From NCBI GenBank assembly GCA_050250895.1, contig JBFWNU010000002.1:320001-384000 (forward strand): a DNA stretch of 64,000 nt. The letters are read 5' to 3'. This document shows, piece by piece, positions 1 to 64,000 of the stretch. The stretch is from Vulcanimicrobiota bacterium (GTDB lineage: Bacteria; Vulcanimicrobiota; Xenobia; Xenobiales; JADMJV01). Numbering within the stretch: the first letter of the stretch is position 1; each line of letters begins with the position of its first letter. The translations under genes and the position numbers were made by a program. The notes beneath the pieces were generated by a model. It saw nothing but the letters and a program-made list of their open reading frames with translations, had not been told where the DNA came from and did not search any database.

Positions 1-95
1 GAGGCTTTCAGCAGGCGTCCCCCTTCGGCGGCCTCGGCAACAATTTCGGTGGGGGTGGCTTCGGCAGCGGCCCAGCCTGGCTCCAGTTCTTCTAA
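1..95 (+). CDS. 3' end of a Gly/Phe-rich hypothetical protein (partial)
   Basis: Open frame from position 3 reads GFQQASPFGGLGNNFGGGGFGSGPAWLQFF, stop TAA at 93-95, followed by a terminator. Confidence 0.6.
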   Translation, partial: GFQQASPFGGLGNNFGGGGFGSGPAWLQFF

Positions 96-110
96 GTCAA
101 ACTGCCGGCG

Positions 111-140
111 AAAAAAGACACCCGATCGGGTGTCTTTTTT
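111..140. terminator. Bidirectional intrinsic terminator
   Basis: Perfect 30-nt palindrome AAAAAAGACACCCGATCGGGTGTCTTTTTT with A and T tails. Confidence 0.85.
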
Positions 141-289
141 GTTTTCCAGGGTATAAGGCTGGCTAGTGTAGACTTCACACGATGACGGCATCGCGCGGAG
201 AAACCACCGAAATTAGCAGGAATCCAGGACGGGGGCAGGAAGCCCCCGTGACTTTTCGCCTCGTCTGGGCGATTGGAGGCATACATACA

Positions 290-1519
290 TTGAGTTACCA
301 CCTATTCACTTCCGAGTCCGTGACCGAAGGTCACCCCGATAAGGTCTGTGACCAGATCTCGGACGCGATCCTCGACGCGTTCCTGGCCCAAGACCCCCAA
401 GCTCGCGTTGCTTGCGAGACGTTCGCCCATACGGGCTGCATCCACGTGGCCGGACAGATTTCGTCGTCGGCCAACTATGTCGACATCAGCGACATCGTGC
501 GCGCCACTCTGATGGAGATTGGCTACAACAACCCGGCTTACGGCATCGACGGCAAAAGCTGCGGCATCCTCATTTCGGTCGACAAGCAGAGCCCCGACAT
601 CGCCCAGGGCGTTGACGCTGCTCTCGAGACCCGCGATAAGGGCGCCAAGAGCGAAGAAGAGTCGATGGGCGCCGGCGACCAGGGCCTGATGTTCGGCTAC
701 GCCTGCCGCGAGACCGAAGAGCTGATGCCCCTGGGCATCATGATGAGCCACAAGCTGGCCCGTCAACTGGCCAAGGTTCGCCACGACGGCACCGTGCCTT
801 ATCTTCGCCCTGACGGCAAGACCCAGGTGACCGTGCGCTACGAAAACGACGAGCCGGTAGCCATCGAGACCATCTTGATCTCGACCCAGCACCACGACGG
901 CATCGAGCTCGAGCAGATCCGCAAGGACCTGGTCGAGCACGTCATCAAGCCCATCGTGCCGACCAAGATGCTCAAAGAAGAAAGCGGCAAGATCGTCAGC
1001 CCCCGCATCCTGGTCAACCCCACCGGCAAGTTCGTGCTGGGCGGTCCTGAAGCCGACACTGGCCTGACCGGCCGCAAGATCATCGTCGACACCTACGGCG
1101 GCATGGCTCGCCACGGTGGCGGCGCCTTCTCGGGCAAGGATCCCACCAAGGTCGACCGCTCGGCCAACTACGCTGCCCGCTGGGTGGCCAAGAACGTGGT
1201 CGCCGCAGGTCTTGCCGATCGCTGCGAAGTCGCTCTGTCCTACGCCATCGGCGTGGCCGAGCCGGTCAGCATCGCGGTCGATACCTTCGGTACCAACAAG
1301 ATCCCTCAAGAGAAGATTTCCGAGCTGGTAGAGAAGCACTTCGACCTGCGTCCCGGTGCCATCGTCAAGCAGCTCAAACTGCGCGAGCCGGGCTACAAAG
1401 CTGTGGCTGCTTACGGGCACTTTGGCCGTCACGATCTCAACCTGACCTGGGAGAAGACCGACAAGGCCGATGAGCTTCGCAAAGCGGCTGGTTTGAAAGA
1501 GGCTGTTGGCGCCAGCTAA
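290..1519 (+). CDS. metK: S-adenosylmethionine synthetase
   Basis: [28 protein letters not shown] and AAYGHFGR motifs; TTG start at 290 with GGAGG RBS. Confidence 0.98.
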
Positions 1520-1545
1520 CGAAGATTCTTTTCAAAGCGAGGCTT

Positions 1546-1575
1546 GAAAGGGCGTCCTTGCGAGGGCGCCCTTTC
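1546..1575 (+). terminator. Probable intrinsic terminator after metK
   Basis: GAAAGGGCGTCCT-TGCG-AGGGCGCCCTTTC hairpin. Confidence 0.7.
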
Positions 1576-1610
1576 GTCGCCAGTTCGAGGAGGCGAACAC
1601 CCCCCACGCA

Positions 1611-5014
<3,404 letters not shown>

Positions 5015-5018
<4 letters not shown>

Positions 5019-5449
5019 CGCTCGTCGAGAAGTCCGTTGTGGACCTGGGGATAGTTCGGCCGAATATAGTCGAGCTGGAACGAGTGGATGCCCGGACAGG
5101 CCAGGGTGTAGCCAGGATTGCCGGTGGCATTGTCGACCGTATACGACGGGTCGTAGGCCAGCCCGTTACTGGGACAGGTCGGCAGAGCGGCAATGAAACG
5201 CTGGTTGAGGGGGCCGGCCGACAGGGTGTTCAAGGTCGGGGGATACAGACCGTTGTTGTCGGCGGCATAGCTTTCCAGGGCGGTGGCGATGTTCTTCTCG
5301 TTCGAGATGCAGCCGGCGTGGAAAGCCTTGAACCGGGCTCGCATCAAGTTGGGCAACAGCAGGCCCGCCAGCACGCCGATAATCATCATCACGATCATCA
5401 GCTCGATCAGGGTGAAGCCTCGGCTTCTTGGTCGTTTGATACTCATCAT
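5015..5449 (-). CDS. Type IV pilin/pseudopilin (GspG-like N-terminal methylation protein)
   Basis: G|FTLIELMIV prepilin cleavage motif followed by a hydrophobic helix. Confidence 0.9.
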
Positions 5450-5609
5450 TTTCCCCCTACGAAACCTCTTCAAGGAAAGTAATGTCTCACTTTGGGCGAG
5501 GATCCTCCGCAACTTAAGGGAAGGACTTTTGTTGATAGCAATGAACTTGCGCGTTCCAACTTACTTATACCCATGGTCCTACGCTTAGGGACGGGTTGGG
5601 AGGATTTTC

Positions 5610-6335
5610 TTGTCAAGCTTTTCATACAAACGTTTCATCGGCCTGGTCCTGGGCTGGTGCCTGTTGGCATCGCTGGCCGCCTCGGCCCAGTCGGCCACCT
5701 ACGCTATCCTTATTGTCGGCGATGAGAGCAATGCCGAAATGCTTCGCCAAGAAAAAGTCTTGATCGGGGCCATGGCCAAGACCATCCGCAAGCAAAGCCC
5801 CGATCAGAAGCTTTCGATCTACAGCTACCACTTCAACAAAGAGCGGGAGCGAGTCTATTGCGAGCAAAGACTCAACGTCTTGAAAGAAGACCTGCTTTTT
5901 GTAGGCGTGGTTCGCCTCGACGAGACCGTCCCCCGCAAGGTCGTCTATCGTATCGACCGCATCAACAATCCCACCCGCGCCGCCGACGACGTGTTGGCCC
6001 GCGCCGAAGAGTTGCGCACCGAGACCGTGGCCACCCCCGCCCCTGTGCCCGCCCCGGCTCCCTCCGAGACTCCGGCGCCCGCCACCGCTGGCTGGCGTAT
6101 TCAGCTCGGTTCGTTTACCCAGTTGAAGTACGCCGAGGAGCGGGTGCTTGAACTCGAAGAGCTTGGCTACGCCGCCACCATCGACAAGGGCGACCAGGCC
6201 GACAATCCGATGTTCAAAGTCACCGTCGGCCCTTTCGAGACCCGCGAGGCCCTCGACACCGCTTTGACCGAACTCAAGAGCAAGGGGTTCGAGCAAGCCT
6301 TCGCCATCGAGACCAAACCCCAAGACGGAGAGTGA
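5610..6335 (+). CDS. Secreted SPOR-domain protein
   Basis: Signal peptide, Pro/Ala linker, C-terminal WRIQLGSF...VTVGPF SPOR pattern. Confidence 0.85.
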   Translation: MSSFSYKRFIGLVLGWCLLASLAASAQSATYAILIVGDESNAEMLRQEKVLIGAMAKTIRKQSPDQKLSIYSYHFNKERERVYCEQRLNVLKEDLLFVGVVRLDETVPRKVVYRIDRINNPTRAADDVLARAEELRTETVATPAPVPAPAPSETPAPATAGWRIQLGSFTQLKYAEERVLELEELGYAATIDKGDQADNPMFKVTVGPFETREALDTALTELKSKGFEQAFAIETKPQDGE

Positions 6336-8363
6336 TTGGCGGGTTACGCCCAGGTCATACCCGATGTGAAGGCCCGGGCGTTGAGCCGGGCCTTCCTCTA
6401 TGCCGTTCCTGACGAGCTCGACCAGCAGGTTGGGCCGGGCTCGAGCGTGCAGGTGCCTTTCGGCCCGCGCACCGTGATGGGAGTGGTCATCGAGCGCACC
6501 GGCCGCCTACCCGACGGACTGACCCCCGAGCAGGTCAAGCCCATCACCAAGCTGCTCGACCCCGAGCCGATCTGGGGTCAGGCCATGCTCGAGTTGGCGG
6601 CCTGGCTGAGAGACTTCTATGTGACCACCTGGCAGCTCAGCTTGCAGGCCGTCATCCCGGCTCCGGTGATGAACCGGCTGCGGGCCGAATCGACCCGCCA
6701 GCGCAAGGGGCGAAAACTCAAACAGGCGGCCGTGGAGGGGGTCGAGCTGGGCGGCTACGCCAAGCCCGAACTGACTCCCGTGCAACACGAAGCCCTCGAG
6801 GGGATCCGCGCAGCCCGCCGCGAGCATAAGCCGGTGCTGCTCTTCGGCGTCACCGGCAGCGGCAAGACCGAGATCTATCTGCGGGCCGTGGCCGAAGTGC
6901 TCGAAGAGGGCGGGCAGGCCATGGTGCTGGTTCCCGAAGTGGCCCTCACTCCCCAGGCCATGGAACGCTATCGCGGGCGCCTGGGCGAGACGGTGGCGGT
7001 GCTGCACTCGGGCCTCTCCCCGGTGCAGCGGCGCACCGAGTGGTGGAAGTTGCGCCAGGGCGAGGCGCGGGTGGCCCTGGGCACCCGTTCGGCCGTCTTC
7101 GCCCCGCTGACCGACCTGTCGCTGGTGATTATCGATGAAGAGCATGAGCACTCTTATAAGCAGAGTGAGGAGCCCCGCTATCACGCCCGCCAGGTGGCCG
7201 CCTTCCGGGCCTCGCGGGCGGGAGCCTCGATCGTGTTGGGCAGCGCCACCCCGTCGTTGGAAAGCTTTTATCTGGCCCAGCGAGGCTATTATCGGTTGAT
7301 CGAGATGCCCGAGCGCGCCACGGGTGGCCAGTTGCCCGAGGTGGTTCGGGTGGACATGCGCCGCCACGGCCGCAACAAGCTGCTTTCGTATCCGTTGGTG
7401 AAAGCCATTTCCGAGCGGTTGGCCCTCAAGCAACAGACGGTCCTGTTGCTAAATCGGCGTGGCTTTTCTGCCTATCTCCAGTGCTATGAGTGCGGCCACG
7501 TGTGCCAGTGCCCGGATTGCAGTATCTCGCTGACCTTTCATCGGGCTCAAGGGAGACTGGTCTGCCACTACTGCGGCTACCAATGCCCCCCACCCTCCGT
7601 TTGTCCGACCTGTTCAGGCAGCAATTTCAGCTATCAAGGCGCCGGCACCGAGCGACTCGAAGAGGAGCTGGGCAAGAGTCTACCGGGCATTCGCATCGCT
7701 CGCATGGACCGCGATACGACCAGCCGGCCCGGGGCCCACGGCCAGATTCTCGAGCGCTTCGCCCAGGGCGAGGCCGATGTCTTGCTGGGCACCCAGATGG
7801 TGGCCAAGGGATTGGATTTTCCGGGAGTCACTCTGGTGGGGGTGGTCAACGCCGATGGCGGCCTCCACCTGCCTGATTTTCGGGCCAGCGAGCGCACCTT
7901 TCAGCTGATCACGCAGGTGGCCGGCCGGGCCGGCCGTGGGCAATGGAGCGGCGAGGTCTTCGTGCAAGCCATGGACCCCGATCATCCCTGTCTGGTGGCC
8001 GCCGCCAATCACGACTTTCGGGCCTTCTACGAGCATGAATTGACCGTCCGCGAGCATTCACTCTATCCGCCCTTCTGCCGGTTGGTGCGAGTGGGCGTCT
8101 CGGGGCTCGACGAAGAGGCCACCGCCCGGGCAGCCCATCGGTTGGGTCACGAGCTGGGCTCGAAAATCGAACAAGCCCAGCTGTTGGGACCTGCCCCCTG
8201 TCCCTTGCAAAGGATCCGCGGGCGCTACCGTTGGCACCTTTTGCTGAAGGGATCGAGGGTGCAGGATATGGCCAGAACAGCACGGAATACCTTGGACGCT
8301 CTGGCTCATTCGATGTCCGATTTTCGATTTCTGGTCGACCCTGATCCGCAGAGCCTGATGTAG
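6336..8363 (+). CDS. priA: Primosomal protein N' (replication restart helicase)
   Basis: GVTGSGKTE, DEEHE, four CxxC pairs, GTQMVAKGLDF, QVAGRAGR and DPDP motifs. Confidence 0.97.
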   Translation: MAGYAQVIPDVKARALSRAFLYAVPDELDQQVGPGSSVQVPFGPRTVMGVVIERTGRLPDGLTPEQVKPITKLLDPEPIWGQAMLELAAWLRDFYVTTWQLSLQAVIPAPVMNRLRAESTRQRKGRKLKQAAVEGVELGGYAKPELTPVQHEALEGIRAARREHKPVLLFGVTGSGKTEIYLRAVAEVLEEGGQAMVLVPEVALTPQAMERYRGRLGETVAVLHSGLSPVQRRTEWWKLRQGEARVALGTRSAVFAPLTDLSLVIIDEEHEHSYKQSEEPRYHARQVAAFRASRAGASIVLGSATPSLESFYLAQRGYYRLIEMPERATGGQLPEVVRVDMRRHGRNKLLSYPLVKAISERLALKQQTVLLLNRRGFSAYLQCYECGHVCQCPDCSISLTFHRAQGRLVCHYCGYQCPPPSVCPTCSGSNFSYQGAGTERLEEELGKSLPGIRIARMDRDTTSRPGAHGQILERFAQGEADVLLGTQMVAKGLDFPGVTLVGVVNADGGLHLPDFRASERTFQLITQVAGRAGRGQWSGEVFVQAMDPDHPCLVAAANHDFRAFYEHELTVREHSLYPPFCRLVRVGVSGLDEEATARAAHRLGHELGSKIEQAQLLGPAPCPLQRIRGRYRWHLLLKGSRVQDMARTARNTLDALAHSMSDFRFLVDPDPQSLM

Positions 8364-8415
8364 CGAAACTCCGGGCTTTCGTCCCGGTTCCACCTAGCAG
8401 TCCAAGGAGGAGCAA

Positions 8416-8913
8416 ATGCGAAAAGTTTTTCAGGCAGGTTTGGCTGCCTTTCTTACCCTGATCGTCGTCTCGGCCACGTGGGCCGAGACGGTCAAGACCG
8501 ACGGCAAGAACAAGGATTCCCCGATCCAGGTGACCAAGCTCGATTTCTATGACAGTGGCTATGGACAACCCGGCCCCAATGCCGAAATTCGGATCTCCAC
8601 CACCGTCAAGAACGCTTCCGCCGAGGACACCCTCAAGAACGTCGTCATCCACCTGCAGTTGAAGAACCTGGCCGGCGACGTGGTGCAGGAGTGGGTCCAC
8701 AAGGCCGGAGAGATGAAGCCCGGCGCCAGCGTCTCTTATCAGCCCGACAGCATCTACTACAACAACTCCTTCAATAACGTCCAGCCCGGTGTGTTGGTCG
8801 AGCATGACAAAGTAGAAGAGAAGAAGAAGCCGGCGCCCGAAGCCACTCCTACTCCTGATGCCGAAGAGACTCCGGCCAAGTCCTCGAAGAAGTCGAGCAA
8901 GAAGAAAAAGTAG
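8416..8913 (+). CDS. Secreted hypothetical protein (Ig-like/FxLYD-like) with Lys-rich tail
   Basis: AGGAGG RBS, signal peptide, beta-rich domain. Confidence 0.7.
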   Translation: MRKVFQAGLAAFLTLIVVSATWAETVKTDGKNKDSPIQVTKLDFYDSGYGQPGPNAEIRISTTVKNASAEDTLKNVVIHLQLKNLAGDVVQEWVHKAGEMKPGASVSYQPDSIYYNNSFNNVQPGVLVEHDKVEEKKKPAPEATPTPDAEETPAKSSKKSSKKKK

Positions 8914-9401
8914 TGCCGGTCCTTCCCATCAAGATGGTGGGCGAGGCCGTTCTTCGCCGCAAAGCCACCAAGATCGAGCGAGTCGACGCTCCTCTGGCTC
9001 GCCTGCTCGAAGACATGGTCGAGACGATGTACGCGGCCAACGGTATTGGTTTGGCCGGTCCCCAGGTGGGCGTAGCCCAGCGTCTGCTAGTGATCGATAT
9101 CGGTGACGGCCCACTCAAAATCATCAACCCCCGCATCGTCGAGCATCACGGCCGGGCCAGCGGGCCCGAGGGGTGCCTCTCGATCCCGGGCCTGGTAGGT
9201 GAGGTCGAGCGTCACGAAAAGATCGTGGTCAAGGCCATCGACGAGTCAGGCCAGAACGTGGTCCACGAGGCCGACGGGCTGTTGGCGGTGGTGTTTCAAC
9301 ACGAGATCGATCATCTCGATGGCAAGCTCTTTATCGACACGGCCATCAATATCTACGACGCCACCCAGGTTCCTGACGAAGAGGAAGAACTCGAGGAATG
9401 A
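8913..9401 (+). CDS. def: Peptide deformylase
   Basis: GIGLAGPQ, EGCLS and QHEIDHLDG motifs. Confidence 0.97.
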   Translation: MPVLPIKMVGEAVLRRKATKIERVDAPLARLLEDMVETMYAANGIGLAGPQVGVAQRLLVIDIGDGPLKIINPRIVEHHGRASGPEGCLSIPGLVGEVERHEKIVVKAIDESGQNVVHEADGLLAVVFQHEIDHLDGKLFIDTAINIYDATQVPDEEEELEE

Positions 9402-10339
9402 GAGCCATCTACATGGGCAGCCCCGAGTTCGCGGTGCCTTCGCTCGAGGCCACGGCCGAGTGCTGTGACCTGGTGGCTGTTTACACCCAACCGGACCGTC
9501 CGCGGGGGCGGCGCGGCTCGCAACTGGTGCCGACCCCGGTCAAAGCCCGGGCCCTCGAACTGGGCGTTCCCGTGCACGAGCCGGCCCGCATCCGGGATGA
9601 AGAGGTGGTCGAGCAGTTGCGGGCCTACGCCCCCGACGTCATCCTGGTGGCTGCCTACGCCAAGCTCATTCCGCCCGTCATTCTCGAGCTTCCCCGCCAT
9701 GGCTGCATCAATGTCCACCCCTCGCTGCTGCCGCGGTATCGTGGAGCCATTCCGGTGCAGGCCGCGGTCATGAACGGCGACTCCGAGACGGGCGTGTGCA
9801 CCTTCTTCATGGATGAGGGCTACGATACCGGAGATCTCATCCTGACCATCAAGACGCCCCTGGGTCAGGACGAGACCGGCGAAGAGCTGATGGCCCGCCT
9901 GGCCGGGATGGGGGCCGACTTGCTCAAAGAAACCGTGGCTGCGCTTGCCGCCGGCACGGCCCCGCGGGTTCCTCAACCGGCCGAGGCTGAAGGTGGCTAC
10001 ACCAAGCCTTTGAAAAAGCACGACCTGATGGTGGACTGGAGCCAACCGGCCGAGCGGGTGCGCAATTTCATTCGGGCCCTGGCTCACGAACCCGGGGCGG
10101 CCGTGCGCCTGGGGGAGCAACCGATCAAAGTCGGCAAAGCCCGGGTCCATTCGGCTGAGGGAAGGCCGGGCGAAGTCATCGACGTCCTCAAGGGCGAGGG
10201 TCCGGTGGTGGCCTGCGGCCAGGGAAGCGTCGTTCTGCTCGAGGTGAAACCGCCCGGCAAGAAGTGGATGGATGCCTGGTCCTATCAGCAGGGCGCCAAG
10301 CTCGTTCCCGGCGTCAGGTTCGAATTGGCCACAGTCTAA
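9398..10339 (+). CDS. fmt: Methionyl-tRNA formyltransferase
   Basis: MGSPEFA and INVHPSLLPRYRGA motifs; ATGA overlap with def. Confidence 0.97.
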   Translation: MRAIYMGSPEFAVPSLEATAECCDLVAVYTQPDRPRGRRGSQLVPTPVKARALELGVPVHEPARIRDEEVVEQLRAYAPDVILVAAYAKLIPPVILELPRHGCINVHPSLLPRYRGAIPVQAAVMNGDSETGVCTFFMDEGYDTGDLILTIKTPLGQDETGEELMARLAGMGADLLKETVAALAAGTAPRVPQPAEAEGGYTKPLKKHDLMVDWSQPAERVRNFIRALAHEPGAAVRLGEQPIKVGKARVHSAEGRPGEVIDVLKGEGPVVACGQGSVVLLEVKPPGKKWMDAWSYQQGAKLVPGVRFELATV

Positions 10340-10862
10340 GCCGGCTACCCAGGATCTCATAGTCCTTACCGGCCGGCCAGTGGCCGGTCTTACCTTCACC
10401 GGTCACGGTCAAGCCGTTTTCGGCTACAGCTAGCTCCAGATGGCGCCGTGACAACCCGGGAAAGCCCAACCGCAGCTCCGCCTCTTCGGCCCGTCCCACG
10501 ATGGTCGCCCGTGAGCGGTCGACCAGGGCGCACTTGCCCAACCCCAGCCCCCCGACGACCTCGACGAGATAGTCAGCCGCGGGTCGACCGGGATAGGCGA
10601 ACTCGAGTCCGGTCGGGCCCAGTTGCTGGTGCCAGGGGGCAGCCGTGACCCAGCCGCGTCGGCCGGCCTCGCCTTCCAACTCGCCCAGCAGGGGGACGGG
10701 AAGCATCTCGGGGACGATGATTCGGTTGGGACAGTAGCGGCGAGCCACCAGGGACCGAGGTAGCAGACGTTCGAGTTCGTAGCAGTGCTCGAGAGCGTCG
10801 CGGGCCTCGATGGCCTCGAGCCGGTCCTGAAAGAAGTGCTCGAGACGGTCGAGCCAACTCAA
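10314..10862 (-). CDS. FHA-domain protein (FhaA-like)
   Basis: VGR...SRRH FHA motif; TTG start overlaps the rlmN stop (TTGA). Confidence 0.7.
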   Translation of the reverse strand: MSWLDRLEHFFQDRLEAIEARDALEHCYELERLLPRSLVARRYCPNRIIVPEMLPVPLLGELEGEAGRRGWVTAAPWHQQLGPTGLEFAYPGRPAADYLVEVVGGLGLGKCALVDRSRATIVGRAEEAELRLGFPGLSRRHLELAVAENGLTVTGEGKTGHWPAGKDYEILGSRLRLWPIRT

Positions 10863-11986
10863 GCGGTGCGGGCCCGCCGAGGACGGGTTTCGCCCAGGTC
10901 GCGCAGGCGCAGTTGCCCACAGGCGGCGTCGATATCCGACCCCTTTTCCTGGCGGACGGTACACTTGATGCCGAACTCTTCGATCTTGTCTTGAAAGGCG
11001 CGCACGGCGGCTGGCCGGCTGCGCTGGTAGGGGATGCCCTCGACCGGATTCCAGGGGATCAGATTGACCAGGGCGTGAATGCCTTCCAGCAGTTCGCCCA
11101 GACGCTGGGCCTCGGCCACCGAGTCGTTGACCCCATCGAGCAAGATGTATTCGAAGGTGATGCGGCGCTCGGTAACGGCCTGATACTCACGGCAGGCCTG
11201 GAGCAGCTCGGCGATGGGCCAGCGCCGATTGACGGGCATCATCTTGGAGCGCAGCTCGTCATCGGTGGCGTGAAACGAGATGGCCAGGCGGATGGCCAGT
11301 TTCTCTTCGGCCAACTGCCGGATCTTGGGCACCAGTCCCGAGGTGGACACGGTGAGATGGCGCATGCCGATGCCGATACCCTCGGCCAGGTTCAGCAAGC
11401 GGATGGCCCGCAGTACGTTGTCGTAATTGTGGAGGGGCTCGCCCAGGCCCATGAAGACGACGTTCGAAACGCGCTCGTCTTGCTCGCGCACGTCGTTTTG
11501 GATCTGCAGCACCTGATCGACGATTTCCCAGGTCTTGAGGTGGCGCTTGAGACCGAGCAACCCCGAAGCACAGAAATCGCAGGCCATGGCGCAGCCCACC
11601 TGAGAGGAGATGCAGACCGCCACTCGACCCGGTCCGAGATTCTCGAGGTAGCGCATGCGAACGCTCTCGACTTCGCCTCCGGCGGGCAACTCGAAGAGAT
11701 ATTTGGTGGTGTCTTGATTCTTGGAACTCTGGAAGCGGCGGGTGTTGAGTTGGGGAATGACGGCCACATCTATCAGGCGGGCCCGCAGCTCTTTGGAGAG
11801 GTCGGTCATGTTTTCGAACTCGCTCTCGCCCCGCACATAGAGCCAGCGAATCAGCTGGCGGGCCCGATAGGCGGGCTCGCCGAGCTGGGCAAAGAACTGC
11901 TCGATCTCGTCGGGCAAGAGATCCTTGAGATTGACCTTTCCCTCGTAGAGATGGTCAGAGAAGTGTTCGGTCACCGGCGCACTCAC
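10859..11986 (-). CDS. rlmN: 23S rRNA A2503 C2-methyltransferase (radical SAM)
   Basis: CISSQVGCAMACDFC, MGLGEP and DIDAACGQL motifs; GTG start 6 nt after TATAAT. Confidence 0.96.
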   Translation of the reverse strand: MSAPVTEHFSDHLYEGKVNLKDLLPDEIEQFFAQLGEPAYRARQLIRWLYVRGESEFENMTDLSKELRARLIDVAVIPQLNTRRFQSSKNQDTTKYLFELPAGGEVESVRMRYLENLGPGRVAVCISSQVGCAMACDFCASGLLGLKRHLKTWEIVDQVLQIQNDVREQDERVSNVVFMGLGEPLHNYDNVLRAIRLLNLAEGIGIGMRHLTVSTSGLVPKIRQLAEEKLAIRLAISFHATDDELRSKMMPVNRRWPIAELLQACREYQAVTERRITFEYILLDGVNDSVAEAQRLGELLEGIHALVNLIPWNPVEGIPYQRSRPAAVRAFQDKIEEFGIKCTVRQEKGSDIDAACGQLRLRDLGETRPRRARTA

Positions 11987-11992
11987 GGGGCG

Positions 11993-11998
11993 ATTATA
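11993..11998 (-). promoter_or_regulatory. -10 box of a probable leaderless rlmN transcript
   Basis: TATAAT-N6-GTG with no Shine-Dalgarno sequence. Confidence 0.6.
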
Positions 11999-12302
11999 GC
12001 CGCTTTGCGAAAGCCCTGGCAAGATCAGAGCTTTATGGACAGGTCGATGCCAACATGTAAACATTTCGACGTTTCACCGGTCACTGCCACTGTCAGGCAG
12101 GCGCTAACCCCCTCGGTTATTGAAGTTGAGGACTCGAAGCCGGCCGATAGCGTCATGGGCTGCGGCTTGTTTCGATACCACGAACTGACTATAATGATCG
12201 GGCCCAGTTCGTTAACATTTGGCCAAGTCGAGGGTTCAGGAAGTTTTCAGGACCGAACGCTAATCTGAACCAGATAAGCCTAAGGGGAGAAGAGCGTCGA
12301 AA

Positions 12303-15300
12303 ATGGTTAATCCGACCAACAATCACATCCACAGAGCCGAAACGGGTGCCACTGGCAAGCCACCGGCCAAAGCCCGACCCGAAACCGAGACCCCGGTTGA
12401 ACCGCAAGACTCGGCTCAAGTAGGCCAACCAACCCACGGCAAAGAGCGCCTGATCGGCGCGGTGGTCCGGGTCGACCCCGACAGAATTGGTCTCAAACGC
12501 GTTGACGACGCGGGCAACGAAGAGTCTTCCAGCATGCTGGCCTTTATCCCCGAAGAGCGGCAGGCTGAATTCGAAAAGATGGGCGCCGTCGTGCCCGAGT
12601 ATGTGGCCGTTCGCTCCGACCTCAACATGCCCGAAGGCAGCAGCATCGAGCCGGTCGCTCTTGAAGCCCCGGCCAACCCTGCCAACACCACCATCGCCCG
12701 CACCATGGAAGTGCCCAAGGCGATGCTGATGCAAGACCCCGACACCGGCCGCGCTCCCATCGAGGATTTTCACGCTCGCCTGGTTCCCAATGATGGCCAG
12801 GTGATGTTCAAAGAAGATATCGAGCGTCTACGACCCAAGACCCACGACCTCAAACTGGCCGATTCGGCCGCGGGCGAAGCCATCGAGAAGCGCCGTAACA
12901 TGCTTAACGGTGTGTCGACTTTCGCCAACCTGATCACCCAGACTTCGTTGCTGGGGTTCTGGAACATCCCCGGCGCCCCCCTCATCGCGGTGGGCACCTC
13001 TGGATTTACCATCAACAAGACGATGGAGACCCTCAAAGGGCTCGAAGACCAGAAAGACTATGTCCGCCGGCAGCGCAAAGAATCCGACGGCGACATCGTT
13101 CAGTTGCGCGTCAACGACCAGTTTTCACGACCGGTGTCGGCCAAGGAAGAGACCAAGCGGCTCTCGAGCCAAATTCTCCAGACCAAAGCCCAGCTGGCTT
13201 CCAACGGGCTGCTGCTCGGGGCGGGCGCCAGCAGCATTCTGGGTCTGATGGCCAACGGCGGAGCCCTCGGTACCGGCACCATGGCCACTGTCCTGGCCGG
13301 CGCCACCGCCTGGACCCCGTGGCTGGCCGGCGCCAGTCTGGCCATGGGTTATGGCGCCAACGTCATGACCACCGTCAAAGAACTCAAAGACCTGGCTGCC
13401 GAGAAGAAAGAGCTGCAAGCGGCCCTGGCCCGGGGCGAGACCACCGTCAAGCACACGCATGAGGTGATCCATCCCCAACTCAAACAGCAGGTCGCCATCA
13501 AAGAAGTCGATATGCCCATCGACAAGCGGCTCGAAGAGATCTCCAAGGCTCAGAAGAAGAACGTTTCGATGCTGGCCCTGATCGGTGGCGGTGTCGGTTC
13601 GGCCGCGGCCACTTTCGGCTTCGCTGCCCCCATGGCCCTGGCCCTGCCGATTTCGCTCGGTCCCGCTGGCGCCATCGTTGGTTTCAACGCCATCGGCGAC
13701 ATGGTCAAGCTCAACGGCGAGAAGAAAGAGCTCAAAGCTCTGCAAGAGTCTGGCCAGACGACCGTCAAGCAGCAGATTCAGATGCCCGAGGGCGAGTGGG
13801 TCGAAAAAGAAGTTCCTATCGAGCAGCGCCTCGACCAGCTGCAGCGTCAGATCAACGGCAAGAAGATTCTGCTCAGCGCCGTGGGCTCGGGCGTGGCCTT
13901 CGCCGGCATGACCGCCGGCCTCGGCATGGGAATGCTGGCCGCCGCCCCCGTGGTTCTGGTGCCCGGCATCGTGGCCGCCGCGCTCTTCCCGAAAGAGACC
14001 AAAGCTATCGTCCAGGGAATCTGGAAATTCATCACCAACATCTTCGGCAAAGAAGCCCGCTCGCGCAAGGCCACCCTCAGCGAAGTGAAGGGACAGGCCA
14101 AGGCCTTCGTCGAGAAGATGAGCGAGCAAGAAAAAGCCCTCAAGCAGGCCAATCCCGACGCCTATGCCAAGCTTAAAGAAGCCTTTGGCAGCTACGCAAC
14201 TTCGACCGACCCGGGTGCGCGGGCTGCTCAGATCGAAGAGATTGGCAAGGCCCTCAACAGCCTCAAGACGGGCGCCCCCGACGCCACTAGGGCCTGGCTG
14301 ACCAGCTTCCGTGAACTCGACAAATCGGTCGAGGGCGAGTGGCGTAAGCACCAGGTGGTGGCCCACATGGTGAGCGATGTGGCCAAGAATGTGTTGGGCA
14401 ACGAGACTCTCAGGACCCGCCTCGACGAAGTCGGTTTTCAGGGCGACATGCGTGATCGCTACGAAGACTTCGTCACCCATCAGCTGGATCCGGGCCAGAC
14501 CCACCAACGCGAATTGCTGGGCAAGGCAGCCAAGGGCGACCAGTCGGCCGGCAAGGAACTCACCATCGACGGTCAGTTTGGTGCCGCCCAGGCGGTCGAG
14601 ACGGCCCGCGAGATGTTTGGCGCCGAGCTGCTCGATTCGATGATCGAGGCCGTGATGAAGTCCGAGAACGGCCAACTGTCGAAAGAGCAGCTCGACGGAT
14701 TCGCCAAGGTAGCCAGTGAAAAGCTCGGTCAAGAGATTCCGGGCCAGGGGCTACAGGCCCTGGCCCAGGGTATCGGTGTGCTCGAGGGCAAGATTCCGCT
14801 CGATTTCTCGGGCGTTTCGGCCCAGCCCCAGGAGCTACCCAAGCTCAACGCCCACGAGCAAGCCATGGCCGAAGCGTTCGGCAAGATGATGGAAGCCGAC
14901 CCCGAGGCCGGCGCCAAACTCAATCAGGCTCTGCTGACCCTCAGCGGCCAGTTCGAGCACGAGCCCAAGGATCAGGCCGAAGCGGCCAAGATGTTCCAGC
15001 AGGCCACCCAGAATCTGAGTGGAGCCATCGCCACCTTCGAGCAGAAGGCTCCCGAAGCGCTGGCCGCCTGGCAAGACGCTCGCAGCAAGCAGATGGAGGC
15101 TTTCCTCGACGCCAACTTCGACAAGTCTGCCTTCGAACAGCTGCTCAACTCGAGTCAGGTGCAGGCTGCTCTCAAAGACACCGGCACCTCGGCCGAAGAG
15201 GCTCAGGTGCTCTTCAAGAAGCTGGGCAAAGCTAATCTGACCCAGGATTTCAGCGAGCTGGCCCCGATTCAGCAAGCCACCGACCCCGCCAGCGCCGAGG

Positions 15301-16064
15301 GTAAAGCCAAGAAGGTTCTGGAAGCTTTCGAACGGGCCGGCCTCGAGCACGTGGCCAAAGAAGCCGGCGGCACGCCGGCCGCGGAAGGTCCCACCCAGGA
15401 ACAGGTGCAGGGTTACATCAATCAGGTCTTCTCTTCCAACCCCACCATCGCCGAGACGCTGCAGTCGCCCGAGCTCGAAGCTGTGGCCAAAGAGCACGGC
15501 GTCGAGCCCGAGTTCGCCCGCCAGTCGTTCGTGAGACTGCTGGCCAGCGATGTCGACCCCCGTCTCAGCGCCGATCTCAAAGCCCGGCTCGAGGCCAACG
15601 ACGCCGAGGCCGCCAAGGAGATGGCGGTTTCCACTGCCGTGCTCGAGCTGGTGCAGTCCAAGTCGAAAGCCGCCGATGAGGCTCGCCTGGCCTCGATCGA
15701 CCCCGGACAACTCAAAGCGGCTGAAAACGAAATCTTCGCCAGCGACATGATGAAGACGGCCCTGGAACTGCCCGAGTTCGGCCAGCTTCAACAGCATCTG
15801 CAGGCCGACAGCAACACCGTCGAAGAGGCTGCCCGTATCTTGATTCGCGCCCAGCTCACGCAAAGTGGTAGCGAGATTCAGGCGCTCAACGAGGCAGCCA
15901 ACAAAGGCGACACCGAGGCTTTGAAGAAGCTGCAGTTGCTGCAGGGTGTGCAGCAAGCCACCGCCGCCGTTCAACAGGCGGCAGCTCAGCAGCAGCAACC
16001 ACCCGCCGCCCCGCCCGCTCCTGCGGCCGAAGCGCCCGCCGAAACGGTCGAAGCCAAACAGTAG
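12303..16064 (+). CDS. Large hypothetical protein with repeated coiled-coil + Gly-rich hydrophobic modules and helical C-terminal repeats
   Basis: 1253-aa ORF with typical codon bias; internal repeats such as KKELQAALARGETTVKH / KKELKALQESGQTTVKQ. Confidence 0.85.
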   Translation: MVNPTNNHIHRAETGATGKPPAKARPETETPVEPQDSAQVGQPTHGKERLIGAVVRVDPDRIGLKRVDDAGNEESSSMLAFIPEERQAEFEKMGAVVPEYVAVRSDLNMPEGSSIEPVALEAPANPANTTIARTMEVPKAMLMQDPDTGRAPIEDFHARLVPNDGQVMFKEDIERLRPKTHDLKLADSAAGEAIEKRRNMLNGVSTFANLITQTSLLGFWNIPGAPLIAVGTSGFTINKTMETLKGLEDQKDYVRRQRKESDGDIVQLRVNDQFSRPVSAKEETKRLSSQILQTKAQLASNGLLLGAGASSILGLMANGGALGTGTMATVLAGATAWTPWLAGASLAMGYGANVMTTVKELKDLAAEKKELQAALARGETTVKHTHEVIHPQLKQQVAIKEVDMPIDKRLEEISKAQKKNVSMLALIGGGVGSAAATFGFAAPMALALPISLGPAGAIVGFNAIGDMVKLNGEKKELKALQESGQTTVKQQIQMPEGEWVEKEVPIEQRLDQLQRQINGKKILLSAVGSGVAFAGMTAGLGMGMLAAAPVVLVPGIVAAALFPKETKAIVQGIWKFITNIFGKEARSRKATLSEVKGQAKAFVEKMSEQEKALKQANPDAYAKLKEAFGSYATSTDPGARAAQIEEIGKALNSLKTGAPDATRAWLTSFRELDKSVEGEWRKHQVVAHMVSDVAKNVLGNETLRTRLDEVGFQGDMRDRYEDFVTHQLDPGQTHQRELLGKAAKGDQSAGKELTIDGQFGAAQAVETAREMFGAELLDSMIEAVMKSENGQLSKEQLDGFAKVASEKLGQEIPGQGLQALAQGIGVLEGKIPLDFSGVSAQPQELPKLNAHEQAMAEAFGKMMEADPEAGAKLNQALLTLSGQFEHEPKDQAEAAKMFQQATQNLSGAIATFEQKAPEALAAWQDARSKQMEAFLDANFDKSAFEQLLNSSQVQAALKDTGTSAEEAQVLFKKLGKANLTQDFSELAPIQQATDPASAEGKAKKVLEAFERAGLEHVAKEAGGTPAAEGPTQEQVQGYINQVFSSNPTIAETLQSPELEAVAKEHGVEPEFARQSFVRLLASDVDPRLSADLKARLEANDAEAAKEMAVSTAVLELVQSKSKAADEARLASIDPGQLKAAENEIFASDMMKTALELPEFGQLQQHLQADSNTVEEAARILIRAQLTQSGSEIQALNEAANKGDTEALKKLQLLQGVQQATAAVQQAAAQQQQPPAAPPAPAAEAPAETVEAKQ

Positions 16065-16082
16065 CACCCGTTTTCAAAAGCA

Positions 16083-16115
16083 AACAGAGGGTCGACAATT
16101 TGTCGGCCCTTTGTT
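16083..16115 (+). terminator. Probable intrinsic terminator
   Basis: AACAGAGGGTCGACA...TGTCGGCCCTTTGTT hairpin after the 1253-aa gene. Confidence 0.6.
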
Positions 16116-16178
16116 CATGTTCACAGAAAGTTTACCCTTGGCGAGAGTTCCTCCGTTATGGTCCCTCCAGGAGGAAGA

Positions 16179-18341
16179 ATGATCTCTGCTTTGACCTCGG
16201 TTCGAAACGCCCAGGCGTTTGGGACCAAACTGGCCGCACGGGAGGGGGAAATCGCGGGGCCACAGGATACGGCGCAGCTATCGCGAGAGATAGCGTCGCT
16301 AGACTCCAAGTTGCCCGGGCATGTGGAAGGGGAAGTGCTGGTCAAGCTGCACCGCGGCTTCCAGGCTGACGAGGCCTTCGTAGGCGACTATGGAGCCACC
16401 CTGGTCGAGGAATTCGACATTCCTCCCGACATGCGCCAGAAGATCGGCGGCAAGATGGTCCATCTCCGCTTGCCCGAGGGCGTGACCACGGCCGAAGCCA
16501 TGGTCGCCATGGGGCGCGACGGCCGGGTGGCCTACGCTTGCGCCAACGAACTCCTGTCCCACTACGGAGACCCGGTCTTTCCTCCCGATCTCGACACCCG
16601 GCTGTGGGGTCTGCACAACACCGGGCAAGACGAAGGCACGGCCGACGCCGACATCGATGCCCCCGAAGCCTGGGCTATCACCACCGGCAAGGGCCTGCAA
16701 GAAAACGGCCCGGTCATTGCCGTGATCGATACCGGCATCGACACCGGCCACCCTGATCTCAGGGCCAACCTCTGGACCAACACCGGCGAGATTCCTGGCG
16801 ACGGCATCGACAACGACGGCAACGGCGTCATCGACGATGTGCACGGCTACAACGCCATCGACGGTAGCGGCAATCCCTATGATGACAATCGCCACGGCAC
16901 GCACTGCGCCGGCACCATCGCCGCCGATGGCACCAACGGAGAGGGCGTGGTCGGGGTGAACCACAAGGCCCAGCTGATGGCCGTCAAGTTCCTCTCGGGC
17001 CAGGGTAGCGGCACCACCGCCGACGCCGTGAAAGGTCTGCTCTATGCCGACCGCATGGGAGCCCGCATCACCTCGAACTCGTGGGGAGGCGGTGGCTTCA
17101 ATGAAGCCCTGCGCGACACCCTCGAGGCCTCTCACGCTCTGCACATCTTCGCGGCCGGCAACTCGAACAACGACAACGATGCCCGCGCCTCCTATCCGGC
17201 TTCGTACGACCTCGACAATATCGTCTCGGTGGCCGCCAGCGACCGCAACGACCAGCGGGCCAGCTTCTCGAACTATGGGGCTACCAGCGTCGACCTGGCC
17301 GCCCCGGGCAAGACCATCTTCTCGACGGTGCCGGGAGGCCGCTACGCCACGCTCAGCGGCACCTCCATGGCCACGCCCCACGTGGCCGGCGTGGCCGGAC
17401 TCATCGCCAGCGCCTATCCCGAGGCCAGCAACGACGACATCAAGGGTCGCTTGCTCAATGGCGTCGACCGTCTACCCCAGTTGACCAACAAAGTCCTTAG
17501 CGGGGGTCGCCTCAACGCCGCCAACTCGCTCGAAGACGACCACATCGCCCCGGGAGCTCCCAACGATTTTCGCACCGAGGCCGCTGGCGCGCGCACGGTG
17601 CGCCTGAGCTGGACGGCCACCGGTGACGACGGGTGGTGTGGTCGCGCCTCGGCTTACCAGCTGCGCCATGCCGACCGGCCTATTGTAGAAGGCCCGGCGG
17701 GAGAGTCCGAAGTCGGCTTTGATCAGGCCACCACGCTGGTCGCTCCCAAGCCGTCCGAAACCGGCACCATCGAGCAGGTGATGCTTAACCTGCCGCCCTC
17801 GGGTCAACCTCGGACCCTCCACTTCGCCCTCAAAGTGGCCGACAACCTCGGCAATCTCTCGGAGATCCGCACGGCCACCGCCCAGATTCCCGCCTCGACC
17901 GTGGCCTTTCAGGACAATTTTGACAACAACCAGCGGGGCTGGACGGCCGAAGCCGATTGGGCCCGCATCGACGAGCCTGGTCGAGGCAAAATCTGGACCG
18001 ACAGTCCCAACGGCAACTACGCCAACGAGCGCAACGCCTCGCTGGTGTCGCCCCCCATCAATCTGGCGGCCATTCGCAACAGCGCGCTACTTTTTGACAC
18101 TCGCTACGAGATCGAGCAGAGCTTCGACCGCCTCCACCTCGAGGTCTCCACCGACAACAAGATCTGGAACAAGCTCGAGGACTTCACCGGCCGCAGCGAG
18201 TGGAAGCAGCATCTGGTCGACCTCTCGCGCTACGACGGCCAGACGGTCCGCCTGCGCTTTCGACTCGAAAGCGACAGCTCGGTGGTGCGCGACGGTTTCT
18301 ATCTAGACAATATCTCGGTCGTCGGCGACCCCAACATCTAG
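16179..18341 (+). CDS. S8 subtilase paralog 1 (pro-domain, catalytic domain, Fn3-like and C-terminal jelly-roll domains)
   Basis: [16 protein letters not shown] and GTSMATPHV motifs; AGGAGG RBS before ATG 16179. Confidence 0.95.
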   Translation: MISALTSVRNAQAFGTKLAAREGEIAGPQDTAQLSREIASLDSKLPGHVEGEVLVKLHRGFQADEAFVGDYGATLVEEFDIPPDMRQKIGGKMVHLRLPEGVTTAEAMVAMGRDGRVAYACANELLSHYGDPVFPPDLDTRLWGLHNTGQDEGTADADIDAPEAWAITTGKGLQENGPVIAVIDTGIDTGHPDLRANLWTNTGEIPGDGIDNDGNGVIDDVHGYNAIDGSGNPYDDNRHGTHCAGTIAADGTNGEGVVGVNHKAQLMAVKFLSGQGSGTTADAVKGLLYADRMGARITSNSWGGGGFNEALRDTLEASHALHIFAAGNSNNDNDARASYPASYDLDNIVSVAASDRNDQRASFSNYGATSVDLAAPGKTIFSTVPGGRYATLSGTSMATPHVAGVAGLIASAYPEASNDDIKGRLLNGVDRLPQLTNKVLSGGRLNAANSLEDDHIAPGAPNDFRTEAAGARTVRLSWTATGDDGWCGRASAYQLRHADRPIVEGPAGESEVGFDQATTLVAPKPSETGTIEQVMLNLPPSGQPRTLHFALKVADNLGNLSEIRTATAQIPASTVAFQDNFDNNQRGWTAEADWARIDEPGRGKIWTDSPNGNYANERNASLVSPPINLAAIRNSALLFDTRYEIEQSFDRLHLEVSTDNKIWNKLEDFTGRSEWKQHLVDLSRYDGQTVRLRFRLESDSSVVRDGFYLDNISVVGDPNI

Positions 18342-20632
18342 GGGATGGTGACGGCGCGGGCCGGATGGGCGCGCGGTGCCAGGGCGAGGTTGTCCCAGGT
18401 GATTTTGCCGTTGGTGTCGGTCCCATCGAAGTCGACCCGTCGCCCATAGTGGTCGGCCTTGGAGCCGTCGCCGCGGTTTTCGACATGGACGCAATGACTG
18501 CGGCTCGAGACCATGACCGCCTCGTGGTCGTCCACCTTCCAGGGGGCGATGCGGTAGGCGTTCTGACGAAGGCCGAGATAGCGCAGGCAGTTGGGGGCGA
18601 ATTCGCCGTTGTTGAGCCAGTCTAGCGCCTTCTCGTAGCTCTTGACCGGCGCGTGCTTGCCGGTTTGCAGGCGCTTGGCCATGACGGCAAAGCAGGCATC
18701 GGCCATCCGCCGCCCGACCCCCGAGCCGCGAAAGTTCGAGCTAGCGCGAGCCAGGTCCAGTTCGGCCCGAGAAAGGGTGAGTTGATGACCGTCTTGCATG
18801 ACCACCCGCCAGCCATCGTCGGTGGGGGAGAGCTCATCGAAAACCCCGGTGCCATATTGCTGAAGAGCAGCTTTGATGACGGCCACCGAGACGCAGTTGC
18901 CTTCGACACTCTGGGCCCAGGAGCGGGTCAGCTCGTCGTCGGGACTGGGTAGCAAGTCGGCAAAAGCTGCCAGGTCAGGCGTCTGGGTGGCCACCCTTTC
19001 GAGCCTGGCCGCCAGCTTCTGATCGAGGGGACGAGCCGTGAGCAGCAGGGCGGCAAGCTCGCCCACGGTCGGCTCCTTTTCGCTAAGATAGCGGATGCCA
19101 ATCTGCAGCAAAGCCAGCTTCTCGGCCGGGTGGCCAAAGCCGTGGCGGGCTTCGAGTTGGGTGAGCAATCCCACGCATTTCCCCAGCTCTCCTGGGCTAT
19201 TCGCCAGCGATTTGAGACCCTCGCGAGCAGCCGCGCAGTCGACCTCGAAGTCTTTCTTGCTGCGAGGAAGCTGGGCCGCCAGCCCGCGATCGAGCACCCG
19301 AGCCAAAAGCGATCCCTCGCCCTGCTCGGACAGTCCGCGCAAGCCTCCGGCCAACAAGCTCAGCATGGCCGCCTCGGCGGGCTCGTTGCGCAGCCGGGTA
19401 GCCAACCCCGAGTCGGATCCTGTGAGTCGCTCCCAGGCGTCCGCGCCCAGCCGCTTGAGGCCTGTTTGGGCCTCGTTTACAAGCGAATCGCGAAAATAGC
19501 CCTCGGTCCAGCGGTCCAGGGCCGCCAGGGCGCCGGCCTGATCCGGCGAGGCCAGCGGCAGGAGACGATCCACCATTTTGCGCGCCGTCTCTCGACCGCG
19601 CTGGGTGTCGGGATCTCTTTCCACCACCGCCGCCACCAGCGAGGCTGCCCCCGTCAACTCTGCTTCGGGGCGCTGCAGCACTTGCCAGGCATAGGCCTGC
19701 ACCCTCGGGGTGAGCTCGAGGTCGGCGTCGAGCACCTGGCTGCAGGCCTGGGCCAGGCTGGCGGGTGTGGCCGCTCCGGCGGTGGCTCCCTCGAGCGCGG
19801 CCTCGTGAATCTGGCTGCGGGTGCGGGCCCGGGTTACCCCGGCGGCCATCTGGCTGGCCCAATCGCGCCAGGCCGGATGGCAGTCAGCCAGAGCGGCACT
19901 GGCCACCAGGGCTCGATCTTCCCAACCGTCGAGAGGTTCGACCATGGCCAAACCCAGGGCGGCCGAGGACTCTTCTCGCCCGTGCGCCTCGAGCCCCCGT
20001 TGGATGGCTGCGACCTGAGCTCGAGCATCGACCAGGGCCAGTTGCTTGACGCGTTGCAGCAGTCTGGCCTCGGCCGTGTCCGGGAGGCGCTCGAGCAGCC
20101 GGCCGGCTAGATCCAGGCTGGCCGGCGAGTTGGCTGTCGCGGCCAGCATCTCGCCCAGGGCGATGGGTTCGGTGTCTTGCTCGCGAGCTAACAGCAGCAG
20201 TCGCTGGCGAGCCGAAACCTCGGGCATCCTCAGCACGAACGAGCTGAAGTGGCCGGGGCTGGTTTCGAGCAAAGAAGCCACGGCGGCCTCGGCGGGCTGG
20301 TCTCCCTGGCCGGCCACCGTCAATTCTCTCAAAGCCAACGCGGCCAGCATCGAAGCCGGAGCCGCCCCCAGAGTCGCCTGCTCGGCCAGCTGAGCCAGGA
20401 CATCTTTGTAGACGGCCAGTCGAGCCCCGGGCTCGACGGCAGCGCCCATGGCCAGGGTCAGGGCCACCGGCCCGTGATAGTTGACCTCTCGACCCTGATA
20501 CTGGTCGATGGCCTCCAAGGCCGAAGTGGCGGCCTCGAGACGCTTTCGCTCGCGGCCAAAGAGATGAAACCGTCCGGCTCCCTTGAGCCCCCTCAGGGCC
20601 AGGGTCGCCGGAGCAGAGCCGGGTTGAACCAT
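18338..20632 (-). CDS. Helical-repeat protein with C-terminal putative papain-like Cys-protease domain
   Basis: 764-aa ORF; QSVEGNCVSVAVIKAA...SHCVHV motif. Confidence 0.7.
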   Translation of the reverse strand: MVQPGSAPATLALRGLKGAGRFHLFGRERKRLEAATSALEAIDQYQGREVNYHGPVALTLAMGAAVEPGARLAVYKDVLAQLAEQATLGAAPASMLAALALRELTVAGQGDQPAEAAVASLLETSPGHFSSFVLRMPEVSARQRLLLLAREQDTEPIALGEMLAATANSPASLDLAGRLLERLPDTAEARLLQRVKQLALVDARAQVAAIQRGLEAHGREESSAALGLAMVEPLDGWEDRALVASAALADCHPAWRDWASQMAAGVTRARTRSQIHEAALEGATAGAATPASLAQACSQVLDADLELTPRVQAYAWQVLQRPEAELTGAASLVAAVVERDPDTQRGRETARKMVDRLLPLASPDQAGALAALDRWTEGYFRDSLVNEAQTGLKRLGADAWERLTGSDSGLATRLRNEPAEAAMLSLLAGGLRGLSEQGEGSLLARVLDRGLAAQLPRSKKDFEVDCAAAREGLKSLANSPGELGKCVGLLTQLEARHGFGHPAEKLALLQIGIRYLSEKEPTVGELAALLLTARPLDQKLAARLERVATQTPDLAAFADLLPSPDDELTRSWAQSVEGNCVSVAVIKAALQQYGTGVFDELSPTDDGWRVVMQDGHQLTLSRAELDLARASSNFRGSGVGRRMADACFAVMAKRLQTGKHAPVKSYEKALDWLNNGEFAPNCLRYLGLRQNAYRIAPWKVDDHEAVMVSSRSHCVHVENRGDGSKADHYGRRVDFDGTDTNGKITWDNLALAPRAHPARAVTIP

Positions 20633-20675
20633 GGGGTCAGCCTAAGCGAAGCCTCTGAACACAACCTGAAAGGGT

Positions 20676-21455
20676 TCAGCCGAGAAAATCCAGAGAGACG
20701 GCCAGCAGCGTGTCGGTGGCCCGAGGGTTAGGACCCATGTCGGCGAGGTCCATGTGGTCGCTCTCAGGAACGACCACCAGCGAGGCGGTGGGTAGCAGGT
20801 CTCGCAGAGCCAGTCGCTGGTGGCTGGTGGTGCCGTCGGCGGTATGGTCTTGCTCGGCTAGAACCCAGAGGGCGGGAAGGTCCAGACGCTGGTAGTCCTT
20901 CGCCCGAAACAGTTGTCCGGGCGGTTGAAACGAGATGGCGATGAGCGCCGACACGGCCGGATGAGCGAAGTCGCCGAGCCCGGGAACGGGCAGCCCGGCC
21001 ACGGCCATGGCCGAGTAGGCTCCGAAGGAATGGCCGGCGGCCACGATTCGACCAGGCCCGAATTCCATGCGCACCCGGTCGATGACCAGCCCAAGATCGA
21101 GCGGCCGGTTGGCAAGACAGGCTGGATTGTAGACCCAGCGCCGGAGGCTCGGGCCGGGACGAAGGTATCGCCGCGGCAGCAAGCGCACGGCGGCCGAGCG
21201 GGAAGAGCCCGGATGCTCGACCACCACGACCCCATGGCCCCGGTCCGCCCAGCCGCGGGCCAGTTTGGCGTAGTCAAAGCGGTTGCCGCCGAACCCGGTG
21301 GAGAAGACAATCCAGCTTCTGGTGGGTCCGACCGGCAGATAGACTGCGCACGGCACCCGGCGCTGTCGGCGCGGGTCGAGGCAGTCCCAAACCAGATCCG
21401 CCCGACGCCGGCCCGGCAGGCCCAGGGCCTGGGGAAGCAAACGAATAGCCGTCAC
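20676..21455 (-). CDS. Alpha/beta hydrolase (dienelactone hydrolase/PAF-AH-like)
   Basis: STGFGG, EHPGS, RPLD, nucleophile GHSFG, C-terminal catalytic His (SDHM). Confidence 0.85.
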   Translation of the reverse strand: MTAIRLLPQALGLPGRRRADLVWDCLDPRRQRRVPCAVYLPVGPTRSWIVFSTGFGGNRFDYAKLARGWADRGHGVVVVEHPGSSRSAAVRLLPRRYLRPGPSLRRWVYNPACLANRPLDLGLVIDRVRMEFGPGRIVAAGHSFGAYSAMAVAGLPVPGLGDFAHPAVSALIAISFQPPGQLFRAKDYQRLDLPALWVLAEQDHTADGTTSHQRLALRDLLPTASLVVVPESDHMDLADMGPNPRATDTLLAVSLDFLG

Positions 21456-21570
21456 GCCTCCAGTATACCCGCTCTGCGGCGCGTCAGCCTGGGTCAGATG
21501 ACCCTAAGCTTGGAAGGTGCTGGCCACAGAGCGGTCGCTCCCGAGCGCGCTCCTGGCGCGCGTGGGCGTT

Positions 21571-22158
21571 TCAGTCTTTGGGACGAGCGTGATCTTCTCG
21601 CTCAACTCCGCAGAGCGTGATTCGCTTAAGTGAACCTCCCACCATTTGCACCTTCCAGCCTCTCCACAGGTACATGCTGGAGTCCGACAGCTCCACTATA
21701 CGACCGGGTATTCCAAGGACGCCAAGGACTTTCTCTTCGCTATCGCCGAAGGAGAGAAGAATTTTCCCCTCTTGGACAAGTTGGTGGCCCGTAACGCTAA
21801 CGACCTGGAGACCTCTGGTTTGTTGCAGCGTGCCCGGAAAAAGGAGACAATCCCTTGCCTTTGCTACGTCAATGAACTGGATATCCAGTTGTTCGTCATA
21901 CACCCATATCTGATAGTCCAACCCCGCGTAGATTCTTTTCTCCAGCGGATCTCCTAAGCGTTCTTGAACTTGGAGCGGCGACATCCCCAAGCCAACATCA
22001 GATATCACACACTTTTTAGGGTTCAGCCTTACATCGCCATCAGCATAGATGGGCGTGATGAGCAATGATATCAAGAAGACTACTCTATACACAATCTTCT
22101 GATCTCCAAACCACGACGGAGAGTAACACCTCTTCAAGTAGACGGCCTCGTCCTTCAA
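21571..22158 (-). CDS. Hypothetical exported protein, AT-richer, with two SmpA/BamE-like repeats
   Basis: Hydrophobic N-terminal segment; GMSPLQVQERLGDP and GDSEEKVLGVLGIP; start uncertain. Confidence 0.55.
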   Translation of the reverse strand: MKDEAVYLKRCYSPSWFGDQKIVYRVVFLISLLITPIYADGDVRLNPKKCVISDVGLGMSPLQVQERLGDPLEKRIYAGLDYQIWVYDEQLDIQFIDVAKARDCLLFPGTLQQTRGLQVVSVTGHQLVQEGKILLSFGDSEEKVLGVLGIPGRIVELSDSSMYLWRGWKVQMVGGSLKRITLCGVEREDHARPKD

Positions 22159-22397
22159 GTGACGTGCCGCGGATGCGTGAAGGCCCCGATCAGGTCATCG
22201 AGTTCGAAGGGGTTGTCGTAGCGGTTCGAGACGTGCAGCAAGAAGGGCACGATGGTGTTCTCGGTGGGACTGAGCCCGCCCAGGTCCGTCAGGTCGCGGG
22301 GCTCGGCTCGCTCGGGCAGGCGGCCCTGGGCGATGAAGCGCCGGAAGCAAGGAAAGGTGACGGCGAGCGCTCGGAAGCGGTGAGTTGGGTCTGTCAC
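22155..22397 (-). CDS. Small hypothetical protein, possibly truncated, divergent from the XRE regulator
   Basis: AAGGA RBS before GTG; stop overlaps the start of the next gene. Confidence 0.45.
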   Translation of the reverse strand: MTDPTHRFRALAVTFPCFRRFIAQGRLPERAEPRDLTDLGGLSPTENTIVPFLLHVSNRYDNPFELDDLIGAFTHPRHVT

Positions 22398-22579
22398 GGG
22401 CAAGTCCTTTGAAAGCTGAGATTTTACCAACGAACATGACGTGTTTAGGATACGAATTTTGAGAATATTCCACGAAGACATTCATTTGAAGGAACGAAAG
22501 TTTGCTCTGGTTTTAGTTGTGGATTCTCTTGAAAGCCGATAATATGGAGCTAACTACTCGCCAGAGAGGATTTCTGGAT

Positions 22580-22927
22580 GTGACGTTAGGTCAACGAATT
22601 CGTCATCTAAGGATGCAAAAAGGCTGGAGTCAACGCCAACTCGAGGAGAAGGCCGGCTTAGAAGGCCGCAATCTCACGAGGTATGAAAGCGACAAGGTTC
22701 GCCCTCGTTTGAGAGTCTTGAAGCAGCTTGCATCCGCACTCCAAGTCAGCGTTGACGAGCTGACCACCGACGAAAACGAACGGCCCGAGCAGCAGTTCCA
22801 AGACAAGGAACTTCTCAACCAGTTCCTGGCCGTAGAGAAGATGGACGAGCAAGACAGGATGGCCATCAAGTGTCTGCTGCAAGCCATGATCCTCAACAAC
22901 AAGATAAGGGACCTGCAAACCGCCTGA
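22580..22927 (+). CDS. XRE-family HTH transcriptional regulator
   Basis: LGQRIRHLR..KGWSQRQL...LTRYE..P..L..LA.AL.VS.DEL pattern; GAGAGGA RBS. Confidence 0.9.
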   Translation: MTLGQRIRHLRMQKGWSQRQLEEKAGLEGRNLTRYESDKVRPRLRVLKQLASALQVSVDELTTDENERPEQQFQDKELLNQFLAVEKMDEQDRMAIKCLLQAMILNNKIRDLQTA

Positions 22928-23187
22928 TGTTGAAGCTGCCTGATGAAATACTGCGATTGGCTGGCAAGGGCGACTCGGAATTGCCTAGCTATATCAGCGC
23001 TCTCGTGGTGCTGGACCTCTTCCGCCAGCGCTCGATCTCGGCTGGCAAAGCGGCCGAAGTACTTGGCCTGGACCGCCAGGGCTTCATGGATATCGCTGAC
23101 GAGCATGGCATTCCGCTGGTGAACCTGACCGGCTCCGAAGCCGCCGAGGAGTGGGAGGCCTGGCGAGCCCACAAAGAGCGCGATTGA
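22927..23187 (+). CDS. UPF0175-family antitoxin
   Basis: LF..RSISAGKAAEVLGL.R..F......GIP pattern; TGATG coupling to the XRE gene. Confidence 0.85.
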   Translation: MLKLPDEILRLAGKGDSELPSYISALVVLDLFRQRSISAGKAAEVLGLDRQGFMDIADEHGIPLVNLTGSEAAEEWEAWRAHKERD

Positions 23188-23669
23188 GGATCGTTTCCGA
23201 TGCGGGGCCGATCATCGGCTACGCTCGCACTGGCTACCTTCACCTGTTGCAGGGCATCTTCGGTGAGGTGCTTATCCCTGAGCAGGTCGAGCGGGAGATT
23301 CTGGCAGGGGGCGACCGCCCGGGAGCGCGTGAGATTCGAGAGTTCGACTGGATTCGCACCGTGGCGATCAATAACCAGCGGACCTTTGAGTCCTGCCGAG
23401 CACATCTCGGATCTGGCGAGAGCGCGGCCATCGCGCTGGCGGAGGAACTGCAGCTGCCTCTGCTGCTTGAGGATGGAGCGGGTCGACGCACGGCCAGGAC
23501 TTTCAAAGTCCCGGTTGTCATTGGCACCAAGACGGTCGCCGAGGAGGCCCTCCACCAGCAACTGATTCCCCGTGCCAGTGATCTTCTCGAGGCATTGCGA
23601 TTCCAGCGCTACCGCCTCAGCAAGGCCGTCGTCAACGAGATTCTGACCCAGGTTGCGCAGCCCCACTGA
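23184..23669 (+). CDS. DUF3368/PIN-domain toxin
   Basis: IVSDAGPII, IPEQVERE, LGSGESAAIALA and LLED..GR..A motifs; TTGA coupling. Confidence 0.85.
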   Translation: MRIVSDAGPIIGYARTGYLHLLQGIFGEVLIPEQVEREILAGGDRPGAREIREFDWIRTVAINNQRTFESCRAHLGSGESAAIALAEELQLPLLLEDGAGRRTARTFKVPVVIGTKTVAEEALHQQLIPRASDLLEALRFQRYRLSKAVVNEILTQVAQPH

Positions 23670-23734
23670 GCCGCCGGCTCCAACCCGTCAACGGCCACGA
23701 CGGCCGCCCTTCACCGACAATTTGAAAGGCCCAA

Positions 23735-23820
23735 GCGGCGAAGCCGCGCCAGGGCTACGACGCGCAGCGTCGAGTACCTCAAAGACCCGAGCCGTAGCGC
23801 AGCGAAGGCTCGCTCCCCTC
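23735..23820 (-). repeat. ~86-nt triple-hairpin element, copy A, immediately 3' of the HNH gene
   Basis: Reverse complement aligns to 33931-34017 (about 5 mismatches and 1 gap over the last ~53 nt). Confidence 0.8.
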
Positions 23821-23833
23821 TGGCGCAGCCCCA

Positions 23834-24964
23834 TCAGCTCTCGAACTTGCGGCCCTCGCGGTCTCGGAAGGTCAGCCCGTCCGGGGCCGTCCCTTCGATG
23901 AAGAGAAAGCCGTCGTGGACATTGCGATGGCAACCCGTGCACAGGAAAATCAGGTTGGCCGGCATCGTCAGGCCGCCCAGAGCGAAGAAGCGGATGTGGT
24001 GGGATTGCAACCAGATATGGTTCGGGCAGTCGGGAGTCTGGCAGCAGTAGCAGTCGCGAATCTTCAGGGCTTCGGTCTGGGCGGGCGTGAGCCCGCGGGC
24101 GTCAGGATTGAACTTCAGCTTCGGCGAGACCTCCCAATGGGCGTCGGCCTGGCGAGCGAGCTGCACGCTAGCGTTGCCGGGGCACTCTTCACCATCGACT
24201 GCCGTGGTGGCCATGAAGAACTCGTCCCCCGGGGGACGAAGGCCCAGCTCCTGAGCCAACTCATGGGCCGTCTGGATGGGTCCGGCCAATTTGCGCCGGC
24301 GCGAGGCGGCAACCGCAGCGGCACGGGCGCGCATCGCTTCGAGGTCTTTGTCTTTGACCGGAGCGGCTTGTAGACGCTGGGCGAGCAAATAGGCCAGGGC
24401 CTCTTTGAGTTCGACCTTGCGCCCCAGCTCGAGGGAAAGCGAATGCAAGACCAACTTCAGCAGTTCGCTCGTCTCGGGGTCGAGATGCAAAGTGATTTCT
24501 TCGCTCTCAATCTTGGTCGGGGGCAGTTCGCCGGGTAGGCCCCCTTTGGGAGTGGCGGCCACCAGTCGGCGAATCACCGAGGTGGAATAAAGCGAAGCCA
24601 GCTCGAGCCAAAGCTTTTCGGTTTCGGGGGTGGCTTTGCTGGCGATCTCGCGCAGCTTGGCCCAACCGATGTCGCCCCGCTCAGCGGCCCCGGTGAGCTG
24701 AGGCAGGACTTCGAGTTGGCGGGCCACGCGGCGACAGGCGTTGGCCTCTTTCTTGGTCACTCCCAGCAGGCGGATGGCGTAGTGGATGGGGCCGCTGCAG
24801 CCGTAGTCTTGATAGCCACCGGTGGCTTGAAGGGCCAGCAGGCACCGTCCCAGGAGGATGCGGTGAATGACCAGGCCGGTGGCCGAGCGGCGGGCCATGT
24901 GGTGGAGGGCTTCGGGTTCGAGGGCGATGAGGGCTTCGCGGGTGTGTTCTTGAAGAGGTTTCAT
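23834..24964 (-). CDS. HNH endonuclease with long helical N-terminal region (DUF222-like architecture)
   Basis: C-terminal RD...CQTPDC...HHI...GG.T...NL..LC..CH..VH motif. Confidence 0.88.
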   Translation of the reverse strand: MKPLQEHTREALIALEPEALHHMARRSATGLVIHRILLGRCLLALQATGGYQDYGCSGPIHYAIRLLGVTKKEANACRRVARQLEVLPQLTGAAERGDIGWAKLREIASKATPETEKLWLELASLYSTSVIRRLVAATPKGGLPGELPPTKIESEEITLHLDPETSELLKLVLHSLSLELGRKVELKEALAYLLAQRLQAAPVKDKDLEAMRARAAAVAASRRRKLAGPIQTAHELAQELGLRPPGDEFFMATTAVDGEECPGNASVQLARQADAHWEVSPKLKFNPDARGLTPAQTEALKIRDCYCCQTPDCPNHIWLQSHHIRFFALGGLTMPANLIFLCTGCHRNVHDGFLFIEGTAPDGLTFRDREGRKFES

Positions 24965-24970
24965 ACGTCT

Positions 24971-25011
24971 ATTTTAGCGAGGCGAAGGCTGTTCGAGCAA
25001 AAGATCGAACA
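24971..25011 (-). promoter_or_regulatory. Promoter of the HNH gene with overlapping inverted repeat
   Basis: Minus strand TTGCTC-N18-TAAAAT-N6-ATG; TGTTCGA-N8-TCGAACA at 24990-25011 straddles the -35. Confidence 0.55.
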
Positions 25012-25323
25012 CGCCCAAATGGCTTGGTTATAGGCTTTTTCGGTTGTCTGTGTGATGATGTCCGGCTTTGGAGCGAGGCTCGATGGCGCGAAAGTCAAAA
25101 TTCCGGCTGGAGGCGCTGTGAGGGGAATTCCAGCGCCTTTGAGAGGGCGTTTGGGTGACGGATCGTTGGGCGGCGTTCTTGTGCCGATGATAGACTTTTT
25201 TGAGAAAAATCCTCCGGGGGACCATTCGCGCCGACCCGGGTCTTTAGTCGCGGTCCGCCGGGGGACCGCCGCCGCTCGCCGTGGTTCTGACTGGTCACCA
25301 GTTCGGACACCGAACTGTTGACC

Positions 25324-25833
25324 CTAAGCCTGCAAAGTACTGGCCACGGTCAGAGCGGTCGCCTCGTCGAGGAGGTCGTCGTGGATTGACAACGTCACCC
25401 GCCAGGTCGTTCCCTTTCGGTTGAGAATGAAGTCGTAGACGGCACTTTCTCGAGTCTTGGTGATGAAGACGAAGCCGCAACCGGCCTGGTGGTGGATAGC
25501 GTGGACAGATGCCCGCAAGTCCTGCAACCACAACATCCAATCGCTCGGGATAGTCCCGACCTTTCGCTCCACCAGGACATCCGAGGCGAACTCATGGGGT
25601 TCGCGTTTGAACTGAACGAAATGCGGTTGGCTGGTGGAGGTGCTGACGCTTAGAGCGGGCGGAAGCTTGAGTCTCCACTCGTCACCGCCGATCTCGAGCC
25701 AGTCTGGTCCAGGCTCCAAGTCTATCTGGATGGGGGTCACCAAGCTCTTGAGTCGCCTGGCTGCGACTGCCAGGGAGACTAGCGCCATCAGCCAGCCGGC
25801 TGTCTCGAGCCCGACTACCGCCGAGAAGGTCAC
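25324..25833 (-). CDS. Hypothetical membrane-anchored protein
   Basis: N-terminal TM helix; directly follows the coiled-coil gene. Confidence 0.6.
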   Translation of the reverse strand: MTFSAVVGLETAGWLMALVSLAVAARRLKSLVTPIQIDLEPGPDWLEIGGDEWRLKLPPALSVSTSTSQPHFVQFKREPHEFASDVLVERKVGTIPSDWMLWLQDLRASVHAIHHQAGCGFVFITKTRESAVYDFILNRKGTTWRVTLSIHDDLLDEATALTVASTLQA

Positions 25834-25839
25834 TCCCTG

Positions 25840-26667
25840 CTAGAGTCCGGCCAGGTTCTCCTGGGCGCGGGCTTTCCATTCGAGTTCGCTGGCTTGAGCG
25901 CGGGTTACCCGGGCCTGATGGGTCGAGTTGTCGGCCTGGCGGTTGAAGTCGTCGGCTTTGGCGTCGGTGGCGGCTGCTTCGGCCCCGAGCTTGTTGGCCT
26001 GGCTGACTAGAAATTGCTGGCGGGTGGTGGTGTCCTGGATGGAAAGGACTACGGTGGCCGCCTGGCTGCGCAGCGAGGCGACCTCCTGGCCGGCGGCGCT
26101 GACGGCATGCTGAAAGCCGCTGGCGGTCTTGAGGTGGCTGTCGGCCAGGGCGATGAGGGCGAAGGCCCCTTCCAGGGCGCATGTGTCGCCGTTGGCGCCG
26201 GCCAGCAGCTTTTCGCCCTGGTAGCGATAGAGAATTCCTTCTTGTTCGGCGTCCGAGGCGTCTTCGCGAGCCTGGGCGGCGCGTTGTTCGGCGGCGGCGA
26301 TGGCGGCTTCGAGCTGGTTTTTCTTGGCCGTCTGGGCGGTGACTTGATTGGTCAATTCGGTGGCTTCGCCTTTGGCCTGATCGGCGGTGACGTGCTGGAA
26401 ACCGGCGGTCGAGTGTTGCTCAGCCGCTTTGTTGCGCTGAGTCGAGGCGTCGCTATCCAGGGTCTCGGCCTTGGCATTGAGGTCGGCTGCCTGCGAACGA
26501 AGCTTGGCCGCGCTTTCTTTGAGGGTGGTAGGGTTGAGCCCGACCACCACCTTGTCTTCGGTGACGATGACCTCGACGGGGGCGTCGGCCAGCGAGGCGG
26601 CGCGAGCGACCAGGTTGGCGAGAGGGGAAGCAAGTGGAGAGCTGTCTGGCGTGCTAGGTAGAATCAT
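25840..26667 (-). CDS. Ala-rich coiled-coil protein
   Basis: Heptad-like A/Q/K-rich sequence with good codon bias. Confidence 0.7.
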   Translation of the reverse strand: MILPSTPDSSPLASPLANLVARAASLADAPVEVIVTEDKVVVGLNPTTLKESAAKLRSQAADLNAKAETLDSDASTQRNKAAEQHSTAGFQHVTADQAKGEATELTNQVTAQTAKKNQLEAAIAAAEQRAAQAREDASDAEQEGILYRYQGEKLLAGANGDTCALEGAFALIALADSHLKTASGFQHAVSAAGQEVASLRSQAATVVLSIQDTTTRQQFLVSQANKLGAEAAATDAKADDFNRQADNSTHQARVTRAQASELEWKARAQENLAGL

Positions 26668-26836
26668 CCTCACTCTATTATGAGCTGTAAGGGGTCGATT
26701 TTTGTTGCCAATCTGTTGCCGCCCGGACAGGTCACCGATCCGAGATTTGTCAGAACGGTCATATAACGGTTACTTCTGCGTGTTGACCCCGGTTTAGACT
26801 GCCAACGGGCCCACCAGGCCCATAGAGAGGTGCGTC

Positions 26837-29047
26837 ATGATCACAACCATCAAGAGCAGTCCGACTATTGCTCCTCACATCGCGGCCAAAGCCGCCGAGC
26901 CCCTGGACCGCTTCGAGCCCTCCCGCGATTCTTTCTCGGTGGCCGAGGCCATCGATGCTTCTTCGGCCGAGGCGGCTTCGCTGCGCCTGAAGATGGCCGA
27001 CGAGGAGTATGTCCCCGGAGAAGTGCTGGTCAGGATGGCCCCCGGCCTCAAGGCCGCCAGTCTCGAAACTTTCGCCGCCGATTATGGCGCCAAGGTGAAG
27101 TGCCACTTCGATGTGCCTGCCAGCATGCTGGCCGCCATCGGGGGCGAGATGATGTCTTTGTCGTTGCCCGAGAGTCTCGATGTGGCCGGAGCGCTGGCCG
27201 CCATGCGGCGCGACCCGCGGGTGGCGGTGGCCGAGTCCAACGACATTTTGCACGCCGTGGTCGACCACCCCGAGCCGGTGACCCCCAACGATCTCGACGG
27301 CAAGCTCTGGGGGCTTTCCAACACCGGTCAAGACGGCGGCATCGCCGGGGTCGACTGCAAGGCCAGCCTGGCCTGGAACATCAGTACCGGCACCAACGAG
27401 GGTCCGGTGGTGGCGGTCATCGACACCGGAGTCGACTTCGAGCATCGCGATCTGCGCAACAACATCTGGCGCAATCCCAATGAGGCGGCCGACGGGGCTG
27501 ATACCGACGGCAACGGGGTGATTGACGATCTGGTCGGCTACAACGCCATCGACGACAGCGGCAACCCCACCGACGAGAACGGTCACGGCACTCATTGCGC
27601 CGGCACGATCGGGGCCGAGGGCAACAACGGAACCGGAGTAGTTGGCGTCAACTGGCGAGCCCGGGTCATGCCGTTGCGCTTCCTGGGCGCGACCGGTTCG
27701 GGCACCACCGAAGACTCGATCAAGTGCGTGCTCTACGCCTCGAAGATGGGGGCCAAGATCACCTCCAACTCGTGGGCCGGCTTCAAATACAACCAGGTTC
27801 TCTATGATGCGATGGCCGCTTCGCCCGCGCTGCATGTGTGCGCCGCCGGCAACGAAGGCTACAACAACGATGTGCGCCCGGTGTATCCGGCTTCCTACGA
27901 GTTGGACAACATCATTTCGGTGGCCGCTCATGATCGCCAGGACCGCCTGGCCAGCTTCTCCAACAGCGGCTCGGGCTCGGTGGATCTGGCCGCTCCCGGC
28001 GTGGACATCTACTCGACCAAGCCGAGTAACGCCTACCAGAGCTTGAGCGGCACCTCCATGGCCACGCCCCATGTGGCCGGCGTGGCTACGCTGGTCGCTT
28101 CAGCCTACCCCGATGCCACGCCCGAGGACATCAAGCGGCGGATCCTCTCGGGGGTCGATCAGATGCCCCAGCCGTGGGCCGGTCGTCTGACCACGGGTGG
28201 TCGCCTCAACGCCCTCAAAGCGCTCGAGAACGACCAGGTCGCACCGGCTCCGGCCTCCGACCTGGCGGTCAAGCAGATCGGCACCGAGTCGGCCCAGCTG
28301 CAGTGGACGGCCACCGGTGACGACGGGACCGAGGGGCACGCTAATGGATACGAGCTGCGCTACTCTGACCATCCCATCGTGGACGGCGAGGCCGCGCCTG
28401 GTCAGGTCGGATTTGACCAGGCCACCAAGGTGCGCATCGAGGCTCCCAAAGACTCGGGTCAACTCGAGTCGACGGTGGTCAAGTTCGCTCCTTCGGGCCA
28501 GGAGCGCAAGATGTATTTCTCTCTGAAAGTCATCGATAACGTCGGCAACCGCTCGCCGGCCCAGACCGTCGAGGTGGCCGTGCCCACCACGCCAGTGGTG
28601 CTCGAGGATAACATGGACGGCCAGCGCTCCGAATGGACCGCCGATGCTGGCTGGGCTCGTGTCGAGGTTGAAGGTCGCGGTCAGGTCTGGACCGATAGCC
28701 CGGCTGGTGATTACGACGCCAACTACGACGGGGCCATCACTTCCAAGGAGTTCTCTCTGGAAGGCCTCAAGAACAGCAAGCTCAACATCGACCTGAAATA
28801 TGATGTCGAGCAGAAGCACGACGCCGTTACCGTCGAGGTCTACGGCAGCAGTTGGTGGATGCGTAAATGGCGACAGGTAGCTTCTTTCGACGGCATTGAC
28901 GCTTGGAAGACTCACCAGATCGACATCTCGAAGTATGACGGACAGAAAGACCTCAAGGTCAGAGTGCGCCTCGAGACCGACAGTTCTCGTCACCGTGACG
29001 GGGTCTATGTCGACAACGTCGTCATCACCGGCGAGCCCGACAAATGA
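26837..29047 (+). CDS. S8 subtilase paralog 2
   Basis: [12 protein letters not shown] and GTSMATPHV motifs; same domain order as paralogs 1 and 3. Confidence 0.95.
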
Positions 29048-31146
29048 CGCGTCAGGACCTGAGCGAGTTCTTCGGCTTTGACCGGCTTGGTAATGTAGTC
29101 GTTCATCCCGGCCGCCAGACACTCGTTGCGGTCCTCTGCGCTGGCGTTGGCAGTGACGGCAACAATCGGCAGTCGCTCTAGCCCGCGGGCGCGAATCCGG
29201 CGGGTGGCCTCGAGGCCGTCCATTTCTGGCATCTGACAATCCATCAAGACGAGATTGTAAGAGGACAGGTGGACGGCCTCGACTGCTTCCTGCCCATTGG
29301 CTACCACGTCACACACGAACCCCCGCTTCTCGAGCAGGCGGAGCAGGTATTTCTGATTGATGAAGTTGTCCTCGGCCACCAGAATGCGGTGACCCGGCCC
29401 GGCGCGGACGGGGCGGTCGGGGGCTTTCCCCGGCTGGGTCAGCTCGAGCAACTCGCCGACGACCCGCCGCAGGCTGTCGTGGCGCGCCGGTTTGGTCAGG
29501 ATGTCGTCAAACAACCCCTCGGTCACAAGCTGTCCCGGATCACTGGTCATCAACAGCAGGCGCATCGACGACCCGCATCGAGCCCTCAACTCGCCGGCTA
29601 GTTGGAGCCCATCCATTCCTGGCATGCGAAAGTCGATCAGCGCTAGCGAAAAGCTTCTCCCACGGTCGATCAGGCCCAGCGCTTCCAGGCTGTCGACGGC
29701 TGTCGAGACTTGAAGTCCCCAGCTGGTCAATAGTCGATCGTAGATGCGGCGATTGGTGGGATGGTCGTCCACCACCAGGACGCGATGATCTCGGCCGAAA
29801 GACCACTCCTCTTGGGGCATTGGGCTTCCTGGTGGCAGCGGAATCTCGAACCAGAAAGTAGAGCCGTGTCCGACCTTGCTGCTGCAACCGATTTCGCCCC
29901 CCATGGCCTGGCACAATCGCCTGCAAATGGCTAGTCCCAGACCCGTTCCGCCGAATTGGCGCGAAGTGGACGAGTCTACCTGAGAAAACGACTGGAATAG
30001 GCGCCCCATTTTCTCTTCGGGGATGCCGATGCCGGTGTCGACGACTTCAAAACGCAGCCAACCCTTTTTCAATGGCTTGACTTCGAGGCCGACACTGCCC
30101 TCGGGAGTGAACTTGATCGCATTGGATAGTAGATTGAGCAGAATCTGACGCAGCCGGGTCGGATCGCCACGGACCCAGTCGGCGATCTGGGGGTCGATCG
30201 AGACGGGCAGACCAAGATTCCTTTCTCGGGCTTTGAGCGAGACGATTTCGATAACGTCTTCGAGGCATCTGCCCAGCCTGAAATCGAGTTCTTCGAGTTC
30301 CATCATGTCGGCTTCCAGCTTCGAGAAATCGAGGATGTCGTTGATGAGGGCCAGCAAGGCCTCGCCGGAGCGATTGATGGTCTCGGCAAAATCTCGCTGT
30401 TCGAGGTCGAGTTCCGTATCGAGTAGAAGCCCGGTCATTCCCAGCACACCGTTGAGGGGAGTTCGAATCTCGTGGCTCAGGGTGGCCAGAAATGTGCTCT
30501 TGACCTGGTTGGCCCGCTCCGCCTCGCGTCGGGCCCGGTCGAGTTCCCAGGCCTGGCGTCGCAGCATCTCTCGGTCTTCGAGTGCTTTGATGATCCAACG
30601 GTTTTGGCGCACCGCTTGCGACCAGAGAAAGATACCGTAGATCACGATCACGGTGGGCTCGGAGGCCGATTGGACCGCCACCCCTGCCAGCGCCGCGGGG
30701 GCCAGCAACAGCCACAAGAAGTTTCTGAGGATGGTGCGATGGGAGGAAAGGGAGCCAGTCCCACCCGAGCCGATGCCAGCGGTGGTTAAGAGCACGAACA
30801 GCGAGGTCCACTCCCCCGGATAGCGATAGACGGCCAGAGCCGCTAACCCGCCCCAGGTCGCCGCCGCCAGGTAGGTGCTCCAGGCAAAGCGCTGGAGCCA
30901 GTGCGCGGGAGCCTCGTGGTAGTGCTCGAGCATCCTGGTGTAGGTCCAGAATCGAGCTGCTCCCAGGGCGGTCATCAATCCCAGCAACAAGCCGATCTCG
31001 ATCGGATAGTCCCGGAACATCGAGGTCGAGAAGGCGACCGCCAGACCCAATAGCGGATAGACGACGGCAGACTCGGGTGATCGTCGCGCTAGAGTCAGAT
31101 CGGCTTCTGCCTGGACGCTGGAACGAAGCATGCGATCGTTGGTCAC
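29005..31146 (-). CDS. Membrane hybrid sensor histidine kinase with two receiver domains
   Basis: Multiple TM helices; [10 protein letters not shown]-box; N, G1 and G2 boxes; two REC domains (VVDD..D, VAED..DCQMP). Confidence 0.95.
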
Positions 31147-31388
31147 GACTCTCTTCTCGGAGGTTTGCCTCGCGGCTTAAGTCGCTGCACGCCGCGCCGC
31201 TCGCGGGACGCCTTGTCGGCCCCCTGGCCCGCGGCTTGTCGGGGCGCACCCTTAAACAATCATGAAAATGTTCATACGTAGTTCAAAACATGGCCCGTTC
31301 AAATCAATATTCTCCTTCTAGACGTCTCACCGGCCCGTGCTACAGGGGCCAGTTTAAACCGATAAAACCCAACAACATCTAGGAGAGT

Positions 31389-33716
31389 ATGATGATTTCC
31401 CAAATCCGCCCTCAGACCTATGTCTCGTCCACGCCCAGCGCTCGCGCTGCCGCTCCCGCGGCCCAGCAAGAAGCCGCTGCCCCTTCCGAGTCGGTGTCCC
31501 TTTCCGGCGCCGCCCCTCGGGTCGACCTGGCTGGCGTTCTTTCCGCCACCGCCAAAGAAGCTGCTTCGCTCGCTTCCAAACTTCCTGAGCACGTCGAAGG
31601 CGAAGTGCTCGTCAAGCTCGGCCCCAACGCCTCGCTCGACGCCATGACCGACTTCGCCAGCGACTACGGCGCGACGATGATCGAGAAGTTCGATGTTCCC
31701 CAGAACATGTTCAAAGCTTTCAACGGTGAGCTCGTTCACCTGAAGCTGCCCGCCGGCATGTCCACCGCCCAGGCGATGGCCGCCATGGACAAAGACCCCC
31801 GCGTCCAGTACGCCGCTTCCAACGACATCCTGCACACCCTCGGCAACGCCGAGCCGGTGGTTCCCAATGACCTCGACAGCCGCCTCTGGGGCATGAACAA
31901 CACCGGTCAGACCGGCGGAACCGCCGATGCCGACATCGACGCTCCTGAAGCCTGGTCGATCACGACCGGCAAAGGCGCCGCCGAGAACGGCCCCGTCATC
32001 GCCGTCATCGACACCGGCGTCGACTACAGCCACCCCGACCTCCAGGCCAACGTCTGGGTCAACCCTAACGAGATTCCTGGCGACGGCATCGACAACGACA
32101 ACAACGGCGTCATCGACGACGTGCACGGCTACAACGCCACCAACGACAGCGGCGACCCGATGGACGACAACGACCATGGCTCGCACTGCTCCGGCACCAT
32201 CGCCGGCCGCGGCAACAACGGCGAAGGCGTCGTTGGCGTGAACTGGAACGCCCAGGTTATGGGTGTCAAGTTCCTCACCGGTTCCGGCTCCGGCACCCTG
32301 GCCGACGCCATCAAAGGCGTGATGTATGCCAGCCAGAACGGCGCCCGCATCACCTCCAACAGCTGGGGTGGCGGTGGCTTCAACCAGGCCCTCAAAGATG
32401 CTCTGGCCGCTTCCCCGGCTCTGCACATCTTCGCGGCTGGTAACGAGAGCAACGACGACGACCGTCGTCCTACCTACCCGAGCGCTTTCGACCTCGACAA
32501 TATCGTCTCGGTCGCCGCTACCGACCACAACGACCAGCTGGCCAGTTTCTCGAACTACGGCGCCACCAGCGTCGACCTGGCTGCCCCTGGCGTGGACATT
32601 CTGTCCTCGACCCCCGGTGGCACCTACCAGAGCTTCAGCGGAACCTCGATGGCCACTCCTCACGTGGCTGGCGTGGCTGGCCTCATCGTCAGCCAGTTCC
32701 CCGAGATCAGCAACGAAGAGCTCAAGTCGCGCCTGATGAACAGCGTCGACAAGAAGCCCCAGCTCGAAGGCCGCGTGCTTTCCGGTGGTCGCCTCAACGC
32801 CTTCAACGCTCTCGAAGAAGACAACATCGCCCCGGGCGCTCCCAACGACTTCCGTGGCACTTCCGAAGCCCCCGGCGGCGCGGTCCTCAACTTCACCGCC
32901 ACCGGTGACGACGGCTGGTGCGGCCAGGCCAACGGCTACGTGCTGCGCGTCAGCGACCGTCCCATCGTCGAGGGTGAGGCCGCCGAAGGCCAGACCAGCT
33001 TCGACGCCGCTAGCCCCATCGCCACCAACGCCCCCAGCGTGACCGGCACCATCGAGAACATCCCCGTGTCCCTGCCCCTCTCGGGCCAGGAGCGCACCTA
33101 CCACTTCGCGATGAAGGTGAAAGACAACGTCGGCAACCTGAGCGAGATCCGCACCACCAGCGTCACCGTTCCGGCCGCGACCGTAGCCTTCGAAGACACC
33201 ATCGACGGCGACACCAGCAACTGGAGCACCGAGAGCTGGGGTCAGGTGGAAGTCGACGGCCGCAAAGCCTGGACCGACTCCCCGAACGGCGACTACGGCA
33301 ACGACCAGAACAGCGCGCTGACCACCCGCGAGATCAGCCTCGGCCAACTGCGCGGCAGCACCTTGATGTTCGACTCGAAGTACGCTCTCGAGAACCGCTA
33401 CGACAAAGTCGCGGTCGAGATCGGTGAAGTCGCTCCTCCTCCGCCGCAGGATCCCGGTCAGGGCGGCGGCGGCCAGACCAAAGAGGTCATCAGCTGGAAC
33501 AAAGTTGCCGAGTTTACCGGCAGCTCCGACTGGGCCACCAACTCCATCGACCTGTCGGCTTACGATGGCAAGAACGTCCAGATCCGTTTCCGCCTCACCT
33601 CCGACGGTTCCGTCAACCAGGACGGCTTCTACCTGGACAACGTCGTCATCGCTGGCGACCGCGCTCCCGAGCAGCCTCCTCAGCAGCCCCCCCAGCAGCC
33701 CCCCACCCAGGGCTAA
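31389..33716 (+). CDS. S8 subtilase paralog 3 with Pro/Gln-rich tail
   Basis: VIDTG, HGSHCSG and GTSMATPHV motifs; AGGAG RBS; strong codon bias. Confidence 0.95.
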   Translation: MMISQIRPQTYVSSTPSARAAAPAAQQEAAAPSESVSLSGAAPRVDLAGVLSATAKEAASLASKLPEHVEGEVLVKLGPNASLDAMTDFASDYGATMIEKFDVPQNMFKAFNGELVHLKLPAGMSTAQAMAAMDKDPRVQYAASNDILHTLGNAEPVVPNDLDSRLWGMNNTGQTGGTADADIDAPEAWSITTGKGAAENGPVIAVIDTGVDYSHPDLQANVWVNPNEIPGDGIDNDNNGVIDDVHGYNATNDSGDPMDDNDHGSHCSGTIAGRGNNGEGVVGVNWNAQVMGVKFLTGSGSGTLADAIKGVMYASQNGARITSNSWGGGGFNQALKDALAASPALHIFAAGNESNDDDRRPTYPSAFDLDNIVSVAATDHNDQLASFSNYGATSVDLAAPGVDILSSTPGGTYQSFSGTSMATPHVAGVAGLIVSQFPEISNEELKSRLMNSVDKKPQLEGRVLSGGRLNAFNALEEDNIAPGAPNDFRGTSEAPGGAVLNFTATGDDGWCGQANGYVLRVSDRPIVEGEAAEGQTSFDAASPIATNAPSVTGTIENIPVSLPLSGQERTYHFAMKVKDNVGNLSEIRTTSVTVPAATVAFEDTIDGDTSNWSTESWGQVEVDGRKAWTDSPNGDYGNDQNSALTTREISLGQLRGSTLMFDSKYALENRYDKVAVEIGEVAPPPPQDPGQGGGGQTKEVISWNKVAEFTGSSDWATNSIDLSAYDGKNVQIRFRLTSDGSVNQDGFYLDNVVIAGDRAPEQPPQQPPQQPPTQG

Positions 33717-33778
33717 GCAGAGGCTAGTCGCCTAGCGTCGAGACGGTAGACGTCAGACGGTAGACGGTAGCTAACAGG

Positions 33779-33806
33779 ACCCCGTGACTTCGGTCACGGG
33801 GTTTTT
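33779..33806 (+). terminator. Intrinsic terminator after S8 paralog 3
   Basis: ACCCCGTGAC-TTCG-GTCACGGGGT-TTTT. Confidence 0.88.
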
Positions 33807-33815
33807 CGCTTGTTC

Positions 33816-34017
33816 TCGGCCTGCGGCCGACAAGGAGCTGTTTCGGCCTGCGGCCGACAAGGAGCGTCGGCTTCGCCGACGAGATGGGAGCTCTTGCTAC
33901 GCTCGAGAGATGGGAGCGGAGCGGAGCTCCGAGATGGGAGCGAGTTGAGCTGTCGCTCAACTCGAGGTCTTGAGGTAGTCGACGCTTCGCGTCGTAACTC
34001 TGGGGCGGCTTCGCCGC
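33816..34017. repeat. Cluster of REP-like mini-hairpins, including copy B (33931-34017) of the HNH-linked element
   Basis: TCGGCCTGCGGCCGACAAGGAGC x2 (33816, 33843), GAGATGGGAGC x3, GTCGGC-TTC-GCCGAC, CGACGC-TTC-GCGTCG, GCGGC-TTC-GCCGC. Confidence 0.8.
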
Positions 34018-34055
34018 GGAACCGCCCTGATGGCCCTACCGGCGATTCGGGCAGC

Positions 34056-35035
34056 CCACACTGCCGAATGGCTCGCCCGCCTCCGCTTGGGCGGGGCCGG
34101 CAACTCGCCACGGCTACTTCCGGGCGGAAGACAGGCTGGTCGCTAGATTTGGCCCTCCCGCCGCGCTCGCGCAAGCCCGCGCCAGGCCACACTGCCGAAT
34201 GGCTCGCCCGCCTCCGCCGGGGCGGGGTCGGCAACTCGCCCCGGCCACTTCCGCGCGGAAGACAGGTCGCTAGTTCGGCCGGCCCCGCCGTGTGCGCCGC
34301 ACAGTCGGGTTTGACCAGTGTACGGCGCAAGTGTGCGCCGCACAGCTCGGCTTGCCTGGTGTGCGGCGCACAATCCGGTCCACCGCCGAGCCCGCCTCCG
34401 CCGGGGCGGGGCCGGCAACTCGCCACGGCCACTTCCGGGCGGAAGACAGGCTGGTCGCTAGATTTGGCCCTCCCGCCGCGCTCGCCCAAGCCCGCGGGGG
34501 TTCGCCAGGCCACACTGCCGAATGGCTCGCCCGCCTCCGCCGGGGCGGGGTCGGCAACTCGCCCCGGCCACTTCCGCGCGGAAGACAGGTCGCTAGATTT
34601 GGCCCGCCCCGCCGTGTGCGCCGCACAGTCGGGTTTGACCAGTGTACGGCGCAAGTGTGCGCCGCACAGCTCGGCTTGCCTGGTGTGCGGCGCACAATCC
34701 GGCCCACCGCCCAGCCCGCCTCCGCCGGGGCGGGGCCGGCAACTCGCCACGGCTACTTCCGGGCGGAAGACAGGCTGGTCGCTAGATTTGGCCCTCCCGC
34801 CGCGCTCGCGCAAGCCCGCGGCAGGCCACACTGCCGAATGGCCAGCCGCCTCCGCCGGGGCGGGGTCGGCAACTCGCCCCGGCCACTTCCGCGCGGAAGA
34901 CAGGTCGCTAGATTTGGCCCGCCCCGCCGTGTGCGCCGCACAGTCGGGTTTGACCAGTGGACGGCGCAAGTGTGCGCCGCACAGCTCGGCTTGCCTGGTG
35001 TGCGGCGCACAATCCGGCCCACCGCCCAGCCCGCC
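34056..35035. repeat. Hierarchical tandem repeat: three 315-324 bp units, each with two ~80-bp core variants and palindromes
   Basis: CTTCCGSGCGGAAG at 34117, 34248, 34432, 34571, 34756 and 34886; TGTGCG-S-CGCACA three times per unit. Confidence 0.92.
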
Positions 35036-35120
35036 CGCCCCTCGCCGGGCCTGGCCGGGCAGCAGCTGAAAGCGAGCAGAGGGCGAAGGCCCGACCCCGG
35101 CAGATAGCGAAGTAGAAAGG

Positions 35121-35735
35121 ATGGATCCGCTGCGCCAGAAGGCTAGTTCGGCAGGCTTTGACCTGTCGGATCCGTTCCTACGCTACCCGCTTTTCACCCG
35201 GCTAGCGGGGTTGGCTCATGAGGCTTTCGATGAAGAAGACCTGGAGGGCTTTTGCGGGGTGATGCGTTCGCTTTTGTCTCTGACCGAGTCGACTCACAAT
35301 CCGGTGTTGCGTGAGTGCGCCAGGGCCCTGTTGGGGCGGCCGGCCTGGATCGCGCCGGTCTTGGCCGAAGTCGATGCCCAGCTCGAGCATCCGGCCCTGG
35401 TCGAGAACCTGGCCTTCGAGCTCAACTCTCTGTGCCAAGAGGCGGTGGAGAGACAAGAGTGGGACCTGTTCGTCTTCAGGTTGACGCTGCTCGACTCGCT
35501 GGCCGAGAAAAGGCCCAGTCCGGCCATCGGCGAGGGGATCTCGCGTCTGCTTGGATTGGTGCTGCCCAAGTTGCCGCCTGACGCCCACCTGGCGGCCGCC
35601 CTCGAGGCGGGGCGCGGTTTGCAGCGGCGAGGCTTTCCGCAGCCGAAGCATTGGGGTGAGTCGCTCCGGCGCCGGCTCGAGCTGGCTCCGCCCGAGGAAG
35701 CGAACCAGCTCAAGGCCGAACTCGAACAACTCTAG
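35121..35735 (+). CDS. Hypothetical helical protein
   Basis: AAAGG before ATG; in an operon with the downstream GATase. Confidence 0.65.
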   Translation: MDPLRQKASSAGFDLSDPFLRYPLFTRLAGLAHEAFDEEDLEGFCGVMRSLLSLTESTHNPVLRECARALLGRPAWIAPVLAEVDAQLEHPALVENLAFELNSLCQEAVERQEWDLFVFRLTLLDSLAEKRPSPAIGEGISRLLGLVLPKLPPDAHLAAALEAGRGLQRRGFPQPKHWGESLRRRLELAPPEEANQLKAELEQL

Positions 35736-35737
35736 CC

Positions 35738-36589
35738 ATGTGTCGCTTTGTGGCCTACGTGGGCCGTCCGCTATTGATCAGCCAGTTGGTGACCGAGCCG
35801 GTCCACTCGCTCATCCATCAGAGCTACCACGCCCTCGAACGACCCGAACCCCTCAACGGCGACGGGTTCGGAGTGGCCTGGTACTGTCCCGGATGCCAAC
35901 CAGAGCCGGCGCTCTTTCGCGAGATTACGCCCGCCTGGAGCAACGAGAATTTGCGCTCGATCGCCCGCGTCACCACGAGTGATTGCATCCTGGCGCACGT
36001 GCGAGCCGCCTCGCCCGGCACTGGCGTGCACTATCTCAACTGCCACCCCTTCGCCATCGAGCACTTGACATTCATGCACAACGGCAGCCTGGCCGGCTTT
36101 CGCGAATGGAAGCGGCGGCTCATCAATCTGCTCTCGGATGAGGCCTTCGCGGCCATTCGGGGATCGACCGATTCCGAGCATGCCTTTGCCTTGTTTTGGG
36201 ACCTTTATCGGCGCTGCCGGGGGGCTGGCTGGGAGCGGCTCTGCGAAGGGGCCCTGGCCACCATCGCCGAACTCGAGCGACTCCGGTTCGAGGCGGGCGT
36301 CGAGGACAGTTCGTTCATGAACTTCGTGGTCTGCGACGGCGAATCCATCGTGGCCTCACGCTACTCCAGCCAGGGAGACGACGGGGCCAGTCTTCATTAC
36401 GTTAGTGGGCGCGAACTGCGCTGCCAGGAAGGTCTCTATGAACATGAGCCCGGTGACGAGACCGATTTCGTGCTGGTAGCCTCGGAGGAGACGACCCCCG
36501 GGTTCTGCTGGCAGGTCGTGCCCGACAATCATCTGCTCATTGCTTCGCGCACCGGCGAGGCGCGTTTAATGCCGATCGTGCTGCCCTGA
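35738..36589 (+). CDS. Class II glutamine amidotransferase (EgtC/YafJ-like)
   Basis: N-terminal MCR, DGFGVAWY, AHVRAA, NCHPF, HNG and TDSE motifs. Confidence 0.92.
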   Translation: MCRFVAYVGRPLLISQLVTEPVHSLIHQSYHALERPEPLNGDGFGVAWYCPGCQPEPALFREITPAWSNENLRSIARVTTSDCILAHVRAASPGTGVHYLNCHPFAIEHLTFMHNGSLAGFREWKRRLINLLSDEAFAAIRGSTDSEHAFALFWDLYRRCRGAGWERLCEGALATIAELERLRFEAGVEDSSFMNFVVCDGESIVASRYSSQGDDGASLHYVSGRELRCQEGLYEHEPGDETDFVLVASEETTPGFCWQVVPDNHLLIASRTGEARLMPIVLP

Positions 36590-36886
36590 GCGTTCCTGGG
36601 CCACCAGACCGCGGGCAGGCAGGCTGGTGCGGACTTTTTCCAGGGTGGCCAGGCTCCAGGGCTCGAGCATGTCGGCGGTGATGTTCTCTCCACCCCCGGG
36701 GACCGGCTCGCGGCCGGCCAGCACGAACTGCTCCTGGGTGAACAACTCCTCGAGGGCGCGACGATAGTCCTCGTCGAGCACTTCCAGTTGACCCACTCCT
36801 GCCAGGGCCCGCACGGTGCCCACTACGGCTCCGGGCTTCCACTCTCCGTCGCTACGTTCGAGCCGGCGAATCTCCCAGTCAATCAC
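36566..36886 (-). CDS. Small hypothetical protein coupled to the upstream metalloprotease
   Basis: GTG start overlaps the upstream stop (GTGA); ~106 aa, acidic. Confidence 0.6.
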   Translation of the reverse strand: MIDWEIRRLERSDGEWKPGAVVGTVRALAGVGQLEVLDEDYRRALEELFTQEQFVLAGREPVPGGGENITADMLEPWSLATLEKVRTSLPARGLVAQERSGQHDRH

Positions 36887-38019
36887 GATACGCCCTTCCA
36901 GGGAACTTCCATCAGTTCGCACTTGGAGCGCATGTAGTCGCGCAGCGTCGAGTCGGCCAGGGCCGGCAGAAAGCCTTTCACCGAGCGGGTGAGGTGGGTC
37001 CGAAAGGCCCCGTCGTCTTGATAGCGACTGAGCATGTCTCGGATAGAGAGTTCTGGCTGTTGGTGCAGCCATCCCGGCAGGAACGTGGTCAAGGCTTTGT
37101 CGGGATTGAGTTGGCGCGGAACGGCCCCGAGCTTCTCGAGGTAGCGACCTTGACCGTTGCAACCGAAGCCGGCCATCGAGATGGCCTCGTCATCGGTCAG
37201 GCTGCCGGCGCAGGTCTTGACCTGGAAGAACTCGGAGAAGCACTCGGCCCAGTCCTCTTTCTTGTTGACGGCAGCATAGTTGGTGACGAAATCGCCGCCG
37301 GGACCCACGGCCTTGGGGTCGCCCTGGCCGAACGGTTCGGTCGAGAGGCCGTAGCGGTTGTCGGCAGCGTGGCCCATCTCGTGGTAGAGCACCTTCTTGA
37401 CGTGGTTGAGCGACTCGAGGGGATTCTTCTTGAGACCCCTCGAGGCCATCCGCGACAGCGAGATCGAGGTTTGCTCGCCCGATTTGACGGCGGTGCCCAG
37501 AACGTCGCGGCCGGTCTCGCGGCTTTTGCCCAGGTCGTCGATCATGAAGACATCTTTGATCACCGGCATCACCATGCCATGGGGGTCGACGGCGGCGAAC
37601 TGGGCCAGCGCCTTTTCCACCGTTTTGAGTTCGGCGGGGCTGGCGCCGTGGATGTTGACCACATGGGTGACTCCGCCAGTGCCCTGAAGTTCGAGCCGAT
37701 GGACCCCAACCGCGCTGGCCTGACGCTGCAAGTCGAGATGATCGGCGTGGGTGAGAACCCCCCCGGCTGCCGGCTTGGGTGTGGCCTCTTCGGTAACTTC
37801 CATGGCCAGCACGGTGGGATTGTTGGCGGGCGCGGTGGCGACGGGCTGGGGGGCGGGCGGTTCAGGTGGGCTGACGGTCGGCGGAGCCGGGGCCAGGGTG
37901 ACGGAATCCGAGGCGGTCGGAGTCTCCTCGGCCCGAACCACGGCCGAGGCCGCCGGTCTCGGTCGTTCGAGCCGGCCGACCTGGACGGCTGGTTCTCTCT
38001 GTAGAGGGCCGATTGCCAC
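36883..38019 (-). CDS. Zincin metalloprotease (anthrax-LF/ATLF-like motif) with Pro-rich N-terminal leader
   Basis: YHEMGH and NYAAVNKKEDWAECF motifs; TATAAT-N5-GTG. Confidence 0.75.
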   Translation of the reverse strand: MAIGPLQREPAVQVGRLERPRPAASAVVRAEETPTASDSVTLAPAPPTVSPPEPPAPQPVATAPANNPTVLAMEVTEEATPKPAAGGVLTHADHLDLQRQASAVGVHRLELQGTGGVTHVVNIHGASPAELKTVEKALAQFAAVDPHGMVMPVIKDVFMIDDLGKSRETGRDVLGTAVKSGEQTSISLSRMASRGLKKNPLESLNHVKKVLYHEMGHAADNRYGLSTEPFGQGDPKAVGPGGDFVTNYAAVNKKEDWAECFSEFFQVKTCAGSLTDDEAISMAGFGCNGQGRYLEKLGAVPRQLNPDKALTTFLPGWLHQQPELSIRDMLSRYQDDGAFRTHLTRSVKGFLPALADSTLRDYMRSKCELMEVPWKGVS

Positions 38020-38057
38020 GAGCAATTATACCCCACATGCAGTCGCTCGCGCCAGCG

Positions 38058-39224
38058 TTACTTGAGCAGCAATTGCAGGCTTGCGGTCTCGCCGTGCTTA
38101 CTATGCCGCAGAGCGGTGAAATGCAGCGACTCCGGGGTGACGCCTACAGGCAGAAAGAAGACCAGGGTGCCTCCGCTGCCAGCCCCGGCGTTGACCAGGG
38201 TGTCGCGTGGGATGCCGCCCTCGAGCGCCCAGCTGGCCACCACCTGGTTATGCAAGCCCGAACCGCGCTCTTTGCCGTCGCTGGCGGTCAGGCGCCAGTT
38301 CGGCTGACTGACACCGAAGTGCAGCTTGTCCGAGGTGAGATTCTTGGCTTCGAGTGTCACCAAGATCACATGTTGACGTTTTTTGCCGTCCTGAAAGACG
38401 TACTTGCGCATATAGGCGAAGTGCTTCTGGCCATCCTCAGAGGTCAGGCGCTTGGTCCAGGGCAGCTTCTCGTATTCTTCCATGGTGGTTACGTCAGCGA
38501 GCTTAGAGACCCGCATCTGCCAGTGGCCGTTGCTCACCCACGAGCCGGCCGGACCCTTGGCCTCGAGGGGCTTTTGGGCGCTGCCGGGCTTGCCTTTGGC
38601 GGGAGTCGCAAAGACGGTGGCGTTTTGTTGACCTTGCCCCTTCGGACTCTTGACCTTGCCGATGTTGACGACCAGGCTCTGCGTCTCTCCGTCGTGGCTG
38701 TGGCGCAGCGATTCGAAAAAGAGGGCGCCGGCCTGATCGTAGTCAGGAATGAAGAAGACCAGAGTCCCTTTGCCCGTCTTGCCGCCGCCCAGGGGTGCGT
38801 CCTTGGGCATGCCGGACTTAAGATGGCGCATGGCCACGAGTTGATTAAAGGTTGAAGGAGCGAAGGTCTGGCCATCATCGCACCGCAGGCGCCAGTTTGG
38901 ACTGGTGACGCCAAAATCGCGGGGCTCACCACTCAGGTTCTTGGCTTCGACGGGCACCAGGCAGACTCGCAGATGCTTGCCGAAGACCGACTCTTTGAGG
39001 AACTTCATGTGCGCCTCGCGTTTGCCGGCCTCGAAGGGCTTCCAGTCGAGCTTTTCATACTCGGCCAGGTCGTTGGCGTAGGCGACCGGTCCCACCTTGA
39101 GGGTCCAATGGCCGTTAGTCACACACTCACCGGCCGGGCCTTCGCCGCGGTGGGGCTTGTCCCACCCCCCCGGAGCGGCCAGCGCCCAGGTCGAGGCCAG
39201 CAGTAGCAGCAGTAATACTCTCAT
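38058..39224 (-). CDS. Secreted protein with two tandem DUF4352-like Ig domains
   Basis: Signal peptide; duplicated NGHW...EYEKL.W...F...EAKNL...FGV..PNWRL...GTLVFF. Confidence 0.75.
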   Translation of the reverse strand: MRVLLLLLLASTWALAAPGGWDKPHRGEGPAGECVTNGHWTLKVGPVAYANDLAEYEKLDWKPFEAGKREAHMKFLKESVFGKHLRVCLVPVEAKNLSGEPRDFGVTSPNWRLRCDDGQTFAPSTFNQLVAMRHLKSGMPKDAPLGGGKTGKGTLVFFIPDYDQAGALFFESLRHSHDGETQSLVVNIGKVKSPKGQGQQNATVFATPAKGKPGSAQKPLEAKGPAGSWVSNGHWQMRVSKLADVTTMEEYEKLPWTKRLTSEDGQKHFAYMRKYVFQDGKKRQHVILVTLEAKNLTSDKLHFGVSQPNWRLTASDGKERGSGLHNQVVASWALEGGIPRDTLVNAGAGSGGTLVFFLPVGVTPESLHFTALRHSKHGETASLQLLLK

Positions 39225-40825
39225 GAATCGTCCCCTTTTCTTGTGAAGATGAACAAAGAATGCAATTTGGCTCGATCGGCGGCTTTGGCCGGACGCAGGC
39301 CCTCAGAGGTCAAGACGAGTTCCGAGTGGTTCACCAGTTCAAAGCCGGCCTGCTTCATTTGCGAGACGACCTCGTCAGCGGTGATGTTGCCGTGATCGGG
39401 GTCGACGATGGGATTGTTTTCGGACCAGTCCAGGATGACCATCCTACCCTCCGGTTTGAGGCTGCGGGCAATCGAAGCGTAGAAACGGACAACCTGCTCG
39501 AGAGGAGCCGAAGCGCCGGCCCGGGCGCGCGGGTAGTGGAAATAGTGAACCTGTCCCAGATAGGCGAGATCCAGACTGCGGTCGGGCAGCAGGCAGTCGG
39601 TGACGTCGTGAAGTACCAGTCTCACATTGTCGAGAGGCGGCTGGAAGGGCCGCTGGAAGAAATAGTCATCTTCATCAGGCGCGGGGGCGGGCCGCATCCA
39701 GGCCTGGATTGACTGCAGGGCCGAGGCGGAAACATCGGTGGCCCAGACCTGTCCGGTGGTTCCTACCGCTCGCGAGAAGTCGTCGAGCGTAGCTCCTGAG
39801 CCGGTGCCGATGTCGGCGATGACCATGCCCGGCTTGAGTCCGAGCAGCTTGGTCAGGCCCGCGAATCGATCTCGCCGCCCCTTGCGCGAAAGCTCGGCCA
39901 GTCGCTCGAGGGGGATGAAATAGGCTTTGACGCGTTCGGGCGTGGCCTCATAGCCAAGCAGTCGGCCAGGGGGGGCCTCGATAGCCAGGCGATGAGCCCG
40001 ATCCTCTGCGGGGGTGGGTACGGGAGTGGTTCGGTCCGAGAGCAGTTGGAAGTAGGGGGCGGGGTTGCGCTCCATCCGGGCGGAGGAGTTGGGGCTGGGG
40101 TCGGGGCCCACCGACTTCACCAGGCGAAAGCCCGTCTTGGACGCCACGGCCATGTCCTGATCGGGATAGAGGCGGAAACGATTGCTGCAGCGCCACCAAC
40201 TGGGGTGCTCATCGGCGGCGCCCCCACGGATGACGCGGGCGCCGTTGACCTCGCCGAGGTCTTCGCGACCATCGTTGGCGCGGTATGGGTAAGTCGCGTA
40301 GCGCGACGAGCACCATTCCCATTGATGGCCGACCATCGCCAGGCAACCGACCGGTGTCGGTTGGTCGAGTTTGCTACGGTCGAGTTGCTCGCCCCAGGGA
40401 AAGCGCCGGCCGTCGCTGCCTCTGGCCGCTCGTTCCCACTGAGCCTCGCTGGGTAGCCGCCCGCCGGCCCAGCGACAGTAAGCTTCGGCAGCCTTCCAGG
40501 TCACGCCCAGCACCGGGTCTTGCTCGCGACCCGACTCGGGCTCGAAACTCTCTGAGTTTCTGGCAAAGGCCCGTCCGCGAAAGCCACCCTCGGCCAGAAA
40601 GCGAGCGAACTCTTGCTGGCTGACAGGCTTGATGCTGATGAAGTAGGGCTGGAGTTCTACGTGCTGGGCCGGAGCTTCGTCGGGCTCGGCCTGCTCGCTG
40701 CCCATGGTGAAGACACCTGCAGGCACATACACCATGCCGGCTGGTGGGGTAGGGGACTGGTTGGAAGAGCGCGAGCATCCGCCCAGGGCCAATAGCAGCA
40801 AGACGATGATGAAGCGCTCCCCCAC
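39221..40825 (-). CDS. Lipoprotein fusing an FGE-sulfatase (SUMF1-type) domain and a class I SAM methyltransferase
   Basis: LALGG-C lipobox; F.MGS, RLPSEAQWERAARG..FPWG, WEW, RGG and GFR motifs; C-terminal ADIGTGSG. Confidence 0.82.
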   Translation of the reverse strand: MGERFIIVLLLLALGGCSRSSNQSPTPPAGMVYVPAGVFTMGSEQAEPDEAPAQHVELQPYFISIKPVSQQEFARFLAEGGFRGRAFARNSESFEPESGREQDPVLGVTWKAAEAYCRWAGGRLPSEAQWERAARGSDGRRFPWGEQLDRSKLDQPTPVGCLAMVGHQWEWCSSRYATYPYRANDGREDLGEVNGARVIRGGAADEHPSWWRCSNRFRLYPDQDMAVASKTGFRLVKSVGPDPSPNSSARMERNPAPYFQLLSDRTTPVPTPAEDRAHRLAIEAPPGRLLGYEATPERVKAYFIPLERLAELSRKGRRDRFAGLTKLLGLKPGMVIADIGTGSGATLDDFSRAVGTTGQVWATDVSASALQSIQAWMRPAPAPDEDDYFFQRPFQPPLDNVRLVLHDVTDCLLPDRSLDLAYLGQVHYFHYPRARAGASAPLEQVVRFYASIARSLKPEGRMVILDWSENNPIVDPDHGNITADEVVSQMKQAGFELVNHSELVLTSEGLRPAKAADRAKLHSLFIFTRKGDDS

Positions 40826-40971
40826 GGCCAGGGCTTAGACCGGTCGGCGATGCGATCCTGCCAGGCCGACTCGCAGCTATTGACTCCTGCCAGGCGCCTG
40901 GCTGATCGACGCCGGATTTGCAACATCATTTCGGCGCAGGATCCACTCCGAATGAGGGGGTAACTGAGCCC

Positions 40972-41856
40972 ATGCAGCCCACCGCCGCGAGTCTCGGGAT
41001 CGGGGCCGCCCTGGTCGCCAATGCCTCCTGGGTGCTCGGCTCGATCGCCTTTGCTCGGCTGCTTAAGCAAGGCTCGCCGATGGGCCTCAATCTGGGGCGC
41101 GGTCTGTTCACACTGGCTTATTTGGGAGCGGCGCTGTTGCTTTGCTCGACCTGGTCGCCACTGTCCCACGAAAACCTGGCGTGCCTGGCGCTGAGCGGCT
41201 TGCTCGGCATGGCCCTCGGAGATAGCCTGTTTTTTGCGGCCCTGGCCCGGCTGGGGCCCCGCTTGACCTTGCTGCTGGGCATGATGGGTCCGGTCTTTAG
41301 CGTGGTGCTCGGTTTGTTGGTGCTACGCGAGCGTTTCGGAGTGGTCGACGCGGTGGGGATGGTATTGACCCTGACCGGGGTGGCCGGGGTGGTCTGGCAC
41401 CGGGCCGAAGGCGAGGCTCACGAGGGTCGCGCGGTCGGGGTTTGCCTGGCCCTGGGCGGCACCCTGGCTATGGCGCTGGGTAGCCTCCTGGCCAAAGTGG
41501 CTCTGGTCGAGGTGCCTCCTTTGCAGGCCGCGTTCGTGCGCATGGCGGCCAGCGTGGTGGCGCTCTCGCTGCTGGCGCTCTGCACCGGCAGATTGGGAGC
41601 GTGGCTGCGGCCATTTACGCTGCCCTCGAGTCGATGGCAGCTTCAGGCGGCCATCGCCATCGTGGTCTTCGGAGGCTTTTTTTTGTCGATGGTGGCCTTG
41701 CGGCTGTTGCCGCTGTCGCTGGCTGCGCTGGTGGCCGCCAGCGAGCCGTTGATGGCCTTGCTGATTACCTGGTTGGCCCTGAGCGAGCCCGTCTCGCGGG
41801 GCCAGGGTCTGAGTGTAGTGGTGGGATTAACCGGCGTCTTCCTGCTCATCCTTTAG
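40972..41856 (+). CDS. DMT/EamA family transporter
   Basis: About 10 TM helices in two EamA repeats; G..GD..FF.AL..LG and L.E motifs. Confidence 0.88.
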   Translation: MQPTAASLGIGAALVANASWVLGSIAFARLLKQGSPMGLNLGRGLFTLAYLGAALLLCSTWSPLSHENLACLALSGLLGMALGDSLFFAALARLGPRLTLLLGMMGPVFSVVLGLLVLRERFGVVDAVGMVLTLTGVAGVVWHRAEGEAHEGRAVGVCLALGGTLAMALGSLLAKVALVEVPPLQAAFVRMAASVVALSLLALCTGRLGAWLRPFTLPSSRWQLQAAIAIVVFGGFFLSMVALRLLPLSLAALVAASEPLMALLITWLALSEPVSRGQGLSVVVGLTGVFLLIL

Positions 41857-42570
41857 GGCCAAATAGCCCTGGAAGTTGAGCCAGGAGAAGAAAATGCTCA
41901 CCTCGCTGAATCCGGCCCGGCCGAGCATCTGCAGGTTCTCTTCGGGTTCGAATGGCACTAGCCGGTTCTCGAGGGCCTCGCGTTTGCGCCGGATCTCGTC
42001 GACCGAATAGCCCTGCTCAAGCTTGAAATGGTGGTGCTGCTCGATATAGAGGTTATTGGTCTGGCGGCCTGGCAGGATGACCTTTTCGAGCATGACCAGG
42101 CATCCACCCGGCTTGAGCCGTGCTCTAATCTGGTCGAGCAGAGCCTGACGGCGGACCGGTCGCAAGAACTGCGCCACCAGCGAGAGAATCACGGCCGTGG
42201 GCGGTCCCTGGGCGAATTCGGGCGGCTCGATATCAGCTCGAACCAGTTCGATATCGTGCCTTTCACGTCTGGGGGCCAGCTTTTGGGCAGCGTGGTCGAG
42301 CATGGCCTGGGATTGGTCGACTCCTACCAGTTTCAGAGGCTCTTCCGCCAACTCGACCAACCGAACCAGAGTGTTGCCGGTCGAGCAGCCCAGGTCATAA
42401 ATGGGGCCATCGGCCCCTCTGGCCAGCACCAGCCGGGCCATGAGTTCCTGCACGGCCTCGTAATGGGGCACGCTGCGGCGTACCATGTCGTCGAACACCT
42501 GGGCTACCGGGGCATTGAATTCGAACGACTCGTAGCTCGCTTCTTGGCTTTCAAACAGACGGTCGCGCAC
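41827..42570 (-). CDS. cmoA: Carboxy-S-adenosyl-L-methionine synthase
   Basis: F.FN..VA.VFDDMV.RSVP.Y, YDLGCSTG and GYS..EI..KREALEN motifs; exact start uncertain. Confidence 0.88.
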   Translation of the reverse strand: MRDRLFESQEASYESFEFNAPVAQVFDDMVRRSVPHYEAVQELMARLVLARGADGPIYDLGCSTGNTLVRLVELAEEPLKLVGVDQSQAMLDHAAQKLAPRRERHDIELVRADIEPPEFAQGPPTAVILSLVAQFLRPVRRQALLDQIRARLKPGGCLVMLEKVILPGRQTNNLYIEQHHHFKLEQGYSVDEIRRKREALENRLVPFEPEENLQMLGRAGFSEVSIFFSWLNFQGYLALKDEQEDAG

Positions 42571-42638
42571 CCGCTGGGTTTGGACAACCAGGAGGTCCTC
42601 GCCTGCAGTCGTCAAGTGGTGACCCGCGCGGCCCTTTA

Positions 42639-42670
42639 GAAAAAGCCCCGGCTGGTGAGCCGGGGCTTTC
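42639..42670 (-). terminator. Intrinsic terminator of the nfeD-floA operon
   Basis: Minus strand AAAGCCCCGGCT-CACC-AGCCGGGGCTTTTT. Confidence 0.8.
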
Positions 42671-42673
42671 AAG

Positions 42674-43060
42674 TTAGTCGTCGAGCAGACCGGGCGGCGG
42701 CCCGAGGATCTCGCGCAGTAGCACGGCTCGCCGCAACTGGTCGCGATTCAGGCCGCCCAGCACGACGGCTCCCACACTGCGTTCCACCCGCACTGCCTCT
42801 TCGGGAGCGTGAAGGTGAGGCTCGGGGTCGCACTCGGGAACCGAGAAGACCTCGGCGGCCTCGACGGTCGGCTGCAAAGCCTGCTGCCTCTGCTGTGGCT
42901 GGCGGCGTTGCTGCCCTCCGCCCCGACCTTGCTGCTGCCGGGGCTTTTGGGCTTGCTTGGCGGCCTGAGCCTGCTGGGCAGCCACGGCTTTCTCCATCTG
43001 CTCCTTGGCCTGGCGTTCGGCCTCGGCGATGGCTTCTTTGAGTTGGCTGAAGATATCCAT
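42674..43060 (-). CDS. YqfB-like hypothetical protein
   Basis: C-terminal LRRAVLLREILGPP; position after floA matches the yqeZ-yqfA-yqfB layout. Confidence 0.7.
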   Translation of the reverse strand: MDIFSQLKEAIAEAERQAKEQMEKAVAAQQAQAAKQAQKPRQQQGRGGGQQRRQPQQRQQALQPTVEAAEVFSVPECDPEPHLHAPEEAVRVERSVGAVVLGGLNRDQLRRAVLLREILGPPPGLLDD

Positions 43061-43947
43061 CAGTTACTCGCTTTGAGCCGTCCCGAACGCAGAGCCGCGG
43101 CCAGACCCAGGGGAACCCGGGCTTCGGCCTCGACGACTTTCGCTTTCATTTCGACCACGGAAGCCCGCATCTCTTCCTCGCGCGCAGCTGCTTCGGCGCG
43201 TCGTTGCTCGGCGCGAGCCTGGGCGATCTGCTTGTCGGCTTCGGCCTGGTCGATCTGCAGGTGGGCTCCGATGTTGCGCCCCACATCGACATCCATGATG
43301 TCGATGGAGAGAATTTCGAAAGCCGTGCCCGCATCAAGACCCTTGGAAATGACCCGCTGCGAGATGATGCTCGGGTTCTCGAGCACGTTCTTGTGGCTGT
43401 CGGCCGAGCCGATGGTGGTGACCACACCTTCGCCCACGCGGGCCAGAATGGTCTCTTCGCCGGCGCCGCCGACCAGACGCTCGATGTTGGCCTTGACGGT
43501 AATCCGGCAGATAGCTCGCACCTGAATACCATCCTTGGCCATGGCTGCGATAGGGGGGGTCTGGATGACCTTGGGATTGACGGTCATCGAGACCGCCTCG
43601 AGAACGTCGCGGCCGGCCAGGTCGATGGCCGAGGCGCGTCCAAAGTCGAGGGGGATCTTGGCTTTGTTGGCTTCGATCAGAGCTCTCACCAGTCTGAAGA
43701 CCTGGCCACCGGCCAGATAATGCGCTTCGAGCCCGTGCGCGGTCAAATCAGCCAGGCCCGCCTGACGTCCCATGATCAAGGGTTTCACCACGGCCGCCGG
43801 ATCGACCCGCCGCAGACGCATCAGCACCAGGGTGATGGGGCTGATGGACACTCCGGCCGAGACGGCTTCGAGCCAGAGCCCGATCGGAACATAGAAGAGA
43901 AAGAAGCCACCGCAAACTAGGACAATGGTCAATAAGATATAGGACAT
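43060..43947 (-). CDS. floA: Flotillin-like protein FloA, copy 2
   Basis: [35 protein letters not shown] and AFEILSIDI motifs. Confidence 0.93.
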
Positions 43948-43953
43948 CGTGTT

Positions 43954-44934
43954 TTAGCCTTTCTGCGGGGCTTTGTCGCTACCCGCGAGCGCCTGACGCA
44001 TCCTGGTGTCGGCGATGACGTTTTCCAGCTTGTAGTAGTCGAGCACGTTGAAGCGCCCGGATGAGAGAGCTTCGAACATCGCCTCGGGCACCTCGGCCTC
44101 AGCCTCGACCACTTTGGCGCGCATTTCTTCGACGCGGGCCCGCATTTCGGTCTGGCGAGCCATCGCCTCGGCGCGGCGCTGCTCGGCCCTGGCCTGCGCC
44201 ACTCGTTTATCGGCGTTGGCCTGATCGATTTGGAGGCGGGCTCCGATGTTTTCACCCACATCCACATCAGCGATGTCGATGGAGAGGATCTCGAAGGCGG
44301 TTCCCGAGTCCAACCCGGTGGCCAGCACGGCCTCTGTGATCAGGTCGGGGTTTTCGAGCACCTGCTTGAAGTCGCGGCTCTTACCGATAGCGGTCACGAT
44401 ACCCTCGCCGACGCGTGCCAGCACCGTTTCTTCACCGGCCGAACCGACCAGTTTCGAGATGTCGGTGCGCACGGTCACCAGGCAGGTGGCTTTGACCTGG
44501 ATACCGTCGTGGGCCACGGCCTCGATGAGGGGAGTCTGAATGACCTTGGGGTTGACGCTCATCTGAACCGCCTGCAGTACGTCACGACCGGCCAGGTCGA
44601 TGGAGGTGGCTGTCTCCCAGTCGAGTTCGATACCGGCCTTGGTGGCAGCGATGAGAGCAGCCACCACATTGCGGATGTTGCCGCCGGCCATGTAGTGGGT
44701 CTGAAGCTGGGCCACGCTGATGGGCAGGCCCGCGTAGTTTGCCGTGATGGCCGGAAGCACGATTTCGTGCGGCGGAATCTTGCGAAACGAGCGCATCACG
44801 AACAGCTCCACAAGACCCACTCGGACCTTCGAGAAGACTGCGCTCAGCCAGAGCGGAAAGGGCACGAAATAGAATAGCAACTGCACGCACATAAATGCGA
44901 TAAACAGTAAGAATAGAACAAATCCGAAATCCAC
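43954..44934 (-). CDS. floA: Flotillin-like protein FloA, copy 1
   Basis: Same YqfA-family motifs, including C-terminal DYY.L.N..ADT.MR. Confidence 0.93.
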
Positions 44935-44954
44935 GAAGGGTCTCCTCCCTATTA

Positions 44955-45701
44955 CTAGTCCTGACCAGGAGTGGCCCGGACGACGACTTTGTTGCCTTGA
45001 ACAGATACGACTTCGACGTAGTGACCCTTTTGAATAAAGGATCCTTCTGTTACCACGTCGACGCGGCGACCGTCAAACTCGGCGATTCCGCCCGGCCGCA
45101 AGGGGCTCGAGCAAACTCCGACCGCGCCGATCTCGATACTCGAGGTGATGGTCACGGGGGTAGGGGGGCTCACGGGCGGCTCGAGCACGATAAACCCTCG
45201 GAATAGTCGGTTTTCGGGTAGGAATTTGAGCAACGCAAACCCTCCGCCCACGGCCGCGCACAGCGCGGAAAGAAAAACGGTTAAACCAGTTTCCCAGTTG
45301 TCAAAGGACAGCACGGTGGAACCACCGATGCCCAGAATCCCGATGACTCCAAAGACTCCCACCCCGGGCATCACAAAGATCTCTACCGCCAGACAAATGA
45401 GGCCACCCACGAAGAGAGCCAGGGGGACCCAAATGTCTTCACCCGCGAGATAGCGGCCGGCAAAGAAGAGCCCGATGGCGCAGAAAGCAGTCACCTCGGC
45501 CACGCCTGAGCCTAGAGTGATGACGGTCGCCGCCAGAGCGACCACTCCGATGATTAAAAGGGCGCCGGCTACCGCGGGCTGGGTGAGGAAATCGCCCACC
45601 TGGGCTTTCCATCCTGGTCCCTCGGCCAGGGCCGGGCCGCTGACCAAAAATGACAACACGGTCAGCAACAAGAGCCGGTCACCTGATAGCACTCCTCGCA
45701 T
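44955..45701 (-). CDS. NfeD family membrane protein (short form)
   Basis: TM bundle with E..PG.G..G..G and C-terminal OB domain LRPGG.A......DVV..G.FI; GGAGG RBS. Confidence 0.88.
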
Positions 45702-45892
45702 AGAACTCACCTCCAAAATCCAGTTCAATTATATCATATTCAACCGGATTTGCATATATGCATCACGGGACCCCCCCACGAATGGTGACCCGCTGACCTT
45801 TACGGCTTCGGGCTCAGCGGCCGCACCCCTCGTTTTTTTCGGGATTCTGCTGCTTTGAGGTATCTTTCAGGCTCGTCCCCTAGAGTCAAGCT

Positions 45893-46276
45893 ATGTTGAT
45901 TGCAGGACATCCCATGACTCTCCCCCACGCCAGCCGGGCGCTGTTTCCGGCCTCTACCCCGCCCCCGGCCGTCCCGGCTACGACTCCTCAAGAGGAACCC
46001 TTGCTGACGCGAGGCGACGCCTTCCGTCTGGGGGGAGCGGTGATCGGCGGCCTCAGCTGCGGATTGATCGGAGCTGATATCGGCATGACCCGCGGCATGG
46101 AGTCCTCTATCGGGGTATTCGGCTCGCACCCTTTGGCCCAGGCGTTCAGCCTGTTGACCATCGGCCTGGTGATGGGACTACGCGGATCGCTGCTGGGCAC
46201 CATCGGGGGCACCCTGATCGGGGCAGCCGTAGGTGCTGGCGCCGGTCATCTGTTGGCTAAAGCGACCGAGAAATAA
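45893..46276 (+). CDS. Glycine-zipper membrane protein with Pro-rich leader
   Basis: GxxxG repeats; TAGAGT-N6-ATG. Confidence 0.6.
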   Translation: MLIAGHPMTLPHASRALFPASTPPPAVPATTPQEEPLLTRGDAFRLGGAVIGGLSCGLIGADIGMTRGMESSIGVFGSHPLAQAFSLLTIGLVMGLRGSLLGTIGGTLIGAAVGAGAGHLLAKATEK

Positions 46277-46278
46277 GT

Positions 46279-46551
46279 TTACAGACCGCCTGGTTTGAGG
46301 CCGCCGGGAAGACTCACCGGGCCGCCCTGGGCACCGCTCTGCAAGTTTTGCATGATCCCGTTTAACAGGCTGGTGCCGGCGGTGCTGGGTGTCTCTGCTT
46401 TCGGAGCCGGAGAGGGCTTGGTAGCGCCGGGCTTCTGCCGGGCAGCTTTCAGACCGAGAGCTTTCGTATCGGGAACGGGGAGGCCGTTCTTGCCTTTCTT
46501 GACCAGCCCAGCCCGCGCAGGGTTCAGGGCGGATGCGACTCCGAATGCCAA
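46279..46551 (-). CDS. Small basic low-complexity protein
   Basis: AGGAAGGAG RBS before TTG. Confidence 0.6.
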   Translation of the reverse strand: MAFGVASALNPARAGLVKKGKNGLPVPDTKALGLKAARQKPGATKPSPAPKAETPSTAGTSLLNGIMQNLQSGAQGGPVSLPGGLKPGGL

Positions 46552-46663
46552 GATAGTGGCTCCTTCCTGCTGTATGAATGCTAGTATAGAGCCTGGATGA
46601 ACTCAAATTGGACGGTCGGGTTTGCTATTTTGTGAACATTGTTGCCGGAATGTAGCCGCGTGT

Positions 46664-48316
46664 TTAGCCTTTCCAGAGGGCACGTTCGAGATGGATGCGG
46701 TCTTCGGGCAATTCGCGCACGATGTGGTCGACGTACTTCTGGTCGTAGTGCAGGGTGACCTGGCTGGCGTCGTGGATGTTGATCATCCCGTTGCGAGCCA
46801 CTACCGCCCCCCGGATATTGAGCGGTTGATTGGTCCGGGTCTGGATCTCGACATTGTCCTTGGCGTAGAGCAAGCCATTGAAGGTCAGAGAGCGATCAAC
46901 CGCGGTTCCGGCCTCCCAGTTGTAGGGGGGCTTGATGGTGATATCCTTGCCGGCGTAGATGGACAGGTCGGCCTGCTCGTCGGCCGTCACCGAGGCCCAG
47001 TTAGGGCGAAGATGCACGTTGCCGGTGGCCAGCAATTTGCCGGCCCCTCTGATCGGTCCCTCGACCCCCAGATCGCCGTCGACAATGATCGAGCCCGAGT
47101 TCTCCTCGGCGACTCCATCCCCGATCCCGCCCACCAATTCACCAAAGACCAGTTGCGGGATTATGTCGTTCTGATAGGAGGCCACTCCGAAGTCGCCATC
47201 CACGTGCAGGTGAGCATCTTCGTCGACGGCCATCCAGTCTTCGGTTAAATTGACCTTGACCCGATTGTCGACCAGCCAGAAGGTCGAGTCCCGAGGGTGC
47301 CCCACCACGCTGGTGCCGGCCATGCGAGCCCCCTCGGGAATACCCCCGGGCTCGCTGACATACCAGAATTCTTGCAGTTCACCGCTGGAAAATCCCGCGT
47401 CATCGATGGCCCGAGTGCGGCGTTCCATGACCTTGACCGAGGCCGTCTGCGTGATCCCGCCCACTTCGTATTCGACCTGGACCCGCGAAAAGAGATAAAG
47501 ACCGGACCTGACGCTGGTGTTGGCGTCGACGCCAACCTCGCTGATCTTGAGGTCGTGAATGTCATAGCTGGTCTTGGCGTCGGGAATGAAACGGCCCCCG
47601 GTCTGGCTAACGGCGTTGGCCATCACGCTCTGGTTGGTGACCGACTGACCGCCCACGGTGACGTCTTGTTGCGACCAGATCACTCCTTTGTCGGCCTGGG
47701 CCACGGCGGGCACGAAGTCGAGTCGATTGGCGGAAGGCACGTGAATGTCGCCCTTGGAGCGGATCTGATTGCGCAACGGGTGCTCGCTGGTGAGCTTGAG
47801 CCCGGTGGCCTCGATGTTGATGCCGCCCGAGGACACGGCGGCTCCGTCGAACAGAGGGGCGATGCGCAACAAGACTTCGCGTTGCTGGGTCACTCCTCCA
47901 CAGGTGCCGGTAATGCGCAAACGGCAGGCCGAAACCGGCACGCCCCCGGATTCGCTCGAACCCGAGAGATTGTTGGTGACGACCACGCGGAACTCGGCGT
48001 CAAGGTCGGTCAGTTTGCCTTCGACTCGGTGGCTACCACCGATTTCGCGCACCTCGAGTTCGGGAGCCACCGAGCCATCGGTATAGTCGTCGTCGAAAGC
48101 GGCTCGGGCCCAGAATTTGTTGTGTTCGAGCCGGAAAAAACAGTATTCGGTGGCGCTGGCACAGGCTCGATTGGCCTTCTCGCTCTGGCTGCTGTAGCCG
48201 GCCAGGGTCAATTGATCGCGATTGACCTGGAAGAAAGCGCCCAGCAGAATCAGCAACAAACTCGTGATCACGATGAGCAGAAAGAGCGCGATTCCTCGTT
48301 GCCGTAGCTTTGCCAT
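46664..48316 (-). CDS. PilX/GspK-like minor pilin with beta-helix-like C-terminus
   Basis: RG|IALF prepilin-like N-terminus; last gene of a three-gene pilin operon. Confidence 0.75.
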   Translation of the reverse strand: MAKLRQRGIALFLLIVITSLLLILLGAFFQVNRDQLTLAGYSSQSEKANRACASATEYCFFRLEHNKFWARAAFDDDYTDGSVAPELEVREIGGSHRVEGKLTDLDAEFRVVVTNNLSGSSESGGVPVSACRLRITGTCGGVTQQREVLLRIAPLFDGAAVSSGGINIEATGLKLTSEHPLRNQIRSKGDIHVPSANRLDFVPAVAQADKGVIWSQQDVTVGGQSVTNQSVMANAVSQTGGRFIPDAKTSYDIHDLKISEVGVDANTSVRSGLYLFSRVQVEYEVGGITQTASVKVMERRTRAIDDAGFSSGELQEFWYVSEPGGIPEGARMAGTSVVGHPRDSTFWLVDNRVKVNLTEDWMAVDEDAHLHVDGDFGVASYQNDIIPQLVFGELVGGIGDGVAEENSGSIIVDGDLGVEGPIRGAGKLLATGNVHLRPNWASVTADEQADLSIYAGKDITIKPPYNWEAGTAVDRSLTFNGLLYAKDNVEIQTRTNQPLNIRGAVVARNGMINIHDASQVTLHYDQKYVDHIVRELPEDRIHLERALWKG

Positions 48317-48324
48317 GTCCACCC

Positions 48325-48996
48325 CTACAACTCCGGAAAAGTGTTGAGAGCCCTCAAGCTATAGACGACCTCGTGGGTCTCGTCGACCTCTTTTTCGGTC
48401 TGGATAGCTTTACGCCCTCGCCCTCGGAACTTGACCGAGACGTTCAGTAGTTGATCCGCCTCGTCTTTTTCCACCATGAAAGATAACACACTCTGAGCCA
48501 GAATGCCGGTGGAGTAAATGTCGTTGTTGTACTTGGGCTCATCGTCGATATTCACTCCCAGGTCCGGATACGGCAGCATGTTGGGCAACGTTCCGCCCGG
48601 TTCGACTTTTTGGTGGACCAGACGTCCCAAGCCGCGTTCCTGGGTGGCGTAAAATACGATGTAACGGTCCCAGCGGGGGGTCACTCCGTTGACGAAGTTG
48701 GCGGGATTGGACCAGTCAGACAGCCCGTGGCACACGACCGCATCCCGACGCACGGTCATCCCCTCGAAGGTCACGGTGCGCTCGAGCACACCGATGGTGG
48801 CCCAGTGGGACAGTTGAAAATCGCGTTCGAGCAGGGCTCCGACCCGGCGGGCGTCGCCTTGAAGCCCGCTGCGCAGGACCGCGTGCTGGAAGCCTCGGCT
48901 ACCCATGGAGAATAGCCCAAAGATGGTCAGGGTCAAGAAGCCCAGGATGAGAAGGACCAGGGCTGCTTCCAGCACTGTAAAGCCGCGTCGCTTCAT
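48325..48996 (-). CDS. PilW/GspJ-like minor pilin
   Basis: G|FTVLE methylation motif. Confidence 0.8.
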   Translation of the reverse strand: MKRRGFTVLEAALVLLILGFLTLTIFGLFSMGSRGFQHAVLRSGLQGDARRVGALLERDFQLSHWATIGVLERTVTFEGMTVRRDAVVCHGLSDWSNPANFVNGVTPRWDRYIVFYATQERGLGRLVHQKVEPGGTLPNMLPYPDLGVNIDDEPKYNNDIYSTGILAQSVLSFMVEKDEADQLLNVSVKFRGRGRKAIQTEKEVDETHEVVYSLRALNTFPEL

Positions 48997-49436
48997 TGGT
49001 TAGGATAAACCAGTTGCCCCAGTGTAGTGGAAAGCCGTCCCATGTCACGGCGGGATCCGGTGGAATCGGTGGAGTCCTTCCACCACTCGACCCGCACGGT
49101 CACCTGATAGACCACGCCCATGGGATAGGCCGAGGCAGGAGTGGTGACCAGGGTCGGTGTTACGGTGTAGAGGTAAGTGATCTGATTGGTGGTGTCGCGG
49201 CTATAAATGTCCATCTGGCCGTTAGCGACCCCGCCGGTGCCCCAATTGGGTGGACCTTCGCGCACCGCCCGATCAAGAACTTTCTTGGCCAGGTGTTCAC
49301 CCACCGACAGATCCGAGTTCTTGGCCGTCGAGGTCAGGAGCTTGGCGAATACGCCGATGAGAACCACCGCGATCATCCCCACCAGGCCTGCTGCCAGCAC
49401 CGTTTCGGCCAGCGTCAATCCCCTTGAACGTCCCAC
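48993..49436 (-). CDS. PilV/GspI-like minor pilin
   Basis: G|LTLAE motif and V.V.V.W; TATACT-N6-GTG. Confidence 0.8.
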   Translation of the reverse strand: MGRSRGLTLAETVLAAGLVGMIAVVLIGVFAKLLTSTAKNSDLSVGEHLAKKVLDRAVREGPPNWGTGGVANGQMDIYSRDTTNQITYLYTVTPTLVTTPASAYPMGVVYQVTVRVEWWKDSTDSTGSRRDMGRLSTTLGQLVYPNQ

Positions 49437-49453
49437 CTGCTCAGTATAGCAGA

Positions 49454-49822
49454 TTATAGTCCGAGTAGAGCCTGGACCTTGGCCCAAACGATATCCCACT
49501 CTACCGGCTTGCTGGCCACCTGATCGGCGCCAAGCATGTTGGCGATCTCGAGAAAGACCGTGTTGCCGTGCAGGCCGGCCGAGAGCATCATCACCTTGGG
49601 GGCGTTGGGCAGTTCTTTGAGCTCTTTGAGGGTCTCGAGGCCTTCTTTGTTGGGCATGACGATATCGCAGATGACCAGGTCGGCCGGATCATTACGAAAG
49701 TGACGCAGACCTTTCTCGCCGTCGGTGGCTTCGCTGACTTTCAGGCCGTGCTCTTCGAGGCCTCGCCGCAGGATTTCGCGGACGCTATCGTCATCGTCTA
49801 TCAGCAGAATGTGACGAGACAA
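49454..49822 (-). CDS. Single-domain response regulator
   Basis: LIDDD, DIVMP..G and KP motifs. Confidence 0.92.
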   Translation of the reverse strand: MSRHILLIDDDDSVREILRRGLEEHGLKVSEATDGEKGLRHFRNDPADLVICDIVMPNKEGLETLKELKELPNAPKVMMLSAGLHGNTVFLEIANMLGADQVASKPVEWDIVWAKVQALLGL

Positions 49823-49823
49823 G

Positions 49824-51812
49824 CTAGCCTACTCGGGTGCCGGGTGGGAGTTCGTGGATGGGCGTCACCAGGCTGACCGGGCTATCCCCGCCACCAGCGG
49901 CCAGCAGCATACCCTCGCTCAGGATGCCGAAAATCTTGCGCGGCTTGAGGTTGTCGATGATGCAGATGGTCCGCCCCTCCATCTCTTCGGGGGCGTAGTC
50001 CTTGCGGATTCCTGACACGATGGTTCGGTCCTGGCGGGAGCCGTCGTCTAAGGTCAGACGTAGCAGTTTGTCGGCCCCCTCGACGGCTTCGGCCTTGACG
50101 ACCCGGGCGGTGATCATTTTCACTTTGACGAAGTCGTCGTATTCGATGGATGAGGTTTCCACTTTCTTTTCCTCGATTTTCTTGGCTGGCTTTTCGGGTT
50201 TTTTGCCCGTCTGTTGCTCTTTGCGCTGGACGAACTCGTCTTCAAGGTTGGCCAGGTCGAGCTTGGGAAAGATGATGGCGGCCTTGCCGATGGTGGTAGC
50301 GCCGGTCAGTAGCTCGCCAGCGGTGTTCAGGCTTGAACCCGTGGCCGTGCCGGACAGGCCCAGCTGGCTCCACAGTCGGTCGCAGGCGCCGGGCATGACC
50401 GGAGTCAGCAACAACACCACACTGCGCAGGCAGTTGAGGACGGCCGAGAAAAAGGCTTCGAGTTGAGGGTGCCTGGTGGCGTCCTTGGCAAGTTCCCAGG
50501 GCTTTTGCTCGTCGATGACGCGGTTGAGGGCCCGCACCAGCACCCAGATGGTCTCGAGCGCCTCTTTGAACTCGAGCTTCTGATAGTGCTCCAGCGTCTT
50601 GCTGGTTGTCGCAGTGCGCAGGCCCATCAGTTCTTCGAGTTCGGCTCCGTGGTCGGCCTGGCCCGGCACCGTGCCTTTGAGAAAGCGCGAAGCCATGGTC
50701 AATACGCGATAGACCAGATTGCCGAAGTCGTTCGCCAGATCGTAGTTATAGCGCTCGGCCAGGGCCCGCACCGAGAAGTTTCCATCCAGACCCACGGGCA
50801 CTTCGCGCAGGGTGAAGTAACGGACCCCATCAGCGCCCACCAGGGCCACGGCGTCTTCGGGGTGGAAGACGTTGCCCTTGCTCTTGCTCATCTTGGTGCC
50901 GTCGAAGTTCCAGTAGCCATGCACCAGGCATTGCCTGGGTAAAGGCAGACCGGCAGCTTGCAACATGGCCGGCCAGACGATGGTGTGAAACCAGGGGATA
51001 TCTTTGGCCATGATATGGAGGTCGGCCGGCCAGAAGTTGTGTTCGGGCTGAACCGAGAGGGGATCTTTGCCTTCGGCCACTGCTTTGACCGCGGCTTCAG
51101 CATCGAAGCCGCTGCCCGTCATGTAGGTCCAGAGGGCGTCGACCCAGACATAGAAGACATGCCGGTCGTCCCACGGCAGAGGAATGCCCCAATCGGTGCT
51201 GCTGCGGCTGATGCAAAGGTCGCGCAGCCCGCCCCGGATGCGATTGAGCATCTCGTTGCGCCGGAAGCCCGGGATGATGGCCTCGGGGTTTTGCTCGTGA
51301 AATTCGAGCAAGAAGTCTTGATACTTGCTCAGGCGAAACCAGTAGGCTTCTTCGGTAAGATGCTTGAGATACGGCTCGCTCTCGGGATTGTCGGGCACTT
51401 CGGCTTCGTCGAGAAAGCGATTATCGGTGGTGTGATACCATCCCGAATAGTCGGCCTTGTAGACATCACCCTGATCATAGATCCTCTGGAAGGCCGCCTG
51501 GACGGTGCGGCGGTGCTCAGGTGACGAGGTGCGATAGAAGCCGTAGTCGCCAATGTCGAGCAGTTTCCAGGCTTTGGTAAACTCGGGAATGAGCTGGCTG
51601 CAGAACTCGAGCGGTGAGAGGCCCGCCGCGGCCGCTTTGTCGGCGATATTTTGACTGTGCTCATCGCTGCCCGTCACCATCAGGGCCTCGTGACCCAGCA
51701 TGCGGTGGTAGCGAGCCAGCGCGTCAGCGATGATGGTAGTGTAGCCGGTGCCCATGTGTGGCGGGGCGTTGACGTAATAGATCGGTGTGGTTACGTAGAA
51801 GCGACGGCTCAT
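49824..51812 (-). CDS. metG: Methionine--tRNA ligase
   Basis: YVTTPIYYVN..PHMG, KMSKS and C-terminal tRNA-binding OB domain. Confidence 0.97.
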   Translation of the reverse strand: MSRRFYVTTPIYYVNAPPHMGTGYTTIIADALARYHRMLGHEALMVTGSDEHSQNIADKAAAAGLSPLEFCSQLIPEFTKAWKLLDIGDYGFYRTSSPEHRRTVQAAFQRIYDQGDVYKADYSGWYHTTDNRFLDEAEVPDNPESEPYLKHLTEEAYWFRLSKYQDFLLEFHEQNPEAIIPGFRRNEMLNRIRGGLRDLCISRSSTDWGIPLPWDDRHVFYVWVDALWTYMTGSGFDAEAAVKAVAEGKDPLSVQPEHNFWPADLHIMAKDIPWFHTIVWPAMLQAAGLPLPRQCLVHGYWNFDGTKMSKSKGNVFHPEDAVALVGADGVRYFTLREVPVGLDGNFSVRALAERYNYDLANDFGNLVYRVLTMASRFLKGTVPGQADHGAELEELMGLRTATTSKTLEHYQKLEFKEALETIWVLVRALNRVIDEQKPWELAKDATRHPQLEAFFSAVLNCLRSVVLLLTPVMPGACDRLWSQLGLSGTATGSSLNTAGELLTGATTIGKAAIIFPKLDLANLEDEFVQRKEQQTGKKPEKPAKKIEEKKVETSSIEYDDFVKVKMITARVVKAEAVEGADKLLRLTLDDGSRQDRTIVSGIRKDYAPEEMEGRTICIIDNLKPRKIFGILSEGMLLAAGGGDSPVSLVTPIHELPPGTRVG

Positions 51813-51864
51813 GGGCTCAGGCTCTTCGCTTCGACCGCCACCCCGCCCTCTTAGAAAAGCCGAG

Positions 51865-52956
51865 TTAGGCGAGGGTCCCCAGATAGCTATAGAGGGGGAC
51901 CAAAACCGAGAGCACGATGAATCCCACCACGAAAGCTACGAATCCGAGCAAGAGGGGCTCGAGTGCCGCTCCCAGGGTCTCGATCTTGAAGCCGACCTCG
52001 GTGTCGTAATAGCCGGCCACGCGACTGAACATGTCGGCCAGGTGCGAGGATTCTTCTCCGGCTTTGATCATGTGAGTCAGGGTGGTGGGATAGATGTCGG
52101 GCCTGGTGGCCATATGGTCTGAGGCTAGCGTTCCCTCCTGCAGACTTTCAGACAGCCAGCGCGCATCGGCCCGCAGCACCGGACTGCCGCTGGCGTGGGC
52201 GCTCATCCTCAGGCTGCGAGGCAGGTCGACCCCGGCATTGATGAGGGCGCTGGCGGCGGCGGCAAAGCGTGAGGTGGTGGCCAATCGCAGCATGGTTCCG
52301 AGCAACGGGATCGAACTCAAGAATCGAAAGATAGCGACTCCACCGGCCTCGGTCCGGTAGAGATCGCGGATCCCGACCAGGATGGCTGCAGCCAACGCCA
52401 GGCCTACTACCCAGGCGCCCGGGTTCTTGACCAGGTTGGTGATCAAGATCATGACCTTGGTGGTCATCGGCAGCTCGATGTCCATCTCCTGGAAGATGTT
52501 GATGAAATTGGGCAGCACCGTGTAGAAGAGGATCAGGGTCAGGGCGCAGGTTAGCATCATCACGAAGGCGGGGTAGGTGAGAGCGCCTTTCACCCGGCGA
52601 TAGAGCTTGTCGTCCGACTCTTGCCAATCCGCCAACTGCTCGAGGGCGACGTCCAGGTGACCCGTGTTCTCGCCGATGCTCACCATGGCCAGGTAGACTT
52701 TGGGAAAAATGCGAGGAAAGAGAGCCAGGCTGGCGCTGAAGTGATGACCGGACGCGACCCGTGCGGCTACCGTGCTGATTACCTCGCCGAAATTCGGGTG
52801 TTCAGGCTGGTGCGACAGGGTGTCCAACGCCACCAGAATAGGAACCCCGGTGCGGACCATCGTGGCCAGTTGGCGCGTGAACAAGATGACGATGTGGGCC
52901 GGACAGCGGACCTTGTCCATCCAGGCTTCATCGAATGTGATGCCAGACTTCCCCAA
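51865..52956 (-). CDS. Type II secretion/type IV pilus platform protein (GspF/PilC family)
   Basis: FTRQLATMV..G, GE..G.L, ALTYP, GEES and LEP motifs. Confidence 0.92.
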   Translation of the reverse strand: MGKSGITFDEAWMDKVRCPAHIVILFTRQLATMVRTGVPILVALDTLSHQPEHPNFGEVISTVAARVASGHHFSASLALFPRIFPKVYLAMVSIGENTGHLDVALEQLADWQESDDKLYRRVKGALTYPAFVMMLTCALTLILFYTVLPNFINIFQEMDIELPMTTKVMILITNLVKNPGAWVVGLALAAAILVGIRDLYRTEAGGVAIFRFLSSIPLLGTMLRLATTSRFAAAASALINAGVDLPRSLRMSAHASGSPVLRADARWLSESLQEGTLASDHMATRPDIYPTTLTHMIKAGEESSHLADMFSRVAGYYDTEVGFKIETLGAALEPLLLGFVAFVVGFIVLSVLVPLYSYLGTLA

Positions 52957-53046
52957 ACAAATCTCCTGCCAGCAATACTATACAAAAACTAGGCCCGAAC
53001 TCCTTTTCTGCAGGTTGGGCAGGGGCTTCGGGCGAACCTTTTCAGC

Positions 53047-54165
53047 GTGAAAAAAATTCGTGTAGCAGTAATTTTTGGTGGGCGTTCGGGCGAGCACGAA
53101 GTGTCCATCATGTCCGCCCGCTCGGTATTAGCCCACCTCGACCCTCAGCGCTATGAGGTGGTTCCTCTAGCGATTTCGCGAGCGGGGCGTTGGTTGCCTC
53201 CCGTGGCGGCCCGAGCAGCCCTCGAGGCCGGGGTGGCCGAGTCGGATTCGGCCGGGTTGACACTTTCGCCTGGCAGTGGGGGTCAGGCGCTGGTGCCGGC
53301 CCAGGCTTCTGAAGAGCCAGTCGAGACGATCGACGTCGTTTTTCCCGTCTTGCACGGCCCCTATGGCGAAGACGGCACGATCCAGGGTCTGCTCGAGATG
53401 ACCGGGCTGCCTTACGTCGGGGCGGGCGTGCTTTCGTCGGCTGTGGGGATGGACAAGGCCATCATGAAGGCGATCTGGCAATCGGCCGGGCTGCCCCTGT
53501 TGCCCTCGACCGAACTGCTGCGCTCGCGCTGGCAACTCGAGCGCGAGACCATTTTGACCGAACTCGAGCAGATGCCCGGGCTCACCTGTTTCGTCAAACC
53601 CTGCAATCTAGGCTCGAGCGTGGGTATCAGCAAAGCCCGAGACCGGCAAGAACTGGCCCGGGCCATTGACCTGGCCTGTCGTTTCGACCGCAAGATCCTG
53701 ATCGAAAAGGCGGTCGAGAATCCTCGCGAGATCGAGTTGGCCGTGTTGGGGAACGATTTTCCCGAGGTGTCGGTGCCGGGCGAGATCATCCACGGTCAAG
53801 ACTTCTACGACTATGAAAGCAAGTATTTCAAGACCGATGGTCAGGTCACGCAGATTCCGGCTGACCTGCCCGCTGACACCGTCCAAGAACTGCAGCAGCT
53901 GGCCCTGCGGGCCTACCGCGCCCTGGACCTGTCAGGGCTTTCTCGGGTCGACTTCTTGATGGATGCCGAGGGGAGGGTCTATCTCAACGAGGTCAATACT
54001 CTGCCCGGATTTACGCCGATTTCGATGTATCCCCGCCTGTGGGAGGCCAGTGGGCTACCTTATCCCCAACTGCTCGACCGGCTCATCGAATTGGCGCTCG
54101 AGCGATTCCAGGACCGCGAGGCCAACCAATCTCGGCCGATCCTGTCCTCTACCACTCCTTCGTGA
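53047..54165 (+). CDS. ddl: D-alanine--D-alanine ligase
   Basis: GGRSGEHEVS, HGPYGEDG, GSSVG, YDYESKY and NEVNTLPG motifs. Confidence 0.97.
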   Translation: MKKIRVAVIFGGRSGEHEVSIMSARSVLAHLDPQRYEVVPLAISRAGRWLPPVAARAALEAGVAESDSAGLTLSPGSGGQALVPAQASEEPVETIDVVFPVLHGPYGEDGTIQGLLEMTGLPYVGAGVLSSAVGMDKAIMKAIWQSAGLPLLPSTELLRSRWQLERETILTELEQMPGLTCFVKPCNLGSSVGISKARDRQELARAIDLACRFDRKILIEKAVENPREIELAVLGNDFPEVSVPGEIIHGQDFYDYESKYFKTDGQVTQIPADLPADTVQELQQLALRAYRALDLSGLSRVDFLMDAEGRVYLNEVNTLPGFTPISMYPRLWEASGLPYPQLLDRLIELALERFQDREANQSRPILSSTTPS

Positions 54166-55186
54166 TCAGCTTGCGCTGGGCCTGAAGAGCCAGGTTGACC
54201 AGGTTCTGGAAGGTTCCCACGCGGCGGTCGACAGCCAGTTGCATGGTGACGGCCTGGTCGGGGAAGTAAGCCACCAGGATGGAAATCTCCTGGGGGGGGG
54301 TCGTAGCCGGCTTGGCCTCGGCCGGGACCTCGAGGGATTTGAGTTCTGGTCTCTTCGCCTCGAGAGTGGTGGGGATCGACTGAAAGGCCGGGGCCCCCGC
54401 CGCGTCCGTGCGCCCCGGGTCGAGCAGATCCGGTCTGGCCGGGCCCACCGTCGGAATCTCGTCAAAAGGCCGCGCGTTCGGACTGGGGGCCGGTGCGGCC
54501 GGCTCGGGCTGCTCGGGTTGAGGCGCGGCGATTTCAAGGTGGGTCAAGAAGGCGTCGGCGCCGATGCCCTCGATGCGCTCACGATCGGGGGCAGCCGCCC
54601 GCAGGGCCATGAACGCATCCTCGGCTCGAAAGCTGGTGGTGCCGCCGAACAGCGAGATCTCGAAGAATTCTTCACCGTTCTCGCTGTAGCGGGCCTGGGA
54701 AAAGGCGGTCGGTGTCTCGAAGTCACGCGGAACCAGGCGTTCGGCGGCAGTCACCACGCGGGGTCGCAGCAAAGCCGACGGTTTGGCCGTGTCCGGAGTC
54801 AGGCTCGACCAGACATCGGGAGTCGCCTCGGGACGTTCCTCGGCCGCCGCTAACTGGGCCCGAACCTCTTCCGGCAGTTCTCTGGGCAGGGCCGGATTGA
54901 GGTCGGCGAACGGAGGCAGGGTCCATTGGGCCGGAGGAGCCACCGTGCGCTGGTTGGACTCGGGAGCCACCGCGATGCCCTCGAGCGGTGGTCCGCTGAC
55001 CTCGAGTAGCGAAGGATTCTGGCTCGAGGCGTCGCGCAGACGCTGCTTGCAGTTGGTGATCTCTCGCACGTCACCCCGTTCGATCAGCCGACCGGCAAGA
55101 TCGGGCGGGTAGCGCAAGGCGGAGTCCTGGGCCCAGGCGCCAAGACCGGTCAAGAGAATTAAGGCGATCAACCATCCACGCATCAT
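54149..55186 (-). CDS. Secreted Pro-rich hypothetical protein
   Basis: Signal peptide MMRGWLIALILLTGLGAWA. Confidence 0.65.
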   Translation of the reverse strand: MMRGWLIALILLTGLGAWAQDSALRYPPDLAGRLIERGDVREITNCKQRLRDASSQNPSLLEVSGPPLEGIAVAPESNQRTVAPPAQWTLPPFADLNPALPRELPEEVRAQLAAAEERPEATPDVWSSLTPDTAKPSALLRPRVVTAAERLVPRDFETPTAFSQARYSENGEEFFEISLFGGTTSFRAEDAFMALRAAAPDRERIEGIGADAFLTHLEIAAPQPEQPEPAAPAPSPNARPFDEIPTVGPARPDLLDPGRTDAAGAPAFQSIPTTLEAKRPELKSLEVPAEAKPATTPPQEISILVAYFPDQAVTMQLAVDRRVGTFQNLVNLALQAQRKLITKEW

Positions 55187-55230
55187 TTCTGGCCTCTTAT
55201 GCTCCTCTTTGGAGAATTCCTCTGGAACAC

Positions 55231-55259
55231 AAAAAGACCCGGCCCTCGGGACGGGTCTT
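55231..55259 (-). terminator. Intrinsic terminator upstream of the 54149-55186 gene
   Basis: Minus strand AAGACCCG...CGGGTCTTTTT. Confidence 0.7.
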
Positions 55260-55479
55260 CCAGGATGCTGTCGCCGCGTCTCAGCCACCTACCACGGCTC
55301 CCGCCGACACTAGTTCGGCACTCCATCGAGCACTCATCGCACTCACAGCACGCAGGTAAGATACTGCTCCGGGGGGGCTGAATGATGAACAGGTTGTTAA
55401 AGCGGGGCAAAAGTCCCTAACGTGAGCATCCCCTGACGGCGCAGGGGAGCCCCCACCGGCGCCCCGAAAGCCCTTTCCC

Positions 55480-56859
55480 ATGATGAAGTTGCGCTTTCTT
55501 GGGGCGGCCGGGACCGTGACCGGCTCGAAATACTTGATCGAGACCCGGGGCCACCGGTTCATGATCGACTGCGGCCTCTTTCAGGGCGAGAAAGAGATTC
55601 GGGCCCGCAACTGGCAAGAGCTACCCATCGACCCCACCGGCGTCGAGGCGGTGGTGCTCACCCACGCTCACATCGACCATACCGGCTACCTACCTCGCTT
55701 CACCCGCGATGGTTTTGACGGCCCCATTCATTGCACCGACGGCACCAAAGAGTTGACCGAGTTGCTGCTTCGCGATTCGGCTCGCTTGCAAGAAGAGCAA
55801 GCCAACTTCATGAACCGTAAGCGCCTGTCGAAGCACAAGCCGGCTCTGCCGCTGTATTCGATCGTCGACGCCGAAGACTGTCTGCGCCACCTCGAGTCCC
55901 ATCCCTATCACCAGCCTTTCGAAGTCGTGCCCGGAGTCACGGTGACCTACTCTGACGCTGGACACATCCTCGGTTCCGCCTGGTTGGCGCTCGACATCGG
56001 CCCCCACCGTATCGTGTTTTCGGGCGACCTGGGCCGGCGCGAGGCCCCGATCCTACGCGATCCCGAGCCACCCGGCCGAGCCGACTACCTGATTCTCGAA
56101 TCGACCTATGGCGATCGTCTGCACGGCGAGCACGACATCGAAGGCAACCTGATGCAAATCATCCGCCGCACCGTCGACCGCCGCGGGGTGCTGGTCATAC
56201 CGGCTTTCGCCGTCGAGCGCACCCAGGAGATTCTCTATATTCTCAACGGCCTGGCACGCAGCCACGGCATGCCGCGCATCCAGGTCTTCATCGACTCGCC
56301 GATGGCGGTGCGGGCCACCCGAACCTTCCGCAAGTTCCCTCAGTATTACGACGAAGAGGCGTTCGCCCGGGTGGCCAACGGCGACGATTTGCTCGATTTT
56401 CCCAATCTCAAGTTGTGCGAGTCGGTGGCCGAGTCGAAGGCGATCCTCAATTATAAGCCGCCCTTCATCGTCATCTCGGCCAGCGGCATGGCCACCGGCG
56501 GTCGCATCCTCCATCACCTCAGGAATTATCTTCCTGATGCCCGCAACCAGGTGCTGCTGGTTGGTTATCAGTCGGTGGGGTCGCGTGGCTGGCGATTGCA
56601 GAATGGCGAGGACCGCATCAAGATTTTCGGCGAGTGGGTGCCAGTCAAAGCCTCGGTCGACAAGCTCGAGGGCTTTTCCGGCCACGCCGACTACGAGGAA
56701 ATCGATCTCTGGCTCCAGGGGCTCGAAGGAACCCCGCAAACGACCTTTCTCACCCACGGCGACCCTTCCGCCCTCGAGGCTCAGCGAGCGCGTCTGGCCG
56801 GTCGCGGCTGGCACGTGGTCGTCCCAGAGCATCTTCAAGAAGTGGAACTGCCCCTGTGA
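55480..56859 (+). CDS. MBL-fold beta-CASP RNA-processing nuclease
   Basis: DCGLFQG, THAHIDH, AGHILGS, SGD, ESTYG, SGM..GG and SGHAD motifs. Confidence 0.95.
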   Translation: MMKLRFLGAAGTVTGSKYLIETRGHRFMIDCGLFQGEKEIRARNWQELPIDPTGVEAVVLTHAHIDHTGYLPRFTRDGFDGPIHCTDGTKELTELLLRDSARLQEEQANFMNRKRLSKHKPALPLYSIVDAEDCLRHLESHPYHQPFEVVPGVTVTYSDAGHILGSAWLALDIGPHRIVFSGDLGRREAPILRDPEPPGRADYLILESTYGDRLHGEHDIEGNLMQIIRRTVDRRGVLVIPAFAVERTQEILYILNGLARSHGMPRIQVFIDSPMAVRATRTFRKFPQYYDEEAFARVANGDDLLDFPNLKLCESVAESKAILNYKPPFIVISASGMATGGRILHHLRNYLPDARNQVLLVGYQSVGSRGWRLQNGEDRIKIFGEWVPVKASVDKLEGFSGHADYEEIDLWLQGLEGTPQTTFLTHGDPSALEAQRARLAGRGWHVVVPEHLQEVELPL

Positions 56860-57674
56860 TCTTCTTTGGCGCCCAACCTCCGGGACCCAATTCGGGTTGC
56901 CATCTCTATGGTTTGCCCTTCGAATCACCCGGTGATTGCCGGGGCGGGGCCTCGGCCGGCACCCGCTCGGTGCGCGAAGCCTCGTCTTTGCTCGAGACCT
57001 ACGTGCCGCGCTACGGGCGCGATTTTCTCGACCTGAAGGTGGCCGATCACGGCGATCTCGACTGCTCGAGCTTTGACCAGATGCGCGCCAGCCTCGAGCA
57101 AATCGAGCCCCGACCCATCTTCCTGGGCGGCGACCACACGATCGCCGAGGCCACGGTCGAGGCGGTGGCTCGCGCTCACCCCGACCTGGTGGTACTGACT
57201 TTTGATGCCCATCTCGATGCCTTCGATGTCTATGAGGGCGACCGGCATGCCCACGCCACCTGGGTTCGCCGGGTGGGCGAGCAGCTGGGCCGTGGACGCG
57301 TCTGGGTGATCGGTATTCGGGCCTATACCCGCGAGGAAGAGGACTACGTTCGCCACCACCAGCGCATGCTGCCCCTCCACGAGGTCGACCTCGAGACGGC
57401 TACGCGGGCGGCCGTGGCCGAGATCGGCGACCGGCCCGTCTACATCAGCATCGATGTCGATGTGCTCGATCCCGCCTATGCGCCCGGCGTGGGCAACCCC
57501 GAAGGGCTGGGAGCCACCAACCGTGAGCTGTGGAAGGCAATCGAACTGTGCGCTGGCCTGAACGTCGTAGCCTTCGACGTGCTCGAGGTCATCCCCCGAC
57601 TCGACACCAGCCTGCGCACCTCGGTCATCGCCGCCGAACTCCTCCGCGATTGCAGCCTTCTCTGGTATAGCTAG
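56856..57674 (+). CDS. speB: Agmatinase (arginase family)
   Basis: GGDH, DAHLD and SIDVDVLDP..APG motifs; GTGA coupling; adjacent to speE. Confidence 0.88.
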   Translation: MIFFGAQPPGPNSGCHLYGLPFESPGDCRGGASAGTRSVREASSLLETYVPRYGRDFLDLKVADHGDLDCSSFDQMRASLEQIEPRPIFLGGDHTIAEATVEAVARAHPDLVVLTFDAHLDAFDVYEGDRHAHATWVRRVGEQLGRGRVWVIGIRAYTREEEDYVRHHQRMLPLHEVDLETATRAAVAEIGDRPVYISIDVDVLDPAYAPGVGNPEGLGATNRELWKAIELCAGLNVVAFDVLEVIPRLDTSLRTSVIAAELLRDCSLLWYS

Positions 57675-57806
57675 CGGCCTCCGGGCCCCTGGGAGCTCTC
57701 CCCGTCGGCCACAGGCCGACATCTCCGCGCGTAGCGCACGGCTCCTTTTCCCGGCGCAGCCGCTCCCGGGGGGGATAAGTCCGGACGATGGCGTATTGGC
57801 CGCGCT

Positions 57807-58664
57807 ATGGATTTGTGGTTTACCGAAGACTATCACGACGGCTGGGAACTCTCGGTTAGGGTCAACGAGGTGTTGGTTACCGAGACCAGTCCTTATCAGC
57901 GCATCGACATTCTCCAAACCCGAGACTTCGGGCGGATGCTGGTGCTCGACGGCAAGGTGCAGGCCTGCGAACTCGACGAGTTCATCTATCACGAGATGAT
58001 GGCTCACGTAACCCTATTGACCCATCCCAATCCCCGTCGGGTGTTGGTGGCCGGGGGCGGCGATGGGGGAGCCATGCGCGAGGTCATGCGCCATCCCAGC
58101 GTCGAGCGCGGCGTGCTGGTGGATATCGACGAGCGGGTTATTCAGCTGTGCAACCAGTTCATGCCAACTCTCTCTGAGGGCCTGGCCAGAGAGCCCCGGC
58201 TGGTGACCGCCCCGGCCGATGCGGCCGAGTATCTGCGCAAGGCTCGTGACCTGGATGTCATCCTGGTCGACTCGAGCGACCCGGTGGGTCCCTCCGAGGC
58301 GCTCTTTCAGATGGATTTCTATCGCAGCCTCAAGAACGCCCTGGCTCCCGGCGGCATGGTCTGCCTACAGGCGGGCTCGCCCTTCTTCTATCGCGACCAG
58401 ATCGTGACGATGGTGCGCCAGTTGCGCGAGGTCTTTCCGGTGGTGCGACTGGGTATCATTCCGGTGCCTACCTATCCCAGTGGTAACTGGTGTTTGGCTT
58501 TCGCTTCGCTAGAGACCGATCCGGGCTCCATCGACGCTGGCCTGCTCGAGCGTCGTCAGCGCGAGCGCGGCTTCACCACCCGCTACTACACCCCCCAGAT
58601 GCATCACGCCGCCATGGTCCTGCCGCCGTTTTTGAGCGAGCGTCTCGAGCCGGTGCCGGTCTGA
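57807..58664 (+). CDS. speE: Polyamine aminopropyltransferase (spermidine synthase)
   Basis: LDG..Q..E.DEFIYHEM, GGGDGG and DSSDPVGP motifs. Confidence 0.95.
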   Translation: MDLWFTEDYHDGWELSVRVNEVLVTETSPYQRIDILQTRDFGRMLVLDGKVQACELDEFIYHEMMAHVTLLTHPNPRRVLVAGGGDGGAMREVMRHPSVERGVLVDIDERVIQLCNQFMPTLSEGLAREPRLVTAPADAAEYLRKARDLDVILVDSSDPVGPSEALFQMDFYRSLKNALAPGGMVCLQAGSPFFYRDQIVTMVRQLREVFPVVRLGIIPVPTYPSGNWCLAFASLETDPGSIDAGLLERRQRERGFTTRYYTPQMHHAAMVLPPFLSERLEPVPV

Positions 58665-59191
58665 GTATCGATTGGGTCATTCTCGACCGTGACGGGACCA
58701 TTATCCACGACCGGCACTATCTGAGTGATCCGGCTCTGGTCGAGTTCTTGCCCGGGGCCGTCGAGGGATTGACCCGGTTGAAGCAGTTGGGGCTGCCCCT
58801 GGTGGTGGTGACCAACCAGTCTGGCCTCGGCCGGGGCTATTTCAACCAGCAGGCCTTCGAAGCCGTGCACGCCCGCTTCGAGGCTTTGCTGGCCGAGCAA
58901 GACCTGAGCCTGGCCGGCATGTTTTATTGCCCGCATCATCCCCAGGCGGATTGTCCGTGCCGTAAGCCGGCCCCCGGGCTGGGGCTCGAGGCTGCCCGCC
59001 AATTGGGGCTGACGCCCGAGCGGGCCCTGGTGGTGGGCGATAAAGAGTCGGATGTCGAATTTGGACGCAACCTGGGGGCGGCCATGACTTGCCTGGTGGG
59101 GTCCGGGCCCAGCCAGGCCGATCATTGCGTGAGCGACTTAGGTGCGCTGGCCGCTCTGATTGACGCGCGGGCCGGGCACGACCGGGTCTGA
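58661..59191 (+). CDS. gmhB: D-glycero-D-manno-heptose 1,7-bisphosphate phosphatase (HAD IIIA)
   Basis: LDRDGT, VTNQSG, CPH....C.CRKP and GDK.SD motifs; apparent CTG start. Confidence 0.88.
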   Translation: MSIDWVILDRDGTIIHDRHYLSDPALVEFLPGAVEGLTRLKQLGLPLVVVTNQSGLGRGYFNQQAFEAVHARFEALLAEQDLSLAGMFYCPHHPQADCPCRKPAPGLGLEAARQLGLTPERALVVGDKESDVEFGRNLGAAMTCLVGSGPSQADHCVSDLGALAALIDARAGHDRV

Positions 59192-61222
59192 ATAAATCCA
59201 CTCTCCGCGCACCACTTCGACCACGTAGATCGGGCGGGCTTCGAGTACCTGACCCGGTGAGAACTTGCCGGTAACTCCTTCGGAGACGGTGGTGCGCATG
59301 ACCTGACCGAGGGTCTTGGGATCGGTACCCTGCTCTTCGAGCAAGCGAGCCACCATTTCCAGGGCGTCATAAGCCTGAGCGGCCCGGATCGAGGGGATGC
59401 GGTTGGCGAACATCCGCTTGTATTCTTCGAGGAACGGTCCGGGGACAGGCTTGAACTGGGTGGTGATGACCACCCCCTCGGGAGCGTCGGGCTCGAAAGG
59501 AGCGATCTCGGTGGCGATGGCCGGGTCGAGCCCCTCCTCGCGCACCTTGCGCACAATCTCGCGCACCAGACCGCCGCGATAGTCCGACACGAACAGCAGC
59601 TTGGGAGGGTCAGCCACCAGCGCCGCGACGCAAGGCGCGAAATCCTGGTCGCGATAGCCCAGCTCGCGGTCGAGCTTGCCGCCGCCGAGCTCGAACTGCT
59701 GCACGAATTCATCGGCCATGCTGCGACAGACCACGTCTTGCTCGTTGAAGACCACCGAGACCTGCTCGAATCCCTCGCGCCGGAAGTGGTCCGCCAGGGC
59801 CCGCACGCGCCGGGTGTCGGGGTCGGCCGTCGAAAAGACGTAGGGCCCGGCGTCAAACACCCGGGGGTCCGAAGAAACCGGGGTCAATAGAGGCACCTGA
59901 GCGTTGTTGAAAAGCTGGGCCACGGCCAGGGTGTGCTGGGAGGAGTACATCCCCAGGCAGAGGGGATAAGCCTTGTCGCGCAAGATGGTCTGGGCGTAGC
60001 TGATTGCCTTGTCGACCTGAGCCTGGTCATTGAAGACGTCGAGCACCACCGGCAACCCGCGCACACCGCCCCGGCGGTTGATCTCGGCCTGGGCCAGGGC
60101 ATAGCCGTAGAGCAACTCGTAGCCTCCGCCGGCCCGGTCGGTCAGGGTCGTGACCACGGGGATCTTCTGATACTTCTGCCCGGCCACCCGGGCATAGCCG
60201 TTCTGCAGCAAGATATGGGCCAGGCCGTCGAGGGGGTCGCGGGTGACCAGGTCGTTGAGGATGGCGATGGCCTCTTCATACTCGCCCCGGGCCAGCAAGA
60301 GTTCGGCCCGGTCGCGGTCGGCCGCCCCGGGCGAGGCGAAGCTGGAGGAGTCCTTGTGCTGGCGGTTGAGCCAGAGGGCCGCCCCCAGCACCAGGCCGAC
60401 CAGCAGGATGGCTCCGAGGAGCAAGGGCACCCGGCGGGGCAGCCGCCGCTGAGCCCGGGCCCCGGCCAGCAACTCTTCGAGCCGTAAGGTGACCGAATCA
60501 GCACTGGGAAAGCGTTTCTCTGGCTTGGGCTCGAGGCAGCGCTCGACCAGAGCGACGGTGCCGCGGGACAGCTGCGGGGCCAGTCTGGACAGGTTGTTGT
60601 GACCGGTCGGATTGGGAGCTTTGCCGGTCAGGGCGAAAAAGAGCGTGGCTCCGAGTGAATAGAGATCCGAGCGGGGGTCCTCGGAACCGCCCTCCAGGTG
60701 CTGCTCGGGCGGGGTAAAGGCCACCGCACCGCGCGATTGGGTGCCTCTCTGGCCCGGCTCGAGGTAGCGGGCCAGACCGAAGTCCACCAGCTTGATATGG
60801 CGGTCGGGAGTCACGATCACCCGCTCGGGGCGAAGGTCGCGAAAAAGAACCGGCTTGGGCAGGCTGTGCAGATAACCGAGCACACGAGAGATCTGCACCG
60901 CCCAGCGCAGGGCCTCGAATTCGTTGATCGGACCCTCTTTAGCCACCGTGGTGGTCAGGTTCTCGCCCTCGACGAATTCGAGCACCAGAAAATTCTCGTC
61001 GTTTTCGGCGAAGTGGTCGATGACGGCCGGCAAGTTGCGGTGACGCAGTCCGAGCATGATCTCGACCTCGCGCCCCAGGGCCGGGCCCGAGGTCATCTTT
61101 TTGACAGCCCACTGCTTGCCGGGAAGATGCAAGTCTTTGCACAGGTGAACGCTACCCGTCTCGCCCTGGCCCAGGTATTCGAGCACCTCGTAGCGGCCCT
61201 GCAAGATGCGCCCCGTTTCCAT
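59138..61222 (-). CDS. Membrane Ser/Thr kinase-like protein with extracellular TPR and branched-chain amino acid-type solute-binding domain
   Basis: Kinase fold (AVK, RDLRPER, DFG), TM helix, and LAQAEIN..GG..G solute-binding motif. Confidence 0.88.
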   Translation of the reverse strand: METGRILQGRYEVLEYLGQGETGSVHLCKDLHLPGKQWAVKKMTSGPALGREVEIMLGLRHRNLPAVIDHFAENDENFLVLEFVEGENLTTTVAKEGPINEFEALRWAVQISRVLGYLHSLPKPVLFRDLRPERVIVTPDRHIKLVDFGLARYLEPGQRGTQSRGAVAFTPPEQHLEGGSEDPRSDLYSLGATLFFALTGKAPNPTGHNNLSRLAPQLSRGTVALVERCLEPKPEKRFPSADSVTLRLEELLAGARAQRRLPRRVPLLLGAILLVGLVLGAALWLNRQHKDSSSFASPGAADRDRAELLLARGEYEEAIAILNDLVTRDPLDGLAHILLQNGYARVAGQKYQKIPVVTTLTDRAGGGYELLYGYALAQAEINRRGGVRGLPVVLDVFNDQAQVDKAISYAQTILRDKAYPLCLGMYSSQHTLAVAQLFNNAQVPLLTPVSSDPRVFDAGPYVFSTADPDTRRVRALADHFRREGFEQVSVVFNEQDVVCRSMADEFVQQFELGGGKLDRELGYRDQDFAPCVAALVADPPKLLFVSDYRGGLVREIVRKVREEGLDPAIATEIAPFEPDAPEGVVITTQFKPVPGPFLEEYKRMFANRIPSIRAAQAYDALEMVARLLEEQGTDPKTLGQVMRTTVSEGVTGKFSPGQVLEARPIYVVEVVRGEWIYSDPVVPGPRVNQSGQRT

Positions 61223-61776
61223 CAAGCGGTCAGTTCTCCATAGAGCCAGCAGCCAGGCGCGTCGGCGTCGTCACCGAGGTGAAACTCGGCCGCCAGTTGC
61301 AGCGCCTCGTCCCACGAGATATGTCCGTCGCCATTGAGATCCAGCCTGGAGAAGATGGTGTCGACATCTTCGCTCAGGCCGTGAGCCTCTAGAAAGGTCT
61401 GATAGTCGGCCTTGCAGATCCGTCCGTCCGAGTCGATATCGAGGGCCTCGAACAGGGCTCGGGCGAACTGCTCGAACCAGGCCGGTACCGAGTCGCTGGT
61501 GGGCAGTTGCTGGTAGAAATTTTCCCAGGTAGTGAGCCACTCGGTTTGGGTGACCATGCCGTCGCCATTGATGTCGGCGGTCGATTGCAACGATTCCCAA
61601 TTCTTGGCCAACATGGTCTGCAGCCGCTGATAGTCGGGATGGTCCTGGCCCCAGCCTCGACGCTGGCTCAAGAACTCGAGCACGCGGCGATAGTCCTCTA
61701 GTTCGATGACCCCGTTGCCGTCGACATCGGTAACCGCGAACAGCTTCAACAGTTTGCGCCGGCGCAGAGGGCTCAC
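61222..61776 (-). CDS. Four-EF-hand calcium-binding protein (calerythrin-like)
   Basis: DVDGNGVIE, DINGDGMVT..E, DIDSDGRI and DLNGDGHIS..E loops; GTGA and TGATG couplings. Confidence 0.9.
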   Translation of the reverse strand: MSPLRRRKLLKLFAVTDVDGNGVIELEDYRRVLEFLSQRRGWGQDHPDYQRLQTMLAKNWESLQSTADINGDGMVTQTEWLTTWENFYQQLPTSDSVPAWFEQFARALFEALDIDSDGRICKADYQTFLEAHGLSEDVDTIFSRLDLNGDGHISWDEALQLAAEFHLGDDADAPGCWLYGELTA

Positions 61777-62690
61777 GGCACCATCGCCTTCGCTACGCGG
61801 TCCAGGGCCATCTGCACGCTGGCCAGCGGAACCACCTGGCAGCCCGGGGCCGGAGCCACCCACCACTGGTCCTTTTTCCGTCGAATCTCGATCCAGAAGT
61901 GTTGGGTGAATTCGTCCTCGACCGTGATCACCTCTTGCAGACCTCGCTCCGCTGAGGCATCGTAGACAAACGACTTGAACTCGACCGTCATGGAGCCGTG
62001 CAGATCGTCGGGCTGATAGCGCTCTGGCGCGAAGCTCGGGCAGCGTAGTCTTTCCAGGGTAACCTCCTGCGGAGCGTTGATTTCGAAGTGTTCGGTCTTG
62101 GTCAGGTCGAGTCGGTAGAATTCGACCTGACCCCCTTCTTGCCATTTCCGCTCGTACTTCGTGTGGTGCTCGGGCCCGATGGCGGTCACCGTGGCGGCAA
62201 AACCTCCTCCGGGCGCCTCGTCGACGATCTCGTCGCGATAGACGGCATGGTCGGTGACCACCGTCAGCGAGCCGTCGGGCCGTAGGCGGCTGTTCACCAA
62301 TTGCAGAAACTGGTGGCGAAAGAGACGATTCTTGGCGTGGCGTTTCTTGGGCCAGGGGCAGGGAAACAGCGCGTAGACGCGGTCGATGCTGGCCGGGGCG
62401 AAGGCAAAGGCCAGGGCCGCCCGGGCGTCCTCCCACAGCAGGCGGGCGTTGCCGACCTGCTCCTGGTGCAGCTTGCGCAGGGTCCGTCGCAGCGAGCCCC
62501 AGGTCAGTTCGATGCCGACCAGGTTGAGTTCGGGATGGGAGGCTGCGCGGCGCACGAGATACTCGCCGTTGCCGAAGCCGATCTCGACCTCGAGGCGGGC
62601 CTGGCGGCCGAACTCGGTCGACCAATCGAGCGGTCGGGAACGCTCTTTCCAGGCCACCATGGGGGCCAGTGCCAGATAACGAGCCTTCAT
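61773..62690 (-). CDS. trmB: tRNA (guanine-N7)-methyltransferase with C-terminal extension
   Basis: EIGFGNG, FPCPWPK.RH..NRL, TD and TKYE motifs. Confidence 0.9.
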   Translation of the reverse strand: MKARYLALAPMVAWKERSRPLDWSTEFGRQARLEVEIGFGNGEYLVRRAASHPELNLVGIELTWGSLRRTLRKLHQEQVGNARLLWEDARAALAFAFAPASIDRVYALFPCPWPKKRHAKNRLFRHQFLQLVNSRLRPDGSLTVVTDHAVYRDEIVDEAPGGGFAATVTAIGPEHHTKYERKWQEGGQVEFYRLDLTKTEHFEINAPQEVTLERLRCPSFAPERYQPDDLHGSMTVEFKSFVYDASAERGLQEVITVEDEFTQHFWIEIRRKKDQWWVAPAPGCQVVPLASVQMALDRVAKAMVP

Positions 62691-62754
62691 GGCCCACACG
62701 TTCTCCCCGTCACGGTTTCAACCATTTTTCAGCTCGCAAGTTTACCTTCGGAGT

Positions 62755-63570
62755 ATGCAAGTCTCGACTGCAGTGGCTCAAACCGTGGCTGGCGGTCTGG
62801 CGCGTTTCTGTCAATATGGCGCCAACCCGTCCGAGATCAAGGCCGTGGCCGGCGAGCTGGCCGAACTGGCCCGGGGTGGCGATCAGCTTCAAGAGGCCTC
62901 GGCGCGGGTCAAGACCGCCTTCCTCGAGGACAATTTCCAGCCCACACCCGACTACCGCGTTCGTGACAAAGTGGCCGAAAATGCCCAGCTAATGGCTCGT
63001 CTCAAGGAGTCTGGCCAGAATATCGACCCGGCCGCCCTGGACAAGCTCAAGGCCATCGGCGAGAAAGCTGCCGCCCAGATCGCCGACACCAGCCAGGCCA
63101 TCGCCAATCAGACCCTGGCCATGGGTCTGATGGCCGGGGCTCTCGACGCGGTCCTCATCGCTGTGCTTTCCCAGCCGGGGGGCGTCGCCGAGCCTACGCT
63201 GCTGCCCCCGGTCTCGTCCCGAATCGGCGAGAAACTGGTCGAAACCCTTGGGGACCCCGACAAAGCGGCTGCCCGGCTCGAGTATTTCACCGCCAACGGC
63301 GGTCAGGTCAACCAGGTAGTGGCCTTCCACAACCTGTCGGCCGAAGCCCAGCAAGAGCGAATGGCCAGCGATTTTACCACCGAAGCTGGCTTTCGAGGGG
63401 CCAACCTGCGCCTTTTTGCCGACGCCTACCATCTGGGTCTCAACGCGGCTTTTGACGGTCTGCCTGAGGTTCGCGACACGCTGCCGGCGGTGGCTGCGCC
63501 CCAGACCGACCTCAAGGTGGGCACCGACGGTTTCACCGTGGGCGATACCGACCTCGAAATCAACTGGTAG
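62755..63570 (+). CDS. Hypothetical protein
   Basis: TACCTT-N6-ATG; good codon bias. Confidence 0.7.
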   Translation: MQVSTAVAQTVAGGLARFCQYGANPSEIKAVAGELAELARGGDQLQEASARVKTAFLEDNFQPTPDYRVRDKVAENAQLMARLKESGQNIDPAALDKLKAIGEKAAAQIADTSQAIANQTLAMGLMAGALDAVLIAVLSQPGGVAEPTLLPPVSSRIGEKLVETLGDPDKAAARLEYFTANGGQVNQVVAFHNLSAEAQQERMASDFTTEAGFRGANLRLFADAYHLGLNAAFDGLPEVRDTLPAVAAPQTDLKVGTDGFTVGDTDLEINW

Positions 63571-63572
63571 AC

Positions 63573-64000
63573 TTGCTGCTTCGGCGCGCCTACTGGAACT
63601 ATCTACGCTCCGTTCCCTGGTTGGGTTGGTTGGGCGTGCTCGGGGTAGCCCTGGCGGTGGCGGTGGTAGTGGCCATGGATCTCGCTTCAGAGAGTGCCCG
63701 GCGCTCCTTCGAACTCTCTTCCAGGGCTCTGACTGGGGGGGCCACTCACCTCGTTCGCGCCGCCACCGGTAGCCTCGATGAAACCCTTTATGCCGAGCTT
63801 CGCCAGACCTTTCCCGGAGTGGCGGCCAGGCCCGTGGTGGAGGGGTTCGTCACGCTCGAGCTGCAGCAACCCGTGAGCCTGCATCTGCTGGGCCTGGACC
63901 CCCTGGCCCCGTTCGAACAGGGGTCGTCCCTGGTCTCGGGGGGCGGAATGCGCGGGCTGATGGGCTCGCCCGACGGGGTGGTGATGACCCGCCAGACAGC
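63573..64000 (+). CDS. FtsX/MacB-type ABC transporter permease (partial, runs off the window)
   Basis: TTG start; reads MLLRRAYWNYLRSVPWLGWLGVLGVALAVAVVVAMDLASESARRSF...LLGLDP. Confidence 0.8.
   Translation, partial: MLLRRAYWNYLRSVPWLGWLGVLGVALAVAVVVAMDLASESARRSFELSSRALTGGATHLVRAATGSLDETLYAELRQTFPGVAARPVVEGFVTLELQQPVSLHLLGLDPLAPFEQGSSLVSGGGMRGLMGSPDGVVMTRQT

Follow-up and report, generated by a model that had tools for sequence, protein, structure and literature searches.

As a rule, signals for type III export are too ill-defined to be predicted, and the motif recognised by the export gate has the consensus FxxxPhi near residue 40. According to PMC10936197, flagellar early substrates carry a non-polar signal at the very start of the protein, a linker that can be replaced, and a docking motif at residues 39-43. 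N-termini of 36 residues are enough for the flagellar export of non-flagellar proteins, as stated in PMC2764114. In Myxococcus, a Tad pilus and a needleless type III secretion system (T3SS) are used together for killing (PMC12075869).

In this study, we analyzed a window of 64,000 nucleotides from a Vulcanimicrobiota bacterium of the Xenobia (contig JBFWNU010000002.1, positions 320,001 to 384,000; coordinates below are those of the window). Together with 20 related loci, 392 kb of sequence was surveyed. Many extracellular-type proteins of Xenobia carry a three-part N-terminal leader where a Sec signal would be expected: a non-polar M-I-x-x-I start, a low-complexity spacer of 20-35 residues, and the motif P-x-[DE]-x-[VA]-x-[LI]-[SG]. 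The literature searched, which covered few subscription papers, contained no account of this leader, or of the promoter boxes, the C-terminal tag and the second gate described below.

Results

Proteins encoded in the window

The first-pass annotation had proposed that six proteins between positions 12303 and 38019 form an effector arsenal. Three are subtilases with the leader, S8-1 (16179..18341, + strand), S8-2 (26837..29047, +) and S8-3 (31392..33716, +); this assignment is borne out by their domains (Peptidase_S8, MAM and a prodomain of the fervidolysin type) and by the D/H/S catalytic motifs that they possess. Their closest solved structure is deseasin MCP-01 (E 2e-106), an extracellular protease. 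The fourth protein (36883..38019, -) also has the leader and is indeed an HExxH zinc metalloprotease, with the zincin pattern of HEMGH and a downstream Glu ligand in EDWAE. At the feature level it resembles Mx1/ATLF/M90-like proteins (Atlas 0.94-0.95), and no curated family scored above the cut-off. Only one close homologue was found, and because it is N-terminally partial, the leader of the metalloprotease could not be compared. The coiled-coil protein (25840..26667, -; 275 aa) has an S/P/A-rich N-terminus.

The 12303 protein (12303..16064, +; 1253 aa) begins with the leader and a beta domain, which are followed by three helix/beta-hairpin/helix units, their hairpins being hydrophobic, and by a helical tail. 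It matched no Pfam or NCBIfam family. A profile search found 33 homologues, 4 of which are N-terminal fragments, leaving 29 full-start members; a word-index search found only the query itself. Its earlier description as translocator-like was not confirmed: Foldseek returned no match at E<=0.001, and the fold model, which covers the N-terminal 562 residues (pLDDT 65, pTM 0.45), matched generic helical hairpins only (best Z 9.4, rmsd 3.3, 94 residues aligned). An Atlas lead to XopK-like clusters reached only 0.82. The protein is a candidate membrane-inserting effector.

Three further genes have a box B promoter (see below). The orphan at 18338..20632 (-; 764 aa), without signal peptide or leader motif, is added to the regulon by its box B promoter (20671-20639), and its mRNA is probably leaderless; a fold attempt on its C-terminal domain was uninformative (pLDDT 42, best Z 4.0). 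Two added members lie beyond 12303..38019: a glycine-zipper protein of 120 aa with a P/T/A-rich N-terminus (45854..46276 with its promoter, +) and an orphan of 271 aa with a variant C-terminal tag (62716..63570 with its promoter, +). As judged from sequence, a second, C-terminal tag exists besides the N-terminal leader. No Rfam family or tRNA was found in the window.

Absence of Sec/Tat signals

All six proteins lack a Sec/Tat signal, as first proposed; their first ~90 stop-to-stop residues contain neither a hydrophobic signal region nor a Tat motif or lipobox. These calls were made with our own heuristic rather than SignalP, and evident signal/TM proteins in the window were flagged. Since the stop-to-stop residues were covered, alternative starts rescue no Sec signal. 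The heuristic recognized signal peptides in 0/119 Xenobia-type S8 proteins versus 36/43 S8 proteins from other phyla, 31 of these 43 being from Caldilineaceae; among the 12 others, 6 passed, and several of the failing ones begin within the prodomain. The leader motif was found in 1/43 of the other-phyla proteins. Together with the motif counts given below, these comparisons support the view that the leader takes the place of the signal peptide of other-phyla homologues, is lineage-specific, and is common to unrelated extracellular-type families.

The leader motif

The six octapeptides of the first-pass annotation are found in frame near the starts of real genes, at 12402(+), 16260(+), 26900(+), 31482(+), 37914(-) and 26562(-). 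The training of a profile started from 120 S8 homologues, of which 3 were dropped by name; 98 of the remaining 117 had a usable leader, and 75 were left after de-duplication. The profile from these 75 subtilase homologues gave the motif named above at residues ~25-45 (motif start at residues 25-39), with an EM score per sequence of 8.5 versus 4.8-5.1 in 6 shuffles of the leaders.

The idea of one shared N-terminal motif held for five of the proteins (10-19 bits) and failed for the sixth. The motif is EPQDSAQVG in the 12303 protein (12399..12425, +; residues 33-41; 17.0 bits, shuffle p=0.001), GPQDTAQLS in S8-1 (16257-16283, +; 19.1 bits, p=0.001), EPLDRFEPS in S8-2 (26897-26923, +; 10.4 bits, p=0.015), APSESVSLS in S8-3 (31479-31505, +; 17.8 bits, p=0.001), and TASDSVTLA in the metalloprotease (37917-37891, -; 11.6 bits, p=0.003). 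The scores of the three subtilases depend on the training family; the other two of the five are independent of it. VTEDKVVVG of the coiled-coil protein (26565-26539, -) was not significant (3.7 bits, p=0.45).

At a threshold of 8 bits, 86/119 S8 homologues have the motif, with a shuffled mean of 7.1; the other 33 score lower, and some are nearly without a leader though box A is retained. Thus, the motif is not obligatory. The 12303 family is unrelated to S8 and lay outside the training set; 19/29 full-start members score at least 8 bits, versus a shuffled mean of 1.4 and a maximum of 4. The profile matched 0/88 cytoplasmic controls (gene classes were assigned by the analyst, and the class 'other' includes some ordinary proteins; the 300 called genes gave 236 non-redundant genes, 227 of which were scored). 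In these sets, the motif stands above shuffled and cytoplasmic sequences, the comparison that the first-pass annotation had named. The conservation gain of the motif over the spacer is modest (41% vs 28% identity). As to the rest of the layout, a hydrophobic residue occurs at positions 2-6 in 117/119 S8 homologues, Ile occurs at position 2 or 3 in 90/119 versus 10/88 cytoplasmic proteins, and the N-terminal PSTAQN fraction is 0.49-0.74 in the six proteins versus a cytoplasmic mean of 0.32.

A close match to FlgM was not confirmed, and the likeness suggested earlier is weak: six proteobacterial FlgM loci scored 2.5-8.4 bits, with one of the six at 8 bits or more (the start of L085 is unclear). 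Homology to FlgM was rejected, as no PF04316 match was obtained for the six N-termini and the E. coli control matched; the likeness in layout is kept. When E. coli FlgM was used as the query, the PDB yielded no FlgM. Other E. coli flagellar substrates mostly fail to match the profile, and FxxxPhi is present in 9/119 leaders, so that by this motif they do not class with flagellar early substrates.

Promoter boxes

Two direct-repeat boxes at a fixed spacing to the -10 element precede attack-type genes and no housekeeping gene. Box A lies 5' of S8-1 (GTTCAC-N5-GTTTAC, 21 nt, -10 TATGGT; 16119..16162, +), S8-2 (GGTCAT-N5-GGTTAC, 21 nt, TAGACT; 26757..26800, +) and S8-3 (GTTCAT-N5-GTTCAA, 21 nt, TATTCT; 31270..31313, +). 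A box A-like element upstream of the coiled-coil gene (GGCAAC-N5-GGCAAC, 21 nt, CATAAT; 26677..26720, -) was seen by eye and fails the strict rule. Box B, (T/G)TTCAG-N5-TTTCAG, 10 nt, -10 TAATCT, lies 5' of the 12303 gene (12234..12266, +). The metalloprotease gene, whose GTG start at 38019 is 5 nt behind TATAAT (38030-38025, -), has neither box.

Box A had 28 matches versus 2-5 in 3 shuffles, and box B had 18 versus 0-1, only at spacing 10. Since the C-terminal pattern and box B were drawn up by eye and then counted on the same data, only two points are independent: the spacing is fixed, and the elements are missing from controls. Boxes precede 17/195 non-S8 genes, including 0/86 cytoplasmic and 0/34 signal/TM genes. 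Among the non-S8 genes, the overlap of box and motif is weak (motif in 3/17 boxed vs 7/178 unboxed genes, p=0.045).

Direct repeats with an 11-bp period are a hallmark of OmpR/PhoB-family activators. By analogy, a regulator of this family probably acts here on sigma70-type promoters. The operators of Streptomyces (PHO box) and of OmpR-PhoB regulators consist of two 11-nt direct-repeat units (PMC4415409); the half-site of box A, GTTCAC(C), is identical to GTTCACC, the consensus in S. coelicolor, whereas the box B consensus differs. No pst/pho gene was found in the related loci collected, and a signal-peptide metallophosphoesterase in locus L012 has no box. Sigma28 promoters with a GCCGATAA-type -10 were rejected as a general feature, ACCGATAA being found upstream of S8-3 only; motif discovery on 37 upstream regions returned the direct repeats and not the sigma28 consensus.

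Export apparatus and the syntenic relative

In agreement with the first reading, the window contains no core gene of a flagellum or T3SS; pilin-type and GspF/PilC genes are present. Export genes were absent from the window and the 20 related loci. No chaperone family was found among the Pfam-scanned neighbors, which comprise 159/181 non-window proteins (the S8s and some ORFs that are short or lie at edges being left out); a chaperone may still be among the small orphans.

The relative Ca. Eudoremicrobium taraoceanii shows the same order of genes as the window, metK...priA...def-fmt-rlmN; next come hypothetical genes, 4077, 2268 and 2307 bp long. Its annotation table, the sole source for both clusters, lists a full flagellum cluster and a second cluster, flgBC-fliE-fliG-fliI-fliMN-fliPQQR-flhB-flhA, in which no gene is annotated as flagellin, hook-junction or stator. 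The best matches of the second cluster are flagellar genes of Firmicutes, and rod genes are kept. Since further flgG/flgB-like genes lie on other scaffolds, this cluster could, together with parts from other loci, still form a flagellum. This relative is predicted to be predatory (PMC9259500), and it is on this prediction that predation by the organism of the window would rest.

Discussion

The first-pass annotation had suggested a lineage-specific secretion route. What stands of this is the non-Sec leader across unrelated families, with 0/88 cytoplasmic matches; a type III route is plausible, because the syntenic relative encodes two flagellar-type gates and the leader layout matches flagellar substrates. 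On balance, we consider the leader to be probably a type III-like export signal. By way of the motif, the unfolded protein would dock at a chaperone or at an FlhA/FlhB-FliPQR gate of the flagellar type; export would occur in one step with the leader uncleaved, after which the subtilases would fold and mature outside via their prodomain. The favored machine would be a second flagellar-type gate as in the relative, and the alternative would be the motility flagellum. The cargo, namely subtilases, zinc and cysteine peptidases and hydrophobic-hairpin proteins, may digest or permeabilize prey or particles.

A tag for export or chaperone binding on a non-type-III route, such as an expanded Xenobia type IV pilus/T2SS-like machinery or an undescribed system, appears unlikely. 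Dozens of PilC/GspF, PilB and PilT genes in the TXSScan table of the relative, and the pilin and GspF genes of the window, would suit it, as would a leader motif unlike those of FlgM and of gate recognition, but the leader layout fits type III substrates. T2SS substrates reach the periplasm through Sec or Tat, and the six proteins have neither signal. The pairing in Myxococcus (PMC12075869) also speaks for a pilus-based route. Rather less probable is a function other than export, in which the proteins are internal or set free when cells lyse, the motif serving as a tag for folding, inhibition, localization or turnover. Intracellular subtilisins exist, and the motif is missing from the 33 low-scoring S8 homologues; yet the S8 proteins retain the prodomain-S8-MAM architecture seen with signal peptides in other phyla, and the motif recurs in non-homologous families and in no cytoplasmic control.

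Payloads of extracellular contractile injection systems (eCIS) also have N-terminal loading signals, according to PMC11495950 and PMC9054023, and the leader might load cargo into an eCIS or T6SS. This is very improbable, as none of the terms sheath, baseplate, tail tube and VgrG appears in the annotation of the relative, its only T6SS match among the TXSScan rows listed is a ClpB-like TssH, and the leader genes are dispersed, with none clustered with tail genes. There is similarly little chance that low-complexity N-termini, combined with inheritance inside one subtilase family, produce the similarity as an artefact. In favor of this are the paralogy of three of the six proteins, the failure of the coiled-coil protein and the P/S/T/A-rich leaders; the explanation is largely refuted by counts far above composition-preserving shuffles in the 12303 family and by the p value of the metalloprotease.

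The two promoter boxes and the C-terminal tag are new beyond the earlier observation. Together, a conserved leader and two boxes would allow the secreted arsenal of an uncultured lineage to be listed from sequence; marine members of this lineage, which have many biosynthetic clusters, are predicted to be predators. If a second gate is the route for the type III-like export that we favor, this would be a candidate independent conversion of a flagellum to secretion in a Terrabacteria-side phylum. A broader proposal is more tentative: a duplicated flagellar basal body in Xenobia may have become a dedicated secretion machine, independent of the proteobacterial injectisome, serving a large dispersed arsenal with a sequence-defined leader, perhaps a second class with a C-terminal beta-strand tag, and two OmpR-type regulons.

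Compared with known systems, type III signals are usually less sequence-conserved than the Xenobia leader, which speaks against the type III reading. FlgM of E. coli and Burkholderia is similar in its M-x-I start, S/T/A-rich spacer and V-x-L-S near residue 40, but has no P-x-D. The subtilases resemble deseasin MCP-01 and fervidolysin-like S8 proteins in catalytic domain, prodomain and catalytic triad, and differ in that the leader replaces the signal peptide and the C-terminal region contains MAM. The leader shares the order and spacing of three elements with flagellar early substrates (PMC10936197), whereas its motif sequence differs and its cargo is not structural. Campylobacter Cia/FspA/FlaC and Yersinia YplA (PMC2764114) likewise lack a Sec peptide and have an N-terminal signal of ~36 residues that is not cleaved, with enzymes as cargo and a flagellar gate in the lineage. 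Unlike these, the Xenobia signal has a recognizable conserved motif, the proteins are large multi-domain proteases with many paralogues, the genes have OmpR-type boxes and no sigma28 consensus, and a second gate is present in the relative. The needleless T3SS* of Myxococcus with its Kil Tad pilus (PMC12075869) is likewise a predator's type III core that has neither needle nor translocon and stands beside pilus systems; the second cluster of the relative differs from it in its rod genes and in its best matches to flagellar genes of Firmicutes.

Results

Six proteins had been proposed to share an N-terminal export motif: the 12303 protein, three S8 subtilases (S8-1 to S8-3), an HExxH metalloprotease (36883..38019, minus strand) and a coiled-coil protein (25840..26667, minus strand). 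All six motifs lie in frame and close to the gene starts. The subtilases have a prodomain, an S8 domain and MAM domains, with catalytic motifs, and the metalloprotease contains HExxH; its start is most plausibly the GTG at 38019, downstream of TATAAT. Family searches assigned no family to the 12303 and coiled-coil proteins. The claimed lack of a signal peptide held: a hydrophobicity heuristic, which flags the evident signal and membrane proteins of the window, was negative in all six, also over the stop-to-stop reading.

A genome scan gave 20 close loci, whose record titles name Xenobia, Vulcanimicrobiota, Eremiobacteraeota, Armatimonadetes or Burkholderiales, plus 60 distant ones in other phyla. 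Expectation maximization on 75 de-duplicated S8 leaders learned the motif x-P-x-[DE]-x-[VA]-x-[LI]-[SG], at 8.5 per sequence versus 4.8-5.1 in six shuffles. At a threshold of at least 8 bits, it occurred in the window and loci at 12/18 S8, 2/36 signal/TM and 8/85 other N-termini, and the expected distinction from cytoplasmic controls was borne out (0/88); internal windows passed in 0/18, 0/21, 3/64 and 2/70 cases, respectively. The motif was found in five of the six proteins (10.4-19.1 bits, p 0.001-0.015), but the coiled-coil protein does not share it (3.7 bits, p 0.45). The key independent test is the 12303 family, which has no relation to S8 and lay outside the training set; 19 of 29 full-start members passed (19/33 of all matches; shuffled mean 1.4).

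The signal heuristic was positive in 0/119 Xenobia-type S8 proteins versus 36/43 S8 proteins of other phyla with related C-terminal domains (31 of these 43 being Caldilineaceae), where the signal lies directly upstream of the same prodomain; the leader motif passed in 1/43. The nearest solved structure to the subtilase is deseasin MCP-01, an extracellular protease. The leader therefore sits where members of this normally secreted family have their export signal.

Upstream of the genes stand two direct repeats, newly found here, whose period is 11 bp. Box A (GTTCAC-N5-GTTCAC) lies 21-22 nt upstream of a TAnnnT hexamer (19 matches at 21 nt, 9 at 22 nt, 0-6 at other spacings), and box B (TTTCAG-N5-TTTCAG) exactly 10 nt upstream. 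In 392 kb there were 28 box A matches versus 2-5 in three Markov shuffles and 18 box B matches versus 0-1, raw counts that include near-identical genomes (22 and 12 non-redundant sites). In the window, box A precedes all three subtilase genes, box B the 12303 gene and a box A-like variant the coiled-coil gene; the metalloprotease gene has neither box upstream. Of the 18 S8 rows, 14 have box A upstream, and two of the misses are pieces of one edge-cut, split gene; none of 16 non-Xenobia S8 genes has it. Among non-S8 genes, 17/195 were boxed; within 200 nt upstream, no box was found for 86 cytoplasmic or 34 signal-bearing genes. One exception sits further out: a box A at 55401 (minus strand) is separated from a signal-peptide gene by 171 nt that include a terminator-like hairpin. 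Leader-like composition was enriched among boxed genes (p 9e-5), the motif as such only weakly (p 0.045). In the loci, the cargo behind a box included an M64 peptidase, another HExxH peptidase, an FKBP, a lipid desaturase-domain protein and glycine-rich hydrophobic orphans. The box geometry is that of OmpR/PhoB-family operators, which would suggest such a regulator, and the published S. coelicolor PHO box half-site, as excerpted, is identical to that of box A (PMC4415409). No sigma28 consensus emerged from the upstream regions, and sigma28 promoters were rejected.

Many box B genes begin 6-7 nt past the -10 hexamer (window 20639-20632(-), 62748-62755(+), several loci), and the metalloprotease gene 5 nt past TATAAT (38025-38019(-)); because of these short gaps, their mRNAs are probably leaderless. 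At 55401-55228(-), box A is followed by about 125 nt that contain several GGA motifs and close with a GC hairpin and a U-run; the folding z is -1.8 and Rfam gave no match. This stretch is a possible small RNA or attenuator ahead of the signal-peptide gene.

A C-terminal tag, Phi-x-Phi-G-[GDS]-Phi-x-Phi, mostly with basic residues after it, was found on 7/84 other proteins (0.08 expected) and on 4/508 non-Xenobia proteins; the 137 proteins classed as cytoplasmic, signal/TM or S8 lacked it, and three further variants were seen by eye. It occurs at window 63490-63570(+), L002:7218-8441(-), L002:6640-7221(-), L006:19202-20758(-), L007:9275-10678(+), L013:4171-6159(-), L015:18303-20759(-) and L013:2176-4167(+), L numbers denoting loci of the scan. 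The tag associates with box B (3/11, p 0.004) and may be another signal, for export or for a chaperone. It reads roughly V-x-I-G-G-V-x-V-x-K/R, on unrelated orphans without signal peptide, often downstream of box B; TEDKVVVG of the coiled-coil protein resembles it and the leader equally.

Further candidate cargo without signal peptide, with box, leader or both, comprises the FKBP (L013:7805-8641(+)), the lipid desaturase-domain protein (L013:11729-12709(-)), the M64 peptidase (L015:13312-14862(-)), an SLT transglycosylase (L001:6963-7667(+)) and a C39 peptidase (L002:16776-17417(+)). By eye, the C-terminal domain of a box B orphan (18341-18958(-)) has papain-like Cys, His and Asp spacing; a structure search with this domain gave no informative match. 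In its structural model, the 12303 protein has a beta domain and, after it, three helical-hairpin units that contain hydrophobic segments. No fold match stood out and an Atlas lead to XopK-like effectors was below the reliable range, so that the term translocator-like was not confirmed; the model suggests a candidate membrane-inserting protein, nothing further. Amid the cargo genes, 22613-24964 is a small mobile patch of lower GC (HTH, UPF0175/DUF3368 toxin-antitoxin-like pair, HNH gene). The stretch 33800-35130 is a GC-rich, non-coding array of repeats with a period of 315-324 bp and 94-nt sub-repeats, some of them identical.

Among the best 120 homologues of S8-3 (closest, 89% identity), those named were mostly MAG proteins of Ca. 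Eremiobacterota/Vulcanimicrobiota or "Armatimonadetes", with one from Bacteroidota. Locus L010 shares with the window the order fmt-rlmN-large orphan-S8 and encodes a 12303 orthologue (31% identity across 968 residues). L003, L009 and L001 are titled "uncultured Burkholderiales" though their genes match Xenobia loci (largely at least 70% identical in L003 and L009), and are probably mislabelled; in L001 the S8 gene is broken into two ORFs.

Discussion

The leader is a real, lineage-wide, non-Sec feature that replaces the signal peptide and is accompanied by co-regulation. It is probably a type III-like export signal, of which the literature searched yielded no published description.

At the level of annotation, Ca. 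Eudoremicrobium taraoceanii is a close relative by gene order: metK, 3408-bp kinase, priA, def, fmt, rlmN, followed by hypothetical genes of 4077, 2268 and 2307 bp (PMC9259500); the kinase has the same length as in the window. The Ca. Eudoremicrobiaceae are predicted motile predators (PMC9259500). In the excerpted annotation, this relative has a full flagellum cluster, including flagellin, stators and fliA, besides another cluster that comprises flgB, flgC, fliE, fliG, fliI, a lytic transglycosylase, flgG-like, fliM, two fliN, fliP, two fliQ, fliR, flhB and flhA (PMC9259500). For the second cluster (scaffold_78 genes 22-50), supplement 6 of PMC9259500 annotates neither flagellin nor hook-junction or stator genes, TXSScan scored an FlhA as SctV, and the sections available of that paper do not discuss this second gate, which merits study by itself. 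In the window, an FHA-domain protein adjoining rlmN (10314-10862(-)) gave a sub-threshold match to the T3SS YscD cytoplasmic domain (E 0.003) and is probably a generic FHA protein.

We favour, with moderate confidence, targeting of the cargo by the leader to a flagellar-type gate; the second gate would be a more likely route than the motility flagellum, since the promoters are not sigma28-type. The cargo may then attack prey or particles. A pilus-linked or as yet unrecognized export route is an unlikely reading, although the relative's annotation, as excerpted, has very many pilus/T2SS genes (PMC9259500). Pilin/pseudopilin-like genes and one GspF/PilC gene at window 5015-5449(-), 46664-49376(-) and 51865-52956(-) are consistent with this expansion. 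That the proteins are not exported at all is slightly less probable still; in the subtilases the leader occupies the export-signal position of a normally secreted family. Contractile injection seems very improbable, and no sheath, baseplate or VgrG term appears in the available annotation of Ca. E. taraoceanii. Against the motif itself, 33/119 S8 homologues fall below threshold, some with almost no leader, just 23/44 held-out S8 proteins pass and conservation is no more than modestly above that of the spacer; even so, we give an artefact equally little credence.

Targeting to a flagellar-type gate can be compared with known systems. Flagellar substrates are described, in the excerpts available, as being non-polar at their extreme N-terminus, which a linker joins to a docking motif around residue 40 (PMC10936197), and 36-residue N-termini as sending non-flagellar proteins through flagellar gates (PMC2764114). 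The Xenobia leader has this same layout. The first-pass annotation had likened it to FlgM. Membership was rejected: FlgM from six proteobacterial loci scored 2.5-8.4 bits on the leader profile, and no FlgM domain matched in the leaders. The likeness itself is kept, as FlgM of E. coli and Burkholderia resembles the Xenobia leader in its layout and in having V-x-L-S around residue 40.

Follow-up and report, generated by a model that had tools for sequence, protein, structure and literature searches.

Introduction

Repeats of the REP, REPIN, and BIME types are among the most abundant noncoding features of bacterial genomes. REPs have an unpaired GTAG or CGTC tag at one end, and BIMEs are further characterized by the binding of IHF, DNA gyrase, or Pol I. 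MITEs (e.g., Correia elements) and BOX elements are also found between genes; they are small and non-autonomous, with inverted ends and a modular organization, and MITEs come with target-site duplications and a related autonomous IS. REP palindromes are imperfect and ~20-40 nt long (PMC3733652); their spread is linked to RAYT transposases, and tagged REPs have been reported chiefly in Proteobacteria but also in some other phyla (PMC3116915, PMC3733652). A REPIN, as described there, consists of two inverted REPs and a spacer; REPINs are targets of IS elements and form ordered tandem clusters that include their flanks, the largest of which contains four REPINs and exceeds 700 bp (PMC3116915). 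The BIMEs of Escherichia coli are mosaics of REP/PU sequences in alternating orientation, interspersed with linker motifs (PMC2817692 and PMC3116915, in the parts available). The CGTC-tagged REPs (Di Nocera et al. 2013; PMC3733652) apparently have no dedicated transposase, at least in the accessible text of that paper, and lie mainly between unidirectional or convergent ORFs.

Here, we describe an array in the genome of an uncultured member of the Eremiobacterota that has the architecture of REP/BIME repeats, in a genome where no RAYT gene was found. It lies within a window of 64,000 nt, which is the whole stretch of DNA analyzed. The array is probably a noncoding cluster of lineage-specific repetitive extragenic palindromes, a REP/REPIN/BIME-type mosaic, and not a device peculiar to this locus.

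Architecture of the Array

The array has a subtilase gene on its upstream side and a 204-aa ORF downstream:

31389-33716, plus strand, upstream subtilase gene: Peptidase_S8 with a fervidolysin-like prodomain and a MAM-like domain (PF00082, E 1.1e-61; coding score 0.32)
33779-33808, plus strand, intrinsic-terminator-like hairpin CCCCGTGAC-TTCG-GTCACGGGG followed by a T run, read from the sequence as ending the subtilase transcription unit
33811-34020, plus strand, module X, a dispersed mosaic block (TRF, nhmmer, BLAST)
34075-34389, 34390-34713 and 34714-35035, no strand, the three super-units of the array (repeat finding and unit alignment)
35121-35735, plus strand, downstream 204-aa ORF, no Pfam family
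35738-36589, class-II glutamine amidotransferase gene, the next after the 204-aa ORF

Tandem Repeats Finder reported a single array at 34075-35035, with a period of 315, 3.0 copies, 95% matches, and a score of 1752. Unit by unit, these are three tandem super-units of 315, 324, and 315 bp, with 96% identity and six core copies, in line with the three units of 315-324 bp proposed in an earlier note on this DNA. A repeat search of the window gave start-to-start distances of 131, 184, 139, 185, and 130 for the six copies of the 94-nt core, in exact agreement with the copies and spacings counted previously. Each super-unit runs from core A through a short linker to core B and then the 83-nt module, with the following components:

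34074-34146 (plus strand), 34390-34461 and 34714-34785, core A copies A1, A2 and A3
34205-34273, 34528-34596 and 34846-34911, core B copies B1, B2 and B3
34117-34130, 34248-34261, 34432-34445, 34571-34584, 34756-34769 and 34886-34899, the six CTTCCGSGCGGAAG dyads (CTTCC-N4-GGAAG)
34291-34373, plus strand, 83-nt module copy 1 (68.8 bits by nhmmer, E 2e-18; also in the alignment of the 53 full-length copies)
34615-34697, plus strand, 83-nt module copy 2 (nhmmer)
34930-35012, plus strand, 83-nt module copy 3, with one 13-mer as TGGACGG (nhmmer)

The long linkers each contain three perfect TGTGCG-S-CGCACA dyads, which are the nine counted before, but a fourth, degenerate one (TGTACGGCGCAAG, or TGGACGGCGCAAG in unit 3) had been overlooked, and the array holds 12 dyads of this type altogether. 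Because the super-units differ by ~13 substitution columns and three indels (8, 1, and 1 nt), they are diverged copies and not a simple assembler duplication. The sequences that intervene between the repeats are themselves repeated at 96% identity, so the array is not a CRISPR, as had been maintained.

Full-length matches to the core were restricted to the array, with blastn detecting partial matches of 24-60 nt elsewhere in the genome; apart from its dyad, the core is thus nearly private to 34075-35035. The neighboring motif GCAACTCGCC is found near just 12 of the 413 CTTCC-N4-GGAAG dyads of the genome, and the 80-bp core is therefore essentially local. A wider, genome-wide family of the ~80-bp core was rejected on the same count.

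Ahead of the array, the terminator scan placed a site at 33786-33803, followed by a T tail. Module X, which follows, is composed of two 27-nt units of a hairpin plus AAGGAGC (TRF period 27 x 2), three of a hairpin plus GAGATGGGAGC, and then three more hairpins. Its 3' part has 77 copies in the genome (nhmmer), the stretch as a whole matches 60-83 sequences in other intergenic regions by BLAST, and GAGAWGGGAGC occurs 192 times in the genome versus 6 in the control. There are no tRNAs in the window.

Two Palindromic Families Dispersed through the Genome

The array merges two unrelated palindromic families, the CTTCC-N4-GGAAG dyad and the 83-nt module. The latter is built of the 13-mer TGTRCGSCGYACA and a variable 15-nt spacer (N15) in the order 13-mer, N15, 13-mer, 13-mer, N15, 13-mer, i.e., two tandem 41-nt inverted-repeat hairpin units that make a REPIN-like doublet of doublets. 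In the 9.5-Mb genome, nhmmer located 63 copies of the module, 53 of them full length, at 27 loci; all 63 are intergenic, and they are often in tandem arrays with locus-specific fillers (e.g., 6, 8, and 5 copies). The 13-mer is present 167 times, versus 0-1 in reversed or shuffled controls, and the dyad 413 times, at ~124 loci, versus 10-21 in controls; chance is therefore excluded. All but six of the 13-mers (161/167) lie within 83-nt modules, and the unit is therefore the doublet and not the singlet. Between loci, the 13-mers are identical at 12.0-12.7 of 13 positions (92-98%) and the N15 spacers at 6.7-7.9 of 15 (45-52%). The center bases of the four 13-mers alternate C, G, C, G in 44-46 of the 46 distinct module copies.

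The dyads are also predominantly intergenic (386/413) and often in tandem arrays. The consensus around them is cgACTTCCg..cGGAAGT, and their loops are mostly self-complementary, with AGCT in 122, GCGC in 47, and ACGT in 21 of the 413. Arrays of these repeats have 3 to 11 units, and 13 of the 27 module loci have dyads within 500 nt. The mosaics draw on four or more module families (the 13-mer module, the CTTCC dyad, module X, and GGCACC-N-GGTGCC), and repeats common to intergenic regions genome-wide amount to ~222 kb in 482 regions. Both palindrome families favor the space between convergent genes: 14 of the 29 intergenic regions that bear modules (P 0.0016) and 44 of the 103 that bear dyads (P 2e-6) are of this type, against a baseline of 22%, in agreement with the placement of REPs (PMC3733652). 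The suggestion of a BIME-like mosaic, one of several readings in the earlier note, was thus borne out: both palindrome families are genome-wide, intergenic, and multicopy, and they combine with other modules into tandem arrays.

An all-against-all BLASTP comparison of the 212 proteins flanking the 27 module loci yielded no transposase-like family recurring beside the module, and hence no partner gene for it among those flanking genes. The recurrent flanking proteins appear to belong to common families (a 7-member group at five loci, a 3-member group, and subtilases); in a Pfam search of 14 array-flanking or internal ORFs, those inside arrays were PhyH, clostripain-like, DUF6036-like, or of no family. 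No target-site duplication is visible at the module borders, where no empty site is definable, and no 13-mer beyond the modules qualifies as the mark of a parent element. Similarly, no autonomous IS with matching ends was found, all 13-mers being in modules (by count, 161 of 167).

Comparison with REP, REPIN, and BIME Elements

Both families share with REPs a copy number above 100 per genome and an extragenic location. They depart from the known REP, REPIN, and BIME families in their shorter palindromes, 13 nt for TGTRCGSCGYACA and 14-16 nt for ACTTCC-N4-GGAAGT, mostly perfect; in the absence of a GTAG or CGTC tag from the consensus of the 413 dyads and from that of the 46 distinct modules; and in that no RAYT was found. 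A six-frame search of the 99.6%-complete genome at E <= 0.001 gave 0 matches to the RAYT/Y1 HUH transposase family (PF01797), whereas the same search was positive in 6 of 14 control genomes.

As in REPINs, inverted doublets outnumber singlets, and their repeats vary less than the spacer between them. The REPINs of Pseudomonas fluorescens SBW25 (Bertels & Rainey 2011; PMC3116915, as far as the available sections describe them) are alike in having two inverted palindromes around a less conserved spacer, in the excess of doublets over singlets, in being extragenic only and IS-element targets, and in their ordered tandem clusters with flanks, >700 bp there and ~960 bp here. They differ in that no RAYT gene was found here, the unit is much smaller (a 13-nt repeat plus a 15-nt spacer makes 41 nt), the dispersed form is a fixed 83-nt dimer with a characteristic ...GCAAG/TGTGCG junction, and the host belongs to the Eremiobacterota. 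Like E. coli BIMEs, as portrayed in the portions of the papers cited above, the array has regularly spaced palindromic units of alternating orientation, mosaics with short linker motifs, and intergenic tandem clusters; the sequences, however, are unrelated, and the mosaic here combines four or more module families. The CGTC-tagged REPs, in the accessible part of their description, are also abundant palindromes in the same ORF settings with apparently no dedicated transposase, but neither palindrome here has a CGTC or GTAG tag at its ends. MITEs and BOX elements are comparable in being small, intergenic, and modular with inverted ends, and the module does have inverted 13-mer ends; the difference is that neither a target-site duplication nor an autonomous IS with matching ends was found here.

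The reading of the array as a REP/REPIN/BIME-type mosaic allows a simple order of events to be proposed. A ~130-nt dyad unit would have gained an 83-nt module in its linker, and unequal recombination between repeats, or slippage during replication, would then have turned the resulting ~315-bp two-unit block into three tandem copies. Such tandem copying of the ~315-bp block would give the hierarchy seen in the array. The palindromes themselves may function as dimer-binding sites or, in single-stranded DNA or RNA, as hairpins or cruciforms; a trans-acting enzyme would recognize them and spread or maintain them. For the dyad family, the best candidate for such a partner is a multicopy DUF222-HNH element whose left border is 9-24 nt from a dyad where copies could be aligned. 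Any benefit to the host from 3'-end hairpins, through termination or mRNA stability as proposed for REPs, would be secondary and is unproven.

Alternative Readings of the Array

That benefit could instead be the whole explanation, the repeats being 3'-end elements amplified for their usefulness as terminators, insulators, or mRNA stabilizers between convergent genes, with no mobile or selfish part. The excess of convergent intergenic regions among those that bear repeats does speak for this, as do the GC-rich hairpins and the proposals of such roles for REPs. We nevertheless consider this explanation unlikely: a canonical terminator is already present ahead of the array; arrays of 3-11 units go far beyond the needs of termination; 40 relatives with the same kinds of genes lack the families or have them unamplified; and near-identical copies with homologous flanks occur on different contigs, e.g., at C8:51896 and C9:116781.

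The earlier note had also pointed to six dyads of TTCC-N4-GGAA shape as parS-like. All six are present, but parS is a canonical 16-bp palindrome found in a few copies clustered near the origin, whereas the dyads are on many contigs and in no single cluster, and their sequence differs from what we take to be the canonical parS consensus. A broader form of the idea, that the array loads protein as a parS/centromere-like site or as a platform for nucleoid proteins, with the palindromes as dimer-binding sites on double-stranded DNA, does gain something from the perfection of the dyads, the self-complementarity of most loops, and the invariance of the 13-mers beside spacers that drift at a fixed length, as well as from one unrelated metagenome contig (L034), in which two 13-mers bracket a promoter-like stretch in the manner of operators. 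We give it only a slim chance: 413 dyads at ~124 loci and 167 13-mers at 27 loci are spread unclustered over most contigs; the sites avoid coding DNA alone and favor the 3' ends of genes over promoters; and isolated 13-mers are almost absent (6/167), which is unlike a regulon.

Processing of an array transcript into small structured RNAs linked to the HNH element had been another suggestion (guidance by that element would be a variant of it), and the evidence for it lies in folding and in position. A super-unit folds better than its shuffles (z -3.9 on the plus strand and -2.6 on the minus); modules at several loci begin 33-82 nt past a stop codon and point the same way as the gene it ends; and one RNA-library contig covers module X at 33862-33994. 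No Rfam 15 family matched the window at the gathering threshold, however, and a permissive search of 33600-35200 returned just five miRNA-like hairpin matches (E 0.3-0.65, ~20 bits versus a gathering score of 72-73). Compensatory covariation was absent from the 46 distinct module copies aligned, whichever hairpin model was used, and the sole variable position of the 13-mer changes independently of its partner. The minimum free energy prefers one long rod, with A1 paired to A4 and A2 to A3. A loop-loop pairing model was rejected because pairing between loops 1 and 2 was lower within copies (3.6) than between them (5.3). In addition, the module matches both strands almost equally by nhmmer, a canonical terminator separates the upstream gene from the array, and the HNH gene of the window is ~9 kb away. 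A processed RNA precursor is thus highly improbable, marginally more so than protein loading.

The array is noncoding. That it encodes a repeat protein, or is an artefact of assembly, can practically be dismissed, since the 419-aa plus-strand and 391-aa minus-strand ORFs that cross it, and unit lengths of 315 and 324 that are multiples of three, must be set against several open frames on both strands with uniformly negative coding scores (codon log-odds -0.10 to -0.18 versus 0.15-0.32 for the flanking genes), no Pfam family above cut-off for any array-crossing ORF, a module of 83 nt (not a multiple of three) that occurs in both orientations to its neighboring genes, the substitutions and indels between units, and independent metagenome contigs in which module X again adjoins this subtilase gene and which end at the borders of the array, as expected of a genuine repeat.

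DUF222-HNH Genes as a Candidate Partner

Genes of the DUF222-HNH class are repeated in mycobacteria and other Terrabacteria, and Gordon et al. 1999 is reportedly the reference for the REP13E12 elements. REP13E12 is named as a mycobacterial repeat class in the available part of PMC10589994. The earlier note had linked the array to an HNH element, and the window does contain such a gene:

23834-24964, minus strand, HNH gene of multicopy subfamily A; its 376-aa ORF matches HNH weakly, at the C-terminal end

The link is not supported for this particular gene, which is ~9 kb from the array and has no dyad within 3 kb; its PF01844 match (E 0.0015, 19.1 bits) is under the cut-off of 21.4. Subfamily A numbers at least eight copies of 85-90% identity, and a copy of module X (23735-23794) lies 43 nt downstream of the window gene.

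What does stand is an association with a paralogous subfamily, HNH-B, a ~1.32-kb element with 17 copies elsewhere in the genome (e.g., at C3:583409-584662; 74-86% amino-acid identity). Its protein matches PF02720 at 24.9 bits (cut-off 24.4) and PF01844 at 31.9 bits (cut-off 21.4), and HNH-B is thus a multicopy gene of DUF222 plus a C-terminal HNH, as expected of the class. The NCBIfam IscB model matches the HNH segment alone, with 26 bits versus a cut-off of 175. A CTTCC dyad is present at the left border, upstream of the HNH-B BLAST block, in 17/17 copies at a distance of 169-383 nt; in the 12 copies that were aligned, the dyad is 9-24 nt from the start (left end) of the conserved HNH-B leader. 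Just 3/17 copies have a dyad on the right, and 15/17 have one within the variable linker of the ORF. A search of the HNH-B locus revealed no RNA element known to Rfam in the leader. Note that there is no HNH-B gene at the array locus, and that 107 of the ~124 dyad loci are without one.

The CTTCC dyads and the multicopy DUF222-HNH genes may form a RAYT-independent, "REPtron-like" partnership, a proposal that we regard as tentative and, on balance, doubtful. The HNH enzyme would recognize the palindrome of its own subfamily (a dyad such as ACTTCCAGCTGGAAGT) and insert its gene at a distance of 9-24 nt. Repeated rounds of cutting and repair would then give rise to polar tandem arrays and dispersed copies; the 83-nt module would be a second, orphan family. 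The variability of the 9-24-nt gap fits an HNH gene landing beside dyads at least as well as an HNH enzyme spreading them. The border palindromes of other HNH subfamilies have 13, 5, and 8 occurrences, approximately equal to their gene numbers, and are therefore not amplified. In relatives, a different palindrome, GTCCCC-N-GGGGAC, is enriched (38 versus 9 in the control for G020 and 8 versus 1 for G011); it is located 135-470 nt upstream of DUF222-HNH genes and, in G011, inside them too.

The candidate partner resembles the REP13E12/DUF222-HNH genes of mycobacteria in being a multicopy gene of ~1.3 kb with DUF222 and a C-terminal HNH, but differs in that one subfamily has at its border a palindrome which is itself amplified to 413 copies. 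The literature searched yielded no report of a palindrome partnership for DUF222-HNH genes and no account of how the class moves. If the link between HNH gene and palindrome is causal, the class gains a recognizable DNA partner and a testable mechanism; a REPtron-like partnership, if true, would mean that REP/BIME-type repeats can arise in genomes by a new enzymatic route.

Relatives and Public Collections

Both repeat families appear lineage-specific and were not found amplified in the 40 relatives, although this may be partly an effect of assembly. The 26-mer module junction occurs 54 times in this genome and 0 times in the relatives, and ACTTCC-N4-GGAAGT 160 times versus 0-4 in each relative. 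Most of the relatives, however, are short-read MAGs in a fragmented state, with contigs that break at repeats of this kind, and the dyad matches in G001 are 148-172 nt from contig ends, so that part of the apparent specificity may originate there. G001 is also the sole relative with the 204-aa ORF (36% identical), but its ORF list shows no obvious common gene order, and there are no repeats beside the homologue; the one non-self homologue found otherwise, 82% identical, is in a MAG named Candidatus Eremiobacteraeota. Arrays of this type break short-read assemblies, so MAGs consistently lack them, and for such lineages both genome size and repeat content have probably been underestimated.

The 26-mer junction and hairpin pattern had 0 matches in the public collection of genome contigs. 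The metagenome collection gave four (L031-L034), with one hairpin match each, that of L034 on both strands; L031, L033, and L034 are single terminator- or operator-like hairpins. The Logan contigs examined were from sludge and wastewater runs, each with a share of at most 0.19, and DNA contigs from a 92-98% relative end at the borders of the repeat region. One Logan contig joins 33771 to 34331 (side 34), a joint that was judged unreliable. None of the RNA-library contigs covers 34050-35035, a gap that carries no weight as to transcription; those contigs span both flanking genes as well as module X.

Structure and gene context of the array

The genome holding the window is 9.5 Mb in 17 contigs (63% G+C), and the array occupies most of a 1,404-bp gap separating a subtilase gene and a 204-aa ORF. 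The features, in window coordinates, are:

31389-33716, + strand, subtilase gene upstream of the array
~33779-33808, canonical terminator-like hairpin and T run, 3' of the subtilase gene
33811-34020, module X, a third dispersed block, upstream of the array (77 copies in the genome)
35121-35735, + strand, 204-aa ORF without family, downstream of the array

Tandem Repeats Finder reported one array at 34075-35035, with a period of 315, 3.0 copies and 95% matches. The six copies of an ~80-bp core noticed earlier, at spacings of 131/184/139/185/130, were reproduced by our repeat search, confirming the tandem array as three super-units, each composed of core A, a short linker, core B and an 83-nt module. 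When aligned, the super-units (315, 324 and 315+ nt) have 96% column identity, with ~13 substitution columns and indels of 8, 1 and 1 nt; they are thus diverged copies, and a duplicated assembly block was rejected. On both strands, several reading frames stay open across the array, but the codon log-odds of these ORFs, on a scale trained on long ORFs of this genome, are -0.10 to -0.18, as against 0.15-0.32 for the flanking genes, and none contains a Pfam family above cut-off. The array region is non-coding.

The sole non-self homologue found for the downstream 204-aa ORF was named Candidatus Eremiobacteraeota. The window has three subtilase paralogues within 18 kb (16158-18341, 26837-29047 and 31389-33716, all +), each with a MAM-like domain at its C terminus, and 83-nt modules are flanked by subtilase genes at two further loci (C3:177246-181493 and C7:212540-213745, on other contigs). 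Just 3' of the array are a class-II glutamine amidotransferase gene (35738-36589, +) and a fused FGE-sulfatase-like/methyltransferase gene (39221-40825, -), a mix that we take to be reminiscent of ergothioneine or ovothiol-type thiol-histidine synthesis.

The 83-nt module

Using one super-unit as query against the genome gave 70 matches, nearly all on query positions 17-110, and iterated nhmmer with that stretch found 63 places, 53 of them full length, at 27 loci. This module, the long linker of the array, reads TGTGCGCCGCACA-N15-TGTRCGGCGCAAG-TGTGCGCCGCACA-N15-TGTRCGGCGCACA and therefore contains four 13-mers; the earlier note was right that palindromes are present in the linker but counted three, the degenerate second 13-mer having been missed. 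In 44-46 of 46 distinct copies, successive 13-mers have C and G in turn as their central base (C,G,C,G), so each half is an inverted pair of 13-mers around a 15-nt spacer, and the module, as read from its sequence, is a fixed dimer of predicted 41-nt hairpin units. Lone 41-nt units also occur (e.g., C1:2447577). Between loci, the 13-mers are identical at 12.0-12.7 of 13 positions, whereas the N15 spacers agree at only 6.7-7.9 of 15. The pattern TGTRCGSCGYACA has 167 matches in the genome (0-1 for reversed or rearranged controls), 161 of them inside modules; the remaining six resemble truncated modules. At many of its loci the module recurs in tandem, separated by filler peculiar to the locus, for example:

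C3:362227-363528, tandem module array, 6 copies
C3:769587-771282, tandem module array, 8 copies
C13:50178-52134, tandem module array, 5 copies, period 314

One module is split in its first spacer by an IS3-family element (C6:492363-493738; transposase HTH, PF01527), which by eye is flanked by an apparent 3-bp duplication (AGG). Runs of N occur within or beside repeat arrays at C2:439300-439375 (the contig of the window) and C3:363300-363325; these are masked stretches or assembly gaps, and some arrays may thus be longer than the sequence shows.

Dyads and other dispersed repeats

The second palindrome of the array, the dyad CTTCC-N4-GGAAG, is present at 413 sites in ~124 loci of the genome (10-21 for three rearranged controls), most commonly with the "loops" AGCT (122), GTGC/GCAC (113) and GCGC (47), and dyads lie within 500 nt at 13 of the 27 module loci. 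The dyad aside, the 80-bp core is almost private to the array: full-length BLAST matches occur nowhere else in the genome, and the motif neighbouring the core's dyad is common to only 12 of the 413. Module X is built of repeated small hairpins, each followed by GAGAWGGGAGC or AAGGAGC, and after these come three further hairpins; GAGAWGGGAGC occurs 192 times in the genome against 6 for its control. The motif between these hairpins is Shine-Dalgarno-like. A further palindrome, GGCACC-N2-4-GGTGCC, is found 75 times genome-wide (control, 7), often as TACGGCGCCACC..GTGCCGAATTCGGC blocks adjoining the other modules. Overall, 482 intergenic regions contain shared repeats, and these repeats cover ~222 kb.

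By our own crude gene calls, which number 6,282 and cover 78.5% of the genome, every one of the 63 modules lies between genes, as do 386 of the 413 dyads. Against a baseline of 22% of intergenic regions >=300 bp (24% by bases), convergent regions make up 14 of 29 bearing modules (P 0.0016) and 44 of 103 bearing dyads (P 2e-6); depletion of either from divergent regions was not significant. At several loci, the first module starts 33-82 nt past the stop codon of a gene and has the same orientation as that gene. The genes flanking modules are diverse and include peptidoglycan amidase, acyltransferase, TPR proteins, MsrA, a SET-domain protein and pilus-like proteins.

Comparison with REP, REPIN and BIME elements

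REPs are described as abundant extragenic palindromes, often found in BIMEs of alternating orientation (PMC2817692), and mainly between unidirectional and convergent ORFs (PMC3733652). According to PMC3116915, a REPIN consists of two REPs in inverted orientation with a spacer and is better conserved than single REPs; REPINs are targeted by IS elements and sometimes form ordered tandem clusters repeating the REPIN and its flanks, the largest exceeding 700 bp. The architecture of our array agrees point by point, and the module has also been hit by an IS3-family element (break at C6:492363/493673). However, the palindromes here are only 13-16 nt and have no GTAG or CGTC tag, and a Y1/RAYT gene was not found in the genome; PMC3733652 describes CGTC-type REPs as having no dedicated transposase. 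Because of these three differences in RAYT, tag and length, we use REP/REPIN/BIME-like as a working description and do not file the repeats in the RAYT-REP family. Among the readings proposed earlier, a BIME-like mosaic fits best, matching this architecture, and the array is probably a REP/REPIN/BIME-like mosaic cluster: two palindromic module families would have come together at the locus, and the combined block would then have been duplicated in tandem.

A precursor of structured RNAs had also been suggested, and the super-unit does fold better than shuffles on both strands (z of -3.9 and -2.6). The array matches no known RNA family, however, and the sole variable 13-mer position (C or T at position 10 when read with C at the centre) shows no dependence on a partner, T:A doubles numbering 5 where 6.5 were expected; loops pair less well within module copies than they do between copies, leaving a structured RNA unsupported. 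A centromere-like protein-loading site, or a regulon, was rejected on the number of sites, their dispersal (the dyads lie at ~124 loci) and the near absence of isolated sites. As the note had held, the array is not a CRISPR, because its "spacers" are themselves repeated.

Dyads and DUF222-HNH genes

Two further features of the window are needed here:

23735-23794, - strand, module X copy
23834-24964, - strand, 376-aa ORF, the "HNH element" of the earlier note; weak HNH match (19.1 bits, cut-off 21.4)

The ORF is adjoined (22517-23669) by an HTH_3/HTH_31 protein, a UPF0175 protein and a DUF3368/PIN-like ORF, with a toxin-antitoxin-type look. By tblastn it is multicopy in the genome, which holds at least 35 DUF222-HNH-type nuclease genes in three subfamilies: A, to which the ORF belongs (at least 8 copies, 85-90% identity), C (~12 copies at ~35%) and the more distant B (17 near-full copies). 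Module X lies 43-119 nt downstream, co-oriented, at 3 of ~8 subfamily A genes. Subfamily B is a ~1.32-kb element with 75-83% nucleotide identity (e.g., C3:583349-584665 and 16 others), encoding a protein of ~395-418 aa (DUF222, 24.9 bits, cut-off 24.4; HNH, 31.9 bits).

A dyad precedes the BLAST block by 169-383 nt in all 17 subfamily B copies. Alignment of 12 copies shows a conserved leader beginning 9-24 nt past the dyad, with unrelated sequence on the dyad's far side. The right border is the stop codon, and only 3 of 17 copies have any right-side dyad. Two or more upstream dyads occur at 10 of 17 (up to 11, periods ~124-132 nt), and in 15 of 17 a dyad also forms a conserved island (window identity 0.85) in an indel-rich ORF linker (column identity 0.25-0.41). 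Subfamilies A (TCCCCCGGGGGA) and C (CACACGTGTG or GACCCGCGCGGGTC) have other palindromes at their left borders; these have only 13, 8 and 5 occurrences and are thus not amplified.

Relatives also have many DUF222-HNH copies, often at contig ends. In two of them, G020 and G011, the dyad GTCCCC-N-GGGGAC (N0-5) is enriched (38 against 9 for the control, and 8 against 1) and forms short-period arrays, again often at contig ends:

G020 C3:103848-104179, C41:48-445, C90:30131-30262 and C133:117-469, GTCCCC-N-GGGGAC dyads/arrays
G011 C345:1113-3278, GTCCCC-N-GGGGAC dyads/arrays

This dyad precedes HNH-family genes by 135 nt (G020:C132), 208 nt (G020:C157) and ~470 nt (G011:C345), and in G011 further copies are found in the gene itself and directly behind it.

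In one reading, the HNH gene would home to sites next to dyads already in place, and the variable dyad-to-element gap favours this. In the other, the nuclease would also generate and spread the dyads: in 7 of 9 multi-dyad arrays the gene occupies the outermost position, and the palindrome changes with the HNH lineage, both favouring functional recognition that possibly includes such spreading. A causal partnership of the dyad family with DUF222-HNH genes is possible, though in our estimate less likely than not. Neither reading extends to the 83-nt module: an HNH gene within 6 kb was found at 2 of its 27 loci only, a frequency close to chance. There is no subfamily B gene at the array's own locus. 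What lifts the finding above a single locus is the link between palindromes and HNH genes, together with the size of the repeat load carried in an uncultured phylum.

Phyletic distribution

With <=2 mismatches allowed, the genome has 54 matches to the module's 26-nt junction, and 40 relatives, among them members of the same genus, have none; both this junction and a relaxed hairpin pattern were absent from 185,579 species genomes. The hairpin pattern matches four metagenome contigs, and the three examined have single, unrelated hairpins. On one such contig, from an unrelated organism (L034, 1500-1545), two of the same 13-mer palindromes bracket a promoter-like stretch upstream of a putative phasin-like ORF (labelled by sequence reading); this operator-pair-like arrangement suggests that the same palindrome may be a protein-binding site elsewhere.

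The extended dyad ACTTCC-N4-GGAAGT occurs 160 times in the genome as against 0-4 times per relative (control in relatives, 0-3). Most relatives are short-read MAGs of hundreds of contigs, and the two dyad matches in one (G001) are only 148-172 nt away from where contigs end; such assemblies probably under-represent repeats of this type. Among Logan contigs, four sludge and wastewater runs yielded a relative at 92-98%. Its contigs continue past the subtilase gene into module X, which has one 27-nt unit fewer in this relative, and break off at the repeat region's borders; this bears on the presence of the repeat alone and fits a true repeat occurring in independent samples.
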